A stretch of 64,000 nucleotides of DNA from an uncultured Campylobacter sp. Lineage in GTDB: Bacteria; Campylobacterota; Campylobacteria; Campylobacterales; Campylobacteraceae. The stretch covers positions 8,335 through 72,334 of the forward strand of contig NZ_CALBWL010000051.1 in the NCBI RefSeq assembly GCF_937973075.1, in the 5' to 3' direction. Shown one piece after another: positions 1 through 64,000 of the stretch (positions within the stretch are counted from its first letter, which is position 1; every line of letters begins with the position of its first letter). A program made the translations under genes and the position numbers. The notes below the pieces were generated by a model, which saw only the letters and a program-made list of their open reading frames with translations, had not been told where the DNA came from and did no database searches.

Positions 1-4
1 TTTT

Positions 5-688
5 TCATACTCGCTCCTTTTTTACCGCTTTGTAGCCGAGCCCGCGCACGGTGATTATCTCAAAGTCCTTGGAGTTTTCAAATTTTGCTCGTAGCTTTTT
101 GATGTGCGTATCTACGACGCGCTCGTCGCTGTCCGTTTCGTAGCCCCAAATTTCGCTCATTATCTCAAATCTCGTAAAAATTCTGCCTGCGTAGCTTAGC
201 AGCAAAAACAAAAGACGAAATTCCTTCGGCGCCAGGCTTATCCGCTCGCCCGCCGCGCAGACGCTAAGCGTATCATAATCAAGCTCGCTTCCGCCTATGA
301 GAAGCCGCTTTTCGTTCGCGATCTTTGCGCGCCTTAGCAGCGCATGCACGCGCAGCACGAGCTCTTTTAAATTTATCGGCTTGCTCATATAATCGTCCGC
401 GCCGCTTTTAAAGCCCGTTTGCATATCCTCGATCTCACTTTTTGCCGTTATAATCAGTATCGGTTGGCTCTTGCCGTCGCGCCTAACGTATCTGCTAAGC
501 TCAAAGCCGTCCATCTTAGGCATCATCACGTCCGAGATGATTAGATCGAAGTGCGCCTCATCCAGCGCTTCTGCCGCCTGCTTGCCATCGAAGGCGCAGC
601 TCACGCTAAAGCCCTCATCAAGCAGCTTTTCCCTTATCGCCGAGCTCAAAATCTCGTCGTCTTCGACTAGTAAAATATTAAGCATCAT
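5..688 (-). CDS. OmpR/PhoB-family response regulator
   Basis: 227-aa ORF. N-terminal receiver domain (LLVEDDE, DLIISDVMMPKMDG, SKP). C-terminal winged helix (VDTHIKKLRAKF, TVRGLGYK). Confidence 0.9.
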   Translation of the reverse strand: MMLNILLVEDDEILSSAIREKLLDEGFSVSCAFDGKQAAEALDEAHFDLIISDVMMPKMDGFELSRYVRRDGKSQPILIITAKSEIEDMQTGFKSGADDYMSKPINLKELVLRVHALLRRAKIANEKRLLIGGSELDYDTLSVCAAGERISLAPKEFRLLFLLLSYAGRIFTRFEIMSEIWGYETDSDERVVDTHIKKLRAKFENSKDFEIITVRGLGYKAVKKERV

Positions 689-783
689 CGCTCCCGTTTT
701 GATAAATTTATGCGCTTAAATTTATACATAAAATTTTAAGAAACAATGAGATATTATACGTAAATTTTTTCAAGGAGTAAAGA

Positions 784-1461
784 ATGAATTTCAAAAAAAC
801 AATATCGGTTGCCGTTATTGCGGCTTCGGTGCTGGCGCTATTTAGCGGATGCGCGAAAGAGAGCTCTCGCGTAGTGCAAACCCCTACGGTAGCAAGCATA
901 AACACCAACTACTCTGGCGAGCGAATTGCCGTGTCGGTAGGACGCTTTAACAACCAATCCTCTTACAACAACGGCGTGTTCTCCGACGGCGAGGACAGAC
1001 TGGGCAACCAAGCGCAGACAATTTTGATCTCAAGCTTACAGCAAACAGGACGTTTCTCGGTGCTTGACCGCACGAATATGCGCGCCATCAAAGAGGAAAG
1101 CGCAATCTCTAAAAGCGCACAAAATCTAAAAGGTGCCAGATACGTTATCACCGGCGACGTGACGGAATTTGGCCGCAAGACGACCGGAGATCATCAGCTG
1201 TTTGGAATTTTAGGCAAGGGAAAGACCCAAACCGCGTATTCTAAAGTAAATTTAAACATCGTTGACGTCAGAACGTCCGAGGTGGTCTTTTCGACTCAGG
1301 GCGCGGGCGAATACGAGCTATCAAACCGCGAAGTGCTAGGTTTCGGCGGCACTGCGGGCTATGATTCGACGCTAAACGGCAAGGTGTTAAGTCTGGCGAT
1401 CATCGAAGCGGTCAATAATCTCGTAAACGGCCTTGAAAACGGCGCGTTTAAGCTAAGATAA
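784..1461 (+). CDS. CsgG-family outer-membrane lipoprotein
   Basis: Signal peptide with lipobox LFSGC. The body resembles the CsgG family (RIAVSVGRFNNQS, LQQTGRFSVLDR, ARYVITGDVTEFG). RBS AAGGAG lies upstream. Confidence 0.8.
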   Translation: MNFKKTISVAVIAASVLALFSGCAKESSRVVQTPTVASINTNYSGERIAVSVGRFNNQSSYNNGVFSDGEDRLGNQAQTILISSLQQTGRFSVLDRTNMRAIKEESAISKSAQNLKGARYVITGDVTEFGRKTTGDHQLFGILGKGKTQTAYSKVNLNIVDVRTSEVVFSTQGAGEYELSNREVLGFGGTAGYDSTLNGKVLSLAIIEAVNNLVNGLENGAFKLR

Positions 1462-1470
1462 GGATAAAAT

Positions 1471-1965
1471 TTGAAAGCAGGTAGCGCTCTTGCGCTTGCC
1501 GCTGCGGCCGTGATCTTTTGCGGCTGCGGCGGCGGGGCGCGGAATCAAATTTATTACTGGGACGGCAGCTACACGGACTCGACCTATCAGTATCTAAAGC
1601 AGGAAGGCGACGTAGGCGAACAGATCGAAGTGCTTGAAAAATCTATCCAAAAGGCATACGAAAAAGGGCGTAAAGTCCCGCCGGGGCTTTATTCGCATCT
1701 GGGGCTTTTGTATCTAAGCGCGGGCAACGGCGCGAGGGCGAGAGAGAACTTTGAAAAAGAAGCTCAGGCTTTCCCTGAATCAAAGCCGTTTTTGACCTTC
1801 GTTACAAACCCCGCCGCGCTTAAAAAAGCTGAGGCTGCGACCAAGCCCGGCGCCGATAAAGCTCAAGGGCCAAGCGGACGCGAAGCCGCCAAAACGGCCT
1901 CTGCAAAGCAAGGTAAAGCTGCCGCGAAACAGGGCGGCAAAACGAATAAAAAGGCTAAAAAATGA
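1471..1965 (+). CDS. Lipoprotein, DUF4810-like (middle gene of the CsgG/DUF4810/DUF799 trio)
   Basis: TTG start after AAGGA. Lipobox IFCGC. It sits between the CsgG-like and DUF799-like genes and has a Lys/Ala-rich tail. The family call rests on position plus the IYYWDGSY motif as I recall it. Confidence 0.6.
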   Translation: MKAGSALALAAAAVIFCGCGGGARNQIYYWDGSYTDSTYQYLKQEGDVGEQIEVLEKSIQKAYEKGRKVPPGLYSHLGLLYLSAGNGARARENFEKEAQAFPESKPFLTFVTNPAALKKAEAATKPGADKAQGPSGREAAKTASAKQGKAAAKQGGKTNKKAKK

Positions 1966-2642
1966 AAAATAAAGCTCAAATAGCTATTTTTAGCGTATTC
2001 GTGGCGCTGTTTTTTAACGCGTGCGCTCTAAGCGAGCCTGAAATTTACGACTACTCGGCGCTTCAGCAGGCTAAGCCGAGATCGATTTTGGTGCTGATGC
2101 CTACAAACGAAACTACCGAAGTGGACGCAGGTGCTGCCGTGCTTGCCAATGCGATCTATCCGCTAAGCGAGGCGGGCTATTACGTATTTTCGCCCGCGCT
2201 CGTGCATGAGACCTTCAAAAATAACGGAATTTACGAGGCTAGCGACATCCAAAATGTCTCCGCGCACAAGCTAAGACAGATTTTCGGCGCAGACGCCGTG
2301 CTATACATGGATATCGTTAAATACGGCACTTCGTATATGCTGCTAAATAGCGTAAGCGTCGTGGCAGTCAATGCCAAGCTCGTGGATCTGCGAAGCGGCG
2401 CGACGCTCTGGGAGGGCTCGGCGCAGGTCAGCGATGACTCGGGCGGAGGCGGTAACAATCTCGTGGGTATGCTGATCTCCGCTGTCATTAAGCAGGTTGG
2501 TGATACGATCACCGATGCGGGATACAAGCTCTCTGCAAGTGCAGATGCGATGCTGCTGGCTCAAAACTGCAACAAATGCTTGCTCTACGGCCCGTATTCG
2601 CCACACTACGGTCAGGATAGACAGCTTGGCGGCGGAAAATAA
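1962..2642 (+). CDS. Lipoprotein, DUF799/GNA1162-like
   Basis: ATGA overlap with the upstream gene. Lipobox FFNAC. RSILVLMPTNET and YVFSP motifs resemble the DUF799 family. Confidence 0.7.
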   Translation: MKNKAQIAIFSVFVALFFNACALSEPEIYDYSALQQAKPRSILVLMPTNETTEVDAGAAVLANAIYPLSEAGYYVFSPALVHETFKNNGIYEASDIQNVSAHKLRQIFGADAVLYMDIVKYGTSYMLLNSVSVVAVNAKLVDLRSGATLWEGSAQVSDDSGGGGNNLVGMLISAVIKQVGDTITDAGYKLSASADAMLLAQNCNKCLLYGPYSPHYGQDRQLGGGK

Positions 2643-2659
2643 ATTTTAAAAGGACGAAA

Positions 2660-3115
2660 ATGAAACTAGCCGAGGCGCTGATACTGCGCGCAGATATACA
2701 AAAACGCATCGAGCAGTTAAAATCAAGGCTCGCGGATAATGCAAAGGTGCAAGAGGGCGAGAATCCCAGCGAAGAACCAAAGGCGCTGCTAGCCGAGCTA
2801 GACGCGCTCACAAGCGAGCTTGAGCGGCTAATCGTTCGGATAAATTTAACCAACTGCACCGCAAAAGCGGACGACAAGAGCTTAACCGAGCTAATCGCCA
2901 AGCGCGACATACTCACGCTAAAAGCGGGCGTATTGCGGGCTTTCGCGCAAGCTTCCGCGCAAAAGGTGGATGTTTATTCGCGCAGCGAGATTAAAATTTT
3001 AAGCACGGTCGACGTTGCGGCGCTGCAAAAGCAGGTGGACGAGCTAGCTAGGCAGATCAGACAGCTTGATACGACGCTGCAAGGCGCGAACTGGCAGACC
3101 GATCTGATCGACTAA
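2660..3115 (+). CDS. DIP1984-family protein (function unknown)
   Basis: 151-aa helical protein. The N-terminus MKLAEALILRADIQKRIEQLKSRL matches the family signature as I recall it. Confidence 0.65.
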   Translation: MKLAEALILRADIQKRIEQLKSRLADNAKVQEGENPSEEPKALLAELDALTSELERLIVRINLTNCTAKADDKSLTELIAKRDILTLKAGVLRAFAQASAQKVDVYSRSEIKILSTVDVAALQKQVDELARQIRQLDTTLQGANWQTDLID

Positions 3116-3536
3116 AGCGTCAAATTTAGCGGCGAAATTTGAAAGGATTTCGCGAAAAATAAAATTTCGGGTAAGTATCGCAAGAGGCGAGTACGAAACT
3201 CACCTGCGAAGCAGGTTTATGGCAGCGCTCGCGGAAACGGCGCACCCCTTTTACGATTTATTTTCAGTAAATTTACAAGGGCAATGTAACTACGCAATGT
3301 AACTACCGCGTACTGATCTAGCGATACCGAGGGCGGGAACGGGGAAATTTAAAACGAAATTTTGATTTTAACGGCGCGGTTTGCGGGCTCGCGGCGAAAT
3401 TTAGCGGCGATCTGGGCGGATTTGACGCTCAAATTTTACGTTAAATTTAGACGCGCCTGCTATTTTGCATTTTGACCCGTCTGGCGTCAAATTTTTACAA
3501 AAATCATAAGATTTAGCCAAATTTAAAGGATGAAAT

Positions 3537-4223
3537 TTGAAATTTAAAACCCTTGCGCTAGCAGCCGCGCTTTTCTTTGCAACCGGCATAAATGCAGAGC
3601 TTGCGATAGAAGCGAATTCCATAAATTTTAGAAAAACGAGCGGCGTGGAGCAAAATCTCGCGGACGCAAAAGACGCCAAATTTAAAGACGCGCATTTTAA
3701 AGATACAGATACCGCGGCGCACGGCGCAAGCTCAAACTCATCGCAAAAAGCAACCCTCATCGACGAAGCAAAAAATTTTTACCGCGTGGATGAGCTGCTG
3801 TTTCGCAGCGCTCAGCTTGACGGAGGTGATGCCGCGAAACTGCATGAGCTTGGCATCAAAAGCATTGTAAATCTGCGCCATTTTAGCAGAGGCGGCGACA
3901 GAAGGGCGTTTGGGGATCAATTTTGGCTCTCGAACAAGCCGCTTCAAAGCTGGGAGATAAAGCCCGCGCAGATCGCGGATGTTTTGCGCACCATTCGCGA
4001 GCGCCAAAAGGAGGGCGCCGTGCTCGTGCACTGCTATCACGGAGCCGATCGCACGGGCCTTGTGGTGGCGATGTACCGCGTGATCTATCAGGGCTGGAGC
4101 TTGGATGCCGCGCGCAGCGAGATGATAAACGGCGGATACGGCTTTCACTCGATGTGGCAGGATATCGTGGGCTTTTTGACGCCGCAAAACGAAGCGCTCG
4201 TAAGAGCCGAGCTTGGAATTTAG
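3537..4223 (+). CDS. Secreted Cys-based (CX5R) tyrosine/dual-specificity phosphatase-like protein
   Basis: TTG start after AAAGGA. Signal peptide MKFKTLALAAALFFATGINA. Active-site loop VHCYHGADRTG (HCX5R). Confidence 0.75.
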   Translation: MKFKTLALAAALFFATGINAELAIEANSINFRKTSGVEQNLADAKDAKFKDAHFKDTDTAAHGASSNSSQKATLIDEAKNFYRVDELLFRSAQLDGGDAAKLHELGIKSIVNLRHFSRGGDRRAFGDQFWLSNKPLQSWEIKPAQIADVLRTIRERQKEGAVLVHCYHGADRTGLVVAMYRVIYQGWSLDAARSEMINGGYGFHSMWQDIVGFLTPQNEALVRAELGI

Positions 4224-4308
4224 ACGAAATTTGCCCGTCCGATCAGACGGCGGCAAAATTTGTAAATTTAATAATGACAAAATGCCGTTTATAACGAAAT
4301 TTTAGAAT

Positions 4309-4446
4309 ATGGGCTATGTATATTTTCTGGGGCGAGGCTCGGGATACGCCAAAATAGGGGCAAAAAACGAGCTGCAAAGACGCGCGGAGTTTGAGCAAAA
4401 ATTTGAGGCGTGCAAACAAAAGGCGCGGGAAATTTTAAATTTATAG
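4309..4446 (+). pseudogene. Possible remnant of a T5orf172/GIY-YIG-like gene (45 codons)
   Basis: The ORF MGYVYFLGRGSGYAKIGAKNELQRR resembles the N-terminal GYVY..KIG motif of T5orf172-type domains, but it stops after 45 aa. It is below the ORF-track cutoff. Confidence 0.25.
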
Positions 4447-4768
4447 GTATCGCTAAAATTTCACTCTTTGCGGCGAGCTAAATTTAAAACCGAAAATTTC
4501 TAAAAAATATAGCAAAGAGATTGCAAGATGTAAAATTTAAGTCGTAAAATTTTACGCATTTTTCTACTGAAAATTCTCATACCTTTTTTCAAATATGCGC
4601 TCACGCCTCTGCGTGCGTATCGCAACGAAAATCGGCTAAATTTTAAAAGTCCGATTTGCGCTTGCGGCGACGGGGCGCGTAAAACGCCGCAGATATTAGA
4701 AAAATATCCGTAAATTTAGCCGAAACGTAGTAAAATTCGAGCGGTAAATTAAGCAAAAGGAGCGATCG

Positions 4769-5451
4769 GTGGAAAATTTATTACTAGCGCAGCTGCGCGA
4801 GGCGCTACCGCAGGGCATGCGCGTGCCGAGCGAGACCCAGGCGCTTTATGCGTGGATCGAAGCAAACGGCTTTTATGACGACGCGGGCGGGCGCAGACGC
4901 GGCTATCTCTACCCGCAAGATCGGCTGCAACAGAGCTGGAGCGACGATGAGCGCGAGGGCGGCACGGACATCGTATTTTTCACGGATGAGCCGAAAAATC
5001 GCGACGAGGAGCTAAGGTATTGGTTTTACGGCGAGGATCGCGAGCTTGCCGCGGAGATCAAGCAGAGGCTTTGCGTGTTTGCAGGCAGCGGCTCGGAGGG
5101 CTCGATGTGCGCGCTGTGGCTGGATGATGCGGGCGAGACTAGACCCCGCACATGGGCTCCGGCTCGGGCTCGACCATGACCTGCGTTTTGGCTCATAGCG
5201 GGCTTGATTTTTTGCGATTGCTCGCGATCGGATACGATGAAATCTGCTGGGATGAGGATTTTAGCGCGCCGCCAAACAGCGAGGAGGACGATTTTTTCGT
5301 GCATCCAAACGTAAAATTTCAGCAGTGGCTTAAGGACACGTTTAAAACGACGATCCCGCAAACCGCGCTTGAGCTCGTCACGCCCGCGCATATGGACGAC
5401 GAGAAGCCGAGCGATGAGTTTTTGATCTGGGTAAATTGCGTCGCAGGATAA
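4769..5451 (+). pseudogene. SMI1/KNR4-like (immunity-type) gene split by a frameshift
   Basis: ORFs 4769-5179 and 5152-5451 read as one protein (..CALWLDDAGETR / HMGSGSGSTMTCVLAHSGLDFLRLLAIGYDE..) if one base is added near the C run at 5144-5147. The overall pattern is SMI1/KNR4-like. Confidence 0.55.
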
Positions 5452-5457
5452 AATTTA

Positions 5458-5480
5458 AAGCGGCTTTTTTGCGCCGCTTG
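5458..5480. terminator. Hairpin after the SMI1-like gene
   Basis: AAGCGGC-TTTTTTGC-GCCGCTT forms a 7-bp GC-rich stem directly after the stop codon. Confidence 0.4.
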
Positions 5481-5772
5481 ATGAAGTATTGCGAGGTTTG
5501 CTTTCATAGGAAACCTTGTGAAATTTAAGCTTTTACTGCTAATTTAAAGAGCGTAAATTTAATGGATATCTTTTGATTAAAATTTTAATGGTAGCGGTAT
5601 CCATTTGGAAAAGTATTAATCATCTATTACTGCTTCTGCTACTTTTAAAATTTTTAATAAATCTGCCTGATAGAATTTAACTCTTTGCAGTGTGGCGGTA
5701 GAATTTTGCTGCTATTTGAAATAAGACGTGATAGAAAAGTTGGCACGTTTTTAAGAATCCAAATAAATTTAG

Positions 5773-6585
5773 CTAAATTCCGCGTGGATGGGTTATATCA
5801 AAGCATGGAAGTTCTGTTGGTTTATTAGCAAAGAACTGATTGAGACTAAATTCTAAATCAGAAAAAACAAGGCTAAAAGCTTTTCGGTAGTTTTGGCGAT
5901 AGGTTGTCTTTAATGTCGTATCAGAGAAAATTGTGACTGCAGCGACGTAGGCAGCGCGCGCAGAGCAAAAAAAATGGCGCGCATTAGTATATCGGCGTAG
6001 CGCTTTAGGCTTCGTATGAAAGATAGCATCCAAACAATCCTTCTGTCAAATATCCGCATAAATTACGGCGGATTTTTATCTAGGGTATGGGGGTGAGCTA
6101 CAAGGCGTATCCAGCAAATACGTCTTTGCAGCTAGCTGCATGCAGGCATTTAAAAGACGGAAAGTAAAAGCAAACAAGTTAAAATCTGAAAGTATTAATA
6201 GCTGCGCAATAGGCAAATTGCGCTCAGTGGCGAAGTGAGCGCAAACTTTTGGCAGCTTTAAGCTATCTGCACGCGCACAGGGTAGCAAGTGCTACTTTAC
6301 TTTAAATCTCTTTTTGGATCTTGGAATTTGCACGCTCAGAGCAGAAAGCACTAAGCAGCTAGGCGCGGAGATATCGTATTTTGCACCGCTTTCGCAATAG
6401 TTCTCTTTTATACCTGCTGGCTGATGCGTTTCTAGCAAGACGAGTGATTGTTGTTTTGACATTAATGAGGATGAGCTTGGCGGGCGCATAGACAGCATAT
6501 ACAAGCTCAGTAGCGGTAAGCACGTAGTTCGCAGCGTTTTATGATTAGCGGAGAGTTTGAGCTGAGTGCTGTGGCGGATATTCAT
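5773..6585 (-). pseudogene. Decayed AraC-type regulator (three in-frame stops)
   Basis: ORF fragments 6292-6585, 6076-6288 and 5773-6033 share one frame. They are interrupted by TAG (6292-6294), TAA (6076-6078) and TGA (6046-6048). The C-terminal fragment FSDTTLKTTYRQNYRKAFSLVFSDL resembles the second HTH of AraC. Confidence 0.35.
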
Positions 6586-6938
6586 AGTTTTTTTAACGTC
6601 TTGTGGAAATTTAAGACGAGTGTTATTGCGAGCGGGTGCAAATTTTTAGGTAAAATTTTATGCTTATTGATTTTTATATGGCTGTACTAAAGCATGCTTC
6701 ATACGTCAATTTCTTATAAATTTTTAACGTAAACTTTTTGCCCATTTAGGGGGAGAGGAGAAGGGAGTAAAATTTTTCGATCAAAAGGGCGTGGGATTAT
6801 GTCAGCAGGCTGCGTGTGCAACGCGAAAATAGCAATGCAGGAAGCGTATCGAGTAGTGCGGATAAAAAGACGATCTTCATCCGTCACTTTTTAAAATAAA
6901 ATTTTGCGACTAAAAAGGCGATTGTGCCTTTGTAAATT

Positions 6939-7466
6939 TTAAAATTTTAGTAAAAATTCTTCGTATTTTTCTGCACTTTTTGCGATATATTCGCTATCTG
7001 GATGAAATGAAAATCCATAGCCGAAGTGGCACGGCAGCAGCTTAGCGCCCGTAAAATTCATCGCGCATTTAAAAGGTATGATAACTTCCTCTATGCCAAA
7101 TCCGATCGTGCCGTCTTTTTTATAGTTATTTTGCTCATCGCCGATAGTGATCGCTAGGGCAAATTCTTTGCCTTTCAGCTTGCCGCCGGTGCTGCCGTAA
7201 GCCCAGCCGTAGGCGAATACATCGTCGAACCATTGCTTTAAAAGTGGCGGATAGCTGTACCAATAAAGTGGAAACTGAATGATAATTTTATCGTGGCTTA
7301 AAAGTAACTCCTGCTCGCGCGCAACATCGATTTTGCCGTTCGGATAAGTAGCGTAAATTTCGTGAATATCAAATTTATCCGCTTGCTTTTTGGCTACCTC
7401 GCGCCACGCCTTGTTTGCGTGTGAGCTTGCCATATCGGGATGAGCGATGATGATGAGATTTTTCAT
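6939..7466 (-). CDS. Flavodoxin-like-fold NAD(P)H oxidoreductase (KefF/YwrO-like)
   Basis: I placed the start at MKNLIIIAHPD, which follows AAGGAG. FPLYWYSYPPLLKQWFDDVF is typical of the Flavodoxin_2 family. Confidence 0.8.
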   Translation of the reverse strand: MKNLIIIAHPDMASSHANKAWREVAKKQADKFDIHEIYATYPNGKIDVAREQELLLSHDKIIIQFPLYWYSYPPLLKQWFDDVFAYGWAYGSTGGKLKGKEFALAITIGDEQNNYKKDGTIGFGIEEVIIPFKCAMNFTGAKLLPCHFGYGFSFHPDSEYIAKSAEKYEEFLLKF

Positions 7467-7750
7467 ATTTTCTCCTTGTTTTGAATTTCTTACATTATAT
7501 GTTTTTTGGCTGAAATTTTGATTTATCATCTAGCATAATATGGATATGAAATTTCAAATAAAATTTTACTTCCACTCAAATACTACTGGAAGGCTTATAG
7601 TTTTTTGCATGCGATTAGAAGTTAAATTTTATAAGCAAATATGGCAAACCCCAAAATCGATAGAATTTTATCTATTAAATTGTATTAAAAATTTTAAATG
7701 GTATGAAAAATGCGCCGAAAAATTCGGCGCAAATGAAAGGAATACTAATC

Positions 7751-9094
7751 TTAGATTAGCGCAGGAGCTACTAAAAATCCTAGAGCGACCGAAATCGCAA
7801 CCATAATGGTTCCCGGAAGGAAAAACGAGTGGTTAAATACAAATTTACCGACTCTAGTCGTTCCGGTATCGTCCATGGCGATCGCGCCGAGCGTCGTAGG
7901 ATAAGTAGGGAGCACGAACAAGCCTGAAACGGCTGCGAACGATGCGACTAAGATCCAAATTTGACCTGAATTTTCAGGGCTAGTCATTCCAAGCGCGGCA
8001 GCAACGGCAGGCATCATAACCTTTGTGGTTGCAGCCTGCGAGTATAGCAAGCAGCTTAAGAAGTATAGCGCGACGGCTAGTACGAAAGGATACTGCGTAA
8101 CGACGTTTTTAGCTACCTCTTTGATACTGTCAATATGTCCGTTAACAAAAGTAGTACCGAGCCATGCTATACCGATGACGCAGATGCACGCATTCATACC
8201 GCTTTGGAAAGTGCTGGTAGAGAGCAGTTTGCCTGTATCGATCTTGCATAAAACAGCAATAAGAAAGCCGATGGTTAGCATAAAGCTGATGATCGCGCTA
8301 TCTCTTGAAAGGATTGGTTTTTCTACCAGGCCGACGCTCTTTGAGATCGCAAGCGCATAGCAAACGACGATCAAAACGCCGATAGCGAATATCGCAACCG
8401 ATCTTTTCGCATAAGGCTTCGGCTCTTTATACTCCTCGGCTTTGATCTCGGCTACAAGACCTTTTGAAAGTCTCTCTTTGTAAATAGGGTCTTTTGAAAG
8501 ATCGAGATCGTAGAATTTATTTACGATGAAAGCCGTGATGATCATAGCTACGAAGGTAGTAGAGATGCAGATAAACAAAAGCTTAGGATAGCTAACGCCT
8601 AGCTTCTCGCACAAGCCGCTCATAGCGACGAACGCCGCTGAAATAGGGCTCGCAGTGATCGCTACCTGAGATGAAACGACCGAAAGCGCAAGAGGAGCGG
8701 AAGGTTTGATGTTCTGCGTCTTTGCGACCTCGACGATAACCGGGATCATAGAAAACGCAGTATGTCCGGTGCCCGCAAGTATCGTAAGTAGATAGGTAAC
8801 GATAGGCGCTAGGAAGTTGATCTGCTTAGGATTTTTCCTTAAAATTTTAGATGCTACCTGCACCAAATAATCAAGTCCGCCTGCGACTTGCAGCGCCGTA
8901 ATCGCGGAGATTACCGATGCGATAATTAGGATAACGTCAATCGGGATATCCTTCATATCGACCTTCATGCCCAAAATGGCTAGGACGACAACGCCCAAGC
9001 CGCCTGCATAACCGACGCCCATGCCGCCTAGCTTAACGCCTAGGTAGATGCCGCCTAGCAAAACGATAAATTGCAATATCACCATAAAGTCCAT
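7751..9094 (-). CDS. dcuA: Anaerobic C4-dicarboxylate transporter
   Basis: 447-aa polytopic membrane protein of the DcuA/DcuB family, downstream of aspA as in C. jejuni. RBS TAAGGAG. Confidence 0.9.
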   Translation of the reverse strand: MDFMVILQFIVLLGGIYLGVKLGGMGVGYAGGLGVVVLAILGMKVDMKDIPIDVILIIASVISAITALQVAGGLDYLVQVASKILRKNPKQINFLAPIVTYLLTILAGTGHTAFSMIPVIVEVAKTQNIKPSAPLALSVVSSQVAITASPISAAFVAMSGLCEKLGVSYPKLLFICISTTFVAMIITAFIVNKFYDLDLSKDPIYKERLSKGLVAEIKAEEYKEPKPYAKRSVAIFAIGVLIVVCYALAISKSVGLVEKPILSRDSAIISFMLTIGFLIAVLCKIDTGKLLSTSTFQSGMNACICVIGIAWLGTTFVNGHIDSIKEVAKNVVTQYPFVLAVALYFLSCLLYSQAATTKVMMPAVAAALGMTSPENSGQIWILVASFAAVSGLFVLPTYPTTLGAIAMDDTGTTRVGKFVFNHSFFLPGTIMVAISVALGFLVAPALI

Positions 9095-9380
9095 TGCAAA
9101 ACTCCTTATAAAGTAATTTTTTTAACGGCGCGCAGAATTCTAAAGATTTCAGCAGGTAAAATCCGAATTATCTTTATAATTCAGTGGTCGGAATTCTATG
9201 CGGAATTTTATCCTAAAATTTCGCAAGTGGAATTTTACTCCACGGAAGCTAAATCTAACTTGATGAAATTCTGCATCTACGGAATTCTGCACGATCGATC
9301 TTATCTATTTTGAATTCTACTTTGCGGAATTTCGCCTGTTAAATTAACTGATGAAATTCCGCGCCGCACCTAGTTTGGAA

Positions 9381-10787
9381 CTATTTTTTGCTCATATGTG
9401 GGTTGAGCATAGATTTAGGCTCTAGGATCTTATCGATCTCCTCTTTTTTCAAATATCCGCGCTCTAAGCAGATTTCGCCTACGGATTTGCCTGTTTGCAA
9501 CGCCTCTTTGGCGATACTTGCGGATTTTTCGTAGCCGATGTAGGGATTAAACGCCGTAACGATACCGACAGAATTTAGCACCGATTTTAGGCAAGCTTCA
9601 GGATTTGCCTTTAGATGTTTGATAGCTTTTTCGGCTAGTGTATTCATCGCATTTTCTAAAAGCACGATCGAGTTAAATAACGCATATGCGATGCCAGGCT
9701 CGAACGCATTTAGCTCAAATTCTCCGCGTTCGGAGCAAAGCATGATCGTAACGTCGTTGCCGATAACTTCATAGCATGCCTCGCCTACGACCTCGGCGAT
9801 GACTGGATTTACTTTGCCCGGCATGATGGAGCTGCCCGGTTGCATCTTAGGAAGCTCTATTTCGCCTAGTCCGCATCTAGGACCGGAGTTCATAAGACGT
9901 AGGTCGTTTGCGATTTTGCTTAGGCGGACGGCTGCTGTTTTTAACGCGCCGCTAACGTGGACGAAGTCCGCGGTGTCTTGTGTAGCGGCGATGAAATCCT
10001 CTGCGGCTTTAAATTTAACGCCGGTGATTTCGCCCAGTTTTTTCTCGACTACGTTTTTATAATCAGGGTGGCAGTTGATGCCCGTACCAATCGCCGTAGC
10101 GCCCATATTTAGGTAAGTCATAGACTCCCTAGCGGCTTTGATAAGCGCGATATCGGTTTTGATGTAGGTAGCAAAAGCATTGAAAGTGTTTCCAAGAGTA
10201 GTAGGAACGGCGTCCTCAAGCTCTGTCCTTCCCATTTTGATGACATCTTTGTATTCTTTGGCTTTAACTTCAAGCTCTTTTTTCAAATTTTCCATAGCTT
10301 TTAGTAGATCGGTTAGCTTGGCGTAAGCGGCGACTTTGATCGAGCTAGGATAGGTATCGTTGGTGCTTTGACCCAAATTTGTGTGATCGTTTGGATGAAG
10401 GTATTGGTATTCGCCCTTTTTATGTCCCATGCTCTCCAAAGCTATATTGGTAATGACCTCGTTGGTATTCATATTCGTTGAAGTTCCGGCGCCGCCTTGG
10501 ATCATATCGACTACGAATTGATCTCTAAACTCTCCTGCGATAAGTCTGTCGCAAGCTTTTGCAATCGCATCGGCTTTTTGTGCGTCTAGGACTCCGACCT
10601 CTTTATTGGCTAGCGCAGCTGCTTTTTTGATTTGTGCAAATGCTTTGATAAAAAACGGATAGTCTTTGAGTGCTCGTCCGCTTAGGTGGAAGTTCTCTAG
10701 TGCCCTAAATGTTTGCACACCGTAGTAAAAATCGTCGGAAATTTCTAATTCACCGATGAAATCGTGTTCTTTTCTGGTCTTTGCCAT
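9381..10787 (-). CDS. aspA: Aspartate ammonia-lyase
   Basis: 468 aa. Fumarate-lyase signature GSSIMPGKVNP. Aspartase-like N-terminus (RKEHDFIGE..YYGVQT). Confidence 0.95.
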   Translation of the reverse strand: MAKTRKEHDFIGELEISDDFYYGVQTFRALENFHLSGRALKDYPFFIKAFAQIKKAAALANKEVGVLDAQKADAIAKACDRLIAGEFRDQFVVDMIQGGAGTSTNMNTNEVITNIALESMGHKKGEYQYLHPNDHTNLGQSTNDTYPSSIKVAAYAKLTDLLKAMENLKKELEVKAKEYKDVIKMGRTELEDAVPTTLGNTFNAFATYIKTDIALIKAARESMTYLNMGATAIGTGINCHPDYKNVVEKKLGEITGVKFKAAEDFIAATQDTADFVHVSGALKTAAVRLSKIANDLRLMNSGPRCGLGEIELPKMQPGSSIMPGKVNPVIAEVVGEACYEVIGNDVTIMLCSERGEFELNAFEPGIAYALFNSIVLLENAMNTLAEKAIKHLKANPEACLKSVLNSVGIVTAFNPYIGYEKSASIAKEALQTGKSVGEICLERGYLKKEEIDKILEPKSMLNPHMSKK

Positions 10788-11101
10788 AATAAGTCCTTTC
10801 GTTGAAATTGTTAATGGAATTTTAAAGCTTTTAGTATTAAAAGTAGCTTAAAACGTAACGAAAAATTAAAATTTAGAAATTAGTATGATTGTTTAAGGCT
10901 TTAAATAGAATTTTACTTAAAAATATTTTGGAATTCGCTACTAAGGCATAATTACACTTTAATAGAAATATCGTATCGCACGCAGATTATGAAAGTGGAA
11001 TTATAAAAATTCTTGTTTAGCTTAAATTATAATTTGAAAAATTTGAAGTTAAAGGCGGTAAAATGGAATTTTTCATTGTATTTATATTTACTAGAACGGA
11101 G

Positions 11102-11701
11102 CTATCTTTTGCGTTTTATAAAATAAACATATAGAAGCGAGATTATAATGACGATGGCGAACAAAGCGATCGTAATTAGATGCAGATCTTGCTTGATTAG
11201 CTCCTCGTTTTCGCCGATGAAATATCCTAAGCTCATCAGTATTAATGTCCAAATCGCAGCTCCAAGCCCGGTAAATAGCACGAAGCGCGCGACATTCATC
11301 TTTGCAAGCCCCGCAGGAAGGCTGATGTATTGACGAATACCTGGGATTAGGCGGCAGTTAAACGTTGAAATTTCGCCATGGCGGTTAAAAAAAGCTTCGA
11401 ATTTTGCAAATTTCTCCTCGGTGATGCCTACGTATTTGCCGTATTTAGCGATAATCTTACGTCCAAAAAAGTAGCATAGATAGTAATTAAACAGCGCGCC
11501 GGTGATGCTGCCGCCAAGCCCACAAACAAATGCTAGAACAAAGCTCATCTGCGATTTTGAGGCCAGATAGCCTGCAGGGATCATCACGACTTCACTTGGG
11601 AAAGGAAAGAAGCTGCTTTCTAAAAACATCATCATAAAAATGCCAAGGTATCCCCAACCTGCGACAAATTCTACGATAAAATTTACGATATTAGAAAGCA
11701 T
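11102..11701 (-). CDS. DedA-family membrane protein
   Basis: I moved the start to MLSNIVNF, which follows AAGGAA. LESSFFPFPSEVVMIPAGY is the DedA/SNARE-associated motif. Confidence 0.8.
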   Translation of the reverse strand: MLSNIVNFIVEFVAGWGYLGIFMMMFLESSFFPFPSEVVMIPAGYLASKSQMSFVLAFVCGLGGSITGALFNYYLCYFFGRKIIAKYGKYVGITEEKFAKFEAFFNRHGEISTFNCRLIPGIRQYISLPAGLAKMNVARFVLFTGLGAAIWTLILMSLGYFIGENEELIKQDLHLITIALFAIVIIISLLYVYFIKRKR

Positions 11702-11874
11702 TTGAATTCCTTGATTTAATGTGTAAAAACCGGCTGTACTTACAATTCCGCGAAATTTAGCATCGGTAGAGCGAATAAATTTAGAATTTAACAATCCGAC
11801 GATATAAGAGTGATCTTAAAATTTCACAAAATTTAGCGTATATAAAACAAAAGCGCGGGCTAAAATTTATTCTT

Positions 11875-11900
11875 GCAAGTTACTGCCGCAGCGAACTTGC
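11875..11900 (-). terminator. Hairpin downstream of the PPIase gene
   Basis: GCAAGTT-12 nt-AACTTGC stem-loop about 40 nt after the stop. The U-tract is poor. Confidence 0.3.
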
Positions 11901-11936
11901 ATATAAATTTAATAGTCTCGCGCCTTAAAATTAAAA

Positions 11937-12761
11937 CTATTTTGCGTATTCGATGTTTAGTTTGCCGAATAGCTCATTAGCCTTGTCATCGATTTTTTTG
12001 TTTACTTTGCTTGGAAGTAATTGATTTTTGATGAGATCTTTTACTTTTTCAAACGGCATAGTCTCAGCCTTTTTGCTGCTTTCTTTGTAGATTACATGAT
12101 ATCCGAATTGCGTCTTTACCGGCGTTTTGCTCATCTCACCATCTTTTAGCGCAAACGCCGCTTTTTCAAACTCCGGCACCATCATTCCTTTGCCAAAAGA
12201 GCCCAAATCACCACCGTTTTCTTTAGCACTTGGATCGATTGAAATTTCTTTGGCTAGCTTATTAAATTCCTCTTTTAAATTCTCTTTTTTGACTTTTGAT
12301 AGCTTCGCAATCGCGTTTTTAGCAGCCTTTTCGTCTGCTACTAAGATATGGCTTGCGGTAACGGAATCTGGTTGCATGAAATTTTGTTTATTTTCATCAT
12401 AAATTTTTTTAGCTTCCTCGTCGCTGATGCTTACGCCCTTGGCCTCTTCGCGTTGCCATAGATTAAATGCGATGCCATCTTTAGCAAGCTCTAGCTGATG
12501 CTTATATTCGTCGCTGTTTTCAATGCCTGATTTTTTCGCCTCTGCGATTAGAAGTTTGTATTTGATTAGATCATCGATTAGTTTTTTCTTCTCATCGGCG
12601 GTCGGTTCCTGTCCGCCGTGCTGCATACCTTGAGCTAAAAACGGTGCAACATCCTCATCTGTAATAGTGATATTCGCGTCTTTTGCAGTAGCCAAAACGC
12701 CTGCATTAAGCGAAGATATAGCCATAGCGGCAACAAAGCTGAAAGATAAAATTCTTTTCAT
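11937..12761 (-). CDS. peb4: Periplasmic parvulin-type peptidyl-prolyl isomerase (PEB4/Cbf2-like)
   Basis: 274 aa with a signal peptide. ASHILV..SIDPSAKENGGDLG..TQFGYHVIY closely parallels C. jejuni PEB4. Confidence 0.85.
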   Translation of the reverse strand: MKRILSFSFVAAMAISSLNAGVLATAKDANITITDEDVAPFLAQGMQHGGQEPTADEKKKLIDDLIKYKLLIAEAKKSGIENSDEYKHQLELAKDGIAFNLWQREEAKGVSISDEEAKKIYDENKQNFMQPDSVTASHILVADEKAAKNAIAKLSKVKKENLKEEFNKLAKEISIDPSAKENGGDLGSFGKGMMVPEFEKAAFALKDGEMSKTPVKTQFGYHVIYKESSKKAETMPFEKVKDLIKNQLLPSKVNKKIDDKANELFGKLNIEYAK

Positions 12762-12875
12762 TATTTTTCCTTTACTCGGTAAATTTCGCGCAATTATAAA
12801 AAAAGATAGTAAATAAAATAGCGAATGCCAGCAAATTCGGCGCGAATCGTGCGCCGAATTTTAAAAAGAGAGGAG

Positions 12876-13652
12876 TTAAAACGATGGAATGATTGCGCCT
12901 TTATATTGCGTCTCGATGAATTTTTTCACTTTCTCGCTTTGAATTGCTTTATCTAGCGCCTTGATTTTAGGGCTGTTTTCGTTGCCTTCTTTAACGCTAA
13001 TAACATTTGTGTAAGGGTTGCCCTCAGCCTTTTCTAAAAATAGCGAATCCTTGATTGGGTTTAAATTTGCGTTAAAGGCAAAATTTGAGTTGATAACCGC
13101 AATATCGACATCGCCCAGGGTGCGTGGAAGCGCGGCGCCTTCAAGCTCTAAAATTTCTAAATTTTTAGGATTTTTCGTGACATCTAGCGGCGTGCGAAGC
13201 TTAGCGTTTTGATCTACTTCGATGAGCCCTGCGGCTACGAGCAGATCAAGAGCGCGGCTTTCGTTAGTCGGATCGTTCGGCACGGCAACTTTGGCACCGT
13301 TTTTAAGATCTTTTAAATTTTTAATCTTATGGCTGTAGATGCCCATCGGCTCTAAGTGCACACCCACGGTCGCTTTTAACTTCGTGCCTTTATTAGCGTT
13401 AAATTCCTCCATATATGGCACGTGCTGGAAAAATCCCGCATCCACGTCGCCGCTATCAGTAGCGAGGTTAGGGGTTACGTAGTCGTTGAAAACCTTGACC
13501 TCAAGATCGTAGCCTTGGGCTTTTAGATCAGGCTTAATCTGCTCTAAAATTTCGGCATGCGGTATCGGAGTAGCGGCGACTACGATTTTTTCGGCAAGAG
13601 CGAAGCTGACGACGCTGGCGCTAAGAAGCGAAGCGAGAAGAAATTTCTTCAT
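12876..13652 (-). CDS. metQ: MetQ/NlpA-family methionine-binding protein
   Basis: 258 aa with a signal peptide. NlpA-family motifs present (FNDYVTPN, FQHVPYM, AVPNDPTNESRAL). Confidence 0.85.
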   Translation of the reverse strand: MKKFLLASLLSASVVSFALAEKIVVAATPIPHAEILEQIKPDLKAQGYDLEVKVFNDYVTPNLATDSGDVDAGFFQHVPYMEEFNANKGTKLKATVGVHLEPMGIYSHKIKNLKDLKNGAKVAVPNDPTNESRALDLLVAAGLIEVDQNAKLRTPLDVTKNPKNLEILELEGAALPRTLGDVDIAVINSNFAFNANLNPIKDSLFLEKAEGNPYTNVISVKEGNENSPKIKALDKAIQSEKVKKFIETQYKGAIIPSF

Positions 13653-13885
13653 ATTTAATCCTTTTGGTTAAAATTTCGCGGTATTATAGCAGGTAGAATT
13701 TTTAATGTCAAGTGTTTTTATATGATTTTTTAAAATTTTATCTAAAATATTCTAAAATTCGATATTTTTACATATATTTAAATACTACATTTTATTGTAT
13801 AATGCAGAATTGGCACGCTTTAATGAGCGCTTTACATAAATTCCGCTAAAATCGCAAAATTTAAAATTTTAAAAAAAGGCTAAAG

Positions 13886-16501
13886 ATGGCAGATTTTTAC
13901 GACGCGAAAGCCGTAGAGGAGAGCTTTTATAAAATTTGGGAGCAGCGCGGTTATTTCGAGATCGACGGCAATAAAGATATCCAGCAAAAAGGCAAAAACT
14001 TTTGCATTATGATGCCCCCTCCTAACGTCACCGGAGTGCTTCATATCGGGCACTCGCTCACTTTTACGTTGCAAGACATAATGACGCGATACAAGCGAAT
14101 GGACGGCTACCGCACGCTGTGGCAGCCGGGGCTTGATCACGCAGGCATTGCAACGCAAAACGTCGTCGAGCGCGAGCTTTTGGCGCAAGGGATCAAAAAA
14201 GAAGAGATAGGGCGCGAGGAGTTTTTAAAGCACGTTTGGCACTGGAAGGAGCAAAGCGGCGGGCAGATCGTAAGGCAGATGAAGCGCCTGGGCGTCACGC
14301 CTGCGTGGAGCAGACAGCGCTTTACTATGGATGAGGGGCTTAAAAACGCCGTGCGCAAAGCATTCGTAAGCTTATACGACGCGGGACTAATCGTACGCGG
14401 AAACTACATGGTAAACTGGTGCACGCACGACGGCGCACTAAGCGACGTGGAGGTCGAGCACAAGGAGAACAAGGGCAAGCTTTATTATCTGCGTTATTAC
14501 TTTTCGGACGCGCAAGATAAATTTATCGTAGTGGCTACTACGCGACCCGAGACCTACTTCGGCGATACTGCGGTGATGGTAAATCCCGCGGACGAACGCT
14601 ATAAAAATTGGATCGGCAAAAAGCTCGTGCTGCCGCTAATCGGCCGCGAGATAGAGATCATCGCCGACGAATACGTCGATATGAGCTTCGGAACGGGCGC
14701 CGTAAAGGTCACTCCCGCGCACGATACCAACGACTACGAGGTCGGCAAGCGCCACGAGCTGGAGTTTATCACTGTTTTTGACGAAAAAGGAATTTTAAAC
14801 GAGCAGTGCGGTAAATTTAATGGTTTAGAGCGACTTGCTGCGCGCGATCAGATCGTAGCGGAGCTTGATCGGCTGGGCTTTATCGAAAAAATCGAGGACT
14901 ACGAAAATCAAGTCGGCTACTGCTACCGCTGCAAAAACGTCGTCGAGCCGTACATCTCGCAGCAGTGGTTCGTGCGCGCAGATATCGCAAAAGATGCGAT
15001 CTCTAAGGTAAATTCCGGCGAGGCGGAATTTTTCCCGAAGCACTGGATCAATAGCTTCAACGCCTGGATGCGCGAGCTGAAGGATTGGTGTATCAGCCGC
15101 CAGCTGTGGTGGGGGCATAGAATTCCCGTGTTTTACTGCGACTGCGGCCATCAGTGGGCGGATGAGCGAGAGAGCCCCGATGTCTGCCCGAAATGCGGCG
15201 GTAAAAATTTTACTCAAGATCCCGACGTGCTCGATACGTGGTTTTCAAGCGGTCTTTGGCCGATCAGTACGCTTGGCTGGGGCAACGGCGAGGCGCTGAA
15301 AAACGAGAAGTGGTTTGAGGGCGATTTGGCGGAATTCTATCCCAATACGATGCTGATTACCGGCTTTGACATTTTGTTTTTCTGGGTCGCGCGCATGATG
15401 TTTCAGTGCCAAAACGCCATGGGCGAGCTGCCGTTTCGCGACATCTATCTGCATGCCTTAGTTAAGGACAAAGACGGCAAAAAGATGAGCAAATCGAGCA
15501 AAAACGTAGTCGATCCGCTGCTAAAAATCGATGAATTTAGCGCCGATATTTTGCGCTTTACGCTTACGATTTTGTGCGTGCAGGGGCGCGATCTGCGCCT
15601 TAGCGACGATAAGCTTTTGATATATCGAAATTTTACGAACAAGCTTTATAACGCGAGCAAATTTTTGCTTTTAAACGCTTCTAAATTCGACGATTTAGAC
15701 GCGGCGCAGATCAAAACGAGCCTCGGCAAATATATGCTTTCGCGCTTTAATTGCTGCGTGAGCGCGGTGCGGGAAAATTTAGACGAATACCGCTTCAACG
15801 ACGCTGCGACCGAGCTTTATAAGTTTTTTTGGGACGAGTTTTGCGACTGGGGCATTGAGCTTAGCAAGGCGGACAAGGCCGCGATCGGTGAGCTAGGGAT
15901 GATTTTTAAAGAAGCGATGAAGCTACTAAGCCCATTTATGCCGTTTCTAAGCGAGTATCTTTATCAGGAGCTAAGCGGCACGAAGCTACAAGACGCGCGC
16001 TCCATCATGGTGATGCGATACCCGCAGCCTGGCGAGCGCAACGAGCGGATCGAGGAGCTATTTTCGCTCGTTATTGAAGCGATCGTTAGCATTCGCCGCG
16101 CAAAGGCGACGATCGAGCTCGGCAATGCGCGCGTAGCCAAAGCCTACGTCAAATCTGCAGTCGATCTAAGCGCCGCCGCAGACTACATTAAAACGCTTGC
16201 CAAGGTAGATGAAGTGGAATTTACGCAGCAAAATATCACAAATTCCGCCCGCGACGTAAGCGAGAGACTAGAAACTTTCGTACCGCTTGATGGAGTTGAT
16301 CTTAGCGGCGTGGTTTCGCGCCTTAGCGCGCAAAAAGCGAAGTTGCAAAAAGAGATCGAAAAGCTCTCTGCGATGCTAGACAATGAAAAATTTATCTCCT
16401 CCGCGCCCGCTGACGTCGTCACCGCAAACCGCGAAGGGTTGCAAAGCGCGCAGGAAAAATTCGCCAAAGTATGCGACGAGCTAAAGGCGTTTGACGAGTA
16501 G
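13886..16501 (+). CDS. valS: Valine--tRNA ligase
   Basis: 871 aa. HIGH-type motif (PNVTGVLHIGH), KMSKS, and a C-terminal coiled coil. Confidence 0.97.
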   Translation: MADFYDAKAVEESFYKIWEQRGYFEIDGNKDIQQKGKNFCIMMPPPNVTGVLHIGHSLTFTLQDIMTRYKRMDGYRTLWQPGLDHAGIATQNVVERELLAQGIKKEEIGREEFLKHVWHWKEQSGGQIVRQMKRLGVTPAWSRQRFTMDEGLKNAVRKAFVSLYDAGLIVRGNYMVNWCTHDGALSDVEVEHKENKGKLYYLRYYFSDAQDKFIVVATTRPETYFGDTAVMVNPADERYKNWIGKKLVLPLIGREIEIIADEYVDMSFGTGAVKVTPAHDTNDYEVGKRHELEFITVFDEKGILNEQCGKFNGLERLAARDQIVAELDRLGFIEKIEDYENQVGYCYRCKNVVEPYISQQWFVRADIAKDAISKVNSGEAEFFPKHWINSFNAWMRELKDWCISRQLWWGHRIPVFYCDCGHQWADERESPDVCPKCGGKNFTQDPDVLDTWFSSGLWPISTLGWGNGEALKNEKWFEGDLAEFYPNTMLITGFDILFFWVARMMFQCQNAMGELPFRDIYLHALVKDKDGKKMSKSSKNVVDPLLKIDEFSADILRFTLTILCVQGRDLRLSDDKLLIYRNFTNKLYNASKFLLLNASKFDDLDAAQIKTSLGKYMLSRFNCCVSAVRENLDEYRFNDAATELYKFFWDEFCDWGIELSKADKAAIGELGMIFKEAMKLLSPFMPFLSEYLYQELSGTKLQDARSIMVMRYPQPGERNERIEELFSLVIEAIVSIRRAKATIELGNARVAKAYVKSAVDLSAAADYIKTLAKVDEVEFTQQNITNSARDVSERLETFVPLDGVDLSGVVSRLSAQKAKLQKEIEKLSAMLDNEKFISSAPADVVTANREGLQSAQEKFAKVCDELKAFDE

Positions 16502-16541
16502 TCCGCTCATTTGAGTCTAAATTTAAATCAAGGAGAAAAAT

Positions 16542-16688
16542 ATGTCAAAAGGTAGTATCGGTGGATTTACATTAGGCACGGTCATAGCCGTCGCACTATC
16601 ATGGGGAGTCAATAAAAGCATAATGTGGGCGATAATCCACGGATTTTTAAGTTGGTTATACGTGATTTATTATTTCCTACTGAGGTAA
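16542..16688 (+). CDS. Small (48-aa) two-helix membrane protein
   Basis: Below the ORF-track cutoff. AAGGAGAAAAATATG start. Product MSKGSIGGFTLGTVIAVALSWGVNKSIMWAIIHGFLSWLYVIYYFLLR. Followed by a GC hairpin. Confidence 0.5.
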   Translation: MSKGSIGGFTLGTVIAVALSWGVNKSIMWAIIHGFLSWLYVIYYFLLR

Positions 16689-16696
16689 AATTTTAT

Positions 16697-16714
16697 CGGC
16701 GGCGCGCCGTTTTA
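16697..16714 (+). terminator. Short GC hairpin plus T run
   Basis: CGGCG-GCG-CGCCG followed by TTTTA, immediately after the small ORF. Confidence 0.35.
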
Positions 16715-16746
16715 CGCGCTAAATTTTAAAATTTGAAGGATAAAAA

Positions 16747-17733
16747 ATGAGCGAAAAAATAAAAATAGCGGTTTTGGGATATGGAAATTTAGGTCGCGGC
16801 GTAGAGCTTGTCGCGCGAAATAGCAAGGATTTAGAGCTTTCGGCGGTGTTTTCTCGCCGTGAGCCGCACAGCGTGCAAACATGCGGTGCGCCGGTATTCA
16901 GCGCGGATGAAATTTTATCGCACAAGGGCGAATTCGACGTTTTAGTTCTTTGCGGCGGCAGCGCGACCGATCTACCGACTCAGACGCCAGAATTTGCGCG
17001 GAGCTTTAACGTCGTTGATAGCTTCGATACGCACGCAAAAATCCCGGAGCACTTCGCCGCGGTAGACGCCGCCGCCAAAGCGGGCGGAAATGTAGGCATC
17101 ATCGCCGTTGGCTGGGATCCGGGTCTGTTTTCGTTAAATAGACTATTTGGCGAAAGCGTGCTGGAAAACGGCAGCAGCTACACGTTTTGGGGTAAAGGCG
17201 TGAGCCAGGGCCACTCCGACGCTATCCGCAGGATCGAGGGCGTCGTGGACGCACGCCAATACACCGTGCCGATAGAAAGCGCTCTTGAGCGAGTTCGCGC
17301 GGGCGAAAACCCGAGACTTAACACGCGCGAAAAACACCTGCGCGAGTGCTACGTAGTGTCCGAGGATGGCGCCGATAAAGCGCGCATCGAGCGTGAGATA
17401 AAAACGATGCCGAATTACTTCGCCGATTACGACACGAGCGTGCATTTCATAGATCTTGCGACGCTTAAAAAAGAGCACGGCGGCATCCCTCACGGAGGAT
17501 TCGTTTTGCGAAGCGGAGCGACTGGCGAGCGCGGCGAAAATAAACACCTGATCGAGTTTTCGCTAAAGCTTGACTCAAATCCCGAATTTACCGCAAGCGT
17601 ACTAGTAGCCTACGCCCGCGCGGCGTATCGCCTAGCGCAAAGAGGCGAAAGTGGCGCGTTTAGCGTATTTGACATCGCTCCGGCGCTTATTTCGCCAAAG
17701 AGCGCAGATGAGCTAAGGCGCGAAATTTTATAA
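16747..17733 (+). CDS. ddh: meso-Diaminopimelate D-dehydrogenase
   Basis: 328 aa. The N-terminus IKIAVLGYGNLGRGVE..VFSRR parallels Corynebacterium Ddh. GVSQGHSDA is also present. Confidence 0.85.
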   Translation: MSEKIKIAVLGYGNLGRGVELVARNSKDLELSAVFSRREPHSVQTCGAPVFSADEILSHKGEFDVLVLCGGSATDLPTQTPEFARSFNVVDSFDTHAKIPEHFAAVDAAAKAGGNVGIIAVGWDPGLFSLNRLFGESVLENGSSYTFWGKGVSQGHSDAIRRIEGVVDARQYTVPIESALERVRAGENPRLNTREKHLRECYVVSEDGADKARIEREIKTMPNYFADYDTSVHFIDLATLKKEHGGIPHGGFVLRSGATGERGENKHLIEFSLKLDSNPEFTASVLVAYARAAYRLAQRGESGAFSVFDIAPALISPKSADELRREIL

Positions 17734-17777
17734 ATTTTTGGGGGCGCTTCGGCGGAATTATGAACGAGGAAATCTGA

Positions 17778-18767
17778 GTGATAAAGATAGAGAATTTAAA
17801 GAAATTTTACGGCAAAACCTGCGTGATTGACGATGTGAGCCTGGAAGTAAAGCAGGGTGAAATTTTTGCTATCGTCGGCCGCAGCGGCGCGGGTAAAAGC
17901 ACTCTGCTGCGCTGCATAAACGGCCTTGAGGACTATCAAGAAGGAAGCCTCAAAGTAGAGGGCAGGGAGGTAAGAGAGCTAAACGCCGCTCAGATCCGCG
18001 AGCTGCGCAAAAATATCGGTATGATTTTTCAGCACTTCGCGCTTATGAGCCGCCGCACCGTCGCGCAAAACGTCGCCACGCCGTTAGCATTTTGGGGCTA
18101 TTCGAAGGACCATACAAAGAGCCGCGTCGCCGAGCTTTTGGAGCTCGTGGGGCTTGCAGATAAAGCAAATGCCTATCCTAGCGAGCTTAGCGGCGGACAG
18201 AAGCAGCGCGTGGCGATCGCGCGCGCGCTTGCATTAAGCCCTAAAATTTTGCTTTCCGACGAGGCGACCTCGGCGCTTGATCCTAACACTACCGCTCAAA
18301 TTTTATCGCTTCTGCGCCGCATCAATCGCGAGCTAGGCATCACGATCGTGCTCGTCACGCACGAGATGGAGGTCGTAAAGGGCATCGCGCAGCGAGCGAT
18401 CCTGCTTAAGGGCGGGCGCGTGAGCAACTCGGGCGATATCGTCTCACTGTTTTTGCACCCGGATGAGAATATGAAGGAGTTTTTGGGCGAGGAGGAGGTG
18501 CTGCCTGCAAGCGGCGTGAATATCAGGCTCTTTTTCCCGCCCGCGGTCGCGTTTGACAGCGTGATCACGCATATGGCGCGCGCTTTGGAGATAAATTTTA
18601 ATATCGTCTGGGGCAAGCTCGAGCGCCTTGATAAAAACGTCGTCGGAAGCCTCGTGATCAACGTAGAGCCCGCATACGTCGCGCGCGTGGAGGAGTTTAT
18701 CAAAAACGCGGGCGTGATCTATGAGATCGTAAGCGAGGATGAGATCAAAAGCTGCGCCGCGATCTAG
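17778..18767 (+). CDS. metN: Methionine ABC transporter ATP-binding protein
   Basis: GTG start after GAGGAA. Walker [10 protein letters not shown], signature LSGGQKQR, Walker B LLSDE, and a C-terminal NIL-type domain. Confidence 0.9.
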
Positions 18768-19198
18768 GTGCGATTTCGCGCCCTGTGCGCTTGCGCCGCA
18801 CTAAATTTAAGGGCTTACGCGGCATGGCGAATTTAAAAGCTCGCGTGAGGTCGCGAACTCAAAGGCTGGCTCGGCGTTTTGGATTTGACGTGCGCGTCGT
18901 GGCATAATAAATTTAATCAGTTTCGCCAGCGGTTTAAATTTTTATCTCGCCGCGGTAAAGCAAGCTCGGCGATGCGCTGTTGGCGTGCGCTCTGGCTAGC
19001 TTTGATTCGCGTTTAGAATTCGACTAGCCATAGCGAGGCGATTTAAATTTCAGGGATCGCGACCGACCGAGCGCATTTAAGCCGCGCCGCGTTTGAAATT
19101 ACAGGCGTTTAAATTTAAATTTGAATTTTTTTGAAATTTCACACATACTTCACTTTTGCGGAAGTATAATTCCGCTAATTTCTTTTAAGGAGTACGTA

Positions 19199-19432
19199 AT
19201 GAAAAAACTTACTTTGTTTGCGCTTAGTGCGCTATTTGCTGGCACTTTTGCCGTAGCTGCCGACATGGGCATGAAAGATGAGATGAAGGACGCCAATACA
19301 TCAATGCATAATGGTGCGAAAGAGATGAAGGGCGACATGAAAGATATGCACAAGGATGCTATGAAAGAGGGTAAACATATGAAGGATGAGATGAAAGGCG
19401 AAATGAAAAAAGAGATGAAAAAAGAGATGTAG
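19199..19432 (+). CDS. Secreted Met/Lys-rich repeat peptide (77 aa)
   Basis: I placed the start at MKKLTLFALSALFAGTFAVAA, which follows AAGGAG. The mature part is MKDEMK/MKGDMK/MKKEMK repeats. The stop overlaps the GTG of the downstream response regulator (TAGTG). Confidence 0.65.
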   Translation: MKKLTLFALSALFAGTFAVAADMGMKDEMKDANTSMHNGAKEMKGDMKDMHKDAMKEGKHMKDEMKGEMKKEMKKEM

Positions 19433-20094
19433 TGAGTAAAATTTTACTCGTAGAGGACGATGAGACGCTTTGCGATCTCATCGGCGAATATCTAAAAGAC
19501 GCGGGCTTTGACGTATGCGTTTGCAGCGACGCTCAAAGCGCCGCGGATCTTGCTTATGAACAAAAATTTGATCTTTTTATCTTTGACGTAAAAATCCCCA
19601 AAGGCGACGGATTCTCACTTTTAAAAGAGCTACGCAAGAGCGGCGATCGCACCCCTGCGATATTCGCCACGTCGCTAAATACGCTTGATGATCTTGAGGT
19701 TGGTTTTAAAAGCGGCTGCGACGATTATCTCAAAAAACCGTATGAATTAAAAGAGCTGCTGCTGCGCGTTAATTCACTCATAAAGCGAAACTTCAGCCAT
19801 AATTTTGATGATTTTGTAACTATTGACGACGAGTTTAAATTTTACTTTGCAAGCAAAGAGCTACGCAAGGCAGGCGTGCCCGTCGCGCTTTCAAACAAAG
19901 AACGCGAGCTGCTGGCGCTTTTTTTGCAAAATAAAAACAGGCTTTTAAGCAAGGATGAAATTTTCTCCGCGATCTATGTTTTTAACGAAACGCCAAGCGA
20001 AGAAGCGCTACGAACTTATATCAAAAATCTACGCCGCGTCCTAGGCGAAGAGCATATCATAAATCGCCGCAACGCAGGGTATCTGTATGTCTGA
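19432..20094 (+). CDS. OmpR-family response regulator
   Basis: 220 aa. Receiver domain (LLVEDDE, DLFIFDVKIPKGDG, KKP) plus a winged helix. Confidence 0.9.
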   Translation: MSKILLVEDDETLCDLIGEYLKDAGFDVCVCSDAQSAADLAYEQKFDLFIFDVKIPKGDGFSLLKELRKSGDRTPAIFATSLNTLDDLEVGFKSGCDDYLKKPYELKELLLRVNSLIKRNFSHNFDDFVTIDDEFKFYFASKELRKAGVPVALSNKERELLALFLQNKNRLLSKDEIFSAIYVFNETPSEEALRTYIKNLRRVLGEEHIINRRNAGYLYV

Positions 20095-21259
20095 AAAGAC
20101 TGCTTTAACGCTTAAAATTCTATCTTTATATCTCATTTCAAGCGCGTTATTTTTAGGATATTTTTTCAAGATAAATTACAGGATGAACGAAGCCGCGCTA
20201 CTTTCGCACAGGATAAAAGAGCTAAAAGAGATCAAAATGATGATCTATATGAAAGCAAGCATGGACGGGCTGGAATCGCTAGCGGACTTTGAGCGCGAAA
20301 AGGGCGTGAGTGCGTGTATATTTAAGCCAAACTCTGATGAAATTTACGGCTGCAGTGGTGAGCTTGGCGCACTTGATAAAGCGAAGCTAAAGGCGGAATT
20401 TATAAGTGGCGGAAGGCTAGGAATTTATGAAAATCTGCAAAATATGGAGGAGCGAAACGCCTTTTCCAAGGCTAAAATCATTCTGCTTGGAAGTAGCGTG
20501 CAGGGCGAAATTTTAACGCTTCGTATCAAAACCGCAGCGATGATGATAGCGCTTTTGGGTGTGATATTAGCCGTGGCGTTTTATCTGGTGCGGCTAGGTA
20601 CAAAGCCGCTTTACGATAAGATTGACACGCTAAATCGCTTCATCAAGGATAGTACCCACGAGATTAATACTCCGCTTAGTATTATCTCCATGAGCGTCGA
20701 GACGATGCGGCACGCAGAGCTTGGAGAATACAACGCCAAGCGCGTCGCTAATATCGATCTTGCCGCTAAGACGCTTTCGCGCATCTACGAGGATCTTGTG
20801 TTTTTAACCTTCGGTATGAATAAGGAGGGCGAGATTAGCTCGATCGATCTAAAAAGCCTCGTTGCTTCGCGCTGCGAATACTTCGCGCCGTTTATTCAAA
20901 AGCGCAGACTAAGCCTTAAAACCGATCTTTCGGATGCGAGCATGAACGCAAATATTTATGAAATTTCGCGCCTGATCGATAATCTGCTAAGTAATGCCGT
21001 AAAATACGCCAACGCAGGCGGCTACGTGGATGTGCGGCTAAGGCACGGCGAGCTGGCGATCTCAAACAGCGGCGAGGGGATCGATAAGAAAAAAGGCGAC
21101 GAAATTTTCAGGCGCTTTGCGCGCTTTAACTCAAGCGAGGGCGGCTTTGGAATCGGGCTTAGCATCGTAAGCGAGGTCTGCAAAAAATACTCCTTTTCTA
21201 TCTCCTACGACAGCGTGCCGGGCGAGATAACGACCTTCCGCCTTACGTGGCGCGAATAA
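20087..21259 (+). CDS. Sensor histidine kinase
   Basis: 390 aa. Two TM segments flank a periplasmic domain of about 120 aa. H-box STHEINTPL, N-box LLSNAVKYA, G-box GFGIGLSIV. It overlaps the regulator gene. Confidence 0.9.
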   Translation: MSEKTALTLKILSLYLISSALFLGYFFKINYRMNEAALLSHRIKELKEIKMMIYMKASMDGLESLADFEREKGVSACIFKPNSDEIYGCSGELGALDKAKLKAEFISGGRLGIYENLQNMEERNAFSKAKIILLGSSVQGEILTLRIKTAAMMIALLGVILAVAFYLVRLGTKPLYDKIDTLNRFIKDSTHEINTPLSIISMSVETMRHAELGEYNAKRVANIDLAAKTLSRIYEDLVFLTFGMNKEGEISSIDLKSLVASRCEYFAPFIQKRRLSLKTDLSDASMNANIYEISRLIDNLLSNAVKYANAGGYVDVRLRHGELAISNSGEGIDKKKGDEIFRRFARFNSSEGGFGIGLSIVSEVCKKYSFSISYDSVPGEITTFRLTWRE

Positions 21260-21503
21260 AATTTTAAAATTTAGTGAAATTTTAAAATTTAAAAGCGACC
21301 GCCTGCGGTTTAAATTTAATCGTCGTTTGGTCGCTTAAATTCCGCGCAAAAAGGCTCTAATTGCCGGAGCGTTTAAATTTAATCGTCGCTTGTTTTTGTT
21401 CTAAAACGGAGCGCGGAATTTTATCAGTCGTTCGCTTTGCGCTCGTAAAATGACCCTAAAAGTTATGGGTGCGGAATTTTATTCGTCCGCGATTTCATAA
21501 AAT

Positions 21504-22124
21504 TTAGCTTTTATTTCTTGATAAGTATATCCAGTGGATTATATTACTGAATAAAATCGGAACAGATATACCAAAAAACATTGAGCCGCCTCCAAAAAAC
21601 GATAGCCAACCAAACAGGCTCTCTCTGCTCGCAAAAGTTGGAAACGTCCGCCCGTTGCCTACTTTGTGTGGGATGCCGTTTATGGCAAAATCGGCGTAGA
21701 AATAATTATTTAGAAGCCAATAGATAAAAGGTATGCCGATAAGCATAATTAGCTGCGTCTTGACGGCGGGAAGCTCTTTTTCATATAAGAATACGGCGAT
21801 TGGATAATACACGCAGCTTAGCGCGAAAGCCGTTAAAATAGGTACCCACAATGCCGCGACGTAAAATTCCGCAAGCTGCGTGTGCGGGCTTATTTTGCCG
21901 ATTGCGGCGATGTTTGGAAAAAACCGCTTCATAAATCCAACGAAGTCCGCGCATGCCGCACTTACGTCTAAAATATTTTCGGGTAGCACGAATACGCTAA
22001 GCGCCGTGATCGCAAACAGCGCGAAAACCGCCGCGTAAAGCCGCCCGAAAAATTTAGTAAATTTCGTATCGGGATATGACGCCTCTTGCTCTTGCGCGCC
22101 TTGAGAATTCGGCAGATCGCTCAT
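21504..22124 (-). CDS. Hypothetical polytopic membrane protein
   Basis: 206 aa. RBS AAAGGAG. Several hydrophobic segments. No family recognised. Confidence 0.6.
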   Translation of the reverse strand: MSDLPNSQGAQEQEASYPDTKFTKFFGRLYAAVFALFAITALSVFVLPENILDVSAACADFVGFMKRFFPNIAAIGKISPHTQLAEFYVAALWVPILTAFALSCVYYPIAVFLYEKELPAVKTQLIMLIGIPFIYWLLNNYFYADFAINGIPHKVGNGRTFPTFASRESLFGWLSFFGGGSMFFGISVPILFSNIIHWIYLSRNKS

Positions 22125-22651
22125 CGTTCGCTCCTTTAATAAAGTTTGCGTGCCAAAACCCGGCTTGCGCTAAATTTTAAAATTTTATGCCTTATCATTC
22201 GGTAAAATTTCACGACGAGGACTTGCTTTGGAATTTCGCGGTCAAATTTGAAATAAAATTTATTAAATTTAACCGAGCAATGCTTTTTTACAAACAAAGT
22301 CTCGCCGCCTCTAACGTGCAGTGGGGTAGGTGGGGGTTTTGGCGGCAGACCTGCTTGCGGTTGCTAGCCGAAGCAAAGTAAAAGGGCGCTTCACAAGTAT
22401 AGCCCCTTCCGCTCCGCCTCTTCCGAGCAAGAATTTAAGCCTTATCGGAAGCGACAAATAAAATTTAAACCCGCGCGTAGCGTGGCAATTTCTCGTATCG
22501 TCTTAGCCAGAAAGCCACTAAAATAAAGAAAGCCCTTTCATTTCACGCAAGCTCGCAGCCAAGACCCAAAATTAATTGCCTAACAAAAAAGGCAGGTTGG
22601 CGTTGCTTGCTCGCAAAATAACCGCGGAATCCCACTAGATAAAATTTAAAT

Positions 22652-23884
22652 TTAAAATTCCGAGTATTTCTGATAGTCGATCTGCGCGGAGTTTTTGTTG
22701 ATCGTATCGACCGTAGCTTCGGCGATCGCCAGCTCCTCGTTGGTAGGGATTACAAGCGTTTTTATTTTGCTATCTGCCGTGCTTAAATTTCTAATCGAGC
22801 CAGTATTTTTTGCGTTTTTTGTCGCATCGATTTCGATGCCGATATGAGCGAGCCTCTCGCAGACATTTTGCCTAAAATGCGGCGCATTCTCGCCGATACC
22901 GCCGGTAAAGATCAAAGCGTCCACGCGCCCGAGTACGGCGTAATACGCTCCGATCGTCTTAACGACGCTGTACACGAGCATCTCAAATGCAAGTTTCGCG
23001 CGCGGCTCGCCATCCTCCATCTTTTCATATACTTTTCGCAGATCGCTTGCACCGCAGATGCCCAAAAGTCCGCTTTTTTTGTTCATTATGGCGTCCATAT
23101 CCTGCGCGTTGTAGCCCGCGACGCGCTCGATGTATGGGATGATCGCAGGATCGATCGAGCCGCATCTGGTGCCCATGATGATCCCCTCAAGAGGCGTTAG
23201 CCCCATCGAGGTGTCGACGCACTTGCCGTTTTCTATGGCGCTTACGCTAGAGCCGTTGCCAAGATGTAGCGTAATGGCATTGAAGTTTTCGTATTTTTTA
23301 CGTAAAAATTTCGCTCCCATCGTCGAGACGAACCAATGCGATGTGCCGTGCGCGCCGTAGCGACGAACCTTATATTTTTCGTAGAATTCATATGGCAGTG
23401 CGTACATATATGCATATGGTGGGATGCTTTGATGAAAGATCGTATCAAAAACCGCGACGTTTGGAATTTTTGGAGCGATCTTCAGGCAGGATTTGATGCC
23501 TGCTAAATTTGCGGGATTGTGTAGTGGTGCAAGCGGCGCAAGCTCGGCGATTTTAGCCATTACGTCCTCATCTATGAGTGCAGGAGCGTCGAAATAATCC
23601 GCACCCTGAACGATGCGATGTCCGATGCCGCCCACTTGAGTCAGATCTTTGATTACTCCGCTTTGTTTTAAAAGATTAATCGCGATTGCGATCGCGGTTT
23701 CGTGATTTGGAATTTGCTCGTTTTCAACCTTTATACTTCGTCCGTTGGCGCAATTGATGCTTCCGCTTGCGTGCGTCGAGCCGATCTCCTCGATGAGCCC
23801 ACTTGCTATGCAGGCGTGATTTAGCATATCGTGGAATTTAAATTTAACCGAGCTCGAGCCGGAATTTATGACTAGGATATCCAT
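22652..23884 (-). CDS. ackA: Acetate kinase
   Basis: 410 aa. MDILVINSGSSSVKF, RRYGAHGTSH and TGGIGEN motifs. Confidence 0.95.
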   Translation of the reverse strand: MDILVINSGSSSVKFKFHDMLNHACIASGLIEEIGSTHASGSINCANGRSIKVENEQIPNHETAIAIAINLLKQSGVIKDLTQVGGIGHRIVQGADYFDAPALIDEDVMAKIAELAPLAPLHNPANLAGIKSCLKIAPKIPNVAVFDTIFHQSIPPYAYMYALPYEFYEKYKVRRYGAHGTSHWFVSTMGAKFLRKKYENFNAITLHLGNGSSVSAIENGKCVDTSMGLTPLEGIIMGTRCGSIDPAIIPYIERVAGYNAQDMDAIMNKKSGLLGICGASDLRKVYEKMEDGEPRAKLAFEMLVYSVVKTIGAYYAVLGRVDALIFTGGIGENAPHFRQNVCERLAHIGIEIDATKNAKNTGSIRNLSTADSKIKTLVIPTNEELAIAEATVDTINKNSAQIDYQKYSEF

Positions 23885-25482
23885 TAATTCTCTCCCGCTT
23901 GAATGGCGCTGATAAGTATCGTGTTTACGATGTCGGCGACCTTGCAGCCGCGGCTTAGATCGTTTATCGGCTTTTTTAAGCCCTGCAGAATCGGCCCGAT
24001 CGCCACGGCGCCTGCGGTGCGCTGAACGGCCTTATAACAGATATTTCCGCAGTTAAGATCGGGGAAGATAAATACGTTCGCACGCCCTGCGACCGCGGAG
24101 CCGGGCATCTTTTTCTTAGCGACTGCAGCATCGACTGCGGCATCGAATTGCAGCGGCCCGTCGATTGTGAGCCCCGGCGCCTTTTCGCGCGCTTTTTGCG
24201 TTGCAGTTTTTATGAATTCTACGCTATCGCCGCTGCCGCTATCGCCGCTGGAGTAGCTTAGCATCGCCACGCGCGGCTCAAGCCCAAACGCCTTTGCGGT
24301 CGCGGCACTTGAGATCGCGATACCCGCCAGATACTCTGCGCTCGGGCTCGGCGCTACGGCGCAGTCGGCAAAAAGCAGAGCCTGCGTATCCAGGCACATT
24401 ATAAATGCGCCGCTAACGGTAGCGATGCCGGGCTTTGTCTTGATGATCTGAAGCGCGGGGCGGATCGTCTCTGCAGTAGTCGTGCCGGCACCGCTTACCA
24501 TCGCATCGGCCAGCCCTTCATACACGAGCATCGTGCCGAAGTAGGTGCGATCGCGCACTAAATCGCGTGCCTGCGCCTCGCTCATACCCTTTGCCTTGCG
24601 AAGCTCATATAGATCGCGCGCAAATTTTTCTAAGCTCGCATCCGTCTGCGGATCTAAAATTTTAACACCCGCTAGATTAAGACCTAGCTTGCTTGCGCTT
24701 TTTTGCACTTCGTCTTGCCGCCCTAAAAGGATCAAATTTGCAGCACCGCTTTGTTTTATAATCGCGGCCGCGCGCAGAATTCTCTCATCGTCGCTTTCTG
24801 GAAGTACGACGGTTTTAACGTTCGCGCGAGCCTTGGCGTAGAGCTTGCTTTCAAATTTCAACGGGGTTAGAATTTCACAGCGCGTGGAGTTTGCGGCATC
24901 AGTGAAGTAGCTTTTGTCGGTAACGACTTTATCAAGCTCTATCGCGCCGCTTTGGCACGCAGAATTTTCGTCGTGAAATTTTGCATCACTTTCGCAGGCG
25001 GAATTTTTATCGCAAAGCTCCGATTTTTTAGAATTTGCACCCTCTTGTGCAGGTCTTAGCGCGGAAAATGAAATTTTATCCTCATATATGCTGGCAAAGC
25101 TTATCGCTTTTGCTGCGGCGATCGAGTGCGTGCCAATGCGCGCGGCAATTTCGTTAGGATAAAATCCGCAAACGGGGATATTTAGATCCTTTGCGATTTG
25201 TAAATTTAGCTCGCGCAGATCGGCTCCCGCTACGCCGCGAACCAGTACAAAATTGCACTGCTCTAAAATCTGCGTAAAGCGCTCTATCGCCGCCTTTCGC
25301 ACACGCTCATCCTGCCCATCCGCGAGCGCTTTTTCAAGCTCGCTCCTGCTAAAAAGGGCATTGTCGCCAGCGATGCAAAGTTGCAAAACGTTGTGAAAGC
25401 TCATGGATAAAATTTTATCTAGTTTTTTTAGCTCGGATTGGTAGGCGGCAGGCTCGTCGCATAGGAGCAAAATTCCGTTCAT
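23884..25482 (-). CDS. pta: Phosphate acetyltransferase
   Basis: 532 aa. The C-terminal PTA_PTB domain is clear (VVLPESDDERILRAA, DGPLQFDAA, FPDLNCGNICYK). TAATG overlap with ackA. Confidence 0.9.
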   Translation of the reverse strand: MNGILLLCDEPAAYQSELKKLDKILSMSFHNVLQLCIAGDNALFSRSELEKALADGQDERVRKAAIERFTQILEQCNFVLVRGVAGADLRELNLQIAKDLNIPVCGFYPNEIAARIGTHSIAAAKAISFASIYEDKISFSALRPAQEGANSKKSELCDKNSACESDAKFHDENSACQSGAIELDKVVTDKSYFTDAANSTRCEILTPLKFESKLYAKARANVKTVVLPESDDERILRAAAIIKQSGAANLILLGRQDEVQKSASKLGLNLAGVKILDPQTDASLEKFARDLYELRKAKGMSEAQARDLVRDRTYFGTMLVYEGLADAMVSGAGTTTAETIRPALQIIKTKPGIATVSGAFIMCLDTQALLFADCAVAPSPSAEYLAGIAISSAATAKAFGLEPRVAMLSYSSGDSGSGDSVEFIKTATQKAREKAPGLTIDGPLQFDAAVDAAVAKKKMPGSAVAGRANVFIFPDLNCGNICYKAVQRTAGAVAIGPILQGLKKPINDLSRGCKVADIVNTILISAIQAGEN

Positions 25483-25594
25483 CGGCTGATCCTTTGAAAT
25501 AAGATAGTCAATTGTAGCAAAATTTTGCTTGCGTGTTAATCAAAGATTTATCGTGAGGGTTTAAAATTTGGTAACTTCCAACAAAGGAGCGCAC

Positions 25595-26332
25595 ATGAAA
25601 AATTTAGTGATTTTGGCTCTTTTAGTGAGCCTCGCCGCGGCGAAAATCAACATAAACGAAGCTAGTCGCTACGAGCTGATGACGATCGGTGGGCTTGATG
25701 CGGGTAGGGCGGATATGCTTATGCAATACCGCCAAAAGCGCGAAATTTCAAGTGCAGATGAGCTAAAGGGCATCAACGGCTTTGCAAGTTACGATACTGC
25801 TAAACTGCAGAAGAGCTTTGAAATATCGCCTAGAGCTAACGTGCAGCAGCCGGTGCAGCCTGATCGCGATATAGTCGTGGTCGAAAAGACCCGCACCCGC
25901 ACGGTTTACGGAGGCTCTACTTACAGACGCGTGGAAAATTACGGAAACGGCATCACGATCACAGAGACTGGCACTTTACCGCCTCCTCTTCCGCGAGGAT
26001 ATGGTAGGCACGGCGGCATGATGCCGCCTCCTCCCCCACCTCCTGGCGGCATGCCACCACCTCCGGGAGGCATGCCACCACCTCCGGGAGGTATAAAACC
26101 GCCTCCTCCGCCACCGCCACCTCCATCAAGTGACTATTACCACAGAAGTTCTAACCGTATGAGCGATAGTGAAATTGGCGGAAGCTCGCGCCGTAACATG
26201 CCGGTGCCTATGCATATGGGAACGATCCGCTCGAAAAGATCCAGTAGCGTCACAAGCTTCGGCGACTGCGATCCACAAAGCGGCAACTGCGCTAGCGTGG
26301 GCGTAGGCGTGCAGGTAGATAGAGGGTTTTAA
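25595..26332 (+). CDS. Secreted ComEA-like helix-hairpin-helix protein with polyproline repeat
   Basis: I placed the start at MKNLVILALLVSLAAA, which follows AAAGGAG. KININEASRYELMTIGGLDAGRADMLMQYR is ComEA/HhH-like. It is followed by PPPPPPPGGMPPPPGGMPPPPGGIKPPPPPPPPPS. Confidence 0.7.
   Translation: MKNLVILALLVSLAAAKININEASRYELMTIGGLDAGRADMLMQYRQKREISSADELKGINGFASYDTAKLQKSFEISPRANVQQPVQPDRDIVVVEKTRTRTVYGGSTYRRVENYGNGITITETGTLPPPLPRGYGRHGGMMPPPPPPPGGMPPPPGGMPPPPGGIKPPPPPPPPPSSDYYHRSSNRMSDSEIGGSSRRNMPVPMHMGTIRSKRSSSVTSFGDCDPQSGNCASVGVGVQVDRGF
26048..26089 (+). repeat. Perfect 21-bp tandem duplication (GGMPPPP unit)
   Basis: GGCATGCCACCACCTCCGGGA occurs twice in tandem inside the proline-rich segment. 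Confidence 0.85.
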
Positions 26333-26774
26333 AATTTAATTTTACGCAGGCGGAATTTTTAGAATTTACAATCGAGATTCCGCCCGCCTTAAATTTACGG
26401 CTAAATTTTAAAATTTTGGTAGTGTAGAATTTAAAATTTATGCAGGTATCGCTCTACGCTACAATAAAATTTCAAAAAATTTTATAAATTTAATCGAGCC
26501 TCGCGTGGTAAAATTTCAAGCTAAAATTTTATGTTAAAACTGCTGCGCCGCGTTTTATCAAGATAAAATTTGCACCTTAAAATTTTAAATTCAAAATCCA
26601 GCCACATGATAAATTTTAAATTTGCCTTTTCCACTCTTTCTAAATTCCGAAATTTTGCCCCGTCTTGCTGCTATTAAATTTTAAATTCGACCCGATTTAA
26701 CGCCTTAAATTCGTGAAATTTAATTTACAAAATAATATAATCACAAAATTATTCCAATGAAACAGGATGGGCGT

Positions 26775-28469
26775 ATGAAAGAAATTAGCGGATCGCAGAT
26801 GATCGTGGAGGCGTTGCGGCAGGAGGGGGTCGAGGTAGTTTTCGGCTACCCGGGCGGCGCAGCGCTAAACATTTATGATGAAATTTACAAACAAAAATAC
26901 TTCAGGCATATTTTGGTGCGCCACGAGCAGGCTGCGGCGATGGCTGCGGACGGATACGCGCGCGTCAGCGGCAAGGTCGGCGTGGCTGTCGTCACAAGCG
27001 GACCCGGATTTACGAACGCGCTTACGGGGCTTGCTACGGCGTATAGCGATAGCATCCCAATCGTGCTTATCAGCGGGCAGGTGGCGACCTCGCTTATCGG
27101 CACCGACGCCTTTCAAGAGATCGACGCGATCGGAATTTCACGCCCCTGCGTTAAGCACAACTATCTAGTTAAAACGATCGAAGAGCTGCCTAGAATTTTA
27201 AAAGAAGCCTTTTATATCGCTCGCAGCGGCAGACCTGGACCCGTGCACGTTGATATTCCCAAAGACGTAACAGCGAAGCTTGGCGTTTTTGAATATCCTA
27301 GCGAAATCAAGATGCAGACTTATAAGCCCAATTATAAGGGTAATTCTAAACAGATCAAAAAAGCCGTCGAGCTAATCGCAAACTCCAAAAAGCCTATCCT
27401 CTACATCGGAGGCGGCGTTATTAGCGCGGGCGCAAGCGAGCTGGTGCGCGAGCTTAGCGAGTTTGCGCAGATCCCGGTCGTGCAAACCCTTATGGCACTG
27501 GGAGCTATGCGAAGCGATGATAAGCTAAATCTAGGTATGGTCGGAATGCACGGCAGCTACGCCGCAAATATGGCGCTTAGCGAGTCTGATCTGATAATCT
27601 GCTTGGGCGCGAGATTTGACGATCGCGTCACCGGCAAGCTTAGCGAATTCGGCAAAAACGCGAAAATCATCCACGTCGATATCGATCCTAGCTCGATCTC
27701 AAAGATCATAAACGCGGATTATCCGATCGTGGGCGACGTGAAATCGGTGCTAGAGGAGATGCTGCCGCGTATTAGAAGCGAGGTTAGCCCTGCAAATTTC
27801 GAGCAGTGGCGCGAGCTCATCCGCAAATACGATGAAATTCACCCGCTTAAATTTAACGACAGCGATGAAATTTTAAAGCCGCAGTGGGTTATACAAAGTA
27901 CCGCAAAAATCGCGGGCGAGGACGCTATCATCGCTACGGACGTGGGGCAGCATCAGATGTGGGTCGCGCAGTTTTATCCGTTTTGCAAGCCGCGCACTCT
28001 GCTAAGTAGCGGAGGGCAGGGCACGATGGGATACGGCCTGCCCGCAGCATTGGGCGCGAAGGCTTATGCGGGAGATAGACCGGTTATAAATTTCAGCGGA
28101 GACGGCTCGATTTTGATGAATATCCAAGAGCTGATGACTGCGAGCGCGAGCGGCCTAAACGTCGTAAATATCGTATTAAACAACAATTTCTTAGGCATGG
28201 TGCGGCAGTGGCAGAGCCTATTTTACGGGCAGCGTTTCTCATCGACCGATCTTAGCTCGCAGCCCGATTTCGTAAAAATTGCGGAGGGCTTCGGCGGCGT
28301 GGGCTTTAGCGTTAGCACCAAAGCGGAATTTGAAGATGCGCTGAAGCAGGCTCTTGCGAGTAAAAAGGTAAGTGTCATCGAGGCCAAGATCGATCGCTTC
28401 GAAAACGTCTGGCCGATGGTGCCTGCAGGCGGCGCACTTTATAATATGATTTTTGAGCAGGAGTCTTAG
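26775..28469 (+). CDS. ilvI: Acetolactate synthase large subunit (biosynthetic)
   Basis: ThDP enzyme ([32 protein letters not shown]). I chose the second ATG (26775) because AGGA precedes it. The ATG at 26757 is also possible. Confidence 0.92.
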
Positions 28470-28470
28470 G

Positions 28471-28941
28471 ATGAATAGCATAAGAAGAGTAATCTCGGTC
28501 GTCGTTACCGACGAGCACGGCGTTTTGTCGCGGATCTCGGGGCTTTTTGCGGGGCGCGGCTATAATATCGACAGCCTCACCGTTGCGCCGATCCCAAATA
28601 CGGGTCTATCGCGCCTTAGCATCGTCACTTCGGGCGACGAGCGCGTCATAGAGCAGATCACTAAGCAGCTTCATAAGCTGATCCCCGTTTACAAGGTCAT
28701 TGAGGATGCAAAATTCGTCGAAAAGGAGATGGTTTTGGTAAAGATCGCGCTGGGCGAAAATTTAGCGGGGCTTGATGCTGTTTTAAAAGCCTACAACGGC
28801 AGCATCGCAAACAGCGACGACAGCAAGATCGTCATCATGGCGTGCGACGACGCAGACCGCATCGACGGATTTTTAAAGACGATAAAAAAATACAATCCGA
28901 TCGACGTCGTCCGCGGCGGCAGCGTCGCGCTGGATATGTAA
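28471..28941 (+). CDS. ilvH: Acetolactate synthase small subunit
   Basis: ACT domain (VTDEHGVLSRISGLFAGRGYNIDSLTV). ATG after AGGAG, two nt past the ilvI stop. Confidence 0.9.
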   Translation: MNSIRRVISVVVTDEHGVLSRISGLFAGRGYNIDSLTVAPIPNTGLSRLSIVTSGDERVIEQITKQLHKLIPVYKVIEDAKFVEKEMVLVKIALGENLAGLDAVLKAYNGSIANSDDSKIVIMACDDADRIDGFLKTIKKYNPIDVVRGGSVALDM

Positions 28942-28972
28942 GCGGCGATAAAATTTAATCAAAGGAGCGCAA

Positions 28973-29923
28973 ATGAAATTATCTAAAATTGCCGAAATTT
29001 TAAACATAGAGCTTAACGGAGCGGACGCGGAGATCACCGCGATAAATTCGCTTCAAAACGCAAGGCAAAGCGAGCTAAGCTACTGCGATAGCGACAAAAA
29101 CGAGAAATTTTTATTCGCCACCAAAGCAGCCGCCGTATTGGTAAAAATCGGCACCGCAGCCCCAAGCGGCGTGCGAGCGCTGGAGTGCGAAAATCCGCAT
29201 CTAGCCTTTGCGATCTTAAGCGCGCATTTTGCTAAGCCGCTCATTCGCAGCGGTGCGCCCGCAAAGATCGCCGCCAGCGCGCAGATCGAGCAGGGCGTGC
29301 ATATCGGCGTAAATTCCACGATCGGCGAGAATTGCGTCATTTTAAGCGGCGCGTATATCGGCGATGACGTGCATATCGGAAGCGGCTGCGTGATCCACGC
29401 AAACGCCGTCATCTACAATGACACGATCATCGGCGAGCGCTGCATAATCCACGCAAACGCCGTCATCGGAAGCGACGGCTTCGGCTATGCGCACACCAAA
29501 ACGGGCGAGCACGTTAAAATTTATCACAACGGTAACGTCGTGCTGCAAGACGAGGTCGAAATCGGCGCATGCACGACGATCGATCGCGCGGTATTCGGCT
29601 CGACGATAATTGGGCGGGGCAGCAAGATCGACAATCTCGTTCAAATCGGGCACAACTGCGAGCTTGGGCAAAACTGCCTCATCGTCTCTCAAGTTGGACT
29701 TGCGGGCTCGACGACGCTTGGGCGTAACGTCGTGATGGGCGGACAGAGCGGCAGCGGCGGGCACGTAAGCGTGGGCGATTTCACTCAGATCGCGGCGCGC
29801 GGCGGCATAAGCAAGGATTTAGCGGGTGGCAAAAACTACGCAGGGCATCCTATAATGGAGCTTAGCGAGTGGTTCAAGCTGCAGGCTAAGATCGTTAGAT
29901 TTTTTAGAGATAAAAAACACTAG
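28973..29923 (+). CDS. lpxD: UDP-3-O-acylglucosamine N-acyltransferase
   Basis: 316 aa. Hexapeptide left-handed beta-helix repeats. GSDGFGYA motif. Follows ilvIH as in C. jejuni. Confidence 0.92.
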
Positions 29924-29940
29924 CCGTTTTGCCTTGGCTG

Positions 29941-30020
29941 ATTAGATCGATCGGCTTGATTTGATCGTTTTGATCGTTCGCTCTGATCGACTCCTCTAGC
30001 CAGCTCGATTTGATCGGTTC
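29941..30020. repeat. Cluster of TGATCG/GATC repeats
   Basis: Six GATC sites in about 80 nt: AGATCGATCGG, TTTGATCGTT twice, CTGATCGAC and TTTGATCGGT. Confidence 0.7.
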
Positions 30021-30294
30021 GCGTCGTTTTAGTGAAGTTTGAAACCGTCAGGCAGTTGGTGATTGTGGAGCGGTTTGCGCTGCCGTTCGGGCTTTGGTGT
30101 ATTTTGTAATCGCTGCGGCGATAAATTTTGCCCTTTTATCGGCAAAATTCTGTCCGCGCTATTTTTTATCGTGCGCTTGCTTTGTGGGCGCGGTAGAATT
30201 TACTCTGCTAGTTTGGGTTGCATTGCTCGCAGTCATTGCGGCAAAGCTTTACGAGCGCTTTTAAATCAGCGCAAATTTAATTAAAGGAAAAACA

Positions 30295-30912
30295 ATGATA
30301 GAGATGTTTTTATGCTCCTATTTTGCGGGTGCGGCGACGCTTTTTGAGGACTATGCGAGACAAAATATCCGCGCTAAGGAGGTGCTTTTTATCCCGACCG
30401 CCGCAAACGTAGAGGAGTACCGAGACTACGTGGACGAGGCGAAAGAGGCGTTTTCTAAAATGGGCTTTACGCTTCAAATTTTAGACGTTTCCAAAGCTAG
30501 CGAGGCTGAAGCGAAGGCAAAGATCGGCGCGGCGCAGGTGCTTTACGTAAGCGGCGGCAACACATTTTATCTTTTGCGCGAGCTTAAAAAGAAGGATCTG
30601 TTAACCCTCATCGCAGATCGCGTCCGAAGCGGCAAGCTCGTGTACGTGGGCGAATCGGCAGGCGCGATGATCGCTGCACCCAGCGTGGAGTACGTGGCAG
30701 TGATGGACGATGCGGGCAACTACGGGGCTGCGGCGCAAACGGGGCTTGATCTGGTGAAATTTTACCCCGTGCCGCACTACGGCGAAGAGCCCTTCGTGCA
30801 AAGCGCGGACGAAATTTTAAAAATTTACGGCGGCAAGCTAAATTTGACGCCGATAAATAACGCCGAAGCAATCGCAGTGCACGGCGATAAATTTGAAATT
30901 TTAGGGCGGTAA
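30295..30912 (+). CDS. Peptidase E-like (S51) / type-1 glutamine amidotransferase-like protein
   Basis: 205 aa. Nucleophile elbow VGESAGAM and downstream PHYG, as in the S51 family. Confidence 0.75.
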   Translation: MIEMFLCSYFAGAATLFEDYARQNIRAKEVLFIPTAANVEEYRDYVDEAKEAFSKMGFTLQILDVSKASEAEAKAKIGAAQVLYVSGGNTFYLLRELKKKDLLTLIADRVRSGKLVYVGESAGAMIAAPSVEYVAVMDDAGNYGAAAQTGLDLVKFYPVPHYGEEPFVQSADEILKIYGGKLNLTPINNAEAIAVHGDKFEILGR

Positions 30913-31049
30913 ACTGCGGCGTAAAAGTAAAATTTAGTAATTAAACGCTTCGTAAAATTTACGCTTATATTTTCGCATAGGGCTGCGAGGTGGAATTTGA
31001 ACTTAGGTGCAGCGAGTCGCTAACGAATAAATTTAATCAAAGGATCAAA

Positions 31050-31628
31050 ATGAAAATATTACTTATCAATGGCGGAGCACCTTTTAACGGCAAAGGCGGC
31101 AAGCTAAGCAAGACGCTGCACGAGCTAGCCAAAAAAACGCTACAAGCCCTAGGGCACGAAACGCGCGAAACTACGATATTTGAGGGCTACGATATAGAGG
31201 GCGAGGTAGAAAAATTTCTATGGATGGATGCCGTGATCTGGCAGATGCCCGCGTGGTGGATGGGCGAGCCTTGGCTAGTCAAAAAGTACGTGGACGAGGT
31301 GTTTATGGGCGGCATAGGCAAGATAGTGGCAAACGACGGGCGGCACAGCGCGAGCCCAAACGACGGCTACGGCACAGGCGGGCTGATAAAGGGCAAATCG
31401 CACATGCTAAGCGTTACTTGGAATGCGCCGCTTCAGGCGTTTGATAAGCCGGGCGATTTTTTCGAGGGCGTGGGCGTGGACGGCGTTTATCTGCATTTTC
31501 ATAAGGCAAATGAGTTTTTAGGCACGAAAAGGCTACCTACTTTTATGTGCAACGACGTCGTTAAAAATCCTGATGTGGAGCGTTTTATGAAAGATTACGA
31601 AGCGCATCTAAAAAGGGTTTTCGGCTAG
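31050..31628 (+). CDS. mdaB: NADPH:quinone oxidoreductase MdaB
   Basis: I placed the start at MKILLINGG, which follows AAAGGA. DAVIWQMPAWWMGEPWLVKKYVDEVF is typical of MdaB. Confidence 0.85.
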   Translation: MKILLINGGAPFNGKGGKLSKTLHELAKKTLQALGHETRETTIFEGYDIEGEVEKFLWMDAVIWQMPAWWMGEPWLVKKYVDEVFMGGIGKIVANDGRHSASPNDGYGTGGLIKGKSHMLSVTWNAPLQAFDKPGDFFEGVGVDGVYLHFHKANEFLGTKRLPTFMCNDVVKNPDVERFMKDYEAHLKRVFG

Positions 31629-31867
31629 CCTTAACGGACTCAAACGAGTTTATTTGCTCTTAATACAGCGCCAGATGAGCTAAAGCGGATTATAAAATCG
31701 CTTCTTAAACTCGGATATTACGACACTTGTGAAATTTTAAAATAATGCCAAGCAGTACTTGTTCGAGTGTGGCTTGCGACGCGCGAGGTTTTCGTAAATC
31801 GCGAGATTCGAGCTTTGCTCGGCTGAGTGACACTGCGTGATGTGTGGGAGGTGTGAAATTTGCGGCA

Positions 31868-31920
31868 TTGCGGCGTGAAATTTCGAGTCTTGCGGCGTGA
31901 AATTTCGAGTCTTGCGGCGC
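31868..31920. repeat. 22-bp tandem repeat, 2.4 copies
   Basis: TTGCGGCGTGAAATTTCGAGTC at 31868-31889 and 31890-31911, then the partial copy TTGCGGCGC. Confidence 0.85.
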
Positions 31921-32247
31921 GCGATTTATGCAGTCACTATATAAAATTTCATACGGCTGTCGCAGCTTTTAAGTCTGTGTGAAATAAAACTTGCGAAACG
32001 ACGTGGCATTTTGCGATCGTTTTAAATTTTGCAAATGCGCTGTATTTTAGCTCGGCGCGAGATAAAATTTTACGCGGCGCACTTTTATGTGATGTACGCG
32101 TCTGGCTTGCCGTTGCTCGTTAGTGCCATGTCGGCGAGTGCCTAAGTATGGATGAGCGCGATGGCTGGCTCGTGTAACTATTAGCGTGCCGTTCAGTGCT
32201 GCTAGTGGCTTTAAGAGGCGCGATGTGTATTTACTATAGGGGAAGAG

Positions 32248-32709
32248 ATGGTTAAACTCGATATGCTTAAATTCTTTCGCTTGGGCGAGTTTGCGGGCGT
32301 AGAAAGAGGCTTGAGCTGCGCGCAGACCATCGCGATGCTTGGCTCTGCGGATGCGAGCTTTAAGAGCGCTGGAGCTGAAATTTTAAGATACGGCGCCTTT
32401 GAATTTCACTTTTTTCGGGGCGAAATTTTTATGATTTTTTCGGATCATTTTAGAAGTGGGCCTCTAAATTTCGGCGGCGCAAGGGCGCGGCAAATCGAAA
32501 TAGAGCCTTGGATATTTAGCGGAGCCCCTATCGATCTTGCGGCGGTGAAAGGCGCTTTAAATCGTGAGCGAATCGAGTATCGCGAGCGCGCAACGGATGA
32601 GGGTTTGAAGCTAAGCTTAAGCAACGGCGTTACGCTTGCGTTTGAAAGCTTGAGCGGGTTGGGCGAGCCCCGTGGCTACGAGCTTGCCGCATTTTGGATA
32701 AAATTTTAA
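32248..32709 (+). CDS. Hypothetical protein (153 aa)
   Basis: RBS GGGGAAGAG. No family recognised. The general shape resembles small immunity-type proteins, but that is only an impression. Confidence 0.5.
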   Translation: MVKLDMLKFFRLGEFAGVERGLSCAQTIAMLGSADASFKSAGAEILRYGAFEFHFFRGEIFMIFSDHFRSGPLNFGGARARQIEIEPWIFSGAPIDLAAVKGALNRERIEYRERATDEGLKLSLSNGVTLAFESLSGLGEPRGYELAAFWIKF

Positions 32710-33207
32710 CCGGAAAAGCGTGGGCGAAATCTAGGTAACAAAGTAAAATTCAGCCGAGTGAAAATAAGCGGCCGCTTGGATAAAATTTGACCAAAAATGC
32801 AAAATTTCGCGGATGAAATTTAACGAGTAAGGATTTAGGCGAAATTTTAACGCAAAGCCCGTGAGTACCCATAAATCGGCATTGTGAGCACTTGTGCATC
32901 TATATCGCAGGCTTTGTTTATTCGCGCTGTATGTTTTGTTCATCTATCTCACAAACGTCCTACTGGGTTCATTCTGCGCTAGCTCGAGATATTTTTTAAA
33001 ATTTCAAAGCATGATTTAGCCGGAATTTCATAAAACTTGCCAATAACAATCGATCCTGAAGCTGAAAGATCTGCAAATAGATCTTAAATTATATTCACTT
33101 GATAAAATTTTTTAAAACAATATTAGTATTATTTTATAAAAACTATTGACTTATTTAACCCTCTTTTGATAAACTATCGCATCAATTTTACCGCAAAGGA
33201 AACACAG

Positions 33208-33846
33208 ATGGATCAAAATTCCCTCCTATATAAGGTGCTTAATTGCCTGTCAAATTCGCAAAGCATATTTGTAAATTGCATAAGGTTTGCAATTTTCGTC
33301 GTCATGATCTGGATAGGCGGCCTAAAAGTCGTGCAGTATGAGGCGGACGGCATCGTGCCTTTCGTCACGAACAGCCCGTTTTTCAGCTATCTGATGAAAA
33401 ATAAAGATGTAGTCGACAACGGCAAGAGCAAAATGGTCGCGGAGTATAATCTGCACAAAAACCCCGAAGGCTTGGTCGTGCCGGATAATATCAAATGGCA
33501 TAAATCAAACGGCACCTACACAGCTTCTTACATTATCGGCGCGACGATTTGCTCGATCGGCATCTTGATGCTGCTTGGCATATGGTTCCCAAAAATTGGC
33601 GTCGTAGGCGGACTTTTGACCTTCGGTATGGCTATCGTTACGCTATCGTTTTTGATAACGACGCCCGAAACCTGGGTGCCGAATTTGGGCAATCCCGCCC
33701 TCGGCATAACAGAGAGCCCGAACCACGGCTTCCCGTATCTCTCTGGCGCGGGCAGGCTGGTGATAAAGGATCTGATAATGATGTGCGGCGGTTTGATAGC
33801 GGCTGCGGATGCGGCTAAAAGGTGGCTGCAAAGTCTTTCGAAGTAA
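33208..33846 (+). CDS. DUF417/YkgB-family inner-membrane protein
   Basis: I placed the start at MDQNSLLYK, which follows AAGGAA. IWIGGLKVVQYEADGIVPFV is the DUF417 signature as I recall it. Confidence 0.7.
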   Translation: MDQNSLLYKVLNCLSNSQSIFVNCIRFAIFVVMIWIGGLKVVQYEADGIVPFVTNSPFFSYLMKNKDVVDNGKSKMVAEYNLHKNPEGLVVPDNIKWHKSNGTYTASYIIGATICSIGILMLLGIWFPKIGVVGGLLTFGMAIVTLSFLITTPETWVPNLGNPALGITESPNHGFPYLSGAGRLVIKDLIMMCGGLIAAADAAKRWLQSLSK

Positions 33847-34479
33847 ATTATAAAGCTAAAATTCTATCTCGCGGCGGGCGCAGGGCTAAATTTTACCGCC
33901 GCGAGCGCTAAATTTAACGCTCCTGTAGTTTTGCCTGCAAGCTTAAAATACGTACGTAGCATAAATTTTCCCGTTGTGTTTCGCGGTGCGCTACCGCTAG
34001 ATTTGATCTGCGGTTTAATTTCTTTGGAGCAAAAGAGCTTAATTGCGGCCGTCTTTCTAAATTCTCCGATTTGCTCCTCGCAGCGTCTTGATTGAGGCGA
34101 TATGGCCCGTGCTTTTAGATGCGGACCGTGCAAGCTTTGTAAATGTGGATTTTAAGTGATGCTTGCAATTTTGCAGTCAGATATGGATAGAGGTAGTCGG
34201 CGTCGATGGATGCGCTGAAATTTGCACCGATAGGCACGTATAGAGGTCGATAGAGCTAGAAATTAAATGCCCGCTCGGTCAAAGCCGGTCGAGCTAGTTT
34301 AGAGAGCCGCATACCGATAGGGCTTCCAAAAAGTTTAAAAGCCGGAGGCAAATGAGCAATTGAGTATCACTCTACGCAGATATTTGGAAGGCACGACCAA
34401 AGCGACAAATTTAAAGAGAGAACCTACTTTTTTATTATAAAATTTAGCCCAAATTTAAGGCTAAATTTTTACGCGCTTC

Positions 34480-36198
34480 CTAATTTTCCTCGGCTAATTT
34501 TTTCTCTATAAATTTTAAAATTTCATCCTCGCTTACGCTCTGCCGCTTTAGACCTGCGCGAGTGATGAACTCGACGCTTTCCTCCGCTAGGGCTTTTCCC
34601 GCGAGCACGGCATACGGAAAGCCCATCAGCTCGAAGTCGTTCATCTTCACGCCAAAGCGCTCCGCGCGATCGTCCAGTAGTACGCGGATGCCGCGCTCGC
34701 GACACTGCTCGTATAGTTTTTCGGCAAATTCTACCGCTGCCGCGTCTTTGTGATTTGAGATGATGATCTCAAGCTCGAAAGGCGCCAGCTCGCGCGGCCA
34801 CACGCAGCCTTTCTCGTCATGGCTGCTTTCGATCGCCACGGCGATAAGGCGGCTTGCGCCGATGCCGTAGCAGCCCATGTAAAACGCACGAGCCTTGCCG
34901 TTTGCATCCAAAAATCGCGCTCCCATCGGCTCTGAATAGCGCGTGCCGAGCTGAAAGATATGACCCACCTCGATGCCCTTCGTGATGCCAAGCTCGCCGC
35001 CGCAGCACGGACATGCGTCGCCCGCGCCCACGGCCGCGAGATCCGCAAAGCGCGATTCGTTAAAATTTATCACGCTTGCGCCCACGTAGTGGTAATCCGG
35101 CTCGTTCGCGCCTGCGATCATCTCGCGCGCTCCTTTTAGTTCGACGTCGATATAAAATTTAGCTCCCTCGCCGAGCCCGAAAGGTCCGCAAAAGCCCGCC
35201 GTAAAGCCCACTCGCGCGATCTCCTCCTCGTTAGCATCGACTAACTCTAGCGCGCCGCAGGCATTTTGCGCCTTGGTCTCTTGCAGCTCGTCGCACCCGC
35301 GGATAAAAAACGCTACGATCTCGCTGCGATCCTCGTATAGCGCTTTTTTGATCACCGCTTTGACGGTGTAGAATTTATCCACTTTGAAAAATTCCGCCAC
35401 CGCGTCGATCGTTTTCATCGCGGGGGTTTTAAATTTCATCATGCCGTCGGTCTCGGGTGCTGCGGCGTTCGTGGTTTTGGGCGCACGGCGCGCAGCCTCG
35501 ATGTTTGCGGCATACTCGCAGCGCTTGCACACAACGATATCGTCCTCGCCGTTGTCCGCTAGCACCATAAACTCCTTGCTGCCGCTGCCGCCGATCGCGC
35601 CGCTGTCCGCATCGACCGCTCTAAAATTTAACCCCAGTCGCGTAAAAATCCGCGAGTACGCCTGCCTCATCACCTCAAACTCGCGCTTCATATCCGCAGT
35701 GTCTGCGTGGAAGCTATAGGCGTCCTTCATCGTAAATTCGCGTCCGCGCAGAAGCCCGAAGCGAGGGCGCGCCTCGTCGCGGAATTTCGTATTGATCTGA
35801 TAGATATTTAGCGGCAGCTGCTTGTAGCTCGTGATCTTATCCGCTACCATCAAAACCGCCGCTTCCTCGTTGGTAGGGCTTAGTACGAAGTCGTTATCCT
35901 TGCGATCTTTGAAGCGCAGCAGCTCCTTGCCGTATTTGGCGTAGCGACCGCTTTTTTTCCACGCATCCGCGGACGTCACGACGCTAAAAGAGACCTCCTG
36001 CGCGCCCGCAGCGTCCATCTCCTGCCTGATGACGGCGCAGATCCGCTCTAGCACTATCTTTCCTAGCGGCAAAAAATTATAAAGCCCGCTGCCCAGCTGC
36101 TCGATAAATCCCGCGCGGATCAAAAGCGCGTGGCTAGGTAGTACCGCGTCTCTGGGGGCCTCTTTTAGGCTTGGAGCGAAAAGCTTGCTAAATTTCAT
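34480..36198 (-). CDS. proS: Proline--tRNA ligase
   Basis: Class II aaRS with an editing-domain insertion (RPRFGLLRGREFTMKDAYSF, GCYGIGASR). I placed the start at MKFSKLFAP, overlapping the hemA end. Confidence 0.95.
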   Translation of the reverse strand: MKFSKLFAPSLKEAPRDAVLPSHALLIRAGFIEQLGSGLYNFLPLGKIVLERICAVIRQEMDAAGAQEVSFSVVTSADAWKKSGRYAKYGKELLRFKDRKDNDFVLSPTNEEAAVLMVADKITSYKQLPLNIYQINTKFRDEARPRFGLLRGREFTMKDAYSFHADTADMKREFEVMRQAYSRIFTRLGLNFRAVDADSGAIGGSGSKEFMVLADNGEDDIVVCKRCEYAANIEAARRAPKTTNAAAPETDGMMKFKTPAMKTIDAVAEFFKVDKFYTVKAVIKKALYEDRSEIVAFFIRGCDELQETKAQNACGALELVDANEEEIARVGFTAGFCGPFGLGEGAKFYIDVELKGAREMIAGANEPDYHYVGASVINFNESRFADLAAVGAGDACPCCGGELGITKGIEVGHIFQLGTRYSEPMGARFLDANGKARAFYMGCYGIGASRLIAVAIESSHDEKGCVWPRELAPFELEIIISNHKDAAAVEFAEKLYEQCRERGIRVLLDDRAERFGVKMNDFELMGFPYAVLAGKALAEESVEFITRAGLKRQSVSEDEILKFIEKKLAEEN

Positions 36199-37744
36199 TT
36201 TGTTTGTCCTTTTTCTCATTTTCTTGATTTAAAAATTTTTCGTAGTTTTCTTGCAGTTCAAAAATTTCGACCAGCGCGTTTACCGCGTTATCGGCATTAT
36301 CTGCGTCGCCGAGGTTTTTTAAATTTACCGTCGGAGCGTGCAGAAACGCTTTAAAAACCTGATGGATCAGCTTGCGCGCCTCCTCTGCATCGCTGTGCTT
36401 TAGATAGCCCTTTTTAAGCGCTTTGGCTAGCTCTAGCTCGGCTACTTGTTTTGCGCTTTGGCGCAAAGCCTTGATGATCGGCGTGGATGCCGCCGCCCTC
36501 AGCCATTTGAAAAACTCGTTCGTGCATTTTGCCACGATCGAATAGGCGATCTGCGCCTGCTCCTCGCGAAGCAGCAAATTTTTCTTTACGATCTCCTCCA
36601 GATCATCGACGCTGTAAACCTCGACGTCCTCGCTTTGGCTAAGCTCTACGTCGCGCGGCACGGCTATATCGAAAAAATATCGCTTAAAGCTTTTGGGTTC
36701 TAGCAAGCTATCGGTAATGATCGACTCTTGCGAGCCAGTAGCACTGAAAAATAGGCTATTTACGTTTAAGTATTTTTTGAGATTATCAAGACTATCGATT
36801 TTAATGCGGGATTGTGCCTGCGCGGAGGAATTCGCGAAGGGGGCAGAATTTTTATCGCCTTTGGAATTTTCGCCTGCTATGTGAGATTTATTGCCGTCTG
36901 TGAAAATCTTTTTATTAAAATTTACGCTGTCTTTGGAATTTTGTTTTTGCGCGACATTTTCGCCTGCGAAATTCGCGACATTTCCGGAATTTAAGCCATT
37001 TGAATTTTTTCCTGCGCCGGGATTTTCATCCGCGCAATTTTTCGCATCCAAGGAATTTTCGCCAAGCAACGAGGCGGCTAGCCTCCGCGCGCCGGCTAAA
37101 TTTCGATTTAAGATCGTGATATTTGCGCCGCTTGCGAGCAGGTGTTTGCACGCTAGCTCGCTCATCTCTCCCGCGCCCACTACCACGGCGTTTACGCCCT
37201 GCAAGGAGCCTAGCTTTTCCTTTGCCATCGCCACGGCGACGCTTGAGACCGAGATCGGGTTTTTTGAAATTTCGGTCTGGTTGCGGATGCGTGCCGCACA
37301 CTTTAGCGCTTCATCTATCGCTCTTGCGATCTGCGCGCCAGCGTGGGAGTTTTGTTTGGCAAATTTAAAGGCGTCTTTGAGTTGGCCTACGATCTGCGTT
37401 TCGCCCACTACGAGGCTGTCAAGAGAGGCTGCAACGGCGAAAAGGTGGTGTATCGCGCCGTAATCCTCGTAAATATCGGCGCGCTCGGCTAGCTCGTCGT
37501 AGCTCACGCCGCTTACGCGTGAAAGCGCCAAAAGCACGAATTTGCTGGCTGCTTTGAAGTCGCTTACGGCGGTAAAAATTTCAACGCGGTTGCAGGTGCT
37601 AAGCACCAAACACTCCTCTATCGCGGAGTTTGAAGCCAAAAGGCGCAAAATTTCTTTCTTACGCACATCGTTTGAAAACGACAGCTTCTCGCGCACCGTG
37701 ATGTCCGTGTTTTTGTGGGTGAAGCTCACGCTCATATACGCCAT
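36188..37744 (-). CDS. hemA: Glutamyl-tRNA reductase with an internal low-complexity insertion of about 84 aa
   Basis: HKNTDITVREK, STCNRVE and GETQI motifs, with GAGEMSE in the NADPH domain. The ATG at 37744 shares the A of the ispB TGA. About 90-100 aa longer than typical HemA. Confidence 0.9.
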   Translation of the reverse strand: MAYMSVSFTHKNTDITVREKLSFSNDVRKKEILRLLASNSAIEECLVLSTCNRVEIFTAVSDFKAASKFVLLALSRVSGVSYDELAERADIYEDYGAIHHLFAVAASLDSLVVGETQIVGQLKDAFKFAKQNSHAGAQIARAIDEALKCAARIRNQTEISKNPISVSSVAVAMAKEKLGSLQGVNAVVVGAGEMSELACKHLLASGANITILNRNLAGARRLAASLLGENSLDAKNCADENPGAGKNSNGLNSGNVANFAGENVAQKQNSKDSVNFNKKIFTDGNKSHIAGENSKGDKNSAPFANSSAQAQSRIKIDSLDNLKKYLNVNSLFFSATGSQESIITDSLLEPKSFKRYFFDIAVPRDVELSQSEDVEVYSVDDLEEIVKKNLLLREEQAQIAYSIVAKCTNEFFKWLRAAASTPIIKALRQSAKQVAELELAKALKKGYLKHSDAEEARKLIHQVFKAFLHAPTVNLKNLGDADNADNAVNALVEIFELQENYEKFLNQENEKKDKQNEI

Positions 37745-38736
37745 CAAAACTCCCTATCTATCATATCTCGCACGATTTGCTCCAGCTTGTCGTTTTTAAA
37801 TTCCACCACGGCTTCAAGCGCCTTTTGCCCGTAGGCGCGAGCTTCGTTTATACAGCGCTCGATGATGCCGTGCTCGCTAAGCTTCGCCTTGATCCATGAA
37901 ATTTCGCTCTGGCAGAGCTGCTTTTTAAAAAACGATTTTAGCTTTTGCCGCTCAGAATCATTTAAATTTTCGTATAGATAGATGTAGGGCAGGGTGGTTT
38001 TTCCCTCCGCAAAATCGCTCAGACTCGGCTTGCCTAGCGCTCCTGAGCTTTGCGTGACGTCTAAGATGTCGTCGATGATCTGAAAGGCAAGCCCAAGGTT
38101 TTTGCCGTATTCACCAAATTTTGCGCTCGCGCTTGAAATTTTATCATGATCTTTCGCGGCGCTTGGAATTTCGCCCTCGTTTTTTTCGCAGCTCATATCT
38201 GAAATTTCGCCGCGATTTTCCGCGCCACCGAATTTCAAAAAAGCCCCGCAGCGCGCGACCTCTTCGATTAAGGCGGAGGTTTTTAGATAGATCATCTGCA
38301 GATATTTGCTCGCATCGTCGTTGAAATCGTTGCTTAAGCTCACGTCCATCAGCTCGCCCACTGCGAGCTTCGTGACGGCGAGCGAAAGCGCAGCGGCGAT
38401 GCAGCTTTCAAATTTAGAAAGCTCAAAGTATGCCTTGGAATAGAGTATGTCGCCCAGCATCACGGCGTTTTTGGAGCCGTAAGTGGCGTTTATCGAGGGT
38501 TTGCCGCGGCGCACCGAGCTTTCGTCGATGACGTCGTCGTGCAGCAGGCTTGCGGCTTGAATTAGCTCGATGATCGCGCACAGACGCAGCGATTTTTCAT
38601 CCTTTTGCGCGATGTTTAGCAGCAGCTTGGAGCGCAGTTTTTTGCCGGGGCTTAGCTTATCAAACATCTCGCTAGCAGGCTCGTAGCCGCAGTCTGCGAT
38701 GAAGCTTTTCATAATTAAATCAATTTGATCTTGCAT
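37744..38736 (-). CDS. ispB: Polyprenyl (octaprenyl) diphosphate synthase
   Basis: First DDxxD (LLHDDVIDES) and second (FQIIDDILD). About 37 extra residues lie before the second motif. Confidence 0.88.
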   Translation of the reverse strand: MQDQIDLIMKSFIADCGYEPASEMFDKLSPGKKLRSKLLLNIAQKDEKSLRLCAIIELIQAASLLHDDVIDESSVRRGKPSINATYGSKNAVMLGDILYSKAYFELSKFESCIAAALSLAVTKLAVGELMDVSLSNDFNDDASKYLQMIYLKTSALIEEVARCGAFLKFGGAENRGEISDMSCEKNEGEIPSAAKDHDKISSASAKFGEYGKNLGLAFQIIDDILDVTQSSGALGKPSLSDFAEGKTTLPYIYLYENLNDSERQKLKSFFKKQLCQSEISWIKAKLSEHGIIERCINEARAYGQKALEAVVEFKNDKLEQIVRDMIDREF

Positions 38737-38981
38737 TATTCGTTGTTGCTTAGGATATTCCCGCTCATTTGCAAAAATTTGTCGTTTAGCTCGTCTTGTA
38801 GATCCTGCTGCGTGATGAAGCTTTCGATCTCGCGCTCGCTAATGCCGCGCGCTTTGCAGAGCCGCTCACAGGCGATGAGGCGGATTAGAGCTTCTTCGAT
38901 CTCGTTTTGCACTAAAGTAGGGCTTGCAGCGGATAAAATTTCAAAAAATTTCTCTCTTGGGCTGCCTTCAAAAATATCCAT
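38736..38981 (-). CDS. Small conserved hypothetical protein (81 aa)
   Basis: TAATG overlap with the ispB start suggests co-translation. Acidic and helical. No family recognised. Confidence 0.55.
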   Translation of the reverse strand: MDIFEGSPREKFFEILSAASPTLVQNEIEEALIRLIACERLCKARGISEREIESFITQQDLQDELNDKFLQMSGNILSNNE

Positions 38982-39336
38982 TTACCTTCCTTAAAATTTC
39001 GCGATTATAGCAAATGTAAAATTTAATTTAGGTTAGGGCGCGGCAAACTATCGGGGCTTTTAAACAGGAACGATTGCATAGATTTTGCGCTTGCGTGTGG
39101 TAAATTTTAAACTTAAGCGCGGGATTTTGAGCTTTAAATTTCATAAATTTTAAAATTTTACTTGTTTGCGAGATAGGCAGAGCGAGCGGAATTTAAAAAT
39201 TTAATCTTGGTCGCGTGGCGGATTAAACGCGAAGCTTTGCAGATAGGCGGAATTTTAAATTTACAGATAAGCGGCTTGATTTTTTGCGGAAATTTTAAAA
39301 TTTTGTGGTGCGGGTGAAATTTTAGATTTCGCATGA

Positions 39337-39440
39337 GTGGATAGAATTTCGCTTTGTTTGAGCGATAAAATTCTTGAATTTTGCGCAGGTGGAGAGGATT
39401 TTCGCTTTGTTTGTGCGGTAAAATTTTGATTTTTGCGCGG
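39337..39440. repeat. 52-bp tandem repeat, two copies, with degenerate flanks
   Basis: GTGGATAGAATTTCGCTTTGTTTGAGCGATAAAATTCTTGAATTTTGCGCAG, then GTGGAGAGGATTTTCGCTTTGTTTGTGCGGTAAAATTTTGATTTTTGCGCGG. Confidence 0.8.
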
Positions 39441-39915
39441 CGGATAAATTCTATTCTCACAAAATCTAATCGTGTGTATAACACAGATCAGGCTTTTTAA
39501 AATTTTAAAATTCCGCCGCTTTGCGAGAATTTGAAATTTCATGGACGCGGTAGAATGCTAAAATCGCGTTTGCATTAAATTTTAAGTCTGGTTTTCGAGG
39601 CAAATTTTAAATTAAGCCGCGAGAGGGCGTCTTTAAATTTTTAAAATTCCGCCCCCTTTTACAGATAGAATTTCATTTTTCGCGCAGATAAAATATCGCA
39701 TTGCAAAAGATACTTTAAAATTTTAAATTCCACTCGCGCAGATGAAATTTCGGTTTTTGTGCTAGTGGAATTTTTCGCGCAAGGATTATTTTTAAATTTA
39801 AGCTCGCTTGCGTTGCACGCGAGGATGGAATTTACTCCGTTTTAAGAGCCTAAGCGTGATTTTGCCATGCTGCAATACTACTTTTAATTAGCTATGCCTA
39901 AAAAGCCAGGCTGCT

Positions 39916-40830
39916 TTAAATTCCGCCGATGATTTCGCGCGCTTGCGCGATGCTTAGGGCATTGCGACTTAGTTCGCTAGGCTCGCCAAACCCCCAGCAT
40001 ACCTGCAAATACTCAAGTTTTGCGCCTTTTAGATCTGCCAAGTTTGCCTGAAAATATCGCGCTGCCGCAGCTCGTGCGCTTTCCGTCGCTTCTGCTTTTG
40101 TGGAAATTTTAGCGCCTTTAAAGCTTAGCGTTGCCGCTCCGTCAGCACCTGTGTCGTTAGGGCGGATTTTTTCATCCGCGTTAAGATTTTCGCCGCAAGA
40201 GCTTAAGCTTCCGCTGCTAGCGCTGAAATTCTTTCTACTAGTGTCACGGCTGGCATTTAAGCTCTCGCCGTCATTGCCGCCTTGAAATTCTAAATTTTGT
40301 AAAAATTCCGCGCCACGGAGTGCGGCTAGCTCATCTTTTTTGCTATCGCCCAAAAAAATCGCGTTTTTGTGCGGCGAGCGCGCGATTACGTGTAGCAGCA
40401 TCGCAGGGTTGGGCTTTGAGGGCATCTGCTCGTCCGCGCCTACGACCAGATCAAATAGCCTGCGCACGCCCGTTTTTTCTAAGATCGCGCTTAGGGTATA
40501 GGAAGGTGCATTGGAAGCGACTGCGAGAAAAAATCCTGCTTTTTTGCACGAGTGCAAAAGATCTTCGATACCCTCGTAAAGCACGGCAAAATCGCGGTAA
40601 TTGCTTACAAATTCCTTCTCGAAAAAAGCAAGCTCTTCGGCGCTCGCTTCGGTTTTGCCGTAAAATTCCAAAAAGGCGTTTTGGCTTGGATCGTTGATGG
40701 TGTGGACGATGAAATTCTTTTGTAGCGGCGCTAGGCCGTAGAGCTCGCGGCGAGTGTTATTGACGCTGATTTCGATCGCGCTCGAGGAGTCAAGCAGCGT
40801 GCCATCCATATCAAAAATCACGGTTTTCAT
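39916..40830 (-). CDS. HAD-superfamily hydrolase (phosphoglycolate-phosphatase-like) with an insertion of about 97 aa
   Basis: Motif I FDMDGTLLDS, motif II VASNAP and motif III GDSKKD. A low-complexity segment lies between GDSKKDELAALRGA and YLQVCWGFG. Confidence 0.75.
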   Translation of the reverse strand: MKTVIFDMDGTLLDSSSAIEISVNNTRRELYGLAPLQKNFIVHTINDPSQNAFLEFYGKTEASAEELAFFEKEFVSNYRDFAVLYEGIEDLLHSCKKAGFFLAVASNAPSYTLSAILEKTGVRRLFDLVVGADEQMPSKPNPAMLLHVIARSPHKNAIFLGDSKKDELAALRGAEFLQNLEFQGGNDGESLNASRDTSRKNFSASSGSLSSCGENLNADEKIRPNDTGADGAATLSFKGAKISTKAEATESARAAAARYFQANLADLKGAKLEYLQVCWGFGEPSELSRNALSIAQAREIIGGI

Positions 40831-41187
40831 CTAATAATCCTTTAAAAAATCGATTTTATGCTTGTCTTTTTTGTAACTTTTATTGTTTTTGAGCTTTTGC
40901 AAGGCGTTTGCTTCATGCTGCAGCGCCGATCTAAACACAGCATCGCTGATCTGTCCTGCCTCGCTAGCATCAAGGACGTTTTTGGCAAAGCTTTCAAGCG
41001 CTTTGGTGTAGGGACTATCGAGATTTACAGCGGCCGCTTTAGATAAAATTTCGTAGTTTTTAGCTATTCGCTTCGCAAAAAGCTCTGCGTCGAAATCCTC
41101 GCGCTTTAGCAGCACTACGGCGGATTTTACAAAGCGTTCTAATGCGCGGATATATTTAACGCGCTCATCTTTTTCTCTGATTTGCAT
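40831..41187 (-). CDS. Hypothetical helical protein (118 aa)
   Basis: Abuts the HAD gene start on the same strand. No family recognised. Confidence 0.5.
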   Translation of the reverse strand: MQIREKDERVKYIRALERFVKSAVVLLKREDFDAELFAKRIAKNYEILSKAAAVNLDSPYTKALESFAKNVLDASEAGQISDAVFRSALQHEANALQKLKNNKSYKKDKHKIDFLKDY

Positions 41188-41325
41188 GATCTTTCCTTAA
41201 TTAAAGCGCGCATTATAGCAAAATTCGAAATTTTGGCAAAATTGCGCATATTGTAAAACTATATTTTAATAATGTTTTTTCTATAAATCCCTTGTTATAG
41301 GCATTTTAAAATCATATAAAAATAC

Positions 41326-41354
41326 TTGACTTTATTTTAAAATTTCGCTATTAT
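41326..41354 (+). promoter_or_regulatory. Candidate sigma70-type promoter of the metY-rrf2-cysK operon
   Basis: TTGACT, a 17-nt spacer, then TATTAT, about 30 nt upstream of the metY ATG. Confidence 0.4.
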
Positions 41355-41381
41355 TCGCCAAATTTTTTACAAAGGACAAAA

Positions 41382-42653
41382 ATGCAAAAAGAAACCCTCG
41401 CAACTCATTTTGGTTACGACTCCGTCGCCGGCTACGGCACGATGGCAGTTCCCATTTATCAAAGCACCGCGTTTAACTTCGGTTCTAGCAAAAAGGCCGC
41501 CGATCGCTTCGCGCTGCGTGATCTAGGGCCAATTTATGGGCGTTTGACAAATCCTACTACTGATGTTTTTGAGGCGAGACTTGCGGCGCTGGAAAACGGT
41601 AAAGCCGCCATCGCGGTCTCTAGCGGGCAGGCGGCGATATTTTTTGCGGTGGCAAATTTAGCCGCAGCGGGCGAAAATATTATCATCGCCGAGAAAATTT
41701 ACGGCGGCGCAACTACGCTTTTGGCGCATACGATCAAGCGTTTCGGTATCGAAGCTAGGGTTTTTGACTCCGAAACGGCGGATAATTTGGAAGGTTTAAT
41801 CGATGATAAGACTAGAGCGATCTTTTTTGAGACGCTTTCAAATCCTCAAATTTCGGTCGCAAATACCACTAAAATCGCTACAATCGCAAATAAGCACGGC
41901 GTAGTAACGATTGCGGATAACACGATCCCAAGCCCTGCGCTTTACAATCCGCTTGATGACGGCGCCGATGTCGTAATCCACAGCGCTAGCAAATATATAA
42001 GCGGGCAGGGGCTTAGCATCGCAGGCGCGATCGTTTCGGGCAAGGGATTAAATTCCAAACTCAAAGGCAATCCGCGTTACGCACATTTCAACGAACCTGA
42101 TGAGAGCTACCACGGCTTAGTTTATGCGGATTTAGTAGATAATTTTGATATTTACACGCTTAGGATTCGCCTATCCTTGCTTCGCGATATTGGTGCAACT
42201 CTATCGCCGTTTAACGCGTTTCAGCTCATCCAGGGACTTGAAACACTGCCGCTTCGCATGCAAAAACACTCGCAAAACGCGCTAAAAATAGCAGAATTTT
42301 TACAAAATCATCCGAAGGTAAAGCAGGTCAATTATCCGGGGCTTGCAAGCTCGCCGTTTAATGCCGCAATCAAAGCAAAATTTAAAAACGGCTATGCAAG
42401 CAGTCTGATGAGTTTCATCGTAGATAGCGAAGAAACAGCGCTAAAGGCGGTTAGTAAGGTTAAAATTTTCTCCGTCGTAGCAAATATTGGCGATACGAAG
42501 TCGATCATCACTCATCCTGCGAGCACGACGCATTCGCAGCTAAACGAGGAGCAGCTAAACCGCGCTGGCGTGCCTACGAGCTTAATCCGCCTAAGCGTGG
42601 GTATAGAGGACGCGAATGATTTGATTTCCGATCTTAGTGAGGCACTGAAATAA
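41382..42653 (+). CDS. metY: O-acetylhomoserine sulfhydrylase (Cys/Met-metabolism PLP enzyme)
   Basis: 423 aa. YGRLTNPT and HSASKYISGQG (PLP lysine region). Typical MetY/CysD-family length. Confidence 0.88.
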   Translation: MQKETLATHFGYDSVAGYGTMAVPIYQSTAFNFGSSKKAADRFALRDLGPIYGRLTNPTTDVFEARLAALENGKAAIAVSSGQAAIFFAVANLAAAGENIIIAEKIYGGATTLLAHTIKRFGIEARVFDSETADNLEGLIDDKTRAIFFETLSNPQISVANTTKIATIANKHGVVTIADNTIPSPALYNPLDDGADVVIHSASKYISGQGLSIAGAIVSGKGLNSKLKGNPRYAHFNEPDESYHGLVYADLVDNFDIYTLRIRLSLLRDIGATLSPFNAFQLIQGLETLPLRMQKHSQNALKIAEFLQNHPKVKQVNYPGLASSPFNAAIKAKFKNGYASSLMSFIVDSEETALKAVSKVKIFSVVANIGDTKSIITHPASTTHSQLNEEQLNRAGVPTSLIRLSVGIEDANDLISDLSEALK

Positions 42654-43066
42654 TGGCACTTTTAAGCACAAAGGGCGTTTATGGGCTGGCTGCGATTTTG
42701 CAGATCGCCAAAGCTAGCGAAGTAGCGCCGATAAGTATAAAAGAGATCGCCGAGCGTACGGGAGTTTCTAAGAATTATTTGGAGCAAATTCTAAATACCC
42801 TTAGAAACGAAAAGCTAGTGTGTAGCATCAAAGGTAAAAACGGCGGCTATCACCTAGCCAGAGATGCTAGCGAGATTACTTTCGGTGAAATTTTTACCGC
42901 TCTTGAAAAGGATCTGCGGATGACTAGCATTCAGATGAGTGATCCCGGACTGCGGGCGTTTTTTGAGAAATTTGACGTCAAGCTGGCAGATATATTTAAC
43001 GAGCCTCTAAGCAGCTACGAGGAGATGATGGCGCGAAGCGTCCAGTATTTAAATTTCAGCATTTAA
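42653..43066 (+). CDS. Rrf2-family transcriptional regulator
   Basis: 137 aa. MALLSTKGVYGL..ISIKEIAERTGVSKNYLEQIL is the Rrf2 winged-HTH. TAATG overlap with metY. Confidence 0.85.
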   Translation: MALLSTKGVYGLAAILQIAKASEVAPISIKEIAERTGVSKNYLEQILNTLRNEKLVCSIKGKNGGYHLARDASEITFGEIFTALEKDLRMTSIQMSDPGLRAFFEKFDVKLADIFNEPLSSYEEMMARSVQYLNFSI

Positions 43067-43075
43067 AGGAAAAAT

Positions 43076-43990
43076 ATGAAAATAGCAAACGATGTTACGG
43101 AGCTCATCGGCAATACTCCGTTAGTCAGAATCAATACGTTTGGCAAAAATGCCCTCATCCTAGCCAAGGCGGAATTTTTAAACCCAAGCCACTCGGTCAA
43201 GGATCGCATCGCATGGCAGATCGTAAAAGACGCGCTAAGCTCAGGCAAAATCGATAAAAATAGCGTTTTGATAGAGCCTACCAGCGGAAACACGGGTGTG
43301 GGGCTTGCGATGATCGCAGCAAAGCTCGGTATGAAGCTCATTCTAACGATGCCAAGCTCGATGAGTATCGAGCGCCAAAAGCTCATAGCCGCATTCGGGG
43401 CTAAAATCGAGCTGACCGATCCAAAATTTGGAATGAAAGGCGCGGTAGATAGGGCAAATGAGCTAGCGGCGAACACTCCAAATAGCTTTATCCCGAGCCA
43501 GTTTGATAACCCGAGCAATCCAAAGGCGCATTTTCAAAGCACTGGACCTGAAATTTGGGAGCAAAGCGGCGGCAAGGTAGATATTTTAGTCGCGGGATTT
43601 GGTACCGGCGGCACGCTCAGCGGTACGGCGAAATTTTTAAAATCTAAAAATCCAAATCTCAAAGCCTACGGCGTGGAGCCTGCTAGCTCGCCGCTTCTTA
43701 CGTGCGGTAGTGCGGGCGGCCATAAGATCCAGGGCATCGGCGCAAATTTTATCCCTGATAATCTTGATAGAAGCGTCATCGACGGCTTTTTGAGCGTTGA
43801 GAACGACGATGCGTTCGCCGCGGCTAGACAGCTGGCACAAAAAGAGGGCTTGCTCGTGGGCATCTCAAGCGGTGCGAACGTTTATGCTGCCGCTCAGATC
43901 GCCGCCAAGCCCGAAAACAAGGGCAAAGTGATCGTTACGATCCTCTGCGATACCGGCGAGAGGTATCTTTCTACCGAGCTTTTTAAATAG
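43076..43990 (+). CDS. cysK: Cysteine synthase A (O-acetylserine sulfhydrylase)
   Basis: 304 aa. PLP lysine motif NPSHSVKDR, TSGNTG and GTGGT. Confidence 0.93.
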   Translation: MKIANDVTELIGNTPLVRINTFGKNALILAKAEFLNPSHSVKDRIAWQIVKDALSSGKIDKNSVLIEPTSGNTGVGLAMIAAKLGMKLILTMPSSMSIERQKLIAAFGAKIELTDPKFGMKGAVDRANELAANTPNSFIPSQFDNPSNPKAHFQSTGPEIWEQSGGKVDILVAGFGTGGTLSGTAKFLKSKNPNLKAYGVEPASSPLLTCGSAGGHKIQGIGANFIPDNLDRSVIDGFLSVENDDAFAAARQLAQKEGLLVGISSGANVYAAAQIAAKPENKGKVIVTILCDTGERYLSTELFK

Positions 43991-44020
43991 ACAGCAGTTT
44001 TGCGCCAGTGCGACGTTAGC

Positions 44021-44154
44021 GCGGTAACTTTTACGCATTTTACGCGGGCGCGTAGCTTAGCGCGATTAAATTTTACGCAGGTGCGCAGCTTTGCGCGATT
44101 AAATTTCACGCTGGCGCCGGAATTGGCGCGATGAGTTTTACGCGATCGCGCGTG
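44021..44154. repeat. Degenerate 33-bp tandem repeat, about 4 copies
   Basis: TTTTACGCGGGCGCGTAGCTTAGCGCGATTAAA, then TTTTACGCAGGTGCGCAGCTTTGCGCGATTAAA, then TTTCACGCTGGCGCCGGAATTGGCGCGATGAG, then TTTTACGCGATCGCGCGTG. Confidence 0.8.
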
Positions 44155-44726
44155 TTATTGCGACGATTGCGCGACTATATTTTATATTTTTCGCGTTGCG
44201 TAGGCGCGAGATTAATACGATAGTTTCTGCGCAGGCGAGGCGATAGTCACGATGGTTACGCGATGGGTTTATGTGAGCATCGTGATTTTGCACTTTATCG
44301 ATTTTGCGTTTATTGATTTGCTAATTTGGCGGCTCGTCGCCCGCCGCGAGATAAAATTTAGCCCCAAAATAGGGCTAAATTTTAAAATTTCGCCTCGCTC
44401 ACAGACAATAATTTTTGGGCGCGCTATGTATGACGGCGCGATCGCGCAGCGCAAGGCATTAAATTTAAAGCCGCCAAGCTCGCTAAATCTGCGCGATCTA
44501 TTCTTGCCGCAAAATTTTATATCGCTAGCTCGCGCGCGGCATAAAATTTTTAAAATTCTACTGAAATTTTAAAGCTCGCTGTGGGCCGCAAATTTCAAGC
44601 TCTCACCGCGCATAAATTTCAAATCCTCGCCGTATGTAAAACCCAAACCGCTCTTTAAATTTAGCCGAATTTAAAAATTTAATCATAAAAACGCTATCAT
44701 CGGTGCAAAATTTTTAAGGTTGCAAA

Positions 44727-45923
44727 ATGAGTTTGAGCTTGAAATTTCGCCCCAAAAGCTTAGAGCAGATCGTGGGGCAGGGCAAGATCGTAGCGGTTTT
44801 TAAAAAATTCGTCGCCGCAGGCAGCATCCCGCACAGCATATTTTTCGGCGCCGCAGGCAGCGGCAAAACGACGATGGCGCGCGTGATCGCAAGCGAGCTG
44901 AACTACGATTTTTACGAGCTTGACGCCACGAGCCTGAAGGTCGAGGATATCCGCAAAATTCTATCCTCGCACGCCGGCTCGCTCATCAAGCCGCTCATTT
45001 TCATCGACGAGATCCACCGCCTCAGCAAGACGCAGCAGGAGGTGCTGCTCATCCCGATGGAGAACTACGCCGCGATCATCATCGGCGCGACTACGGAAAA
45101 TCCGCAGTTCGTGCTAAGCAGCGGCATCCGCTCGCGCTCGATGATCTTTGAGTTCGAGCCGCTTAGCTACGAGGATTTGGAGGCGCTTTTGGCGCGGGTG
45201 CAGGGCGAGATCGGCTTTGAGATGGACGAAGAGGCGCGAAAATACCTGCTAAACTCCAGCAGCGGCGATGCGAGGAGTATGTTAAATTTGCTCGAATTTG
45301 CGCTTTTAGCAGATAGCGCCATTACGCTGGATACGCTTCGTACGCTGCGCGCAAATGCCGTCGCTGCAGGCGTTAGCAGCGACGATCTGCATTATGAGCT
45401 TGCTAGCGCGATGATAAAAAGCCTGCGCGGCAGCGACGCCGACGCCGCGCTGTATTACGTCGCGAGGCTGATAGATGCGGGCGAGAGCGCGGATTTTATC
45501 GCGCGCAGGATGGTGATCCTAGCTAGCGAGGATATCGGCAATGCCAATCCAAACGCCCTGAATATCGCTACTAGCACGCTAACTGCCGTCAGCAAGATCG
45601 GCTACCCCGAGGCTCGCATTATCTTAGGGCAATGCGCGATCTATCTGGCGCACAGCCCCAAATCAAACGCCGCGTATTTGGGCATCAACGCCGCTTTGAA
45701 GTTCGTCCGCTCCGCTGCACCGTTGCCTACGCCGCGCTATCTCGTCAACTCCGACAAGCAGATCGCAGACTACAAATACCCGCACGACTTCGGCGGCTGG
45801 GTCGAGCAGGCCTATATGAGCGAGGCGGCGAAATTTTACGAAAGCAAGGGGATCGGTTTTGAAAAGACGCTGGATGAGTGGCTGGCGCGATTGCGCAAAG
45901 AAAAGATCAATATCAAGGAGTGA
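44727..45923 (+). CDS. rarA: Replication-associated recombination protein A (AAA+ ATPase)
   Basis: 398 aa. Walker A GAAGSGKTT, Walker B IFIDEIHR and the C-terminal MgsA domain (SGDARSMLN, DLHYEL..KSLRGSD). Confidence 0.92.
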   Translation: MSLSLKFRPKSLEQIVGQGKIVAVFKKFVAAGSIPHSIFFGAAGSGKTTMARVIASELNYDFYELDATSLKVEDIRKILSSHAGSLIKPLIFIDEIHRLSKTQQEVLLIPMENYAAIIIGATTENPQFVLSSGIRSRSMIFEFEPLSYEDLEALLARVQGEIGFEMDEEARKYLLNSSSGDARSMLNLLEFALLADSAITLDTLRTLRANAVAAGVSSDDLHYELASAMIKSLRGSDADAALYYVARLIDAGESADFIARRMVILASEDIGNANPNALNIATSTLTAVSKIGYPEARIILGQCAIYLAHSPKSNAAYLGINAALKFVRSAAPLPTPRYLVNSDKQIADYKYPHDFGGWVEQAYMSEAAKFYESKGIGFEKTLDEWLARLRKEKINIKE

Positions 45924-45925
45924 GA

Positions 45926-46282
45926 ATGAACTTCAGCAGCGTCCTAAAACTAATGAAGCAGCGCTACGACGCGGATGGCGAGTATCTGTGGGATGAATAT
46001 CCCAATTTTGCGGTTTTTCGTCACGCAGGAGGGAAGCGCAAGTGGTTTGCACTTCTGATGCGCGGGCTTGCAAACGAAAAGCTCGGTCGCGCACTTCCTG
46101 GCTCAAGCGACGTGATAAATTTAAAAGTTTCGCCCGATTTGGCGGCAATTTTGCGTGACGAAAAAGGAATTTTTGCAGCCTATCATATGAATAAAAAGCA
46201 CTGGATCAGCGTCTGCCTTGATGCGGTGCCGCGCGAACAGATCGAGGATCTAATCGAGCATAGTAGGGAGCTTACGAGGTAG
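45926..46282 (+). CDS. MmcQ/YjbR-family protein
   Basis: I placed the start at MNFSSVLK, which follows AAGGAG. KWFALLM..NLKVSP..YHMNKKHWISV is typical of YjbR. Confidence 0.8.
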   Translation: MNFSSVLKLMKQRYDADGEYLWDEYPNFAVFRHAGGKRKWFALLMRGLANEKLGRALPGSSDVINLKVSPDLAAILRDEKGIFAAYHMNKKHWISVCLDAVPREQIEDLIEHSRELTR

Positions 46283-46398
46283 AATTTGCGCCTGGGCTCG
46301 GTTTAAATTTGCGTGCGAAAGAGGCTAAATTTGAACCGAGAGCGCAGATTTTAGCGGCTCGTGAGGCTTAAATTTAAAAATATTCGCAAGGAGCGCGG

Positions 46399-47417
46399 AT
46401 GAATGAGCAAAATTTAAAATATATCGCAAATTTAAAAGTGCAGGACGTGCCGTGGAGCAGGCTCACGACCGCTTACGGCAGGGCGAGCGGATTTCCCAAA
46501 ATTTTTGAGAAACTCGCACGGGCAATCGAAGCTTGTGATGCGGCGCGCGGCTTGGGCGGCGAGCAAAATTTAAAAAGCAAGCCCGGAGCAGGGCAAAATT
46601 TAAAAAGCAAGTCCGGTTGCGGGAAAAATTCTACGGATGCGACAAGATGCGGCGCGGCGCAAAATTCCATAAATTTAGCGCAAAAGAGCGAGTCCAAATT
46701 TCAAAAGGCGGATAACGAGGCTGCGAAATTTAAAGCGGGTGGAGAGACGGAGCTTAAAACGGGCACGGCGAAGTGCGGCGAGGCGGAATCTAAGAGTGCG
46801 GATGGCGCGGCGATAAAATTTAAAGCGAGCCAGGCGAGTAAATTTAAAACGAGCGCGGCGGATAAGAGCTCGGATGCGAGCGAGCGGGAAAAATTTGACG
46901 CCAAGGCCCTTCAGAACGCGCTTGATAAGATTTTTAACGAGATAGAACATCAAAGTACGCTTTGGCACGAACCCCTTTTGCGCTGCTGTTTTTGGCGCGC
47001 ATCTTTATGCAGGCGCGCGCTGCGGCGGACAAAAACGCGAATAAAAATAATCAAAACGCTGCGGCAGACGAAATCGGTGGAAATAATCAGAATGCGGCGG
47101 ATAGAAATGCGGATAAAAGCCGGCAAAATGATGCAGCGGGCTTTATCGCGGCTCGGCTCGGCGGATTTTTTGCGTTTGTGATTGAGATTTGCGATGATGC
47201 CGATAAGATCTCGCACGCAGCGCCGCTGGCGAGGTTTTCGGATATGCTTGCGGAAAAATATCTGTGGCCGCAGAGCGACGAGAATGACGAGGAGCGCTGG
47301 GAGGAGTATTTTTACGACGATGAGCTATTTTACAGCCTCTATTTTTATTCGCGGGCGGTTTTGGACGCGACGGGAGTGGACTTTGCGCAGTTTAAGCCTG
47401 GGTCGGGTGGCGTTTAA
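46399..47417 (+). pseudogene. Hypothetical gene with a low-complexity core, split by a frameshift
   Basis: ORF 46399-47181 reads plausibly to ..NEIEHQSTLWH and then becomes Arg-rich nonsense. ORF 46962-47417 continues plausibly (TPFALLFLARIF...YFYDDELFYSLYFYSRAVL). The junction is at the C/T runs at 46972-46979. Confidence 0.5.
46564..46616 (+). repeat. Direct repeat with 30-bp period (GQNLKSK units)
   Basis: CAAAATTTAAAAAGCAAGCCCGG at 46564 and CAAAATTTAAAAAGCAAGTCCGG at 46594, with one mismatch. Confidence 0.8.
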
Positions 47418-47663
47418 GGCTACCGCCGCCTCGCCCCTTGGCTCTAAATTTACGGAGACGCGGCGCGTTTTGACGGCGCTTTGTTTAAATTTAGACTTCA
47501 AAATTTTAAAATTTCGCCCAAAAGTCGCGGTAGACGGAATTCGCAGATCGTCTTTTAAATTTAAAATTCGCGCGATTTTTGATCGGCGGTATGATTAAGG
47601 CGCCGGTAGCACTTTTAAATTTAGATCGCCGCGAAGCTTCAAACCCGCTTGCGGCAGAGCTTT

Positions 47664-47864
47664 TTATGTGGTTTTAAAAAGATACCAATTCGGCGCAATT
47701 TTTTCTATCATTATAAACTCGCTAGGACTAATTTGCGGCAGATCCGCCTCGTCTTGCACCCGCAAAAAGCCCATGGAGTTACCCGCCGATGAGCAGCATT
47801 AAATTTTTTGCATTGTTACCGTATAAATTCCAGAATTTATACGCTACTTCGATGCTTTCAGATT
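47664..47864 (-). pseudogene. Short frameshifted gene remnant
   Basis: The minus strand reads MLDKSESIEVAYKFWNLYGNNAKNLMLLIGG, then a stop. The adjacent frame continues NSMGFLRVQDEADLPQISPSEFIMIEKIAPNWYLFKTT. Both pieces are below the ORF cutoff. Confidence 0.25.
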
Positions 47865-47942
47865 TATCTAGCATTTCGCCACATAAATCTCAGAAATTTC
47901 ATATCGACGTAAAATTCTACATCGTCACGTAAGCTAGCGGCG

Positions 47943-48578
47943 TTACATAAAATTTATATTCAAAAGCCTATCTCTAACCTCGATATCCTCCAGGTTTAGA
48001 TCGAGTTCATCTTTTAAATATTTTTCTAAATTTTTTCGTTCAAAATCGCTTAACATCGCAAGTGGGATACTGACGAATACCCCATTTTCGCCGTCTAAAA
48101 ATATCAAGACATATAAATTTATACTTTTTATCCTACCCCTTAGCCGCAAAATGGCAAAGCATATCAAATCCATCAAATACAATATCCACGAAAAAGCCAT
48201 TAAAATAAGCTTTTTAAAGGTGCCAATATTTTTATCATAGCTAAATTCTTCTACCGCAAAATCTACGAATTTATAAATCGCTACCTTATCAATACGCGCT
48301 ATGTCGATAGATTTTTTTGTAACTATCGTTTCTTGATAGTTTGCAGAGGATTTGTTATATTCTATTCTGCCGGGATAGAAGCTTAAAAATTTGTTTTTAT
48401 TTATCCCCAAAAGGCCTATTAAGGTTAAAATCCAAACTCCAACCCAGTAATGCCAGTGAATACCCCTAGTGACGAGTTCAAAAAGAATCATGGTGATGGA
48501 CGAAGTAGCGCCCAGATCGATATAAATCCTGATCCAATAATCTTTGATTATAAAAAGTGGCATTTGCTCTTTTTGCAT
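47943..48578 (-). CDS. Hypothetical membrane protein in a markedly AT-rich gene
   Basis: 211 aa with about four hydrophobic segments. By eye the GC content is far below that of neighbouring hemC. No family recognised. Confidence 0.6.
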   Translation of the reverse strand: MQKEQMPLFIIKDYWIRIYIDLGATSSITMILFELVTRGIHWHYWVGVWILTLIGLLGINKNKFLSFYPGRIEYNKSSANYQETIVTKKSIDIARIDKVAIYKFVDFAVEEFSYDKNIGTFKKLILMAFSWILYLMDLICFAILRLRGRIKSINLYVLIFLDGENGVFVSIPLAMLSDFERKNLEKYLKDELDLNLEDIEVRDRLLNINFM

Positions 48579-48587
48579 TAGGGCTTC

Positions 48588-49517
48588 TTATAGGCTCGCC
48601 ATCTCTTCAGCGCGCGCGAGAAGCTGCTTTGCGCCCTTTTCGATAAAAACGCGTGCAAGCTCCGCACCTACGCTTTGGTATTGAGATTTTTGTGCGACGA
48701 TGCTTTGGTGGATGCTCTCGCTGCCGTCAGGTAGGCCCACTATCGCGCTGATGTGGATATTTTCGCCCTCAAGGCGCGCGTTGATGCCGATAGGAACCTG
48801 GCAGCCGCCCTCCAAAACCCTGACGAAATCCCGTTCCACGGTCGTTTCGATAATCGCGCGTTCATCTTTTAAAAATTCTATCGCGCGTAGAATTTGCGGC
48901 TCGTCCACCGCCTCGATGCCGAGCGCTCCTTGCCCCATAGCTGGGATCATCTGCGAGATTTCAAAGGGCGCTACGTGCTTTACCTCGGCGCGCAAATTTA
49001 ATCGGTTGATGCCCGCCATCGCTAAGATGATCGCGTCGAATTCCCCGTCTTTTAGCCTTCGCAGGCGGGTTTGGACGTTGCCGCGCAAGGATATAACCTC
49101 TAAATCGGGGCGCATGCTAAGCAGCTGCATCTTGCGGCGAAGGCTCGTGGTACCGACTTTTGCGCCGCGAGGTAGTTCGCCGAATTTAGAGTATTTTTCG
49201 CTGATCATCGCATCGCGCACATCCTCGCGCGCGCAGATCGCCGCTAGCACTAGCCCCTGCGGAAACTCCACGGGCACGTCTTTTAGGCTATGCACTGCGA
49301 TGTGTGCTTCGCCGCGAAGCATACTCTCCTCAAGTTCCTTCGTAAAAAGCCCCTTGCCGCCAATCTTTGCAAGCGGCGTGTCTAAAATTTTATCGCCTTT
49401 GGTTTTCATGCTTTTTAGCTGCGCTTGGATGCCGCGGGCGTTAAGCAGCGATGCGATGTGCTCGCTCTGCCATAGTGCAAGCACGCTGCCGCGCGTAGCG
49501 ATGATCAAATTTTTCAT
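48588..49517 (-). CDS. hemC: Hydroxymethylbilane synthase (porphobilinogen deaminase)
   Basis: 309 aa. [20 protein letters not shown] and GTSSLRR-type motifs. Confidence 0.95.
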
Positions 49518-49966
49518 TTTTCCTCTCCTATGCTTTTTCGAATCTCGATTTCGTTCTCTTCGATCACCTCAACGTCGATTACATCGTCGCTTGCGTGGCT
49601 GCGTCGCCAAAATTTTCGCTCTCTTTTTTCGGAATTTTCGCTGCTAGTGTTAAATTTAGGCACATCGCTGGTGACGCAGTAAAATGACGCAGTGATTATG
49701 CAAACGCCTAAAATATCGCCGAAAATGCCCGGTGCAATGAGAAAAACGCCGCCTACGACGAAGCCCACGCCGCTTAAAATTTCTTTCGGCGAGATTTTCA
49801 TTAGATTAAAAAAGCCCATCCACGAGCGGTTTGCTACGACGTATCCGCCTAAAATCGCGCTTATGACGATCTCCACCGCATACGCCGCAAAGCCGTTTGC
49901 GCTTACGAAATAATAGGTCGTAAATGCCTCAATTATCAGATATGGAACGATCAAAAGCCTAAACAT
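49514..49966 (-). CDS. fxsA: FxsA-family membrane protein
   Basis: 150 aa. The N-terminal hydrophobic helices and the [12 protein letters not shown] segment resemble FxsA/UPF0716. ATGA overlap with hemC. Confidence 0.7.
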
Positions 49967-50032
49967 ATTTTTCCTTAGAATTATCGCTTTAAACCGCGCC
50001 TCTTTAATGGCGCTAAAATTTAATCGCGGATT

Positions 50033-50599
50033 TTAGCAAATTCCGTCTGAATTTTTAATGTATCGCAAGAGCCCCTCGCAGCCGCGCTTGATATCTGCGT
50101 AGCAGCGCTCAAAATCGCGCGTGTAGTAGGGATCGGCGATTTTTAGGCGTTCGGAGGCGGTTAAATTTGAACCGGCGTCTTTTAAATTTAAGTCGGTTTG
50201 TTTTAGCGCGCCTTTAAAATTTAACGCATCGCAGTCTGTAAAATTTCCCCCTCCAAATTCCAAAAGAAATTTTACCTTAGCCATATCCTTGCCGCGAAAA
50301 ATTCGCCCCAGCGAGCGCATATTTTCATCATCCATACAAAGAATGAGATCGTAGCGCTCGTAGTCTGCGGGCGTGACCTGCACGGCGCGATGCGCTACGA
50401 GCGGCACCTTTTGCTCTTTTAGCACGCGCTGCGTTTCGTAATAGGGCGGCGAGCCGATCTCGTCGGTGTGTGTCGCCGCAGAATCTACGCTCACGCGCGC
50501 TTTAAGCTCGCTTTGATTAATAAAATTTTGCATCACGGACTGCGCCATCGGCGAGCGGCAGATGTTGCCGTGACAGACGAAAAGTAGCCTCACGCGCAC
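50033..50599 (-). CDS. Low-molecular-weight protein-tyrosine phosphatase with an insertion of about 38 aa
   Basis: GTG start. P-loop VCHGNICRSPMA (CX5R-S). The DPYY acid-loop region is preceded by extra low-complexity residues. Confidence 0.85.
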   Translation of the reverse strand: MRVRLLFVCHGNICRSPMAQSVMQNFINQSELKARVSVDSAATHTDEIGSPPYYETQRVLKEQKVPLVAHRAVQVTPADYERYDLILCMDDENMRSLGRIFRGKDMAKVKFLLEFGGGNFTDCDALNFKGALKQTDLNLKDAGSNLTASERLKIADPYYTRDFERCYADIKRGCEGLLRYIKNSDGIC

Positions 50600-51112
50600 C
50601 TACTGAGTGATGATGTCGTAGTTTTTCGGGATTGCAGGCTTAAAGATCGCCTCATTTACCGGCGCATTTTTACGGACATTACTTAGATTGATGACGACTT
50701 TATTATCCATTTTATCGGTGTAGCTGATCTTGCTCGGTAGATCACCTTTTAGCTCGATTAGATATTTCACGTCGTCGAAGCTTGCCTCATAAACGCCATT
50801 TTTATTGGCTTTTGCGTTCGCCAAGATCGCCGTTAAATTCGGGGTTTCTTTGATATTTGTGATGATAGCTTGTTCGAGTTCCGGCTCAATGACGACGACC
50901 TTTGTGAAGCTAAAGAATATATTTTTTATCGTAGGGGTCTTGTAATGCCACACGGCGTGCTCTTTTGTGGCGCTAAAATCGCCGCCGTAGCTGATTTTTG
51001 CATCGTCGCTCTGCACGGTTTGCGAAAAATTTGCGCTCAGTGTGTTAAATTCTATTCCGCCCGCAAACGCAAAAACGCAGCTTGCCGCTAAAGAAATAAG
51101 AGTTTTTTTCAT
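50600..51112 (-). CDS. lolA: LolA-like periplasmic lipoprotein carrier
   Basis: 170 aa with a signal peptide. F.Q fold hints (FSQTVQSDD). Divergent from secA, as in C. jejuni. Confidence 0.7.
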   Translation of the reverse strand: MKKTLISLAASCVFAFAGGIEFNTLSANFSQTVQSDDAKISYGGDFSATKEHAVWHYKTPTIKNIFFSFTKVVVIEPELEQAIITNIKETPNLTAILANAKANKNGVYEASFDDVKYLIELKGDLPSKISYTDKMDNKVVINLSNVRKNAPVNEAIFKPAIPKNYDIITQ

Positions 51113-51232
51113 AAATTTTGCCTTTATTTTTGAAAATTTGCGCGTATTATAGCCGTTTTTCTAGGATTTAATTAAATAGAAACTAAAAATATGTTAATAT
51201 GCGCGGTTAAAATTTTAAAACTAAGGTTTGAG

Positions 51233-53851
51233 ATGTTTAAAAAGGTCATCCACGGGATTTTCGGTACTAAAAACGATAGGATCGTCAAACAATACGCCAA
51301 GCGTGCAGCACAGATCAGTGCGCTCGAGGAAAACTACGCAGCGATGGACGATGCGGCGCTTAAGGCGGAATTTGAAGCGTTAAGAGCGCAAGTTCGCGCA
51401 GGCGAAAAGAGCACGGACGACGTGCTTAACGAAGTGTTTGCTATCGTGCGAGAGGCGGGCAAAAGAGTGCTAAATATGCGCCACTTCGACGTTCAGCTGA
51501 TAGGCGGTTTGGTGCTAAACGACGGCGCGATTGCTGAGATGAAAACGGGCGAGGGAAAGACCCTCGTAGCGACTTTGGCGGTAGTGCTAAATGCGATGGA
51601 GGGCAAGGGCGTGCATGTCGTGACCGTAAACGACTATCTAGCTAAGCGCGATGCCGCGCAAATGGGCGAACTATATGAATTTTTAGGGCTTAGTACCGGT
51701 GTAATCGTAGGCGGCGAATACGATGACGCCAAGCGCAAGGCTGCATACGCGTGCGACATCACCTACGGCACGAACAACGAGTTTGGCTTTGACTATCTGC
51801 GCGATAATATGAAATTTAACGCGGATGAAAAGGTGCAGCGCGGGCATCATTTCGTAATCGTCGATGAAGTAGATAGCATCCTGATCGACGAAGCCAGGAC
51901 GCCGCTAATCATCTCGGGTCCTACGAACCGCACTCTAGACGGCTACATCAAGGCAAATGAAGTAGCTCACCAAATGATCCGCGGCGAGGCGCCAGCCGAT
52001 CCGAAAGGCAAAGCTACGGGCGATTTTACCGTAGATGAGAAGAACCGCGCCGTTTTGATTACGGAGGCAGAAATTTCAAAAGCCGAGAAGCTTTTTGGCG
52101 TCGATAACCTCTATAGTCTCGAAAATGCCGTGCTTAGCCACTACCTTGATCAAGCACTTAAGGCAAATTATCTATTTGAAAAGGATGTGCATTACGTCGT
52201 GCGCGACGGGCAGGTCATAATCGTGGATGAATTTACGGGTCGTCTTAGCGAGGGTCGCAGATTCAGCGAAGGGCTCCATCAGGCTCTTGAAGCTAAAGAG
52301 GGTGTGCAGATCCAAGAGGAGAGCCAAACTCTTGCCGACATTACCTTTCAAAACTACTTCCGTCTTTACGAAAAACTCGCCGGTATGACGGGTACGGCAC
52401 AGACGGAAGCAACGGAATTTTCTCAAATTTACAAACTCGAAGTGGTCTCTATCCCTACGAATGTGCCGGTCATCAGAAAGGATCAAAACGATCTTATCTA
52501 CAAAACCGAGCGCGAGAAATTTGATGCCGTCATAAATGAGATCAAGCGGCTAAATTCTAAAGGTCAGCCCGTGCTAGTGGGTACGGCGTCGATCGAAAAG
52601 AGCGAGAAGCTGCACGAGCTTTTGGTTAAAGAAAACATCGCGCACTCCGTGCTAAACGCCAAAAATCACGAGCGCGAGGCGCAGATCATCAAAGACGCAG
52701 GCGTAAAGGGCGCAGTTACGATCGCTACGAATATGGCGGGACGTGGCGTGGATATCCGTATAGACGATGAAGTGCGCGCTTTGGGCGGGCTATATATTTT
52801 AGGTACCGAGCGCCACGAAAGCCGCCGCATCGATAATCAGCTCCGCGGACGAAGCGGGCGACAGGGCGATCCGGGCGAGAGTAGGTTTTTCTTAAGCTTG
52901 GAGGATAATCTGCTTAGAATTTTTGGCAGCGACAAGATCAAAAATATCATGGATCGCTTGGGTTTAAAAGACGGCGAACATATCGAATCAGGTATGGTTT
53001 CGCGCGCCGTAGAAAACGCGCAGAAAAAGGTCGAGAGCTTGCATTTTGAAGCGCGTAAAAATATCTTAGAATACGACGACGTCGCAAACGAGCAGCGCAA
53101 GACGATCTATAAATATCGCAACGAGCTTTTGGATCCAGACTACGATCTGAAAGACAAAATCATTCAAAACCGCGAGGAGTACATCTCTAGCGTGCTTGAG
53201 GAGCTTGAAATTTTCGACGGCGCAAATATCAAAGAGGTCGATAAATTCCCGATCGTCGCCAAAATTGCTCAAGAAACGGGCGAGGTACTCGAAAATAGCG
53301 AGCTTGAGAAGGTCGATGATTTCAAAGAGCTGAAAGAAAAGATCATCGGCGCGCTTGCCGTTTCGTATGAAAACAAGATGGCGTCGATTGATCCGCAGCA
53401 GCGCAAAAGTATCGAAAAGATGCTTTATTTGCAGATCGTCGATCGCGACTGGCGGGAGCATCTGTATCAGATGGATATCCTAAAAGCGGGCATCGGACTT
53501 CGCGGCTACAACCACAAAGACCCGCTTACGGAGTATAAAAAGGAGAGCTACAATCTCTTTATGGAGCTTGTAATGCGCCTTAAATCCGATAGCATCCGCT
53601 TGCTGCATTCGATCCAGTTTAAATCTAGGGAGGAGATAGAAGCCGAGCAGCGTGCGATGCAGGAGCGTATGGAGAGCTCAAACGCCAAAGAACTCGCCGC
53701 TGCAAGCACGAATGAAGCGCAGCTAAAGGGCTCAGACGAGTTCGGCGACAAAAAGCCTAAGCGAAACGATCCTTGCCCTTGCGGCAGCGGCAAAAAATAC
53801 AAAGACTGCCACGGCAAGGGCGGTCCTAAAAAAGGCGGCTTTGCGAGGTAG
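51233..53851 (+). CDS. secA: Preprotein translocase ATPase SecA
   Basis: I placed the start at [12 protein letters not shown], which follows [14 protein letters not shown] Walker [20 protein letters not shown], and a C-terminal zinc motif [14 protein letters not shown]. Confidence 0.97.
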
Positions 53852-54544
53852 GCGCGGCGATCGGTCGTAATATCGCGCGATCGGTGATTTCGATTGCGAG
53901 CATTGCGTAATTGGTGCTTTTCGACCTTGCTTTGCTTCTGTGCTCAGCGGATATGTCGCGGGCGAGAGCGTCATAAAATTTTAAAGGGACTTGATCGCGA
54001 GGCGGTGCGGACGGCGCGCAAAGCTGCGCGATGGGGCGGAATTTTGGTTTTAAAATTTCAAAGCGTGCCTGATGCTTTGCCGCATATTTTTCATAGCGCT
54101 GTTGCGGTGCGCCGTGCGGCAAAACGTGAACGGCGCACGGTGCTTAAATTTAGCGTGCGGCTAGGATATTGCGCGTATTTGAAATTTTAAATTTATGCGA
54201 TTGTGGGAGAGCTTTTTAAGCGAAATCCGCTTTTTAAATTTTAAGAATTTCAAAATTCTAAAAGATTTGGAATTTCTAAAAATTTTAAAATTTCAAGTCG
54301 TTTGAAATTTTAAAATTTAGAATTCGGGTTTAAAATTTCAAAGTTTTGGTAAAGAGGTCTGTTTGATTTGCCGTATCCGATATCTCTTGGGGTAAATTTC
54401 ATTTTATGTAAGTAGATTTCGGCGCGATTTTAAATTTTCAAAACTCGCCGGAGCTTTTATATTTGAAGGCGCAAAACCTATTTTTGGAATTTTAAAATTC
54501 CAAAATACTTAAAATTTCACATATAATTTAGCGCTAAATTTTAT

Positions 54545-55759
54545 GTGAAATTTTACAAGGACGGCTTTTTGGTAAAGTATTTATTATTCAAATATCTCAG
54601 ATTCGACCGCTCTCAGCCCTTCATTACGCTTTCGGCGCTGCTTGCGTTCTTGGGCGTCGGCGTGGGGCTTACGGTGCTGATCGTCGCGATGGCGATAATG
54701 AACGGCTTTGATAAAGAATTCGAGCGCAAGCTCTTTACGATGAACTACCCGATCACGATCCACAGCCACTTTCGCGGCGGTATTTCAAAAGACGACGTGG
54801 AGGGGCTGCGGGCGGACTTCCCCGATCTGATCTTTAGCCCCTACATCAGCTCGCAAGTCATCGCCAAAAGCGGCGAGAAGCTCGAGGGCGGGCTGATTTT
54901 CGGCGTAAATTTAGACGACGAAAAGCGCATCAATTCCGTCGTCGCAGCAGGCGCCAAAGACGCCAATCTAACGGACTACGGCATCATGATAGGGCGCGGG
55001 ATCAAGGACGAATTTATGCTGGATGATGGCAGTAAGATCACGATGATCTTTACGAAGAGCGATCCGGGCGGCTTTGCGCTGATCCCTAAGATGAAGCGCT
55101 TTGATGTGCGCGCGGATTTCAGCTCGGGGCTGATCGCCTACGACAAGGCGTATTCCTACGCGGATGCGAGCGATCTAGCCAAAATTTTGGGCTACGACGA
55201 GGGAACGTTCGACGGCGTGCATGTTTTTTCAAACGATCCGTTTAAAGACCTGGAGCGCATCAAAAAAAGCCTCCCCGGCGGCACTAACGCCGTGGGCTGG
55301 TGGCAGCAAAACGGCAATTTTTTCAGCGCCCTTGCGCTTGAAAAGCGCGCGCTTTTCATCGTACTGATGCTAATAATTCTAGTCGCAAGCCTAAATATCG
55401 TAAGTTCGCTTCTGATGACCGTGATGAACCGTCGCCAAGAGATCGCGCTTTTACTTAGCCTGGGAGCCAGCAAAAAGGAGGTCAAAAGGACCTTTTTCGC
55501 GCTTGGAGCCACGATCGGCGGCGGCGGCATCATATTCGGGCTTATTTTGGGCCTATTCGGCGTGTGGCTGCTCGGAAGCTTCGACATCGTAAATTTGCCC
55601 GCCGATGTCTACGGAAGCTCGAAGCTACCGATGGAGCTCTCGCTAGGCGATTTGGCGATGATTTTAATCGGCGCGGTGCTTATCGTGGCGCTATCGTCAT
55701 GGTACCCGGCCAAAAAAGCCACGCAGATCGACGTTCTGCAAACACTGCGCAACGAGTAA
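54545..55759 (+). CDS. Lipoprotein-releasing system permease (LolC/E, FtsX-like)
   Basis: 404 aa. MacB-like periplasmic domain between TM1 and TM2, and a C-terminal FtsX domain. GTG start; the exact start is uncertain. Confidence 0.85.
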   Translation: MKFYKDGFLVKYLLFKYLRFDRSQPFITLSALLAFLGVGVGLTVLIVAMAIMNGFDKEFERKLFTMNYPITIHSHFRGGISKDDVEGLRADFPDLIFSPYISSQVIAKSGEKLEGGLIFGVNLDDEKRINSVVAAGAKDANLTDYGIMIGRGIKDEFMLDDGSKITMIFTKSDPGGFALIPKMKRFDVRADFSSGLIAYDKAYSYADASDLAKILGYDEGTFDGVHVFSNDPFKDLERIKKSLPGGTNAVGWWQQNGNFFSALALEKRALFIVLMLIILVASLNIVSSLLMTVMNRRQEIALLLSLGASKKEVKRTFFALGATIGGGGIIFGLILGLFGVWLLGSFDIVNLPADVYGSSKLPMELSLGDLAMILIGAVLIVALSSWYPAKKATQIDVLQTLRNE

Positions 55760-56110
55760 ATTTAAACGCGGCGCTTAAAATTTAGCTAAATTTTAAAATT
55801 TCAGAGCAGCGCGGTTATATATTTAGCAGTGTATTTGGCGCGGCATTTCGGCGCGTGGGTAGAGGCTGCGCGATCTTGCGCGGCGCGCATCGCGTAAAAT
55901 TGCACTAAATACGATTTGAGTCGCCAGAATTTTGATTCTTGCGCGAGATTATAAGCTGCGCGAAGCCTAAATTTTGACGAAATTTGTGTCGTTAGAATTC
56001 GCCAAAATTTTAAATTTCAAAGGGGATAAAATTTTTATGAGTGCTTTGAAAAATTTTATGAAATTTTGCAACCAATCAAAGATAAAATCATAAAAATTTT
56101 GAAAGGAGCT

Positions 56111-56248
56111 ATGGTGCAAAAGATCGTTTTGTTTCTGTGCGCGGCGCTGTTTCTATGCGGCTGCTCTAGGAGCGGACCGCAAGATGTCCCAGAGCCAGAG
56201 CAAAATAAGGCACCGAGCCACCATTATACAGGCTACTATTACGCATAG
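56111..56248 (+). CDS. Small lipoprotein (45 aa)
   Basis: I placed the start at MVQKIVLFLCAALFLCGC, which follows GAAAGGAG. Lipobox LCGC. Confidence 0.5.
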   Translation: MVQKIVLFLCAALFLCGCSRSGPQDVPEPEQNKAPSHHYTGYYYA

Positions 56249-56549
56249 CGTATATTGCGCGGCGGGCGGCGATACGAGACGTTTAACGGCGAGAAAATGG
56301 AAACATTGTAGTTCTTGCTCATTCGTGGACAAAAGCTCTCAAGCCTGCAATACGAGCCTTAGCAGCGTCTCGGCCTGAATGTAGCGGCGACAAGGCGTCC
56401 ATCCGTCTATAATGACGATAAAATTTAGGCTTATTTGAGCAGGACGAAATTCTTTTTAAAATTCTTTCGAATTCCCATAAATCCTGCTAAATAAATCTAA
56501 ATTTTATAAATTTTAGGGTAACATTCCCTATTTTTCAAAAAGGCTTTAA

Positions 56550-57407
56550 ATGACTTTAATCGACGGCAAAAGCATAAGCGCAAAGGTAAAAGAGGAGATC
56601 AAATCGGCCGCTTCGGATCTTGCCGCAAAGGGCGTAGAGCCCGCGCTGGCGGTGATTTTGGTAGGCGAGGACGCGGCTAGTAAGACCTATGTCGCGAGCA
56701 AGGAAAAAGCCTGCGCTGTCTGTGGGATCCGCTCCGTAGCGCACCGCTTGAGCTCCGACGTGAGCGAGGCGGCGCTTTTAGAACTGATAGAAAATTTAAA
56801 CGATGACGAAAGTATCGACGGCATCTTGGTGCAGTTGCCGCTTCCAAAGCACATTGATACGAATAAAATTTTAGAAAAAATAAGCCCGCAAAAGGACGTG
56901 GACGGATTTAGTGCGATAAACGTAGGCAAGCTTACTAGCGGGCTTTCGGACGGTTTTGTGCCTTGCACTCCGCTTGGCGTGATGCGCCTGCTTGAGGAAT
57001 ACGGCGTGCAGATCGCGGGCAAAAATGCCGTCGTGCTGGGTCGCAGTAATATCGTCGGAAAGCCGATGGTGAGCTTGCTTCTAAATGCCGATGCCACCGT
57101 CACTATCGCTCATAGCAAGACGAAAGACTTAAAGCGGCTTTGCGCAGACGCCGACATTTTGGTCGCGGCGGTCGGCAGAACCCGTTTTGTGGGCGCCGAT
57201 ATGGTAAAACAAGGCGCGGTGGTGATCGATGTGGGGATCAATCGCGGCGAGGACGGCAAGCTAAGAGGTGACGTCGATTTTGAAGCAGTCGCGCCAAAAT
57301 GCTCGTTCATCACACCCGTGCCCGGAGGTGTGGGGCCGATGACGATTGCGATGCTTTTGAGCAATACGATAAAATCGGCGAAAAATCGCTTAAGACAAAG
57401 AGCCTAA
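56550..57407 (+). CDS. folD: Bifunctional methylene-THF dehydrogenase/methenyl-THF cyclohydrolase
   Basis: 285 aa. Motifs ALAVILVGEDAAS.TYV, DGILVQLPLP, GRSNIVGKP and PVPGGVGPMT. Confidence 0.95.
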   Translation: MTLIDGKSISAKVKEEIKSAASDLAAKGVEPALAVILVGEDAASKTYVASKEKACAVCGIRSVAHRLSSDVSEAALLELIENLNDDESIDGILVQLPLPKHIDTNKILEKISPQKDVDGFSAINVGKLTSGLSDGFVPCTPLGVMRLLEEYGVQIAGKNAVVLGRSNIVGKPMVSLLLNADATVTIAHSKTKDLKRLCADADILVAAVGRTRFVGADMVKQGAVVIDVGINRGEDGKLRGDVDFEAVAPKCSFITPVPGGVGPMTIAMLLSNTIKSAKNRLRQRA

Positions 57408-58253
57408 ATGAAAATACTAAGCAAAATTTATAAATTTTTATCGAGTTGGACGGGGACGGTCATCGTCGTTTTATTCGTCATTCTTTTTGTTGCGCAAGCC
57501 TTCGTGATCCCCAGCGGATCGATGCGCACTACTCTTTTGGAGGGTGATTTTTTATTCGTTAAAAAATTTAGCTACGGCATCCCGACCCCGCATATTCCAT
57601 TTGTAGAGTGGCAGGTGGCTCCGGACAGCGATGGCGACGGGCATATTATCCGAGGCGAGGGTCCGAAACGCGGCGACATCGTGGTTTTTCGCTATCCGAT
57701 TAATGAAAAAATGCACTTTGTAAAGCGAAATTTTGCCGTAGGCGGCGACGAGGTGATATTTGATCTGAATAATTTCTACCTTCGTCCGCATGAAGGCGAC
57801 GAGTTCATTGCTGCGAACTATGATGCTCGCGACATTGTGATTTTAGGTGGCGAAAAATATGTCAAAGAGCCGTATAAATTTAAGGGCATTCACTACGACC
57901 CTAATGCTAGAAACTCAATGCTAACAAATGTCAAAATCGCACTTGAGAAGGGTGAGCTTTCTATGAAGCCCATTAGTCTAAGTGAAATTCCTCACAGCTT
58001 CGAAGCTGCGGGGATAAGCTTCAATGCCTTTTACATCAAAGTGCCGCAGGATGAGTATTTTATGATAGGCGATAATCGAAATAATTCCGCCGATAGCCGC
58101 TTTTGGGGTCCGGTACCTTATCGTCTGATCGTCGGTAAGCCGTGGTTTACATATTTTAGTATCGATGCCGATCGCAAGATCCGCTGGGAGCGAATCGGAC
58201 GCTTCGTCGATACCTTGCAAAACGACGAGAGCCTAATCTATGAGCAAAAATAA
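57408..58253 (+). CDS. lepB: Signal peptidase I
   Basis: 281 aa. Catalytic Ser box IPSGSM, Lys box VKR and GDNRNNSADSRFWG. Confidence 0.92.
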   Translation: MKILSKIYKFLSSWTGTVIVVLFVILFVAQAFVIPSGSMRTTLLEGDFLFVKKFSYGIPTPHIPFVEWQVAPDSDGDGHIIRGEGPKRGDIVVFRYPINEKMHFVKRNFAVGGDEVIFDLNNFYLRPHEGDEFIAANYDARDIVILGGEKYVKEPYKFKGIHYDPNARNSMLTNVKIALEKGELSMKPISLSEIPHSFEAAGISFNAFYIKVPQDEYFMIGDNRNNSADSRFWGPVPYRLIVGKPWFTYFSIDADRKIRWERIGRFVDTLQNDESLIYEQK

Positions 58254-58262
58254 GGAGCGGCA

Positions 58263-59642
58263 ATGCAAATAAATAAAATTTTCATAGCGAGCGATCACGC
58301 GGGCTTTCGTGCCAAGGAGCAAGCCAAAAAAGCGCTCGCCGCTTTAGGTTACGAAGCGGTCGATCTTGGCACGCACAGCGCAGAAGCGAGCGTGGACTAT
58401 CCCGATTTTGCGGACACACTGGCTGATAAAATTTTAGCCGAATGTGAAGCCTGCGCGCGAAGTGGAAATTTTAAAGAAAACGACGGCATAAATTCTGCTG
58501 CAGCCGCGGAAAATTCTGAAGCAGGCGGTAATAGCGGCAGCGAAAATTCCAGCGCGAGTATAAACGGTAGCGGAAATTTTAACGACGCCGTACAATGTAG
58601 CGGGAAAAATGAAAATTTTAACGTTATAAAAAATGCTAGTCGTCAAAATTTTAACGCTAGCGAAAGCATGACTACCTGCGTAAACGCAGCCGTAAGCCCG
58701 AATGCGAGCAAAGATAAAATTTTAAATTCCACCGACTACGGCATTTACGGCGTTTTGATTTGCGGTACTGGCATCGGTATCAGCATCGCTGCAAATCGCC
58801 ACGCTCACATCCGCTGCGCGCTGTGTCATGACGCGACGAGCGCTAGACTAGCTAGAGAGCACAACGACGCCAACGTCCTAGCCTTCGGCGAGCGATTAAT
58901 GGGCGCGCTGGTGATCGGAGATATGATTAGGGCGTTTTTTAGCACCGATTTTGCGGGCGGTAGGCACATTAAGCGCGTCGCAAAGCTAGGTGCTTGCGGT
59001 AGTGCGAATTGCGCGCATGGATTTGATGGGGAGAATTTCATGCAGAACTCCGCTCAAAATTTTACGGAACAAAGCTATAGCGCTAATTTAAATGGGCGGA
59101 ATTCCAAATTAAGCTTCGGTGGTAAAAATCCTTCCGACAAAAATCCTATCGACACGGATTCCGCGTCAAATTTTGCACGGAGCTTTAACGATAAAAATTC
59201 CTTATTTACCGGCGAGAATTCCTTGATAGGCTTTTGCGGTGCACGTCATATAAATTTAGATTCGACACACGCAAAGATAATCTTTAATGAGAAAAATCCG
59301 CTAGATAAAAATTCCACTAGCACAAATTCTACGTTAAATTTTACGCGCGCGAGCGTTTGCGAGAAAAATTTTGCTCAAAAAGCTAGCCGCAAATATTTTG
59401 TCGGTTTGAACCCAGCAATTATAAATTTCAAGGCTACAAATTCCGTCTGTGTGAGTGTTAAGCTAAAAAGCATGAATTGCGCTAGTGCGGGTTTAACAGA
59501 TGCGAATTCTGCTATTACGAGCGTAAATTTAAAGGAAGCAAATCTTTCTAGTGCGTATTTTAAAAACCTAAATTCTGTCTATTTTAACGCAACACCCGCT
59601 ACTATGCGCTTTGCAAATCCAAATGAAGGAGGCGAGCAATGA
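58263..59642 (+). CDS. rpiB: Ribose-5-phosphate isomerase B, expanded by an internal insertion of about 98 aa and a C-terminal extension of about 217 aa
   Basis: The RpiB/LacAB core is split: IFIASDHAGF..VDYPDFA (aa 1-60) and YGVLICGTGIGISIAANR..ANVLAFGERL..GGRHIKRV (aa 159-242). The total is 459 aa. The stop overlaps the next ATG (ATGA). Confidence 0.75.
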   Translation: MQINKIFIASDHAGFRAKEQAKKALAALGYEAVDLGTHSAEASVDYPDFADTLADKILAECEACARSGNFKENDGINSAAAAENSEAGGNSGSENSSASINGSGNFNDAVQCSGKNENFNVIKNASRQNFNASESMTTCVNAAVSPNASKDKILNSTDYGIYGVLICGTGIGISIAANRHAHIRCALCHDATSARLAREHNDANVLAFGERLMGALVIGDMIRAFFSTDFAGGRHIKRVAKLGACGSANCAHGFDGENFMQNSAQNFTEQSYSANLNGRNSKLSFGGKNPSDKNPIDTDSASNFARSFNDKNSLFTGENSLIGFCGARHINLDSTHAKIIFNEKNPLDKNSTSTNSTLNFTRASVCEKNFAQKASRKYFVGLNPAIINFKATNSVCVSVKLKSMNCASAGLTDANSAITSVNLKEANLSSAYFKNLNSVYFNATPATMRFANPNEGGEQ

Positions 59643-59881
59643 GCGTAGTATTAGGCGTTTTAGCGCTATTTTTTGCAGCACTACTTATTCTATCGATTCG
59701 AAAAAATTCTAAAATTTACGCCTTACTTCGCAAGAGCGAAGAGAGAATTTCAAAGCTTAAAAGCGATAATGAAAAGCTCAAAACTGCCCTTCGCTTCGGC
59801 ATTGAGGCCCTACAAAACGAGGAGAGCGAAAACTGCAGCTTAAAAATCCAAAACGCAAGATTGAAAAGAGGTAAGCTATGA
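59639..59881 (+). CDS. Small membrane-anchored coiled-coil protein (80 aa)
   Basis: AAGGAGG RBS. N-terminal TM segment then heptad-like KLK repeats. ATGA overlaps at both ends. Confidence 0.55.
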   Translation: MSVVLGVLALFFAALLILSIRKNSKIYALLRKSEERISKLKSDNEKLKTALRFGIEALQNEESENCSLKIQNARLKRGKL

Positions 59882-60426
59882 AAAGCCTAAGCAGCGAGCA
59901 AAAAAGCTATTTATTTCGCTCGATCCGCACCGTGCGCGACTTCCCAAAGCCCGGTATTTTGTTTTACGATATCACGACGCTCGTAGGCGATCGCGAGGCG
60001 TTTAATTTCCTGCTTGATCATCTAGCCGAGCGCTACGCCGATTACGGACTTGATTACATAGTAGGCATAGAAAGTCGCGGATTTATTTTTGCAGCGGCAC
60101 TTGCTGCGAGGTTGAGGGTCGCTTTTGTGCCAATTAGAAAGCCAAAGAAGCTTCCTTATATTACGATTTCGCAAAAATACAGCCTTGAATACGGCTTCGA
60201 TCAGGTCGAGATGCATGTGGATGCATTCTCCGGCGTGCAGGATGCCAAGGTGCTGCTAATTGACGATCTTATCGCCACCGGAGGCACGGCGCGCGCGGCA
60301 TTAGATCTCATCGCGCAGACGCAGGCCAAGTGCGTCGAGGCGTGCTTTTTATTAAATTTGCGCGAGTTAAACGATCTAGGCGAATTTTCGCGCCGCACAA
60401 ACGTTTATTGCGTTTTAGAGGCGTAA
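59878..60426 (+). CDS. apt: Adenine phosphoribosyltransferase
   Basis: 182 aa. FPKPGILFYDIT, and PRPP motif VLLIDDLIATGGTA. Confidence 0.93.
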   Translation: MKSLSSEQKSYLFRSIRTVRDFPKPGILFYDITTLVGDREAFNFLLDHLAERYADYGLDYIVGIESRGFIFAAALAARLRVAFVPIRKPKKLPYITISQKYSLEYGFDQVEMHVDAFSGVQDAKVLLIDDLIATGGTARAALDLIAQTQAKCVEACFLLNLRELNDLGEFSRRTNVYCVLEA

Positions 60427-60428
60427 TT

Positions 60429-61046
60429 TTGGAAGAGCTACTTAAAAATTTATTACAAGAATACCACCAATACGCCTATATCGTGCTTTTTGTTTGGTGT
60501 ATTTTAGAAGGCGAAATCGCACTGATTTTAGGCGGCATAATGGCGCACGAGGGGCACATAAATTTGCCGCTAGGTATCTTTGTCGCGGGTCTTGGGGCAT
60601 TTTGCGGCGATCAGTTTTATTTTTATATCGGTCGCTACAACAAAAAATATATCAGTAAAAAGCTCGCGGCGCAGCGCCGAAAATTTGCGATTGCACACCT
60701 ACTTTTGCAACGCTACGGCTGGCCGATAATTTTAATGCAGCGCTATATGTATGGCTTCCGCGTCATCATCCCGATGAGTATCGGTATAACTCGCTACAGC
60801 GCAAAGAAATTTGCGATTATCAATCTTTTTAGCGCTTGGTGCTGGTCGGGTGCGACGATGGTTTTAGCGTGGTATTTCGGCGAGGAGATCTGGAGCGGGC
60901 TGCGGCTAATCGAGCAACACTGGTATTTTGCGATACCTATCATAGGTGGAATTTTATATCTATTTTTTAGGTTATTTAAACGTATGGAAAATCACTTTAT
61001 GAACTCACGAAAGGAACGAGATGAAAGTAAAACTGCTAGATCGTAA
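60429..61046 (+). CDS. DedA-family membrane protein
   Basis: I chose TTG at 60429 (GAGG 7 nt upstream), just past the apt stop. The upstream part of ORF 60330 overlaps apt. LEGEIALILGG is the DedA motif. Confidence 0.75.
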   Translation: MEELLKNLLQEYHQYAYIVLFVWCILEGEIALILGGIMAHEGHINLPLGIFVAGLGAFCGDQFYFYIGRYNKKYISKKLAAQRRKFAIAHLLLQRYGWPIILMQRYMYGFRVIIPMSIGITRYSAKKFAIINLFSAWCWSGATMVLAWYFGEEIWSGLRLIEQHWYFAIPIIGGILYLFFRLFKRMENHFMNSRKERDESKTARS

Positions 61047-62481
61047 AATTAACGAGATAGAGGCGGATTTTGAAGTTATTTTGGTCGTGGATAAAAATTT
61101 AAATCACGAATTTATTAAAGACGCGGATAAGTTTGCGCTTTTTAACTACAAAGGCGAGGGCAATCTACTCCTTGCCGAGAGCGGGCGGCTGTACGTAGGG
61201 ATCAAAGAGCTTAGCTTCGATAGGTTGCGAGCGGCGCTTGCGAGCGCATACAATGTGCTTAAGGGCTACGCGATCAAAAATTTTAAAATCGCCTTTTATA
61301 AATGCGGCTGCGACCGCAGAAGCACGATGGCGATGGTCGAGGGCGTGCTTTTGGGCGGTTATGAGTTTAACAAATACAAAAGCGATAAAAAAAACTCCAG
61401 CTTGAATGAAATTTTAATCTCGACGCAGGAGTACGGCGGCAGTAGCCTCGACGTGCAAAAGATGAACTACGGCGTGCAGCAGGGCACCGTGATGGCAAAC
61501 GCCGCAAATTTCACGCGCGACGGCGTCAATGAGATTCCTGAAATTTACACGCCCGAAAAGATGGCGAGCGAGGCTGAAATTTTGGCGTCTAACTACGACG
61601 ACGTGAGCGTTAAAATTTACGACGAGGACTTTTTGCGCGAGCAGAATATGAATGCGTTTTTGGCGGTCAATCGCTCCAGCGCTCATCCACCGCGCCTCAT
61701 CCATCTGATCTATAAGCCGCAGCGCTGCTTAAAGCGCGTCGTTTTCGTGGGCAAAGGGCTTACTTATGACAGCGGCGGGCTAAGTCTGAAGCCGAGCGAT
61801 TATATGCTTACGATGAAAAGCGACAAAAGCGGCGCGCTTGCCGCGATGGGCATCATCAAGGGCGCCGCTGAGCTTGAGCTGCCGTTTGAGATACATGCGG
61901 TCATCGGCGCTACCGAGAATATGATCGGCGGCGATTCGTATAAGCCCGACGACGTGCTACTTAGCCGCAGCGGCGTAAGCATAGAGGTGCGAAACACCGA
62001 CGCAGAGGGCAGGCTCGTGCTCGCCGACTGCTTAAGCTACGCGCAGGATCTTGCCCCCGATCTGCTAATCGATATGGCGACGCTAACAGGCGCTTGCGTT
62101 GTGGGGCTTGGCGAATACACTAGCGGCATCATGGGAAACAGCGAGGAGCTAAAGCGTAAATTTAAAGATCTTAGCGATTGTAGCGGCGAGCTATTTAGCA
62201 TTTTGGAATTTAACGATTATCTGCGCGAGCTAATCAAAAGCAGTATCGCGGATGTCTCCAACTGCGCTTCCAGCAGGTACGGCGGCGCGATAACTGCGGG
62301 ACTATTTTTGGATAAATTTATAAAAGACGAGTATAAAGACAGGTGGCTGCACCTTGATATCGCAGGACCTGCGTATCTGGAAAAGGCGTGGGGCTATTAC
62401 GCCGCGGGCGCGACTGGCGCAGGCGTGAGAGCAAACTTATATTTCTTGCAGGCTCTAGCCAAAGAGCTGAAGGACGCGTAA
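61021..62481 (+). CDS. pepA: Leucyl aminopeptidase (M17)
   Basis: 486 aa. GKGLTYDSGG and the signature NTDAEGRLVLAD. Confidence 0.93.
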   Translation: MKVKLLDRKINEIEADFEVILVVDKNLNHEFIKDADKFALFNYKGEGNLLLAESGRLYVGIKELSFDRLRAALASAYNVLKGYAIKNFKIAFYKCGCDRRSTMAMVEGVLLGGYEFNKYKSDKKNSSLNEILISTQEYGGSSLDVQKMNYGVQQGTVMANAANFTRDGVNEIPEIYTPEKMASEAEILASNYDDVSVKIYDEDFLREQNMNAFLAVNRSSAHPPRLIHLIYKPQRCLKRVVFVGKGLTYDSGGLSLKPSDYMLTMKSDKSGALAAMGIIKGAAELELPFEIHAVIGATENMIGGDSYKPDDVLLSRSGVSIEVRNTDAEGRLVLADCLSYAQDLAPDLLIDMATLTGACVVGLGEYTSGIMGNSEELKRKFKDLSDCSGELFSILEFNDYLRELIKSSIADVSNCASSRYGGAITAGLFLDKFIKDEYKDRWLHLDIAGPAYLEKAWGYYAAGATGAGVRANLYFLQALAKELKDA

Positions 62482-63585
62482 ATGGGGCTTTCAGTAGGGA
62501 TCGTAGGGCTTCCGAACGTCGGTAAATCCACCACTTTTAATGCACTTAGCGGCGCGCAAAACGCGCAGGCGCAGAACTATCCATTTTGCACGATCGAGCC
62601 CAATAAAGCGGTCGTGCCCGTGCCCGATGCCAGGCTCGGTAAGCTAGCACAGATCGTTAATCCGCAGCGTATCGTGCATTCTACGATAGAATTCGTAGAT
62701 ATCGCGGGCCTCGTGCGCGGAGCTAGCAAAGGCGAGGGGCTAGGGAATAAATTTCTTTCAAATATCCGCGAGTGCGAGATCATCCTTCATATCGTGCGCT
62801 GCTTCGAAAGCGGCGACATAACTCACGTCGAAGGCTGCGTCGATCCTATCCGCGACATCGAGATCATCGAAACCGAGCTTATTTTAGCAGACATCGAGCA
62901 GCTTGGCCGCAAGATCGAGCGCCTCGGCAAGGAAGCCAAAGCAAATCAAAAGGGCGCTAAAGAGGCGCTAGCCTTGGCAAACGAGCTTTTAGCGCATCTA
63001 AACGACGGCAAGCCCGCTTCAAATTTTGCGCTCAAAGAGGACGAAAGCTACATCGCTTTAAATCGCGAGCTGCGCCTGCTTAGCGCCAAAGATGTAATCT
63101 ACGGCGCAAATGTGGACGAAGACGGCATCGCGCAGGATAACGAATATGTCGCGCGCGTAAGAGAATACGCAAATGCCCGCGGCGCCGAGGTGATCAAGCT
63201 CTGCGCCAAGATCGAAGAGGAGCTGATAGGACTAAGCGACGAGGAGACGCACGAGATGCTGCAAAGCCTGGGCGCACAGCAAAGCGGGCTGGAGCTCATC
63301 ATCAAGCGCTCCTTCGCAAAGCTCAGCCTCATCAGCTACTTTACTGCCGGTGAGATGGAGGTGCGCGCGTGGACGATCACGAAGGGCTGGAAGGCTCCGA
63401 AGGCCGCGAGCGTGATCCACAACGACTTTGAGCGCGGATTTATCAGAGCCGAGGTGATCGGATTTGATGATTTTATCGCGTGCGGCGGCGAGAGCAGGGC
63501 GAAAGAAGCGGGCAAAATGCGCCTTGAGGGCAAGGACTACGTCGTGCAAGACGGCGATGTGATGCACTTTAGATTTAATGTTTAA
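62482..63585 (+). CDS. ychF: Ribosome-binding ATPase YchF
   Basis: 367 aa. GLPNVGKST P-loop, NYPFCTIEPN, DIAGLV, and a C-terminal TGS-like domain (GFIRAEV). Confidence 0.95.
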   Translation: MGLSVGIVGLPNVGKSTTFNALSGAQNAQAQNYPFCTIEPNKAVVPVPDARLGKLAQIVNPQRIVHSTIEFVDIAGLVRGASKGEGLGNKFLSNIRECEIILHIVRCFESGDITHVEGCVDPIRDIEIIETELILADIEQLGRKIERLGKEAKANQKGAKEALALANELLAHLNDGKPASNFALKEDESYIALNRELRLLSAKDVIYGANVDEDGIAQDNEYVARVREYANARGAEVIKLCAKIEEELIGLSDEETHEMLQSLGAQQSGLELIIKRSFAKLSLISYFTAGEMEVRAWTITKGWKAPKAASVIHNDFERGFIRAEVIGFDDFIACGGESRAKEAGKMRLEGKDYVVQDGDVMHFRFNV

Positions 63586-64000
63586 ATTTGCGCTGCATTC
63601 GAGCGAAATTTAAAATTTTACGGAGTTTTAATTTACGCCGAATTTGCACACCCGATTCAAATTTTTAAATTTGCGAAATTTGAATTTCTATGGCGTGTGA
63701 GAATTTGAAAATTTAAAAATTTTGGTTGAAAGCAGCGATTTAAAATTTTGAAATTTCATAAAAAATTCCCGGGATCGAACGTATGCTCGGGTTCGGCTCG
63801 ATTTTAAAATTATATAAATTTAACTCGCGCAGGATGGAACTTTGAATATTATCGTAAGCAAGCTCAACTTTACAATTCTATGCACTTTAATCCGCTGTAC
63901 CTTTCGGTGGCGAATTTTGCGCACGGACTATAGATATGAATCTTTTGCCAAAATCCGAAGCTAAAAGTAAAATCACGAGCAGAATCGAAAATTTAAGCGT

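Follow-up and report, generated by a model that had tools for sequence, protein, structure and literature searches.

RAATTY as a dense, conserved word in the genes and inflated spacers of a human-oral Campylobacter

The hexamer RAATTY is over-represented in both genes and spacers of a 64,000-nt stretch of the genome of a human-oral Campylobacter (hereafter, the window). This signal is genome-wide, acting on synonymous sites in genes beyond intergenic DNA, and, in a comparative sample of ~20 kb around secA per genome, it is genus-wide and restricted to the genus Campylobacter. We propose with moderate confidence that RAATTY serves DNA uptake as a methyl tag of the CtsM type and is maintained while the neutral DNA around it is GC-rich.

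RAATTY in the spacers and genes of the window

The window contained 686 RAATTY (10.7 per kb), whereas 100 dinucleotide shuffles gave 222±14, and 0/100 shuffles reached 686. The ten long spacers named in the original prediction, whose coordinates agree with the ORF map, together held 168 RAATTY in 5,194 nt (32 per kb), and each carried RAATTY at 10–20 times the mononucleotide expectation; the density therefore does exceed local base composition, as had been claimed. These spacers, further unlisted ones of the same build, and two features within them are given below (positions in the window; no strand applies).

3116..3536, inflated spacer between tandem genes: 11 RAATTY, 26 per kb, 43% GC
4224..4768, inflated spacer: 16 RAATTY, 29 per kb, 39% GC
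9095..9380, similarly built spacer absent from the earlier list: 10 RAATTY, 35 per kb, with GAATTC or GAATTT at several of them
7530-7750, 10788-11101, 13653-13885, 22125-22651, further unlisted spacers of the same build
18768..19198, inflated spacer: 10 RAATTY; 103-aa ORF at 19121-19432 without a Pfam match
21260..21503, convergent-gene spacer: 8 RAATTY, 33 per kb; period-8 TAAAATTT array at 21257-21294
26333..26756, densest spacer: 23 RAATTY, 54 per kb, 29% GC; directly downstream of a ComEA-like gene
38982..39915, longest listed spacer: 33 RAATTY; 108-aa ORF at 39158-39484 without a Pfam match; degenerate ~60-nt repeat seen by eye around 39300-39440
43991..44726, inflated spacer: 16 RAATTY; 33-nt x 2.9 tandem array at 44037-44132
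53852..54544, secA-lolC spacer: 22 RAATTY, 693 nt
53976..54012, site of a polymorphic tandem duplication: the ~45-nt unit combines one GC block with one AAATTT core
54181..54350, RAATTY cluster: 12 RAATTY in 170 nt, the exact count matching the ~12 counted earlier by eye
55760..56549, lolC-folD spacer: 19 RAATTY in 790 nt; the earlier listing ended at 56110
63586..64000, spacer reaching the window end: 16 RAATTY, 39 per kb

The spacers at 53852-54544 and 55760-56549, both flanking lolC, were empty in independent public gene calls, and the spacer ORFs had no Pfam matches. No hidden gene, Rfam RNA, mobile-element family, or promoter-only distribution was found in the spacers of the window.

The described alternation of GC blocks with AT cores was borne out, as AT-only runs of at least 9 nt (98 vs 26 expected) and GC-only runs of at least 6 nt (63 vs 13 expected) were both in excess, and RAATTY lay inside 129/194 AT-only runs of at least 6 nt. 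The GC blocks, put at 15–40 nt in the original prediction, were in fact shorter, with a median of 9 nt (interquartile range, 4–16 nt) and 65% GC. At neutral sites the lineage is rich in GC (GC3, 57%; spacer filler, 65% GC), and the background of the window is 47.5% GC.

When k-mer statistics were split into coding and non-coding DNA, both were enriched. Simulated Markov backgrounds gave observed/expected ratios for non-coding RAATTY of 10.2, 3.5, 2.9, 1.3, and 1.0 at orders 0, 1, 2, 3, and 4, respectively, of which order 4 is an uninformative null because the motif's own pentamers are already inside the model. The hexamer with the strongest over-representation was AAATTT (z = 23.7), with GAATTT and AAATTC each enriched ~2-fold. 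The R..Y context accounted for 83% of all AATT tetramers in the window (flanking base A, 72%; G, 18%; C, 4%; T, 6%), and AATT outside this context was depleted, as seen for AAATTA (0.46), AAATTG (0.53), CAATTG (0.14), and likewise TAATTT; AATTAA was also depleted (0.26). Among the longer cores proposed earlier, AAATTTTAAAATTT is repeated beyond expectation (10 copies vs 1.7 at order 4), but TTTAAATTT showed no enrichment beyond AAATTT and its context (observed/expected, 1.07 at order 3). RAATTY sites in spacers were clustered at short spacings of 7–8 nt, as in AAATTTTAAAATTT.

The enrichment had been framed as intergenic, which describes the spacers correctly but leaves out the genes. Coding DNA carried 7.5 RAATTY per kb, and the genes held 374 RAATTY compared with 151.7±8.4 after synonymous-codon shuffling, a 2.5-fold excess that extended to all three frames (136/105/133 observed vs 88/18/45 expected). 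At least one RAATTY occurred in each of the 55 curated genes (55/55).

These results bear on whether the spacers are simply the usual AT-rich DNA of promoters, UP elements, or curved A-tracts, looking odd only against a GC-rich genome. The spacers are indeed AT-richer than the genes (39% vs 49% GC), A3T3 tracts are classic bent DNA, and divergent promoter spacers are motif-dense (26 per kb). However, RAATTY density stayed flat over the ~600 nt that precede start codons, and convergent spacers carried 14–33 per kb, including 21260..21503, where no promoter is expected because its flanking genes converge. RAATTY was also enriched at synonymous sites within genes, and the signal was missing in outgroups of similar GC content. 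The absence of any excess of A6/T6 runs (ratio, 1.0–1.1), the depletion of AAATTA and TAATTT, and the enrichment of AAATTC would not obviously follow from generic AT-richness or A-tract curvature. The coding-sequence excess and the flank specificity largely refute this explanation, and we consider it very improbable.

Conservation, phylogenetic spread, and spacer growth

Across 11 genomes at 92–95% identity to the window, the AATT core of RAATTY changed at 1.1–1.8%, the R/Y positions at 5–6%, and the adjoining flanks at 10–12%, a contrast seen alike in coding and non-coding DNA. Control hexamers had no such footprint (AT-only, 5–7%; GC-only, 7–8%), and 57% of changed sites were still RAATTY after the change. 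GC blocks changed at 11–21% compared with 16.3% at four-fold degenerate sites; in other words, the GC-block filler evolves at the neutral rate. The cluster at 54181..54350 was almost invariant across 10 genomes, whereas the adjoining GC blocks differed at 17–21%; similarly, in the spacer at 43991..44726, AT-only runs changed at 5.4% and the remainder at 16.0%. Alignment of orthologous spacers revealed that the spacers of sister genomes are just as long and have kept the motif rather than lacking it.

All sampled Campylobacter loci carried 5–13 RAATTY per kb irrespective of GC content (27–48%), compared with 1.5–2.3 per kb in outgroups (Sulfurospirillum, Nitratiruptor, and similar). The synonymous RAATTY excess was 1.24–2.5 in every Campylobacter locus tested, and the outgroup ratio was 0.74–0.92 in 5/7 loci; the other two, both with 57% GC, had ratios of 1.3 and 1.7 on expected counts of only 11–12.

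A mutation or repair bias, rather than selection, might leave RAATTY as functionless AT islands: under a push toward GC, methylated adenines or the whole word would mutate less, or near-cognate words would become cognate. The roughly constant density over 27%–48% genomic GC fits such a bias, as does the sharing of about half of the secA sites by position with distant Campylobacter species (6–8/13 vs 3–5 expected), and hypomutability would likewise give a low core substitution rate. Sequence data by themselves do not distinguish selection or drive from a mutation or repair bias that depends strongly on context. Nevertheless, positions 2 and 3 of RAATTY were equally protected (1.3% and 1.1%), and not the methylated adenine alone. 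Furthermore, the active depletion of AATT lacking the R..Y context, together with synonymous choices that generate RAATTY in all three frames, requires site gain, not retention alone. The bias would also have to lower the mutation rate ~10–15-fold relative to four-fold sites, for which we know of no m6A precedent. We therefore regard this explanation as unlikely.

The growth of the spacers is a separate matter. The secA-lolC spacer is 693 nt in the window, ~750 nt in close relatives, 265–450 nt in C. showae-like genomes, and ~10–60 nt in C. concisus, C. jejuni, and outgroups, in agreement with the earlier remark that the spacers are longer than those of C. jejuni. A MITE- or REP-like element, mobile or repeated, decayed genes, or microsatellite slippage could be suspected of having filled the spacers from a few short tandem arrays (21257-21294, 44037-44132, and 54231-54294), the 45-nt duplication at 53976..54012, of which most relatives have one copy more than the window, and a 190-nt insertion in some relatives. 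In three relatives, 55760-56446 was swapped for a ~360-nt segment. Against such filling, all-against-all spacer comparison returned only motif-built matches of 18–40 nt with no element consensus, along with weak self-inverted matches within 54223-54347. Neither tblastx nor blastn linked the spacers to coding DNA of the window or of ~60 more distant loci, and the lack of Pfam matches among the spacer ORFs points the same way. Moreover, in the 92–95% identical genomes, the spacers were syntenic and of similar length, and the cores were not length-polymorphic. We find this origin barely credible. The sole clue to spacer lengthening is a polymorphism in which one block-plus-core unit is duplicated locally in tandem.

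Among the selective, structural, and mutational origins offered at the outset, the evidence leans toward sequence-specific constraint on exactly RAATTY; the hexamer-wide footprint, the R/Y flanks, and the depletion of AAATTA and AAATTG speak against generic bending or AT-tracts, slippage, and element spread.

Likeness to known systems and a putative uptake tag

In C. jejuni, CtsM (= M.CjeIAI) is an orphan D12-class N6-adenine methyltransferase that targets RAATTY, and DNA is taken up in natural transformation only with methylated RAATTY, in line with the original prediction. RAATTY m6A methylation is on record in C. jejuni, C. coli, C. fetus, and C. hyointestinalis. The word of C. jejuni, as described in papers citing the original study (PNAS 2017), is the same 6-nt degenerate palindrome as in the window, in the same genus. 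The absolute densities are similar (8.1 per kb in C. jejuni-group loci vs 10.7 in the window), the former agreeing with the published ~27,500–28,500 RAATTY positions per C. jejuni genome, and C. jejuni loci also have a synonymous-site excess (1.4–1.7 times expectation). In contrast, the excess over composition is ~9-fold in the window (47.5% GC) and ~2-fold in C. jejuni, the spacer/coding density ratio is 2.7 compared with ~1.0 in C. jejuni L059, and the spacers of the window are greatly lengthened.

Other systems offer partial parallels. The DUS of Neisseriaceae and USS of Pasteurellaceae are, like RAATTY, short over-represented words that are tolerated in genes, denser under low constraint, and conserved between related species, and they are thought to accumulate via uptake-biased recombination. 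They differ in being non-palindromic words of 9–12 nt, at a density of about one per kb, that an uptake receptor recognizes directly by their sequence, whereas RAATTY is a 6-nt palindrome at ~10 per kb that is read only when methylated in C. jejuni. The parallel between C. jejuni RAATTY and DUS/USS has been drawn in the literature too. HIP1 (GCGATCGC) of cyanobacteria is likewise a palindrome that is abundant in genes and spacers alike and is methylated, as RAATTY is in C. jejuni, and it raises transformation efficiency in a methylation-dependent manner; however, it is another word in another phylum, and it is not known to be associated with AT islands in GC filler or with spacer lengthening. 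The Spirochaetaceae have a clade-conserved orphan methyltransferase family with the same target word (Blow et al. 2016), for which, unlike CtsM, no uptake role is reported.

The orphan RAATTY methyltransferases of Spirochaetaceae have been discussed as regulatory, which is compatible with RAATTY, methylated or not, being the word recognized by some abundant DNA-binding protein specific to the genus, its density selected for nucleoid organization, replication/segregation, or epigenetic regulation instead of uptake. A hexamer-exact footprint with R/Y flank preference would suit any sequence-specific reader, and the short spacing of spacer sites is in line with this. Conversely, the sites are spread evenly over genes, over convergent spacers, and over as much as 600 nt before start codons, favoring no particular landmark; we know of no RAATTY-reading protein of this kind; and uptake discrimination is the sole function tied experimentally to RAATTY in the genus. 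This function for RAATTY appears doubtful.

Returning to the uptake tag, the window encodes a competence gene, that of a ComEA-like periplasmic helix-hairpin-helix (HHH) protein at 25568-26332, and no DNA methyltransferase gene within its 64 kb; the literature searched yielded neither a methylome nor transformation data from the lineage. By analogy, this Campylobacter may share the CtsM/RAATTY uptake system of C. jejuni: its genome would carry a CtsM orthologue, its RAATTY sites would be methylated, and its uptake would depend on them. A single methylated site is reportedly enough for C. jejuni transformation; if so, the need for 10–30 sites per kb is not obvious. The uptake tag would account for motif density, and not for spacer growth from ~10 nt to ~700 nt.

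Selection, transformation-biased transmission (molecular drive), or both may keep RAATTY at ~10 per kb, as tag-bearing alleles would undergo uptake and recombination more frequently and the motif would accumulate. The conserved AT words stand out as islands because the neutral composition of the lineage is GC-rich, and non-coding RAATTY density is ~3 times that of coding DNA because spacers are free of protein constraint; AT islands and dense non-coding sites would together produce the visible pattern, in which AAATTT interrupts the GC blocks. An excess of RAATTY has previously been known from C. jejuni, and RAATTY would be a genus-wide, sequence-specific "self" word in Campylobacter.

Excess of RAATTY in spacers and genes

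The window contained 686 RAATTY sites, compared with 222±14 in dinucleotide-preserving shuffles, which bears out the enrichment proposed in the original prediction; the 12 sites that it had claimed for 54181-54350 agreed with the exact count. The ten long spacers that it had listed contained 168 sites in 5.2 kb, and all of the non-coding DNA (14.8 kb) contained 303. The observed-to-expected ratios in non-coding DNA were 10.2, 3.5, 2.9, 1.3, and 1.0 under Markov models of orders 0, 1, 2, 3, and 4, respectively, and the order-4 value does not refute the excess because that model was trained on the motif's own pentamers. The enrichment had been framed as intergenic; this held in the spacers but not as a confinement to them, since coding DNA also carries an excess.

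Coding DNA, with a GC content of 50%, contained 7.5 RAATTY per kb, and 84% of the AATT tetramers within genes occurred in the R..Y context. When synonymous codons were shuffled inside each of 55 genes, with protein sequence and codon usage held constant, 151.7±8.4 sites were expected and 374 were observed. The excess was present in each of the three frames (136, 105, and 133 sites observed versus 88, 18, and 45 expected). The curated gene set omitted a 315-aa ORF that lies antisense to hemC and was rejected as a gene, being a shadow ORF of the sort that GC-rich coding DNA typically produces:

48588-49517, - strand, hemC (porphobilinogen deaminase; Pfam E = 6e-81)
48700-49647, + strand, 315-aa shadow ORF

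The dinucleotide shuffles, the Markov models of orders 0-3, and the synonymous shuffles together rule out chance or composition as the cause of the excess. The same coding DNA strongly avoided GGCC and CATG (0.26 and 0.47 of the synonymous-shuffle expectation, respectively) and contained no GTATAC; judged from sequence, these gaps appear to be of the kind left by restriction-modification systems.

Among all 4,096 hexamers, AAATTT was the most over-represented (220 versus 71, z = 23.7), and those ranking just below it were its own overlapping neighbours. GAATTT and AAATTC were enriched about 2-fold and GAATTC was neutral, whereas AAATTA (0.46), AAATTG (0.53), CAATTG (0.14), TAATTA (0.66), and AATTAA (0.26) were depleted, and A6/T6 runs occurred at expectation. 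The base flanking AATT was A in 72%, G in 18%, C in 4%, and T in 6% of cases, with the two flanks mutually independent. What is favoured is therefore the word RAATTY as such, not general AT-richness. Avoidance of the TA step, which would favour words that run from A to T, was ruled out by the lack of A6/T6 excess and by the enrichment of TTTAAA in the synonymous shuffle; furthermore, ATTTTA/TAAAAT headed the order-3 Markov ranking. Extension of the motif into its flanks was weak (40-57% of sites had T at position -2). Of the two extended cores proposed, AAATTTTAAAATTT was in excess in its own right (10 copies versus 1.7 at order 4) and TTTAAATTT was not (1.07 at order 3).

Conservation in relatives and distribution across Campylobacter

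The window has an overall GC content of 47.5%. Its SecA protein (51191-53851) was 97-99% identical to the SecA of 19 metagenome-assembled loci labelled "uncultured Campylobacter sp.", and the nearest named species by SecA were C. showae, C. concisus, and C. portucalensis, at 72-75% identity. An identical LolC-like protein is encoded on contigs from human oral metagenomes (PRJEB6997). From GC content and habitat we suspect, as a guess, that the lineage belongs to the C. gracilis group. The 11 relatives were aligned over 41.2-63.6 kb at 92-95% identity, except for two at ~85-92%.

In the alignment of the orthologous secA-lolC spacer, the AAATTT-type cores were nearly invariant and the intervening GC blocks varied freely. 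Non-coding A/T bases differed in 2.0% of cells inside RAATTY versus 8.65% elsewhere, and A/T bases at third codon positions differed in 3.6% versus 17.3%. Symmetrised per-position change was 1.1-1.8% in the AATT core, 5-6% at R and Y, and 6-12% in the flanks, and this hexamer footprint was alike in coding and non-coding DNA. Control hexamers had no footprint: AT-only words that did not overlap RAATTY changed at 5-7% and GC-only words at 7-8%. Even among changed sites, 57% were still RAATTY, by terminal A/G or T/C swaps. RAATTY is thus under motif-exact constraint. The spacer GC blocks changed at 11-21%, a rate that could not be told apart from the 16.3% of four-fold degenerate sites; together with the conserved cores, this indicates that the spacers are neutral filler with embedded constrained hexamers.

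Alignment A1 contained an AT-rich insertion of ~190 nt with two copies of TCCCGTTGGGA in four relatives (L004, L007, L012, and L018), at ~13265-13475 of L004, ~13257-13462 of L012, and alignment columns 707-895; it is absent from the window at ~54448-54474 and could represent a small element, either mobile or structured.

The phylogenetic survey covered the fetched loci around secA, where the lolA-secA-lolC gene order of the window is shared with C. jejuni and the outgroups. All Campylobacter groups sampled carried 5-13 RAATTY per kb, irrespective of GC content.

RAATTY density in secA-region loci (group, GC content, RAATTY per kb)
C. portucalensis, 26.5%, 13.3
C. jejuni group, 29%, 8.1
C. concisus, 38%, 9.1
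C. showae-like, 46%, 9.2
Window lineage, 48%, 10.7
Sulfurospirillum-type loci (outgroup), GC not listed, 2.3
Nitratiruptor/Hydrogenimonas-type loci (outgroup), GC not listed, 1.5

The synonymous shuffle gave an excess of 1.24-2.5 in each of the 16 Campylobacter sets (z between 3 and 25) and ratios of 0.74-0.92 in five of the seven outgroup loci; the other two, both at 57% GC, gave ratios of 1.3 and 1.7, where only 11-12 sites were expected. Of the 13 sites in secA, 6-8 were shared in position with distant Campylobacter versus 3-5 expected, and the number shared with outgroups equalled expectation. With such small numbers, this is suggestive of positional conservation across species.

Build and inflation of the spacers

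The spacers had been described as GC-rich blocks of 15-40 nt alternating with the cores. The AT/GC mosaic was confirmed (98 versus 26 AT-only runs of at least 9 nt; 63 versus 13 GC-only runs of at least 6 nt), but the blocks, at 65% GC, were shorter than claimed, with a median of 9 nt and an interquartile range of 4-16 nt. RAATTY spacing peaked at 7-8 nt; these were the only prominent spacings, and the lack of a 10-11 nt periodicity argues against bending via long-range phasing of the sites. The density of ~20-35 per kb was flat to ~600 nt upstream of start codons, and convergent spacers still carried 14-33 per kb, so the spacers are not promoter DNA. Promoter or UP-element AT tracts, which would occupy the first ~100 nt upstream, are ruled out by these two observations and by the sites inside genes.

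Neither structured RNAs at Rfam gathering thresholds nor tRNAs with ARAGORN were found in the window; ten spacer ORFs had no Pfam match, and public gene calls placed no genes in the two spacers flanking lolC. An all-against-all comparison of the spacers yielded only motif-built matches of 18-40 nt, many of them palindromic (e.g., TTTTGGAATTTTAAAATTCCAAAA), together with weak self-inverted matches within 54223-54347, and no element family with a consensus of at least 30 nt and defined ends. Searches of the spacers with tblastx and blastn against the window's genes and ~60 more distant loci found no similarity. Within the window and these loci, the results rule out REP/MITE-type repeats and a pseudogene or mobile origin. 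Microsatellite or slippage arrays were also rejected: Tandem Repeats Finder reported only a few arrays of 2-4.5 copies, and the cores are positionally invariant across relatives.

The spacers are, as predicted, longer than those of C. jejuni: the secA-lolC spacer is 693 nt in the window versus about 10-40 nt in C. jejuni. The divergent lolA-secA spacer showed no inflation (usually ~80 nt and at most ~140 nt). The C. showae-like secA-lolC spacer was, like that of the window, composed of GC blocks and AAATTT cores, and the junctions were short in C. concisus and C. jejuni.

Spacer length and coding coverage (secA-lolC spacer; coverage by ORFs of at least 80 aa)
Window: 693 nt; 82%
Close relatives: ~750 nt; 81-86%
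C. showae-like: 265-450 nt; 80-88%
C. concisus: ~60 nt; 94-96%
C. jejuni: about 10-40 nt; 94.5% (locus L059), with 84-95% in other jejuni-group loci
Outgroups: about 10-40 nt; 92-97%

The ratio of spacer to coding RAATTY density was 2.7 in the window and 2-3 in C. showae and C. concisus; it was ~1.0 in C. jejuni L059, with a jejuni-group range of 0.9-1.4. We found no description, in the literature searched, of high GC linked to low coding density and to spacers studded with the motif. The sole sign of how spacers grow was a tandem-duplication polymorphism of ~45 nt, comprising one GC block and one core. Indels inside the BLAST alignments were small ones only and therefore carry little information on growth.

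Several other loci in the window were noted:

25568-26332, + strand, ComEA-like protein (HHH_3 at residues 24-81, E = 3.8e-6, 27.4 bits versus a cut-off of 27)
58263-59642, + strand, 459-aa ORF with RpiB as its sole Pfam match
46399-47598, + strand, two adjacent ORFs of 260 and 138 aa, no Pfam match, ~17 RAATTY per kb
47811-48584, variable segment with a 211-aa ORF (47943-48578), 33% GC, no Pfam match
5180-6938, 1.76-kb stretch between convergent genes with only small ORFs (70-99 aa), no Pfam match

The ComEA-like protein, whose HHH_3 domain is a DNA-binding one, is the single component of natural-competence machinery seen here; the others would be encoded beyond the window. It has an N-terminus that resembles a signal peptide by eye and a long proline-rich C-terminal extension of PPPGGMP repeats, encoded by a 21-nt tandem array (26036-26106); the most RAATTY-dense spacer of the window lies directly downstream of its gene. 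RpiB is normally ~145 aa long. The RpiB-like ORF contains a low-complexity insertion at residues ~60-160 and ends in a long tail rich in N, F, S, and K, with many NF dipeptides (AAT-TTY codons); no other gene is as dense in RAATTY (27 sites, 19.6 per kb). Its matches in relatives were only 67-84% and shorter, and it looks like spacer-type DNA drawn into a reading frame. The two ORFs at 46399-47598 contain tandem arrays of 24-30 nt (46565-46630 and 46805-46860) and could be either genuine repeat proteins or spacer-like DNA that happens to be open. The segment at 47811-48584 was unaligned in most of the 92-95% identical relatives, which have different DNA of similar length there, and is a variable islet between conserved genes. 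The stretch at 5180-6938 had only 10 RAATTY per kb versus ~24 per kb in other spacers and may be decayed or foreign DNA.

A proposed methyl-tag reading of the hexamer

The third base of RAATTY is methylated in C. jejuni, C. coli, and C. fetus and, by homology, in C. hyointestinalis; the methylase is an orphan D12-class N6-adenine methyltransferase. DNA import in C. jejuni is restricted to DNA with CtsM-methylated RAATTY, and this dependence of uptake and transformation has been demonstrated in C. jejuni only. The C. jejuni genome has a RAATTY about every 60 bp, and a shortage of the word has been reported for C. fetus prophages. A 2017 abstract reportedly calls it "an overrepresented 6-bp sequence". 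We found no literature linking RAATTY to C. gracilis, C. rectus, C. showae, C. concisus, or C. curvus, and none describing an excess of AAATTT. What was already known is the over-representation of RAATTY in Campylobacter; the window is an unusually stark case, with an undescribed association with spacer inflation.

The over-representation that characterizes the CtsM/RAATTY system was found in the window, and the conservation footprint was hexamer-exact. We take the window's word to be the Campylobacter methyl-tag word, and we infer that this lineage has the methylase, that its RAATTY sites bear m6A at the third base on both strands, and that DNA uptake or transformation depends on this; the ORFs of the 64-kb window included no methyltransferase domain. 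RAATTY would owe its persistence to selection, transformation-biased transmission, or the two combined, and would be densest where protein constraint does not compete; the conserved AT hexamers appear as islands because the neutral composition is GC-rich. Alternatively, another RAATTY-reading protein may underlie the constraint, or the methylated word may be hypomutable. The DUS/USS uptake sequences are non-palindromic, 9-12 nt long, present at ~1 per kb, and recognized as plain sequence, whereas the window's word is palindromic, degenerate, and 6 nt long and occurs at 10.7 per kb; it therefore resembles an uptake sequence by analogy at most. Overall, the observation behind the original prediction was confirmed and extended, and its interpretation was supported in part.

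We consider it improbable that transformation itself inflates the genome, with RAATTY-bearing filler as driven DNA and spacer length as a by-product of uptake bias. Were this so, alleles with more methyl tags would be taken up and recombined more frequently, duplicated block-plus-core units would spread in the population and lengthen spacers from ~10 nt to 300-900 nt, and RAATTY-rich low-complexity inserts would also invade genes, such as the RpiB-like ORF. Such a process would cover the two sampled high-GC groups (the window lineage and C. showae-like), on a GC-biased neutral background.

If RAATTY is indeed a methyl tag here, the uptake-discrimination system of C. jejuni would be a genus-wide property, and its strength would suffice to overrule codon choice and keep thousands of AT words where they are as the remaining genome drifts to high GC. 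Methylation of RAATTY (e.g., with a CtsM-type enzyme) would then be worth trying for the transformation of poorly tractable oral Campylobacter, foreign DNA in their genomes could be flagged by RAATTY density, and ApoI/XapI-based enrichment could recover them from oral metagenomes. Furthermore, this high-GC oral lineage would offer a sensitive natural experiment on whether selection or drive makes uptake signals accumulate.

Follow-up and report, generated by a model that had tools for sequence, protein, structure and literature searches.

A recurrent 9-mer in an uncultured oral Campylobacter is probably one spelling of RAATTY, a candidate methylation-dependent uptake tag

The 64-kb stretch of DNA analysed here (the window) comes from an uncultured Campylobacter whose ValRS is 94–97% identical to those of human-oral Campylobacter MAGs, and it repeats the 9-mer GCGGAATTT so often that the word had been proposed as an uptake or recognition signal. 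Is this 9-mer the unit, or is it a part of something shorter? Exact search of the two strands across the whole window finds 26 copies (0.4 per kb; Table 1), compared to 2.93 ± 1.68 and a largest value of 8 in 100 dinucleotide-preserving shuffles, which bears out the over-representation. All 23 copies listed in the original prediction are correct in coordinate and strand, and its caution that the count was not exhaustive was apt, since three more lie at 5775 (-), 21864 (-), and 35779 (+); its expectation of about 0.5 copies at uniform composition agrees with our order-0 value of 0.51. The three contexts that it described (non-coding DNA, low-complexity inserts, and coding sequence read as Ala-Glu-Phe) likewise hold. 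Confident genes contain 12 copies, eight in frame as Ala-Glu-Phe (GCG GAA TTT), three antisense, and one over the stop codon of the HAD hydrolase gene, while spacers or small doubtful ORFs contain 14. Strand bias, a suggested check, is not significant (16 forward, 10 reverse; binomial p = 0.33).

Table 1. Copies of GCGGAATTT and RAATTY-rich features in the window
Feature	Position	Strand	Context
RAATTY field	1..64000	.	686 sites: 450 AAATTT, 209 GAATTT/AAATTC, 27 GAATTC
GCGGAATTT	5775..5783	-	end of doubtful 86-aa ORF, effectively spacer; flank varies in 3 of 6 relatives
GCGGAATTT	9200..9208	+	aspA-dcuA spacer (doubtful 80-aa ORF)
GCGGAATTT inverted pair (9324+, 9354-)	9324..9362	-	10-bp-stem hairpin directly downstream of aspA stop codon
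GCGGAATTT	13838..13846	-	divergent spacer upstream of valS
GCGGAATTT	15023..15031	+	valS, in-frame Ala-Glu-Phe
GCGGAATTT	16240..16248	-	valS, antisense (Thr-Asn-Ser-Ala)
GCGGAATTT	20393..20401	+	histidine kinase gene, in-frame Ala-Glu-Phe
GCGGAATTT	21337..21345	-	convergent spacer
GCGGAATTT	21413..21421	+	same convergent spacer as 21337
GCGGAATTT	21471..21479	+	same convergent spacer as 21337; GCAGAATTT or GTTGAATTT in relatives
GCGGAATTT	21864..21872	-	206-aa ORF 21504-22124, in-frame Ala-Glu-Phe
GCGGAATTT	24998..25006	+	antisense, low-complexity inter-domain linker of pta (Lys-Asn-Ser-Ala)
ComEA-like protein	25568..26332	+	signal peptide, helix-hairpin-helix DNA-binding domain, poly-proline tail
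Densest spacer of window	26333..26756	.	23 RAATTY sites in 424 bp, 54 per kb
GCGGAATTT	26350..26358	+	spacer downstream of comEA-like gene
GCGGAATTT	28323..28331	+	acetolactate synthase large subunit gene, in-frame Ala-Glu-Phe
GCGGAATTT	35389..35397	-	proS, in-frame Ala-Glu-Phe
GCGGAATTT	35779..35787	+	proS, antisense (Lys-Phe-Arg)
hemA insert (aa ~215-310)	36818..37105	-	10 RAATTY sites in 288 bp, 34.7 per kb
Non-coding stretch	38737..39915	.	1.18 kb, 36 RAATTY sites, 30.5 per kb
GCGGAATTT, four copies	39186(+), 39247(+), 39508(-), 39644(-)		non-coding stretch 38737..39915
GCGGAATTT	39918..39926	-	over stop codon of HAD hydrolase gene (Gly-Gly-Ile-stop)
GCGGAATTT	40303..40311	-	start of HAD hydrolase low-complexity insert, in-frame Ala-Glu-Phe
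GCGGAATTT	43169..43177	+	PALP (cysteine synthase-like) gene, in-frame Ala-Glu-Phe
GCGGAATTT	51365..51373	+	secA, in-frame Ala-Glu-Phe
RAATTY-dense spacer	53852-54544		22 sites, 31.7 per kb
GCGGAATTT	54036..54044	+	RAATTY-dense spacer 53852-54544
RpiB insert (aa 58-161) and C-terminal extension (aa 243-459)	58434..59639	+	RAATTY-dense coding DNA

The 9-mer and its sub-words

Against the higher-order backgrounds that the original prediction had itself named as decisive, the excess of GCGGAATTT fades, from about 50-fold at order 0 and 9-fold over dinucleotides to 2.2-fold at order 4 (Poisson p = 3e-4), and it is gone at orders 5–6 (p = 0.06 at order 5); Markov orders 4–7 predict 12.0, 18.7, 26.4, and 25.1 copies. 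Because its own sub-words predict its count, GCGGAATTT is not the unit, and the original prediction thus stands in its over-representation and in the direction of its biology, but not in its choice of word. Twenty-two other 9-mers outnumber GCGGAATTT, every one of them carrying (R)AATT(Y). The RAATTY site that had been mentioned only in passing is the real signal, with 686 sites in the window. GCGGAATTT is one common spelling of this 6-bp degenerate palindrome, no signal by itself, and a GCG-rich spacer background together with favoured Ala-Glu-Phe codons in genes is its likely setting. The residual excess of the GCG prefix at GAATTT over order 4 is only partly due to those codons.

A longer word could still be at work, if GCGGAATTT or the 10-mer GCGGAATTTT were a clade-specific uptake sequence comparable to the Neisseria DUS or the USS of Pasteurellaceae, a 9–10-bp word read by a dedicated receptor. 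The copy number and density of GCGGAATTT would fit, as would its enrichment only in the oral clade (4–8 copies per 10 kb), the rank of GCG as the commonest prefix of GAATTT (26 vs 7.0 expected), and the inverted pair that makes a hairpin past the end of aspA (−20.4 kcal/mol, z = −3.9), the two arms of which are identical in six relatives, with no T-run following. We nonetheless hold this reading to be highly improbable. Hexamer to octamer sub-words reproduce the count, the prefixes TTG, GTG, and GTA before GAATTT are as enriched as GCG or more so, the flank logo has no G-C-G preference, strand bias is absent, and eight of the 12 copies in genes do no more than spell Ala-Glu-Phe with favoured codons. 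Nor are the flanks conserved, as had been thought worth checking: the GCG prefix diverges by 5.1%, near background, compared to 1.9% for the core, and variants in relatives lose GCG while retaining RAATTY. The copy at 21413, for instance, reads GCAGAATTT in one relative, so that RAATTY is kept and the flank altered. The comparison with related species also went against the 9-mer, which is absent from C. concisus and other Campylobacter loci that are still RAATTY-dense.

RAATTY in spacers and genes

The 686 RAATTY sites amount to one per 93 bp (10.7 per kb), 3.1 times the 222 ± 14 of dinucleotide shuffles and about nine times the base-composition expectation at the clade's GC content of 47.5%; 2-kb bins hold from 10 to 43 sites, with none below 10. 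Enrichment is confined to the R...Y forms (AAATTT 4.1x, GAATTT 3.0x, and GAATTC 2.4x at order 2), whereas the seven other NAATTN forms are all depleted (0.19–0.53x), so that 83% of AATT tetramers are RAATTY, and R...Y outer bases are 13–20 times commoner than R...R or Y...Y. Beyond the six bases the clade has only a weak bias, T at −2 and A at −1.

Spacers hold similar densities whether divergent, tandem, or convergent (18, 22, and 15 per kb), which makes RAATTY neither a promoter nor a terminator feature; their sites cluster 7–8 bp apart and peak just outside gene ends. The 1.18-kb non-coding stretch at 38737 contains neither an Rfam family nor a tandem array. Coding DNA is close to saturation, with 355 sites compared to 142 ± 8 under synonymous shuffling and 88 ± 9 under whole-codon shuffling, while non-cognate AATT is depleted (71 vs 141). 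Permissive coding positions are realised as RAATTY in 351 of 514 cases (68%, vs 25% expected from codon usage), and all three reading frames are used; Lys-Phe is spelled AAATTY in 80 of 83 cases, and Glu-Phe takes GAA in 48 of 70, although the overall preferred Glu codon is GAG. The insert and extension of RpiB, a low-complexity peptide rich in Asn-Phe and Asn-Ser, carry 25–29 sites per kb, whereas the intervening catalytic core has 2.4 per kb; RpiB in this extended form is conserved throughout the clade.

Conservation and distribution of RAATTY

Divergence was measured against six relatives at ∼94% nucleotide identity. In non-coding DNA it is 1.9%, 0.8%, and 3.5% at the three symmetric core positions and rises sharply to 7.6% and 7.4% at flank positions 1 and 2, so the slow footprint covers exactly the six bases of RAATTY, with the GCG flank near the background rate; third codon positions diverge by 5.3% inside sites compared to 11.8–14.9% outside. 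Slow divergence inside sites would also be expected if RAATTY had some other sequence-specific function, or if methylated sites mutated less often. High RAATTY density is restricted to Campylobacter among the loci compared: all Campylobacter loci, at 27–49% GC, carry 6.7–12.1 sites per kb, with observed/expected ratios from 1.25 (in the most AT-rich loci) to 4, whereas Sulfurospirillum, Hydrogenimonas, Sulfurimonadaceae, and other Campylobacteraceae/Campylobacterales MAGs carry 1.0–5.9 per kb at ratios of ∼0.8–1.6.

Could the excess have no function and simply reflect base composition, the choice of codons or amino acids, or a dispersed repeat family? AAA, TTT, and GCG are plentiful in the genome, Ala-Glu-Phe and Lys-Phe are ordinary peptides, and AT-rich low-complexity spacers are common, but the dinucleotide, order-2, synonymous-codon, and whole-codon nulls are all exceeded (z = 26–32), and AAATTA, TAATTA, and CAATTG are depleted at equal composition. 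Non-Campylobacter loci of similar GC (S. cavolei, 45.5%; Hydrogenimonas, 48–50%) have observed/expected ratios of only ∼1–1.5, and the copies cannot be traced to a repeat family, a tandem array, or an Rfam match. We rejected this reading on the shuffle nulls and the 6-bp conservation footprint, and give it almost no credence.

Candidate function and known systems

RAATTY is, in our judgement, quite likely a methylation-dependent uptake tag in this uncultured oral Campylobacter, spread at ∼10 sites per kb throughout the segment. Its proposed methylation and the link to uptake draw on homology with C. jejuni, C. coli, C. lari, and C. fetus: in C. jejuni, CtsM methylates RA(m6A)TTY and uptake is limited to DNA so marked, according to papers that cite Beauchamp et al. 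2017 PNAS (PMC10046745, PMC8468864, PMC8627207), and methylome papers describe RAATTY methylation in the other three species, at about 6.5–8.4 sites per kb. Literature searches found no report on methylation or uptake specificity in this clade or in any oral Campylobacter. An orphan N6-adenine methyltransferase, an orthologue of CtsM/Cj0208 located outside the window, would methylate the third base of every RAATTY, and the competence machinery would take in only DNA with methylated sites. Biased uptake with subsequent homologous recombination, direct selection, or the two together would then protect sites from decay and convert near-cognate ones, so that RAATTY would come to fill all tolerant sequence, namely spacers, protein inserts under weak constraint, and synonymous positions that permit the site. 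Pfam search of ∼50 ORFs finds no methyltransferase gene in the 64-kb window, and the ComEA-like gene is its only competence-type gene; the protein matches PF12836 HHH_3 (E = 3.8e-6) just above the Pfam cut-off and TIGR01259 comEA (E = 2.5e-6) below the curated cut-off.

Enrichment for a reason other than uptake is unlikely, whether epigenetic regulation or chromosome maintenance by an orphan methylase, or a nucleoid or architectural protein on the rigid AATT core. AAATTT belongs to the classic A-tract-type bending elements, with TTTAAA far less enriched (1.8x vs 4.1x); the spacing of spacer sites and their peak just outside gene ends would also suit such a role, the constraint footprint indicates a sequence-specific function but not which one, and methylome papers discuss regulation by RAATTY methylation. 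The R...Y preference, however, fits the methylase/uptake motif exactly and would not be predicted by DNA bending, the enrichment extends to GAATTC and GAATTT, and convergent spacers and protein inserts are as dense as sequence near promoters. Synonymous saturation in all frames of housekeeping genes favours a genome-wide tag over local regulation, and experiments have established the uptake role within the genus. The two kinds of function can coexist.

The candidate tag shares features with several known systems. Like Dam GATC and CcrM GANTC, the sites of conserved orphan N6-adenine methyltransferases that serve repair, replication, or cell-cycle control, RAATTY is a short, lineage-wide palindrome; those sites, to our knowledge, show no several-fold enrichment to near-saturation. 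The DUS of Neisseriaceae (10–12-mers) and the USS of Pasteurellaceae (a 9-mer core plus flanks) are likewise over-represented short words tied to natural transformation, present in coding and non-coding DNA, shaping peptide content, and explicable by uptake bias plus recombination. They differ in being long and non-palindromic, in being read directly as sequence, and in occurring at ∼1 per kb, often as inverted pairs in terminators, whereas RAATTY is 6 bp, palindromic, ∼10 per kb, and in C. jejuni recognised only when methylated; GCGGAATTT fails conserved-flank tests. Cyanobacterial HIP1 (GCGATCGC), a hyper-abundant methylated palindrome, is 8 bp, GC-rich, and from a different phylum, with its role in uptake or recombination unsettled; it improves natural transformation in a methylation-dependent manner, and its authors liken it to C. 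jejuni RAATTY (bioRxiv 10.1101/2024.09.10.611283). C. jejuni has a demonstrated methylase, methylation, and uptake dependence, which in this clade are predicted; the clade differs in its weak flank bias, in packing RAATTY into low-complexity protein inserts, and in keeping RAATTY ∼9-fold above base composition at 47.5% GC, compared to roughly 2-fold in species of 30% GC. From published motif counts, C. jejuni and C. coli have 8.4 sites per kb and C. fetus has 6.5, of the same order as the 10.7 here, and C. jejuni, of the same genus, has the identical 6-bp degenerate palindrome with identical R/Y limits, in genes and spacers alike.

The 9-mer and the hexamer within it

An exact search of both strands found 26 copies of the 9-mer GCGGAATTT (GCG followed by GAATTT), as compared to 2.93 ± 1.68 copies (maximum 8) in 100 dinucleotide-preserving shuffles. 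The over-representation put forward in the original prediction is thus borne out, as are all 23 of the positions and orientations that it gave; the copies missing from its list are at 5775(-), 21864(-), and 35779(+). Its assignment of copies to non-coding DNA, low-complexity coding segments, and Ala–Glu–Phe codons agrees with the gene map and translations: 12 copies lie in confident genes (eight as in-frame GCG-GAA-TTT, encoding Ala–Glu–Phe, three antisense, and one across the stop codon of the HAD hydrolase gene), 14 are in spacers or in short ORFs unlikely to be genes, and the low-complexity segments of pta and the HAD hydrolase gene account for two. We found no strand bias (16:10, p = 0.33). 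A repeat or mobile-element family was rejected as the carrier of the 9-mer, because the aligned flanks share nothing except a T directly after it, and a tandem array was rejected as its source, since Tandem Repeats Finder returned only small unrelated arrays. One inverted pair occurs in the window (9324/9354), forming a hairpin of -20.4 kcal/mol (z = -3.9) between the aspA stop codon and dcuA; its arms are identical in six relatives, no T-run lies downstream, and a terminator or processing function is possible for it.

Under Markov backgrounds built from the window's own sub-words, the expected number of copies climbs with order, from 0.5 (order 0) through 3.0 (order 1), 4.6 (order 3), 12.0 (order 4, over which the excess is 2.2-fold, p = 3e-4), and 18.7 (order 5) to 26.4 (order 6), the last equalling the observed count. 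The excess of GCGGAATTT is therefore inherited from shorter words, and every word that is itself in excess contains AATT. Counts are 1188 for AATTT (474 expected), 107 for GGAATT (27–51 expected), and, in strand-counts, 900 for AAATTT (220 expected). Among all 9-mers in the window GCGGAATTT ranks only 23rd, and each of the 22 above it, including AAATTTTAA with 99 copies, carries (R)AATT(Y). Of 209 oriented GAATTT sites, 26 are preceded by GCG, more than by any other prefix and roughly 3.7-fold over the background expectation of 7.0 (genes, 12 against 4.3; spacers, 9 against 1.8), as would suit a signal of the full nine bases; yet the prefixes TTG, GTG, and GTA show ratios equal to or larger than that of GCG. 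The genic excess is largely a matter of Ala–Glu–Phe, Ala being the commonest residue before Glu–Phe and 8 of 10 Ala–Glu–Phe being spelled GCGGAATTT.

The unit that is enriched and constrained is RAATTY, the degenerate 6-bp palindrome embedded in the 9-mer, with 686 sites in 64 kb as compared to 222 ± 14 in shuffles, an excess of ∼9-fold over base composition (about 76 expected by simple arithmetic at 47.5% GC). Three of the ten NAATTN classes are enriched under an order-2 model (AAATTT 4.1×, GAATTT/AAATTC 3.0×, and GAATTC 2.4×), while the other seven, with a 5′ pyrimidine or 3′ purine, are depleted (0.19–0.53×), and as a result 686 of 826 AATT tetramers (83%) fall within RAATTY. Words of equal composition such as AAATTA are 13–20 times rarer than their RAATTY counterparts; such sharp purine and pyrimidine limits speak against AT-richness or A-tracts in general as the cause, and A-tract curvature alone is ruled out by the enrichment of GAATTC and GAATTT alongside depletion of AAATTA and AAATTG. 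With at least 10 sites in each 2-kb bin, the window has no RAATTY-depleted islands of the kind expected of foreign DNA. Separately, several palindromic hexamers are strongly avoided relative to the order-2 model (CACGTG 0.08, TCTAGA 0.11, GCCGGC 0.15, AGGCCT 0.15, CAATTG 0.19, CGTACG 0.20, and TCCGGA 0.20), which looks like restriction avoidance.

Constraint was measured in an alignment of window 3870–26560 with six collinear relatives of ∼94% nucleotide identity, each a separate GTDB species representative. Non-coding DNA diverges by 1.9%, 0.8%, and 3.5% at the symmetric core positions of RAATTY, as against 7.6%, 7.4%, and 5.7% at the bases next to the hexamer, and third codon positions diverge by 5.3% inside RAATTY against 11.8–14.9% outside; the footprint is exactly six bases. 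The GCG prefix of non-coding GCGGAATTT copies diverges by 5.1%, close to background, whereas the core diverges by 1.9%, and the variants that relatives carry at these copies (GCAGAATTT, GTTGAATTT, and GCGAAATTT) retain RAATTY and have lost the flank. We therefore consider it highly improbable that the 9-mer is an independent signal. The proposal of an uptake or recognition signal probably stands as to the type of signal, with the embedded RAATTY in place of the 9-mer as its unit.

RAATTY in spacers, genes, and protein inserts

RAATTY reaches 24 sites per kb in spacers, in a set that took in the phosphoribosyltransferase gene with no effect on conclusions, as compared to 7.4 per kb in confident genes. 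The similar densities of divergent, tandem, and convergent spacers (18, 22, and 15 per kb) rule out a role as promoter or terminator element. Some 17% of the window lies outside the selected ORFs, including long non-coding stretches of unusual length for a Campylobacter (listed in the table), which lack Rfam matches, tRNAs, and tandem arrays; structured RNA was rejected more generally, as a scan of the entire window at gathering thresholds gave no Rfam family, and no tRNA was found.

Within genes all three reading frames are used, and coding sites number 355, where synonymous-codon shuffling leaves 142 ± 8 and whole-codon shuffling 88 ± 9, while non-cognate AATT is halved (71 observed, 141 in the protein-preserving shuffle). 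Synonymous choice yields RAATTY at 351 of the 514 positions where the protein permits it (68%), against 25% from codon usage; Lys–Phe is spelled AAATTY in 80 of 83 cases, and GAA is chosen in 48 of 70 Glu–Phe, though Glu is overall more often spelled GAG. As dipeptides, KF, EF, NF, and NS are themselves ∼1.4–1.5× over-represented, unlike the reversed FK (0.86) and SN (0.69); FE (1.09) and FN (1.33) are less clear-cut. The pressure on RAATTY is at the DNA rather than the protein level, and these codon and dipeptide biases mean that it extends into protein sequence.

Several housekeeping enzymes are enlarged by long inserts or extensions of low complexity: RpiB has 459 aa against about 145 aa in its family profile, the insert-bearing HemA has 519 aa and the HAD hydrolase 304 aa, and Pta has a low-complexity inter-domain linker. 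RAATTY density in the inserts is spacer-like (25.7 per kb, as compared to 6.6 per kb in conserved cores), and their peptides are repeats of x-Asn-Phe, x-Asn-Ser, Lys-Phe, and Glu-Ile-x, that is, RAATTY translated in three frames. Extended RpiB (445–469 aa) recurs at 83–100% identity in >120 protein clusters of the oral clade, and the inserts are therefore stable features rather than assembly errors.

Coordinates of features in the window
Feature	Position	Strand	Remark
rpiB	58263-59642	+	low-complexity insert or extension
hemA	36188-37747	-	low-complexity insert or extension
HAD hydrolase gene	39916-40830	-	low-complexity insert or extension
pta	23884-25482	-	low-complexity insert or extension
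Further insert-carrying gene	37744-38736	-	
Further insert-carrying gene	50033-50599	-	
hemC	48588-49517	-	
Phosphoribosyltransferase gene	59878-60426		
CsgG-like, DUF4810, and GNA1162-like lipoproteins, then DUF6847	784-2642	+	operon-like; predicted to be a conserved outer-membrane lipoprotein module
ComEA-like secreted helix-hairpin-helix protein gene	25568-26332	+	adjoins pta-ackA
21-bp tandem repeat	26036-26106		encodes tail of ComEA-like protein
Hairpin of two inverted GCGGAATTT copies	9324-9362		
Short tandem array in spacer	44037-44132		33-bp unit, 2.9 copies
Short tandem array in spacer	31853-31919		22-bp unit containing GAAATTTC, 3 copies
Long non-coding stretch	38737-39915		
Long non-coding stretch	4224-6938		small doubtful ORFs only; many indels among relatives
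Long non-coding stretch	53852-54544		
Long non-coding stretch	55760-56549		
Site of extra DNA in relatives	18792		between metN-like ABC ATPase and response-regulator genes
valS in-frame indel	about 14518		36 nt

Host and spread among Campylobacterales

The ValRS of the window has 94–97% identity to that of many human oral metagenome MAGs labelled "uncultured Campylobacter sp." and 74% to that of C. concisus, which places the host among oral Campylobacter, and identical proteins are present on human oral metagenome contigs; one relative, GCA_019423325.1, has a 1.07-Mb contig. Close relatives differ locally, some having about 0.9–1.0 kb of extra DNA in the spacer that separates the response-regulator gene from that of the metN-like ABC ATPase (14864–15917 in compared locus L004), and the valS indel separates 871-aa from 883-aa forms.

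We compared valS neighbourhoods of 10–23 kb each. All Campylobacter loci have 6.7–12.1 RAATTY per kb, with observed/expected ratios of 1.25–4.0 (order 2) at 27–49% GC, as against 1.0–5.9 per kb and ∼0.8–1.6 at 27–51% GC for Sulfurospirillum, Hydrogenimonas, Sulfurimonadaceae, and unnamed Campylobacteraceae/Campylobacterales MAGs. Within Campylobacter, the ratio is lowest in the most AT-rich loci, whose background expectation is high to begin with, and absolute density is strikingly near-constant over a 20-point GC range. Among the loci compared, the pressure is restricted to Campylobacter. The 9-mer GCGGAATTT is found only in the high-GC oral clade (4–8 copies per 10 kb), in which GCG ranks third among trinucleotides and is the favoured Ala codon; C. 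concisus and others lack the 9-mer, and it is not enriched in L071, another Campylobacter-like lineage of 45% GC.

Flanks of RAATTY in the oral clade are weakly biased (T at -2 1.8×, G at -2 0.5×, A at -1 1.45×, and C at -1 0.5×), and in the other Campylobacter loci these positions show no such bias. The T(-2)/A(-1) bias and residual GCG-prefix excess point toward a clade-specific extended context on top of the genus-wide tag; on that reading the same pressure would have come near saturation and visibly written the Asn-Phe/Asn-Ser-rich inserts. The bias arises partly from RAATTY packed 7–8 bp apart, as in AAATTT-TA-AAATTT, and the six-relative alignment gives no signal of flank conservation around RAATTY; we regard the extended context as unlikely. 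If a methylase or uptake receptor did read it, co-resident oral Campylobacter species could distinguish one another's DNA.

Methylation, uptake, and known uptake sequences

In C. jejuni, RA(m6A)TTY is produced by CtsM (Cj0208), an orphan methyltransferase, as described in three papers that cite Beauchamp et al. 2017 (PMC10046745, PMC8468864, PMC8627207). The same papers state that uptake is limited to DNA with methylated RAATTY, the gate being the first step, into the periplasm (PMC10046745, PMC8468864, PMC8627207), and two of them that a single GAATTC methylated in vitro by M.EcoRI is enough as a signal in constructs (PMC10046745, PMC8468864). C. jejuni, C. coli, C. lari, and C. fetus all have RAATTY fully methylated, and its methylase is the sole one common to all C. 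fetus clades. From published motif counts (27.5k, 28.2–28.5k, and 24.75k strand positions), the densities in C. jejuni, C. coli, and C. fetus come to about 8.4, 8.4, and 6.5 sites per kb, and a cyanobacterial preprint describes RAATTY as the C. jejuni palindromic uptake sequence, "occurring every 60 bp" (bioRxiv 10.1101/2024.09.10.611283). Our literature searches found no explicit analysis of RAATTY over-representation, constraint, or oral species, and nothing specific on transformation of oral Campylobacter.

The window shares the AATT core with 5′ purine and 3′ pyrimidine, and its one site per 93 bp compares with the frequency expected of the Campylobacter tag throughout the chromosome, on the order of one per 100–150 bp. 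By analogy, RAATTY here is likely to be the Campylobacter methylation-dependent uptake tag, kept by uptake bias or selection. From homology, a CtsM orthologue would methylate RAATTY sites and the competence machinery would let in only DNA so methylated; from the pattern of sites, uptake bias with homologous recombination, or selection for a good donor and recipient, would build up RAATTY. Saturation where sequence is free, depletion of sites one base off, and slow decay of sites fit the products of such bias or selection. A role other than uptake for this methylated site takes most of the remaining probability, and is compatible with uptake. A Pfam search of about 50 ORFs found no methyltransferase in the window, and phmmer with E. 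coli Dam as the query found no Dam-like methyltransferase in the 83 compared loci. The ComEA-like protein, possibly a competence DNA receptor with an unusual C-terminus, ends in a long poly-proline/PPPGGM repeat; together with the evolutionary constraint on RAATTY, it lends indirect support to a dependence of uptake on the methylated site.

For the oral clade, enrichment of the RAATTY tag is unusually strong relative to composition and its evolutionary footprint is clean. To our knowledge this set of evidence is new for the motif: constraint on six bases, filling of about two-thirds of permitted positions, near-cognate depletion, and a genus-wide density of ∼7–12 per kb at 27%–49% GC (1–6 per kb in the compared sister genera). 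Together these argue that the methylation-gated uptake described in C. jejuni may be ancient, genus-wide, and protein-shaping. Uncultured oral Campylobacter are then predicted to be naturally transformable and to require RAATTY-methylated DNA, and methylation of constructs with M.EcoRI or a CtsM-type enzyme may be of practical value for their genetic manipulation. A tempting mis-call would also be corrected, the apparent new 9-mer uptake sequence being, on this reading of RAATTY as an uptake tag, the known Campylobacter tag in a GC-rich background.

The classical long-word uptake sequences, DUS of Neisseriaceae and USS of Pasteurellaceae, are words of at least 9 bp with an excess beyond that of their sub-words, conserved flanks, constraint on the entire word, and positional bias, seen as inverted pairs in terminators or as a strand preference. 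GCGGAATTT differs in each respect, its count being approached at order 5 and reproduced at order 6, its constraint covering 6 bp exactly, and its copies including a single inverted pair, with no preference of strand and with RAATTY dense in all spacer types. For DUS and USS, uptake bias together with recombination has been argued, and the RAATTY pattern in the window fits likewise.

Follow-up and report, generated by a model that had tools for sequence, protein, structure and literature searches.

Among the closest described counterparts of the sequence analyzed here are the uptake sequences of Pasteurellaceae (USS) and Neisseria (DUS), short words which are over-represented genome-wide and conserved as DNA and which, inside genes, favor certain reading frames and weakly conserved stretches of proteins, with inflation of the peptides they encode (Findlay & Redfield 2009, PMC2817400); the hexamer RAATTY shares these properties. 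Within the genus, methylated RAATTY (CtsM) is needed for DNA uptake in C. jejuni (PMC10046745), and a RAATTY methylase, cfeMI, is universal in C. fetus (PMC13436318). These systems and the one described below have hexamer and genus in common. RAATTY is nevertheless unlike USS and DUS, which are about 9–12 bp long: it is a 6-bp degenerate palindrome, it is read through m6A in C. jejuni, and at the present locus it clusters in filler whose addition triples a protein, and not in codons already there.

Rickettsia palindromic elements (RPEs) are reportedly found in frame in protein-coding genes. As would be the case for the inserts in rpiB, they are non-genic DNA in frame in housekeeping genes, translated and tolerated in surface loops; however, each RPE is a distinct mobile element of set length that conforms to a family consensus, whereas rpiB contains no repeated element, shares only words of 14–24 nt and appears to change length by slippage. 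Housekeeping proteins of Plasmodium falciparum carry Asn-rich low-complexity inserts which, like those of rpiB, are rich in AAT codons, lie between conserved enzyme blocks, are attributed to slippage within A/T-rich sequence, evolve rapidly and are polymorphic in length. Unlike these, rpiB belongs to a bacterium of 47% GC, a conserved palindromic hexamer punctuates its inserts, and one of its segments bridges to the next cistron. Coupled overlapping genes, finally, resemble rpiB in that a stop overlaps the next start and the RBS lies in the upstream coding sequence, overlaps being conserved along lepB-rpiB-orf80-apt; in contrast to ordinary coupled genes, ~215 otherwise unconstrained codons are apparently open merely to reach the junction. 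A literature search returned nothing on RAATTY or low-complexity inserts in C. gracilis, C. rectus, C. showae, C. curvus or C. concisus, no report of RAATTY enrichment, DNA-level conservation or in-frame accumulation, and no C. gracilis methylome.

An enlarged rpiB in C. gracilis and its relatives

The rpiB gene, which encodes a small enzyme of sugar metabolism, is enlarged about three-fold in the oral bacterium Campylobacter gracilis and its relatives. We analyzed it within a stretch of 64,000 nucleotides (hereafter the window), to which all positions refer (Table 1). Pfam LacAB_rpiB (PF02502) matched the rpiB product in two stretches (E 9e-46; 155.7 bits versus a cut-off of 24.7), and a PDB sequence search returned 19 solved RpiB/LacB chains at E <= 1e-10. 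The solved RpiB 3HE8 aligned only to residues 5–61 and 163–244, so that residues 62–162 stand in for two residues of the normal 149-aa protein, and the RpiB homology ended at about residue 244 (58994). D11, H12, C167, G168, T169, N201, R234, H235 and R238, which we take to be catalytic or substrate-binding residues from general knowledge of RpiB, were invariant among 58 sequences and also align to 3HE8; the motifs concerned are an N-terminal SDH, ICGTG with the catalytic Cys, HNDAN and GGRH.

A preliminary description of this DNA gave ~145–150 aa as normal for RpiB. Solved structures comprise 148–179 aa and the nearest normal Campylobacter RpiB has 149 aa, and the 459-aa product is not the single compact domain of ~145–170 residues expected of the family. 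Judged by these matches, it is a member of the RpiB/LacAB family by its core and atypical in its architecture. The preliminary description had proposed an intact core split just before the GVLICGTGIG strand, with added segments at 58443–58736 and 58989–59639; the Pfam and 3HE8 alignments bear this out, and the positions are correct to within a few codons.

Table 1. Features of the rpiB locus, in window positions
Feature	Position	Strand	Remarks
lepB (signal peptidase I)	57408..58253	+	Pfam Peptidase_S26; 9 nt upstream of rpiB
rpiB ORF	58263..59642	+	459 codons plus stop; intact in 45/45 complete orthologues (417-469 aa)
RpiB core, N-terminal part (residues 1-61; D11, H12)	58263..58445	+	aligns to 3HE8 residues 2-58; dN/dS 0.13
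In-frame insert (residues 62-162), loop before catalytic-Cys strand	58446..58748	+	no alignment to solved RpiB structures
RpiB core, C-terminal part (residues 163-244; ICGTG, HNDAN, GGRH)	58749..58994	+	aligns to 3HE8 residues 61-142; dN/dS 0.05
C-terminal extension (residues 245-459), ~215 codons	58995..59639	+	read as translated spacer; dN/dS 0.50
24 phase-locked RAATTY sites	58466..59575	.	8 in insert, 16 in extension, all nnR-AAT-TYn
RAATTY starts, insert	58466, 58490, 58511, 58544, 58574, 58613, 58646, 58724		
RAATTY starts, extension	59033, 59057, 59099, 59168, 59195, 59216, 59252, 59309, 59324, 59336, 59366, 59423, 59438, 59504, 59525, 59570		
RBS AAGGAGG (59626-59632) and overlapping stop/start ATGA (59639-59642)	59626..59642	+	joins rpiB to orf80
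orf80, small membrane/coiled-coil protein	59639..59881	+	80 aa in 43/46 sequences
apt (adenine phosphoribosyltransferase)	59878..60426	+	Pfam Pribosyltran; last gene of packed lepB-rpiB-orf80-apt block

Asn, Ser and Ala make up 18, 16 and 14% of the insert and 15, 12 and 11% of the extension, in which Phe and Lys reach 7% each. Residues 62 to ~146 of the insert varied in sequence and length among orthologues, and residues 147–162 were conserved. Mean 5-mer log-odds (noncoding over coding) amounted to +0.24 in the extension and to +0.13 in the insert, compared with +0.27 to +0.29 for spacers and -0.20 +/- 0.12 (maximum +0.15) for coding windows. The earlier proposal that both segments are made of spacer material thus holds at the level of 5-mer composition, but its wording in terms of units was loose, as the words named, GAAAATTC, GGAAATTTT and AAAATTTTAAC, are each found only two times in rpiB and are not peculiar to spacers.

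A mobile repeat element (RPE/MITE-like) was rejected as an explanation, since comparison of the insert and extension with the window (blastn-short) gave only matches of 14–24 nt and Tandem Repeats Finder only one 15-nt x2 repeat. A phase-variable contingency gene was likewise rejected: no homopolymer or short tandem tract was found, and orthologue lengths differ by whole codons, none being frameshifted. Rfam gave no match at E <= 0.1 over positions 57000–61000.

Open frame and near-neutral peptide of the added segments

To retrieve orthologues, species-level genomes of the C. gracilis group were searched as raw DNA by tblastn; 45 of the orthologues were complete. In each of these the frame was open to the same C-terminus, with none of the stops or frameshifts near residue 245 that the preliminary description had named as contrary evidence; going by these orthologues, the enlarged rpiB is not an assembly artefact. 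The orthologues also show that insert length varies, a point raised earlier: deletions of 11–46 codons and one 11-codon insertion were present in the insert. We observed that indels end at short direct repeats, the deletions lying exactly between AAAATTTTAAC or TATTTTAA repeats. The extension had only three small indels among 46 sequences (with one 8-codon deletion). Among 1.8 billion representatives it occurred in a single cluster at 50% identity, and low-complexity inserts were found at the same RpiB loop in at least four lineages.

The coding frame contained no stop in either segment, compared with 1–14 (insert) and 5–23 (extension) in the other five frames, which agrees with the earlier description of a stop-free frame amid stop-rich ones. 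In Markov-1 simulations, stop-free sequences arose by chance in 0.14% of cases for the insert and in 0 of 20000 for the extension. Moreover, nonsense changes were absent from the extension among at least 310 substitution events, as compared to at least 6–10 expected under neutrality (P between 1.6e-3 and 3.6e-5). This selection on the frame suggests that the full-length, 49-kDa product is made. Under an alternative reading, expression of the long ORF would yield only a short product, by way of unrecognised frameshifting, termination or proteolytic trimming, and the open frame would be a by-product of motif phase. The phase-locked AAT-TYN motifs indeed create no stops themselves; however, they account for no more than ~96 of the 648 nt of the extension, and the remainder would gain stops, of which there are none in 45 lineages. 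Together with length differences in whole codons only, the lack of any orthologue stop near residue 245 and the absence of a + strand terminator-like site within the extension, this makes a short product very improbable. Promoter-like and terminator-like counts were at shuffle level; no promoter-like site was found on the + strand inside the extension, whose sole terminator-like site lies on the minus strand, and no terminator-like site was found on the + strand within rpiB.

With respect to the peptide itself, diversity at the first, second and third codon positions was 0.090, 0.103 and 0.106 in the extension, compared with 0.020, 0.013 and 0.126 in the C-terminal core, at a dS of 0.18 and 0.18–0.22, respectively. 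Omitting the motif codons left dN/dS of the extension at 0.49. Transitions and transversions in the extension stood at 191:35, and a neutral simulation with rejection of stops and a kappa of 10, the observed transition bias, returned a dN/dS of 0.56, a value to be read with the caveat that the high transition bias behind it could partly reflect amino-acid selection. The extension peptide evolves about neutrally and is nearly unconstrained, and the RAATTY words are the conserved part, a main point which the preliminary description had overlooked.

These values bear on the idea that the extension is a folded domain of specific function fused to RpiB. Such a domain could account for a long conserved ORF, and the last ~110 residues show some hydrophobic patterning and score slightly higher in structure prediction. 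On the other hand, the extension had no Pfam match (E <= 0.01) and no PDB sequence match beyond RpiB and is known from a single cluster; its diversity is equal at the three codon positions and its dN/dS is at the neutral level, Phe and Ser, a radical exchange, replace each other at sites conserved as DNA, and the 8-codon deletion is tolerated. A folded domain is consequently very improbable. AlphaFold2 with a 58-sequence alignment gave a mean pLDDT of 29, with 33–38 for the last ~110 residues and 24–30 for the true C-terminal core itself, and because the real core is so poorly predicted, the low values of the insert and extension carry no information on these segments. Both added segments are presumably disordered.

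RAATTY is conserved as DNA

RAATTY occurred 686 times in the window versus 222 +/- 14 expected (~3-fold), and it was enriched 3.1-fold in 104 kb of related loci. Among NAATTN hexamers only RAATTY was enriched (GAATTT 2.0-fold; CAATTT and TAATTT 0.36–0.44), AAATTT being the dominant member of the class. Its density was 22 per kb in noncoding DNA and 7.5 per kb in coding DNA (all listed ORFs, rpiB included), compared with 19.6 per kb in the rpiB ORF (27 sites) and ~25 per kb in the two added segments (24 sites in ~950 nt); the C-terminal core had none. Across Campylobacter relatives ranging from 29 to 51% GC, the density was ~8–10 per kb.

Each rpiB site was present in 34–46 of 46 orthologues. 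Diversity at the four AATT positions was 0.017, 0.000, 0.007 and 0.027, as compared to 0.08–0.21 in the flanks, and the outer positions varied within their class only, R being A or G and Y being T or C, the latter freely switching Phe and Ser. The Asn codon at these sites was AAT in 1069 cells and AAC in 0 of 1084, whereas the other Asn codons of the same two segments had AAT:AAC at 566:369. AATT was the lowest-diversity 4-mer of the added segments (0.017 versus a mean of 0.119). In spacers, diversity was 0.047–0.072 inside RAATTY and 0.19–0.21 outside, and at A/T third positions of the ordinary genes tested it was 0.042 in RAATTY versus 0.111 elsewhere (P = 0.0036); some RAATTY sites of the hemA insert were poorly kept. 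Like uptake sequences, the word is over-represented and is conserved as DNA beyond coding need. The orthologue sequences indicate that selection protects RAATTY and the open frame in the added segments, and not the amino-acid sequence. N-glycosylation sequons (D/E-x-N-x-S/T, e.g. DKNST) behind the conserved Asn were rejected, as amino-acid selection cannot account for the total absence of AAC and RpiB, as read from its sequence, has no signal peptide.

A local mutation rate, or DNA binding and curvature (A3T3 tracts, nucleoid protein sites), might produce such conservation in place of methylation or uptake. A/T-only words are generally less diverse than G/C-rich words, but AATT at 0.017 lies 3–4 fold under AAAA, TAAA and ATAA (0.057–0.070). 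RAATTY spacing in noncoding DNA peaked at 7–8, 24–27, 33–34 and 41–44 nt, which hints at structural phasing, yet it was irregular inside rpiB; and although AAATTT dominates the motif class, the exact R...Y specificity fits the known methylase better than curvature. We therefore regard this alternative as unlikely.

By analogy with C. jejuni, RAATTY may be conserved as a word for m6A methylation and for self-recognition in DNA uptake. One could go further and suppose that it is a genus-wide uptake word read via m6A, whose density of ~10 per kb is held by selection or uptake-biased drive, and that coding DNA of lineages whose GC content rose to 47–58% falls short of this density, giving rise to reservoirs in the form of long RAATTY-rich spacers and, wherever a spacer comes to lie within an operon or gene, of translated in-frame filler. 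We put this forward only tentatively, as possible but doubtful; if true, rpiB, hemA, ispB and others would be enlarged as a proteome-level cost of the uptake signal. The data point to strong selection on RAATTY at the DNA level in Campylobacter other than C. jejuni, which had not been reported before, and raise the hypothesis of a methylation-read uptake signal shaping both intergenic DNA and the proteome.

All 24 sites of the rpiB added segments share one codon phase, compared with 136/100/108 across the phases in other genes. The same phase was found for 10/10 sites in the hemA insert, 10/12 in lineage L136 and 3/3 in lineage L138. Stop avoidance was rejected as the cause, since stop hazards are similar in all three phases given the flanking consensus; the preference for nnR-AAT-TYn over RAA-TTY is not accounted for by it alone. 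We favor as a candidate reason that Asn-Ser/Phe/Leu would be the most tolerable translation. In the inserts, 46% of motif sites had C (Ser) as Y, versus 14% in noncoding DNA.

The junction with orf80 and a putative translated spacer

The junction described earlier, AAGGAGG followed by ATGA, was confirmed: 44 of 46 sequences retain ATGA at the rpiB/orf80 boundary, the other two having TAATG, and the orf80 stop overlaps the apt start (ATGA) in 45 of 46. The folD-lepB-rpiB order is kept in other Campylobacter. In a Campylobacter whose rpiB is normal, orf110, a homologue of orf80, follows rpiB, and a 10-nt overlap of rpiB with the next gene was seen in a normal Campylobacter. The extension of sister lineage L056 is a different one of 65 codons, and it too reaches the same start through ATGA. 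L138 carries at this junction a stand-alone 218-codon, stop-free, RAATTY-rich ORF with ATGA overlaps at both ends; no homology of this ORF to the C. gracilis extension was found (BLASTP E >= 0.35), and, compared with rpiB, a separate filler ORF seems to do the same bridging job.

An overlapping ATGA with an RBS inside the upstream ORF, conserved in relatives, is the architecture of coupling, and it suggests that translational coupling and the avoidance of polarity are what keeps the frame open. In L136, however, there is no extension and the spacer after rpiB sits behind a normal stop, so that an open frame at the junction is not obligatory, which weakens the coupling argument. If the frame is open solely so as to supply the next cistron with ribosomes, it would be an unusually long case of translation kept for coupling rather than for product.

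Overall, we consider it probable that the added rpiB segments are a translated spacer, that is, slippage-made RAATTY-rich DNA tolerated in frame, the frame being kept on account of coupling and of the RpiB half that lies downstream. RAATTY-rich DNA typical of the long intergenic regions of this lineage would accumulate inside rpiB, at a surface loop preceding the catalytic strand, as well as between the gene and its downstream neighbor, and segment length would change when short direct repeats that contain RAATTY slip or recombine. Only in-frame versions of the insert would survive because it precedes the essential RpiB half, and only in-frame versions of the extension because it must lead ribosomes to orf80-apt, whose start lies in the overlapping ATGA. 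Selection would accordingly act in three layers: strongly, at the protein level, on the RpiB core; against stops and frameshifts only in the added segments, whose amino acids otherwise drift about neutrally; and as purifying selection at the DNA level on each RAATTY hexamer, fitted in the phase reading Asn-Ser/Phe/Leu. The earlier central reading, an intact RpiB with in-frame spacer-like RAATTY-rich DNA read through to the next gene, is supported by the orthologue comparison.

The locus offers a clean natural case separating selection on protein, open reading frame and DNA word. A bacterial housekeeping enzyme can apparently bear an essentially neutral peptide of ~300 codons in dozens of lineages at the species level, which matters for genome annotation, structure prediction and estimates of 'protein' conservation.

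The added segments could instead be functional disordered regions (a solubility tag, tether or spacer) with selected composition and length, the tail being useful in itself and not for coupling. The tightly kept length of the extension, the excess of Ser at motif sites, which suggests an amino-acid filter, and the recurrence of inserts at the same RpiB loop would suit such a function. We nevertheless think it has a small chance of being correct: dN/dS equals the neutral expectation, 46 of ~100 insert codons can be lost, and the tail is a mere 65 codons in the sister lineage and missing altogether from L136. Furthermore, inserts similar to those of rpiB are carried by hemA, ispB and a phosphatase gene, and their presence in unrelated enzymes suggests a process of the genome at large and not a need peculiar to RpiB.

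Anatomy and reading frame of the enlarged rpiB

Pfam analysis of the 459-residue rpiB product detected one family alone, LacAB_rpiB, as two stretches. The solved C. thermocellum RpiB (3HE8, 149 aa) aligned with residues 5–61 and 163–244, indicating that approximately 100 residues stand where RpiB has a 2-residue loop, directly before the ICGTG strand, and that approximately 215 residues lie beyond the end of the RpiB fold. The ORF, the Pfam match and this alignment agree to within a few codons with the preliminary description of an RpiB core carrying an insert and an extension. An AAGGAGG sequence is found within the final rpiB codons, the rpiB stop overlaps the ATG of orf80, an 80-codon membrane/coiled-coil ORF, and the stop of orf80 in turn overlaps the start of apt. 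In a species-level search (one genome per species) 55 loci were retrieved, every title being Campylobacter gracilis or uncultured Campylobacter; the window derives from the C. gracilis group, and its GC content (∼47%) is near that of the type strain (46.55%; PMC4574385).

Orthologous loci were collected by tblastn on raw DNA, and the sample is thus free of ORF-calling bias. All 45 orthologues complete on their contig run from MQINKIFI to NPNEGGEQ followed by the stop codon, with zero internal stops and a length of 417–469 aa, which means that their length differences consist of whole codons only. More than 120 additional protein clusters (83–100% identity) measure 445–469 aa. Within the extension, the coding frame holds 0 stops versus 5–23 in each of the five other frames, and a Markov-1 simulation yielded 0/20000 stop-free extensions. 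Moreover, at least 310 substitution events in the extension across orthologues created 0 stops, compared to at least 6–10 expected under neutrality (P between 1.6e-3 and 3.6e-5 for the absence of nonsense changes). The 45 open orthologues and these stop statistics rule out both an assembly artefact as the cause of the long rpiB and a hidden stop near residue 245, where no orthologue showed a stop or frameshift. The earlier proposal of an enlarged, read-through RpiB is therefore supported, and the length of the insert, for which variation among orthologues had been raised, does vary.

Selection on the added segments

The rpiB core is under strong purifying selection, as illustrated by the diversity at the three codon positions of its C-terminal part (0.020, 0.013 and 0.126), whereas selection on the added segments is confined to the removal of stops and frameshifts and to the RAATTY words. 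In the extension, nucleotide diversity is equal across codon positions (0.090, 0.103 and 0.106), dS (0.18) is the same as in the core, transitions outnumber transversions 191:35, and dN/dS (NG86) is 0.50, or 0.49 without motif codons. A neutral simulation rejecting stops alone (kappa 10) gave a dN/dS of 0.56, indicating that amino-acid changes in the extension accumulate at about the neutral rate. Variation is greater still in the insert, where deletions remove up to 46 codons.

The RAATTY words behave differently from the peptide. All 24 sites in the insert and extension lie in phase nnR-AAT-TYn and read x-Asn-Phe/Leu/Ser; elsewhere among the window's genes, the sites are spread over the three phases as 136, 100 and 108. 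Over the 46 sequences compared, the four AATT positions show a diversity of 0.017, 0.000, 0.007 and 0.027 versus 0.08–0.21 in the flanks, R undergoes A/G changes only, and Y undergoes T/C changes only, exchanging Phe and Ser. In 1069 cells the motif Asn codon is AAT, and it is never AAC, whereas non-motif Asn codons of the same segments show an AAT:AAC ratio of 566:369 and a third-position diversity of 0.165. When every sequence serves in turn as the reference, AATT ranks first in conservation among the 4-mers of the two segments (0.017 versus a mean of 0.119). The absence of a synonymous change alongside the free exchange of radically different amino acids marks selection that acts on DNA and not on protein. 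Y is T at 86% of noncoding sites, and C (Ser for Phe) at 46% in inserts, an enrichment indicating that insert material was filtered for tolerable amino acids.

Going beyond the preliminary description, the rpiB additions are best read as translated spacer, whose conserved features are the open frame and the DNA motif. RAATTY would be kept as a methylation and self-recognition word, by analogy with C. jejuni, in which CtsM-methylated RAATTY is needed for DNA uptake (PMC10046745); all C. fetus retain the RAATTY methylase (PMC13436318). A mutational or DNA-structural cause may also underlie AATT conservation, but the exact R…Y specificity points to a sequence-reading protein. The nearest described analogue of such a retained word is found in USS/DUS uptake sequences, which build up in certain reading frames and in those parts of proteins that are poorly conserved (PMC2817400). 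The locus resembles features of known kinds: coding DNA that holds uptake or methylation words, low-complexity inserts kept in frame, and translational coupling.

Junction states and other insert-bearing genes

We infer that the whole 459-residue RpiB is made, the additions forming flexible surface appendages. The insert would have to remain in frame since it precedes the catalytic half of RpiB, and the extension since ribosomes must arrive at the overlapping orf80 start, either for coupling or for avoidance of polarity. Four states of the rpiB 3′ junction were distinguished among the lineages compared. In L137, with a normal 149-aa RpiB, rpiB and the next gene overlap by 10 nt, while in L136 a normal rpiB stop is followed by an untranslated RAATTY-rich spacer, so that an open frame up to the next gene is not obligatory. 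L138 carries a stand-alone 218-codon ORF that separates rpiB from the small membrane gene and is made of repeats rich in RAATTY (GC 0.29, 67 sites per kb, internal tandem duplication). This ORF has no internal stop, versus 6–40 in other frames, and an ATGA overlap at each end, and looks like a filler cistron. Finally, the C-terminal extension measures 65 codons in L056, the sister lineage of the C. gracilis group, and ∼215 in the group itself, with ATGA on the same start in both. The L056 and L138 states support the ribosome-delivery reading of the extension.

rpiB is the extreme example among insert-bearing genes, not the sole one (see table). The hemA insert has 10/10 RAATTY sites in phase nnR-AAT-TYn, exists as two very different alleles inside the C. 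gracilis group and is absent from relatives at 68% identity. The 260-codon ORF may represent more translated filler, or no gene at all. In other Campylobacter-like lineages the same RpiB loop holds unrelated low-complexity inserts (proteins of 182, 190, 271 and 282 aa), and RpiB inserts show the nnR-AAT-TYn phase at 10/12 sites in L136 and 3/3 in L138.

Features of the window, and one of locus L138, bearing on the proposed translated spacer DNA
Feature	Position	Strand	Description
rpiB ORF	58263..59642	+	enlarged RpiB
hemA (glutamyl-tRNA reductase) ORF	36188..37747	minus	Asn-rich insert 36812-37063, 84 codons; divides NAD-binding domain
Polyprenyl synthase	37744-38736	minus	short Asn/Ser/Phe-rich in-frame insert approx. 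38092-38235; Pfam match in two pieces
Low-molecular-weight phosphotyrosine phosphatase	50033-50599	minus	short Asn/Ser/Phe-rich in-frame insert approx. 50144-50251; profile match ends at position 112 of 144
260-codon ORF	46399-47181	+	without Pfam match; middle low-complexity (QNLKSK, KNS, KFK motifs)
Small ORF	56111-56248	+	in spacer upstream of folD; lipoprotein-type signal (MVQKIVLFLCAALFLCGCS...)
218-codon ORF	L138:691-1347		between rpiB and small membrane gene

RAATTY across the window and origin of the added DNA

The RAATTY signal is general and extends beyond rpiB. The window contains 686 sites versus 222 ± 14 expected, at densities per kb of 22 in noncoding DNA, 7.5 in coding DNA and ∼25 in the rpiB insert and extension. 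Only four of the sixteen NAATTN hexamers, those of the RAATTY class, reach or exceed expectation (AAATTT 5.1-fold enriched, GAATTT/AAATTC 2.0-fold), the other twelve standing at 0.14–0.44 of it. AATT outside the RAATTY context is strongly depleted, to 0.34 of expectation in the window and 0.06 in one 49%-GC relative, which could reflect avoidance of unmethylatable AATT; the share of AATT within RAATTY is 83% here, 83–96% in high-GC Campylobacter relatives and 35–40% in outgroups. Motif conservation was also observed in aligned spacers upstream of folD (diversity 0.047–0.072 at motif positions versus 0.19–0.21 outside) and at A/T third positions of ordinary genes in the 9.4-kb neighbourhood (0.042 in the AATT core versus 0.111 elsewhere, P = 0.0036). 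Metagenomic relatives ranked by hemA identity maintain 7.6–10 sites per kb despite a GC content of 29 to 51%, observed/expected climbing from 1.3 to 3.1, and distant outgroups are unenriched (3.4–4.4 per kb).

As to the source of the additions, a search for a discrete repeated element found none, the rest of the window sharing only 14–24 nt words with them. Orthologue indels end at short direct repeats, as expected of slippage or of recombination at short homologies. Two copies of AAAATTTTAAC exactly bound a deletion of 33 nt, two copies of TATTTTAA bound one of 24 nt, and AATTTTA flanks a gain of 11 codons. The extension and the hemA insert resemble spacers in 5-mer composition and score above every ordinary coding window; the rpiB insert leans noncoding, yet falls barely within the coding range.

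The small ORF upstream of folD has a diversity of 0.153, nearer the surrounding spacer (0.19–0.21) than neighbouring genes (0.052), and may thus be no conserved gene. The coding share of the window is only ∼78%, and long spacers (e.g. 38737-39915, 53852-54544 and 63586-64000) carry 22 RAATTY per kb with the extended consensus T-W-AAATTT-W-A. Distances between spacer motif pairs peak at 7–8, 24–27, 33–34 and 41–44 nt, suggesting short repeat units or structural phasing. Over the whole window, the GATC hexamers CGATCT/AGATCG, CAGATC/GATCTG and ACGATC/GATCGT occur ∼3-fold above first-order Markov expectation.
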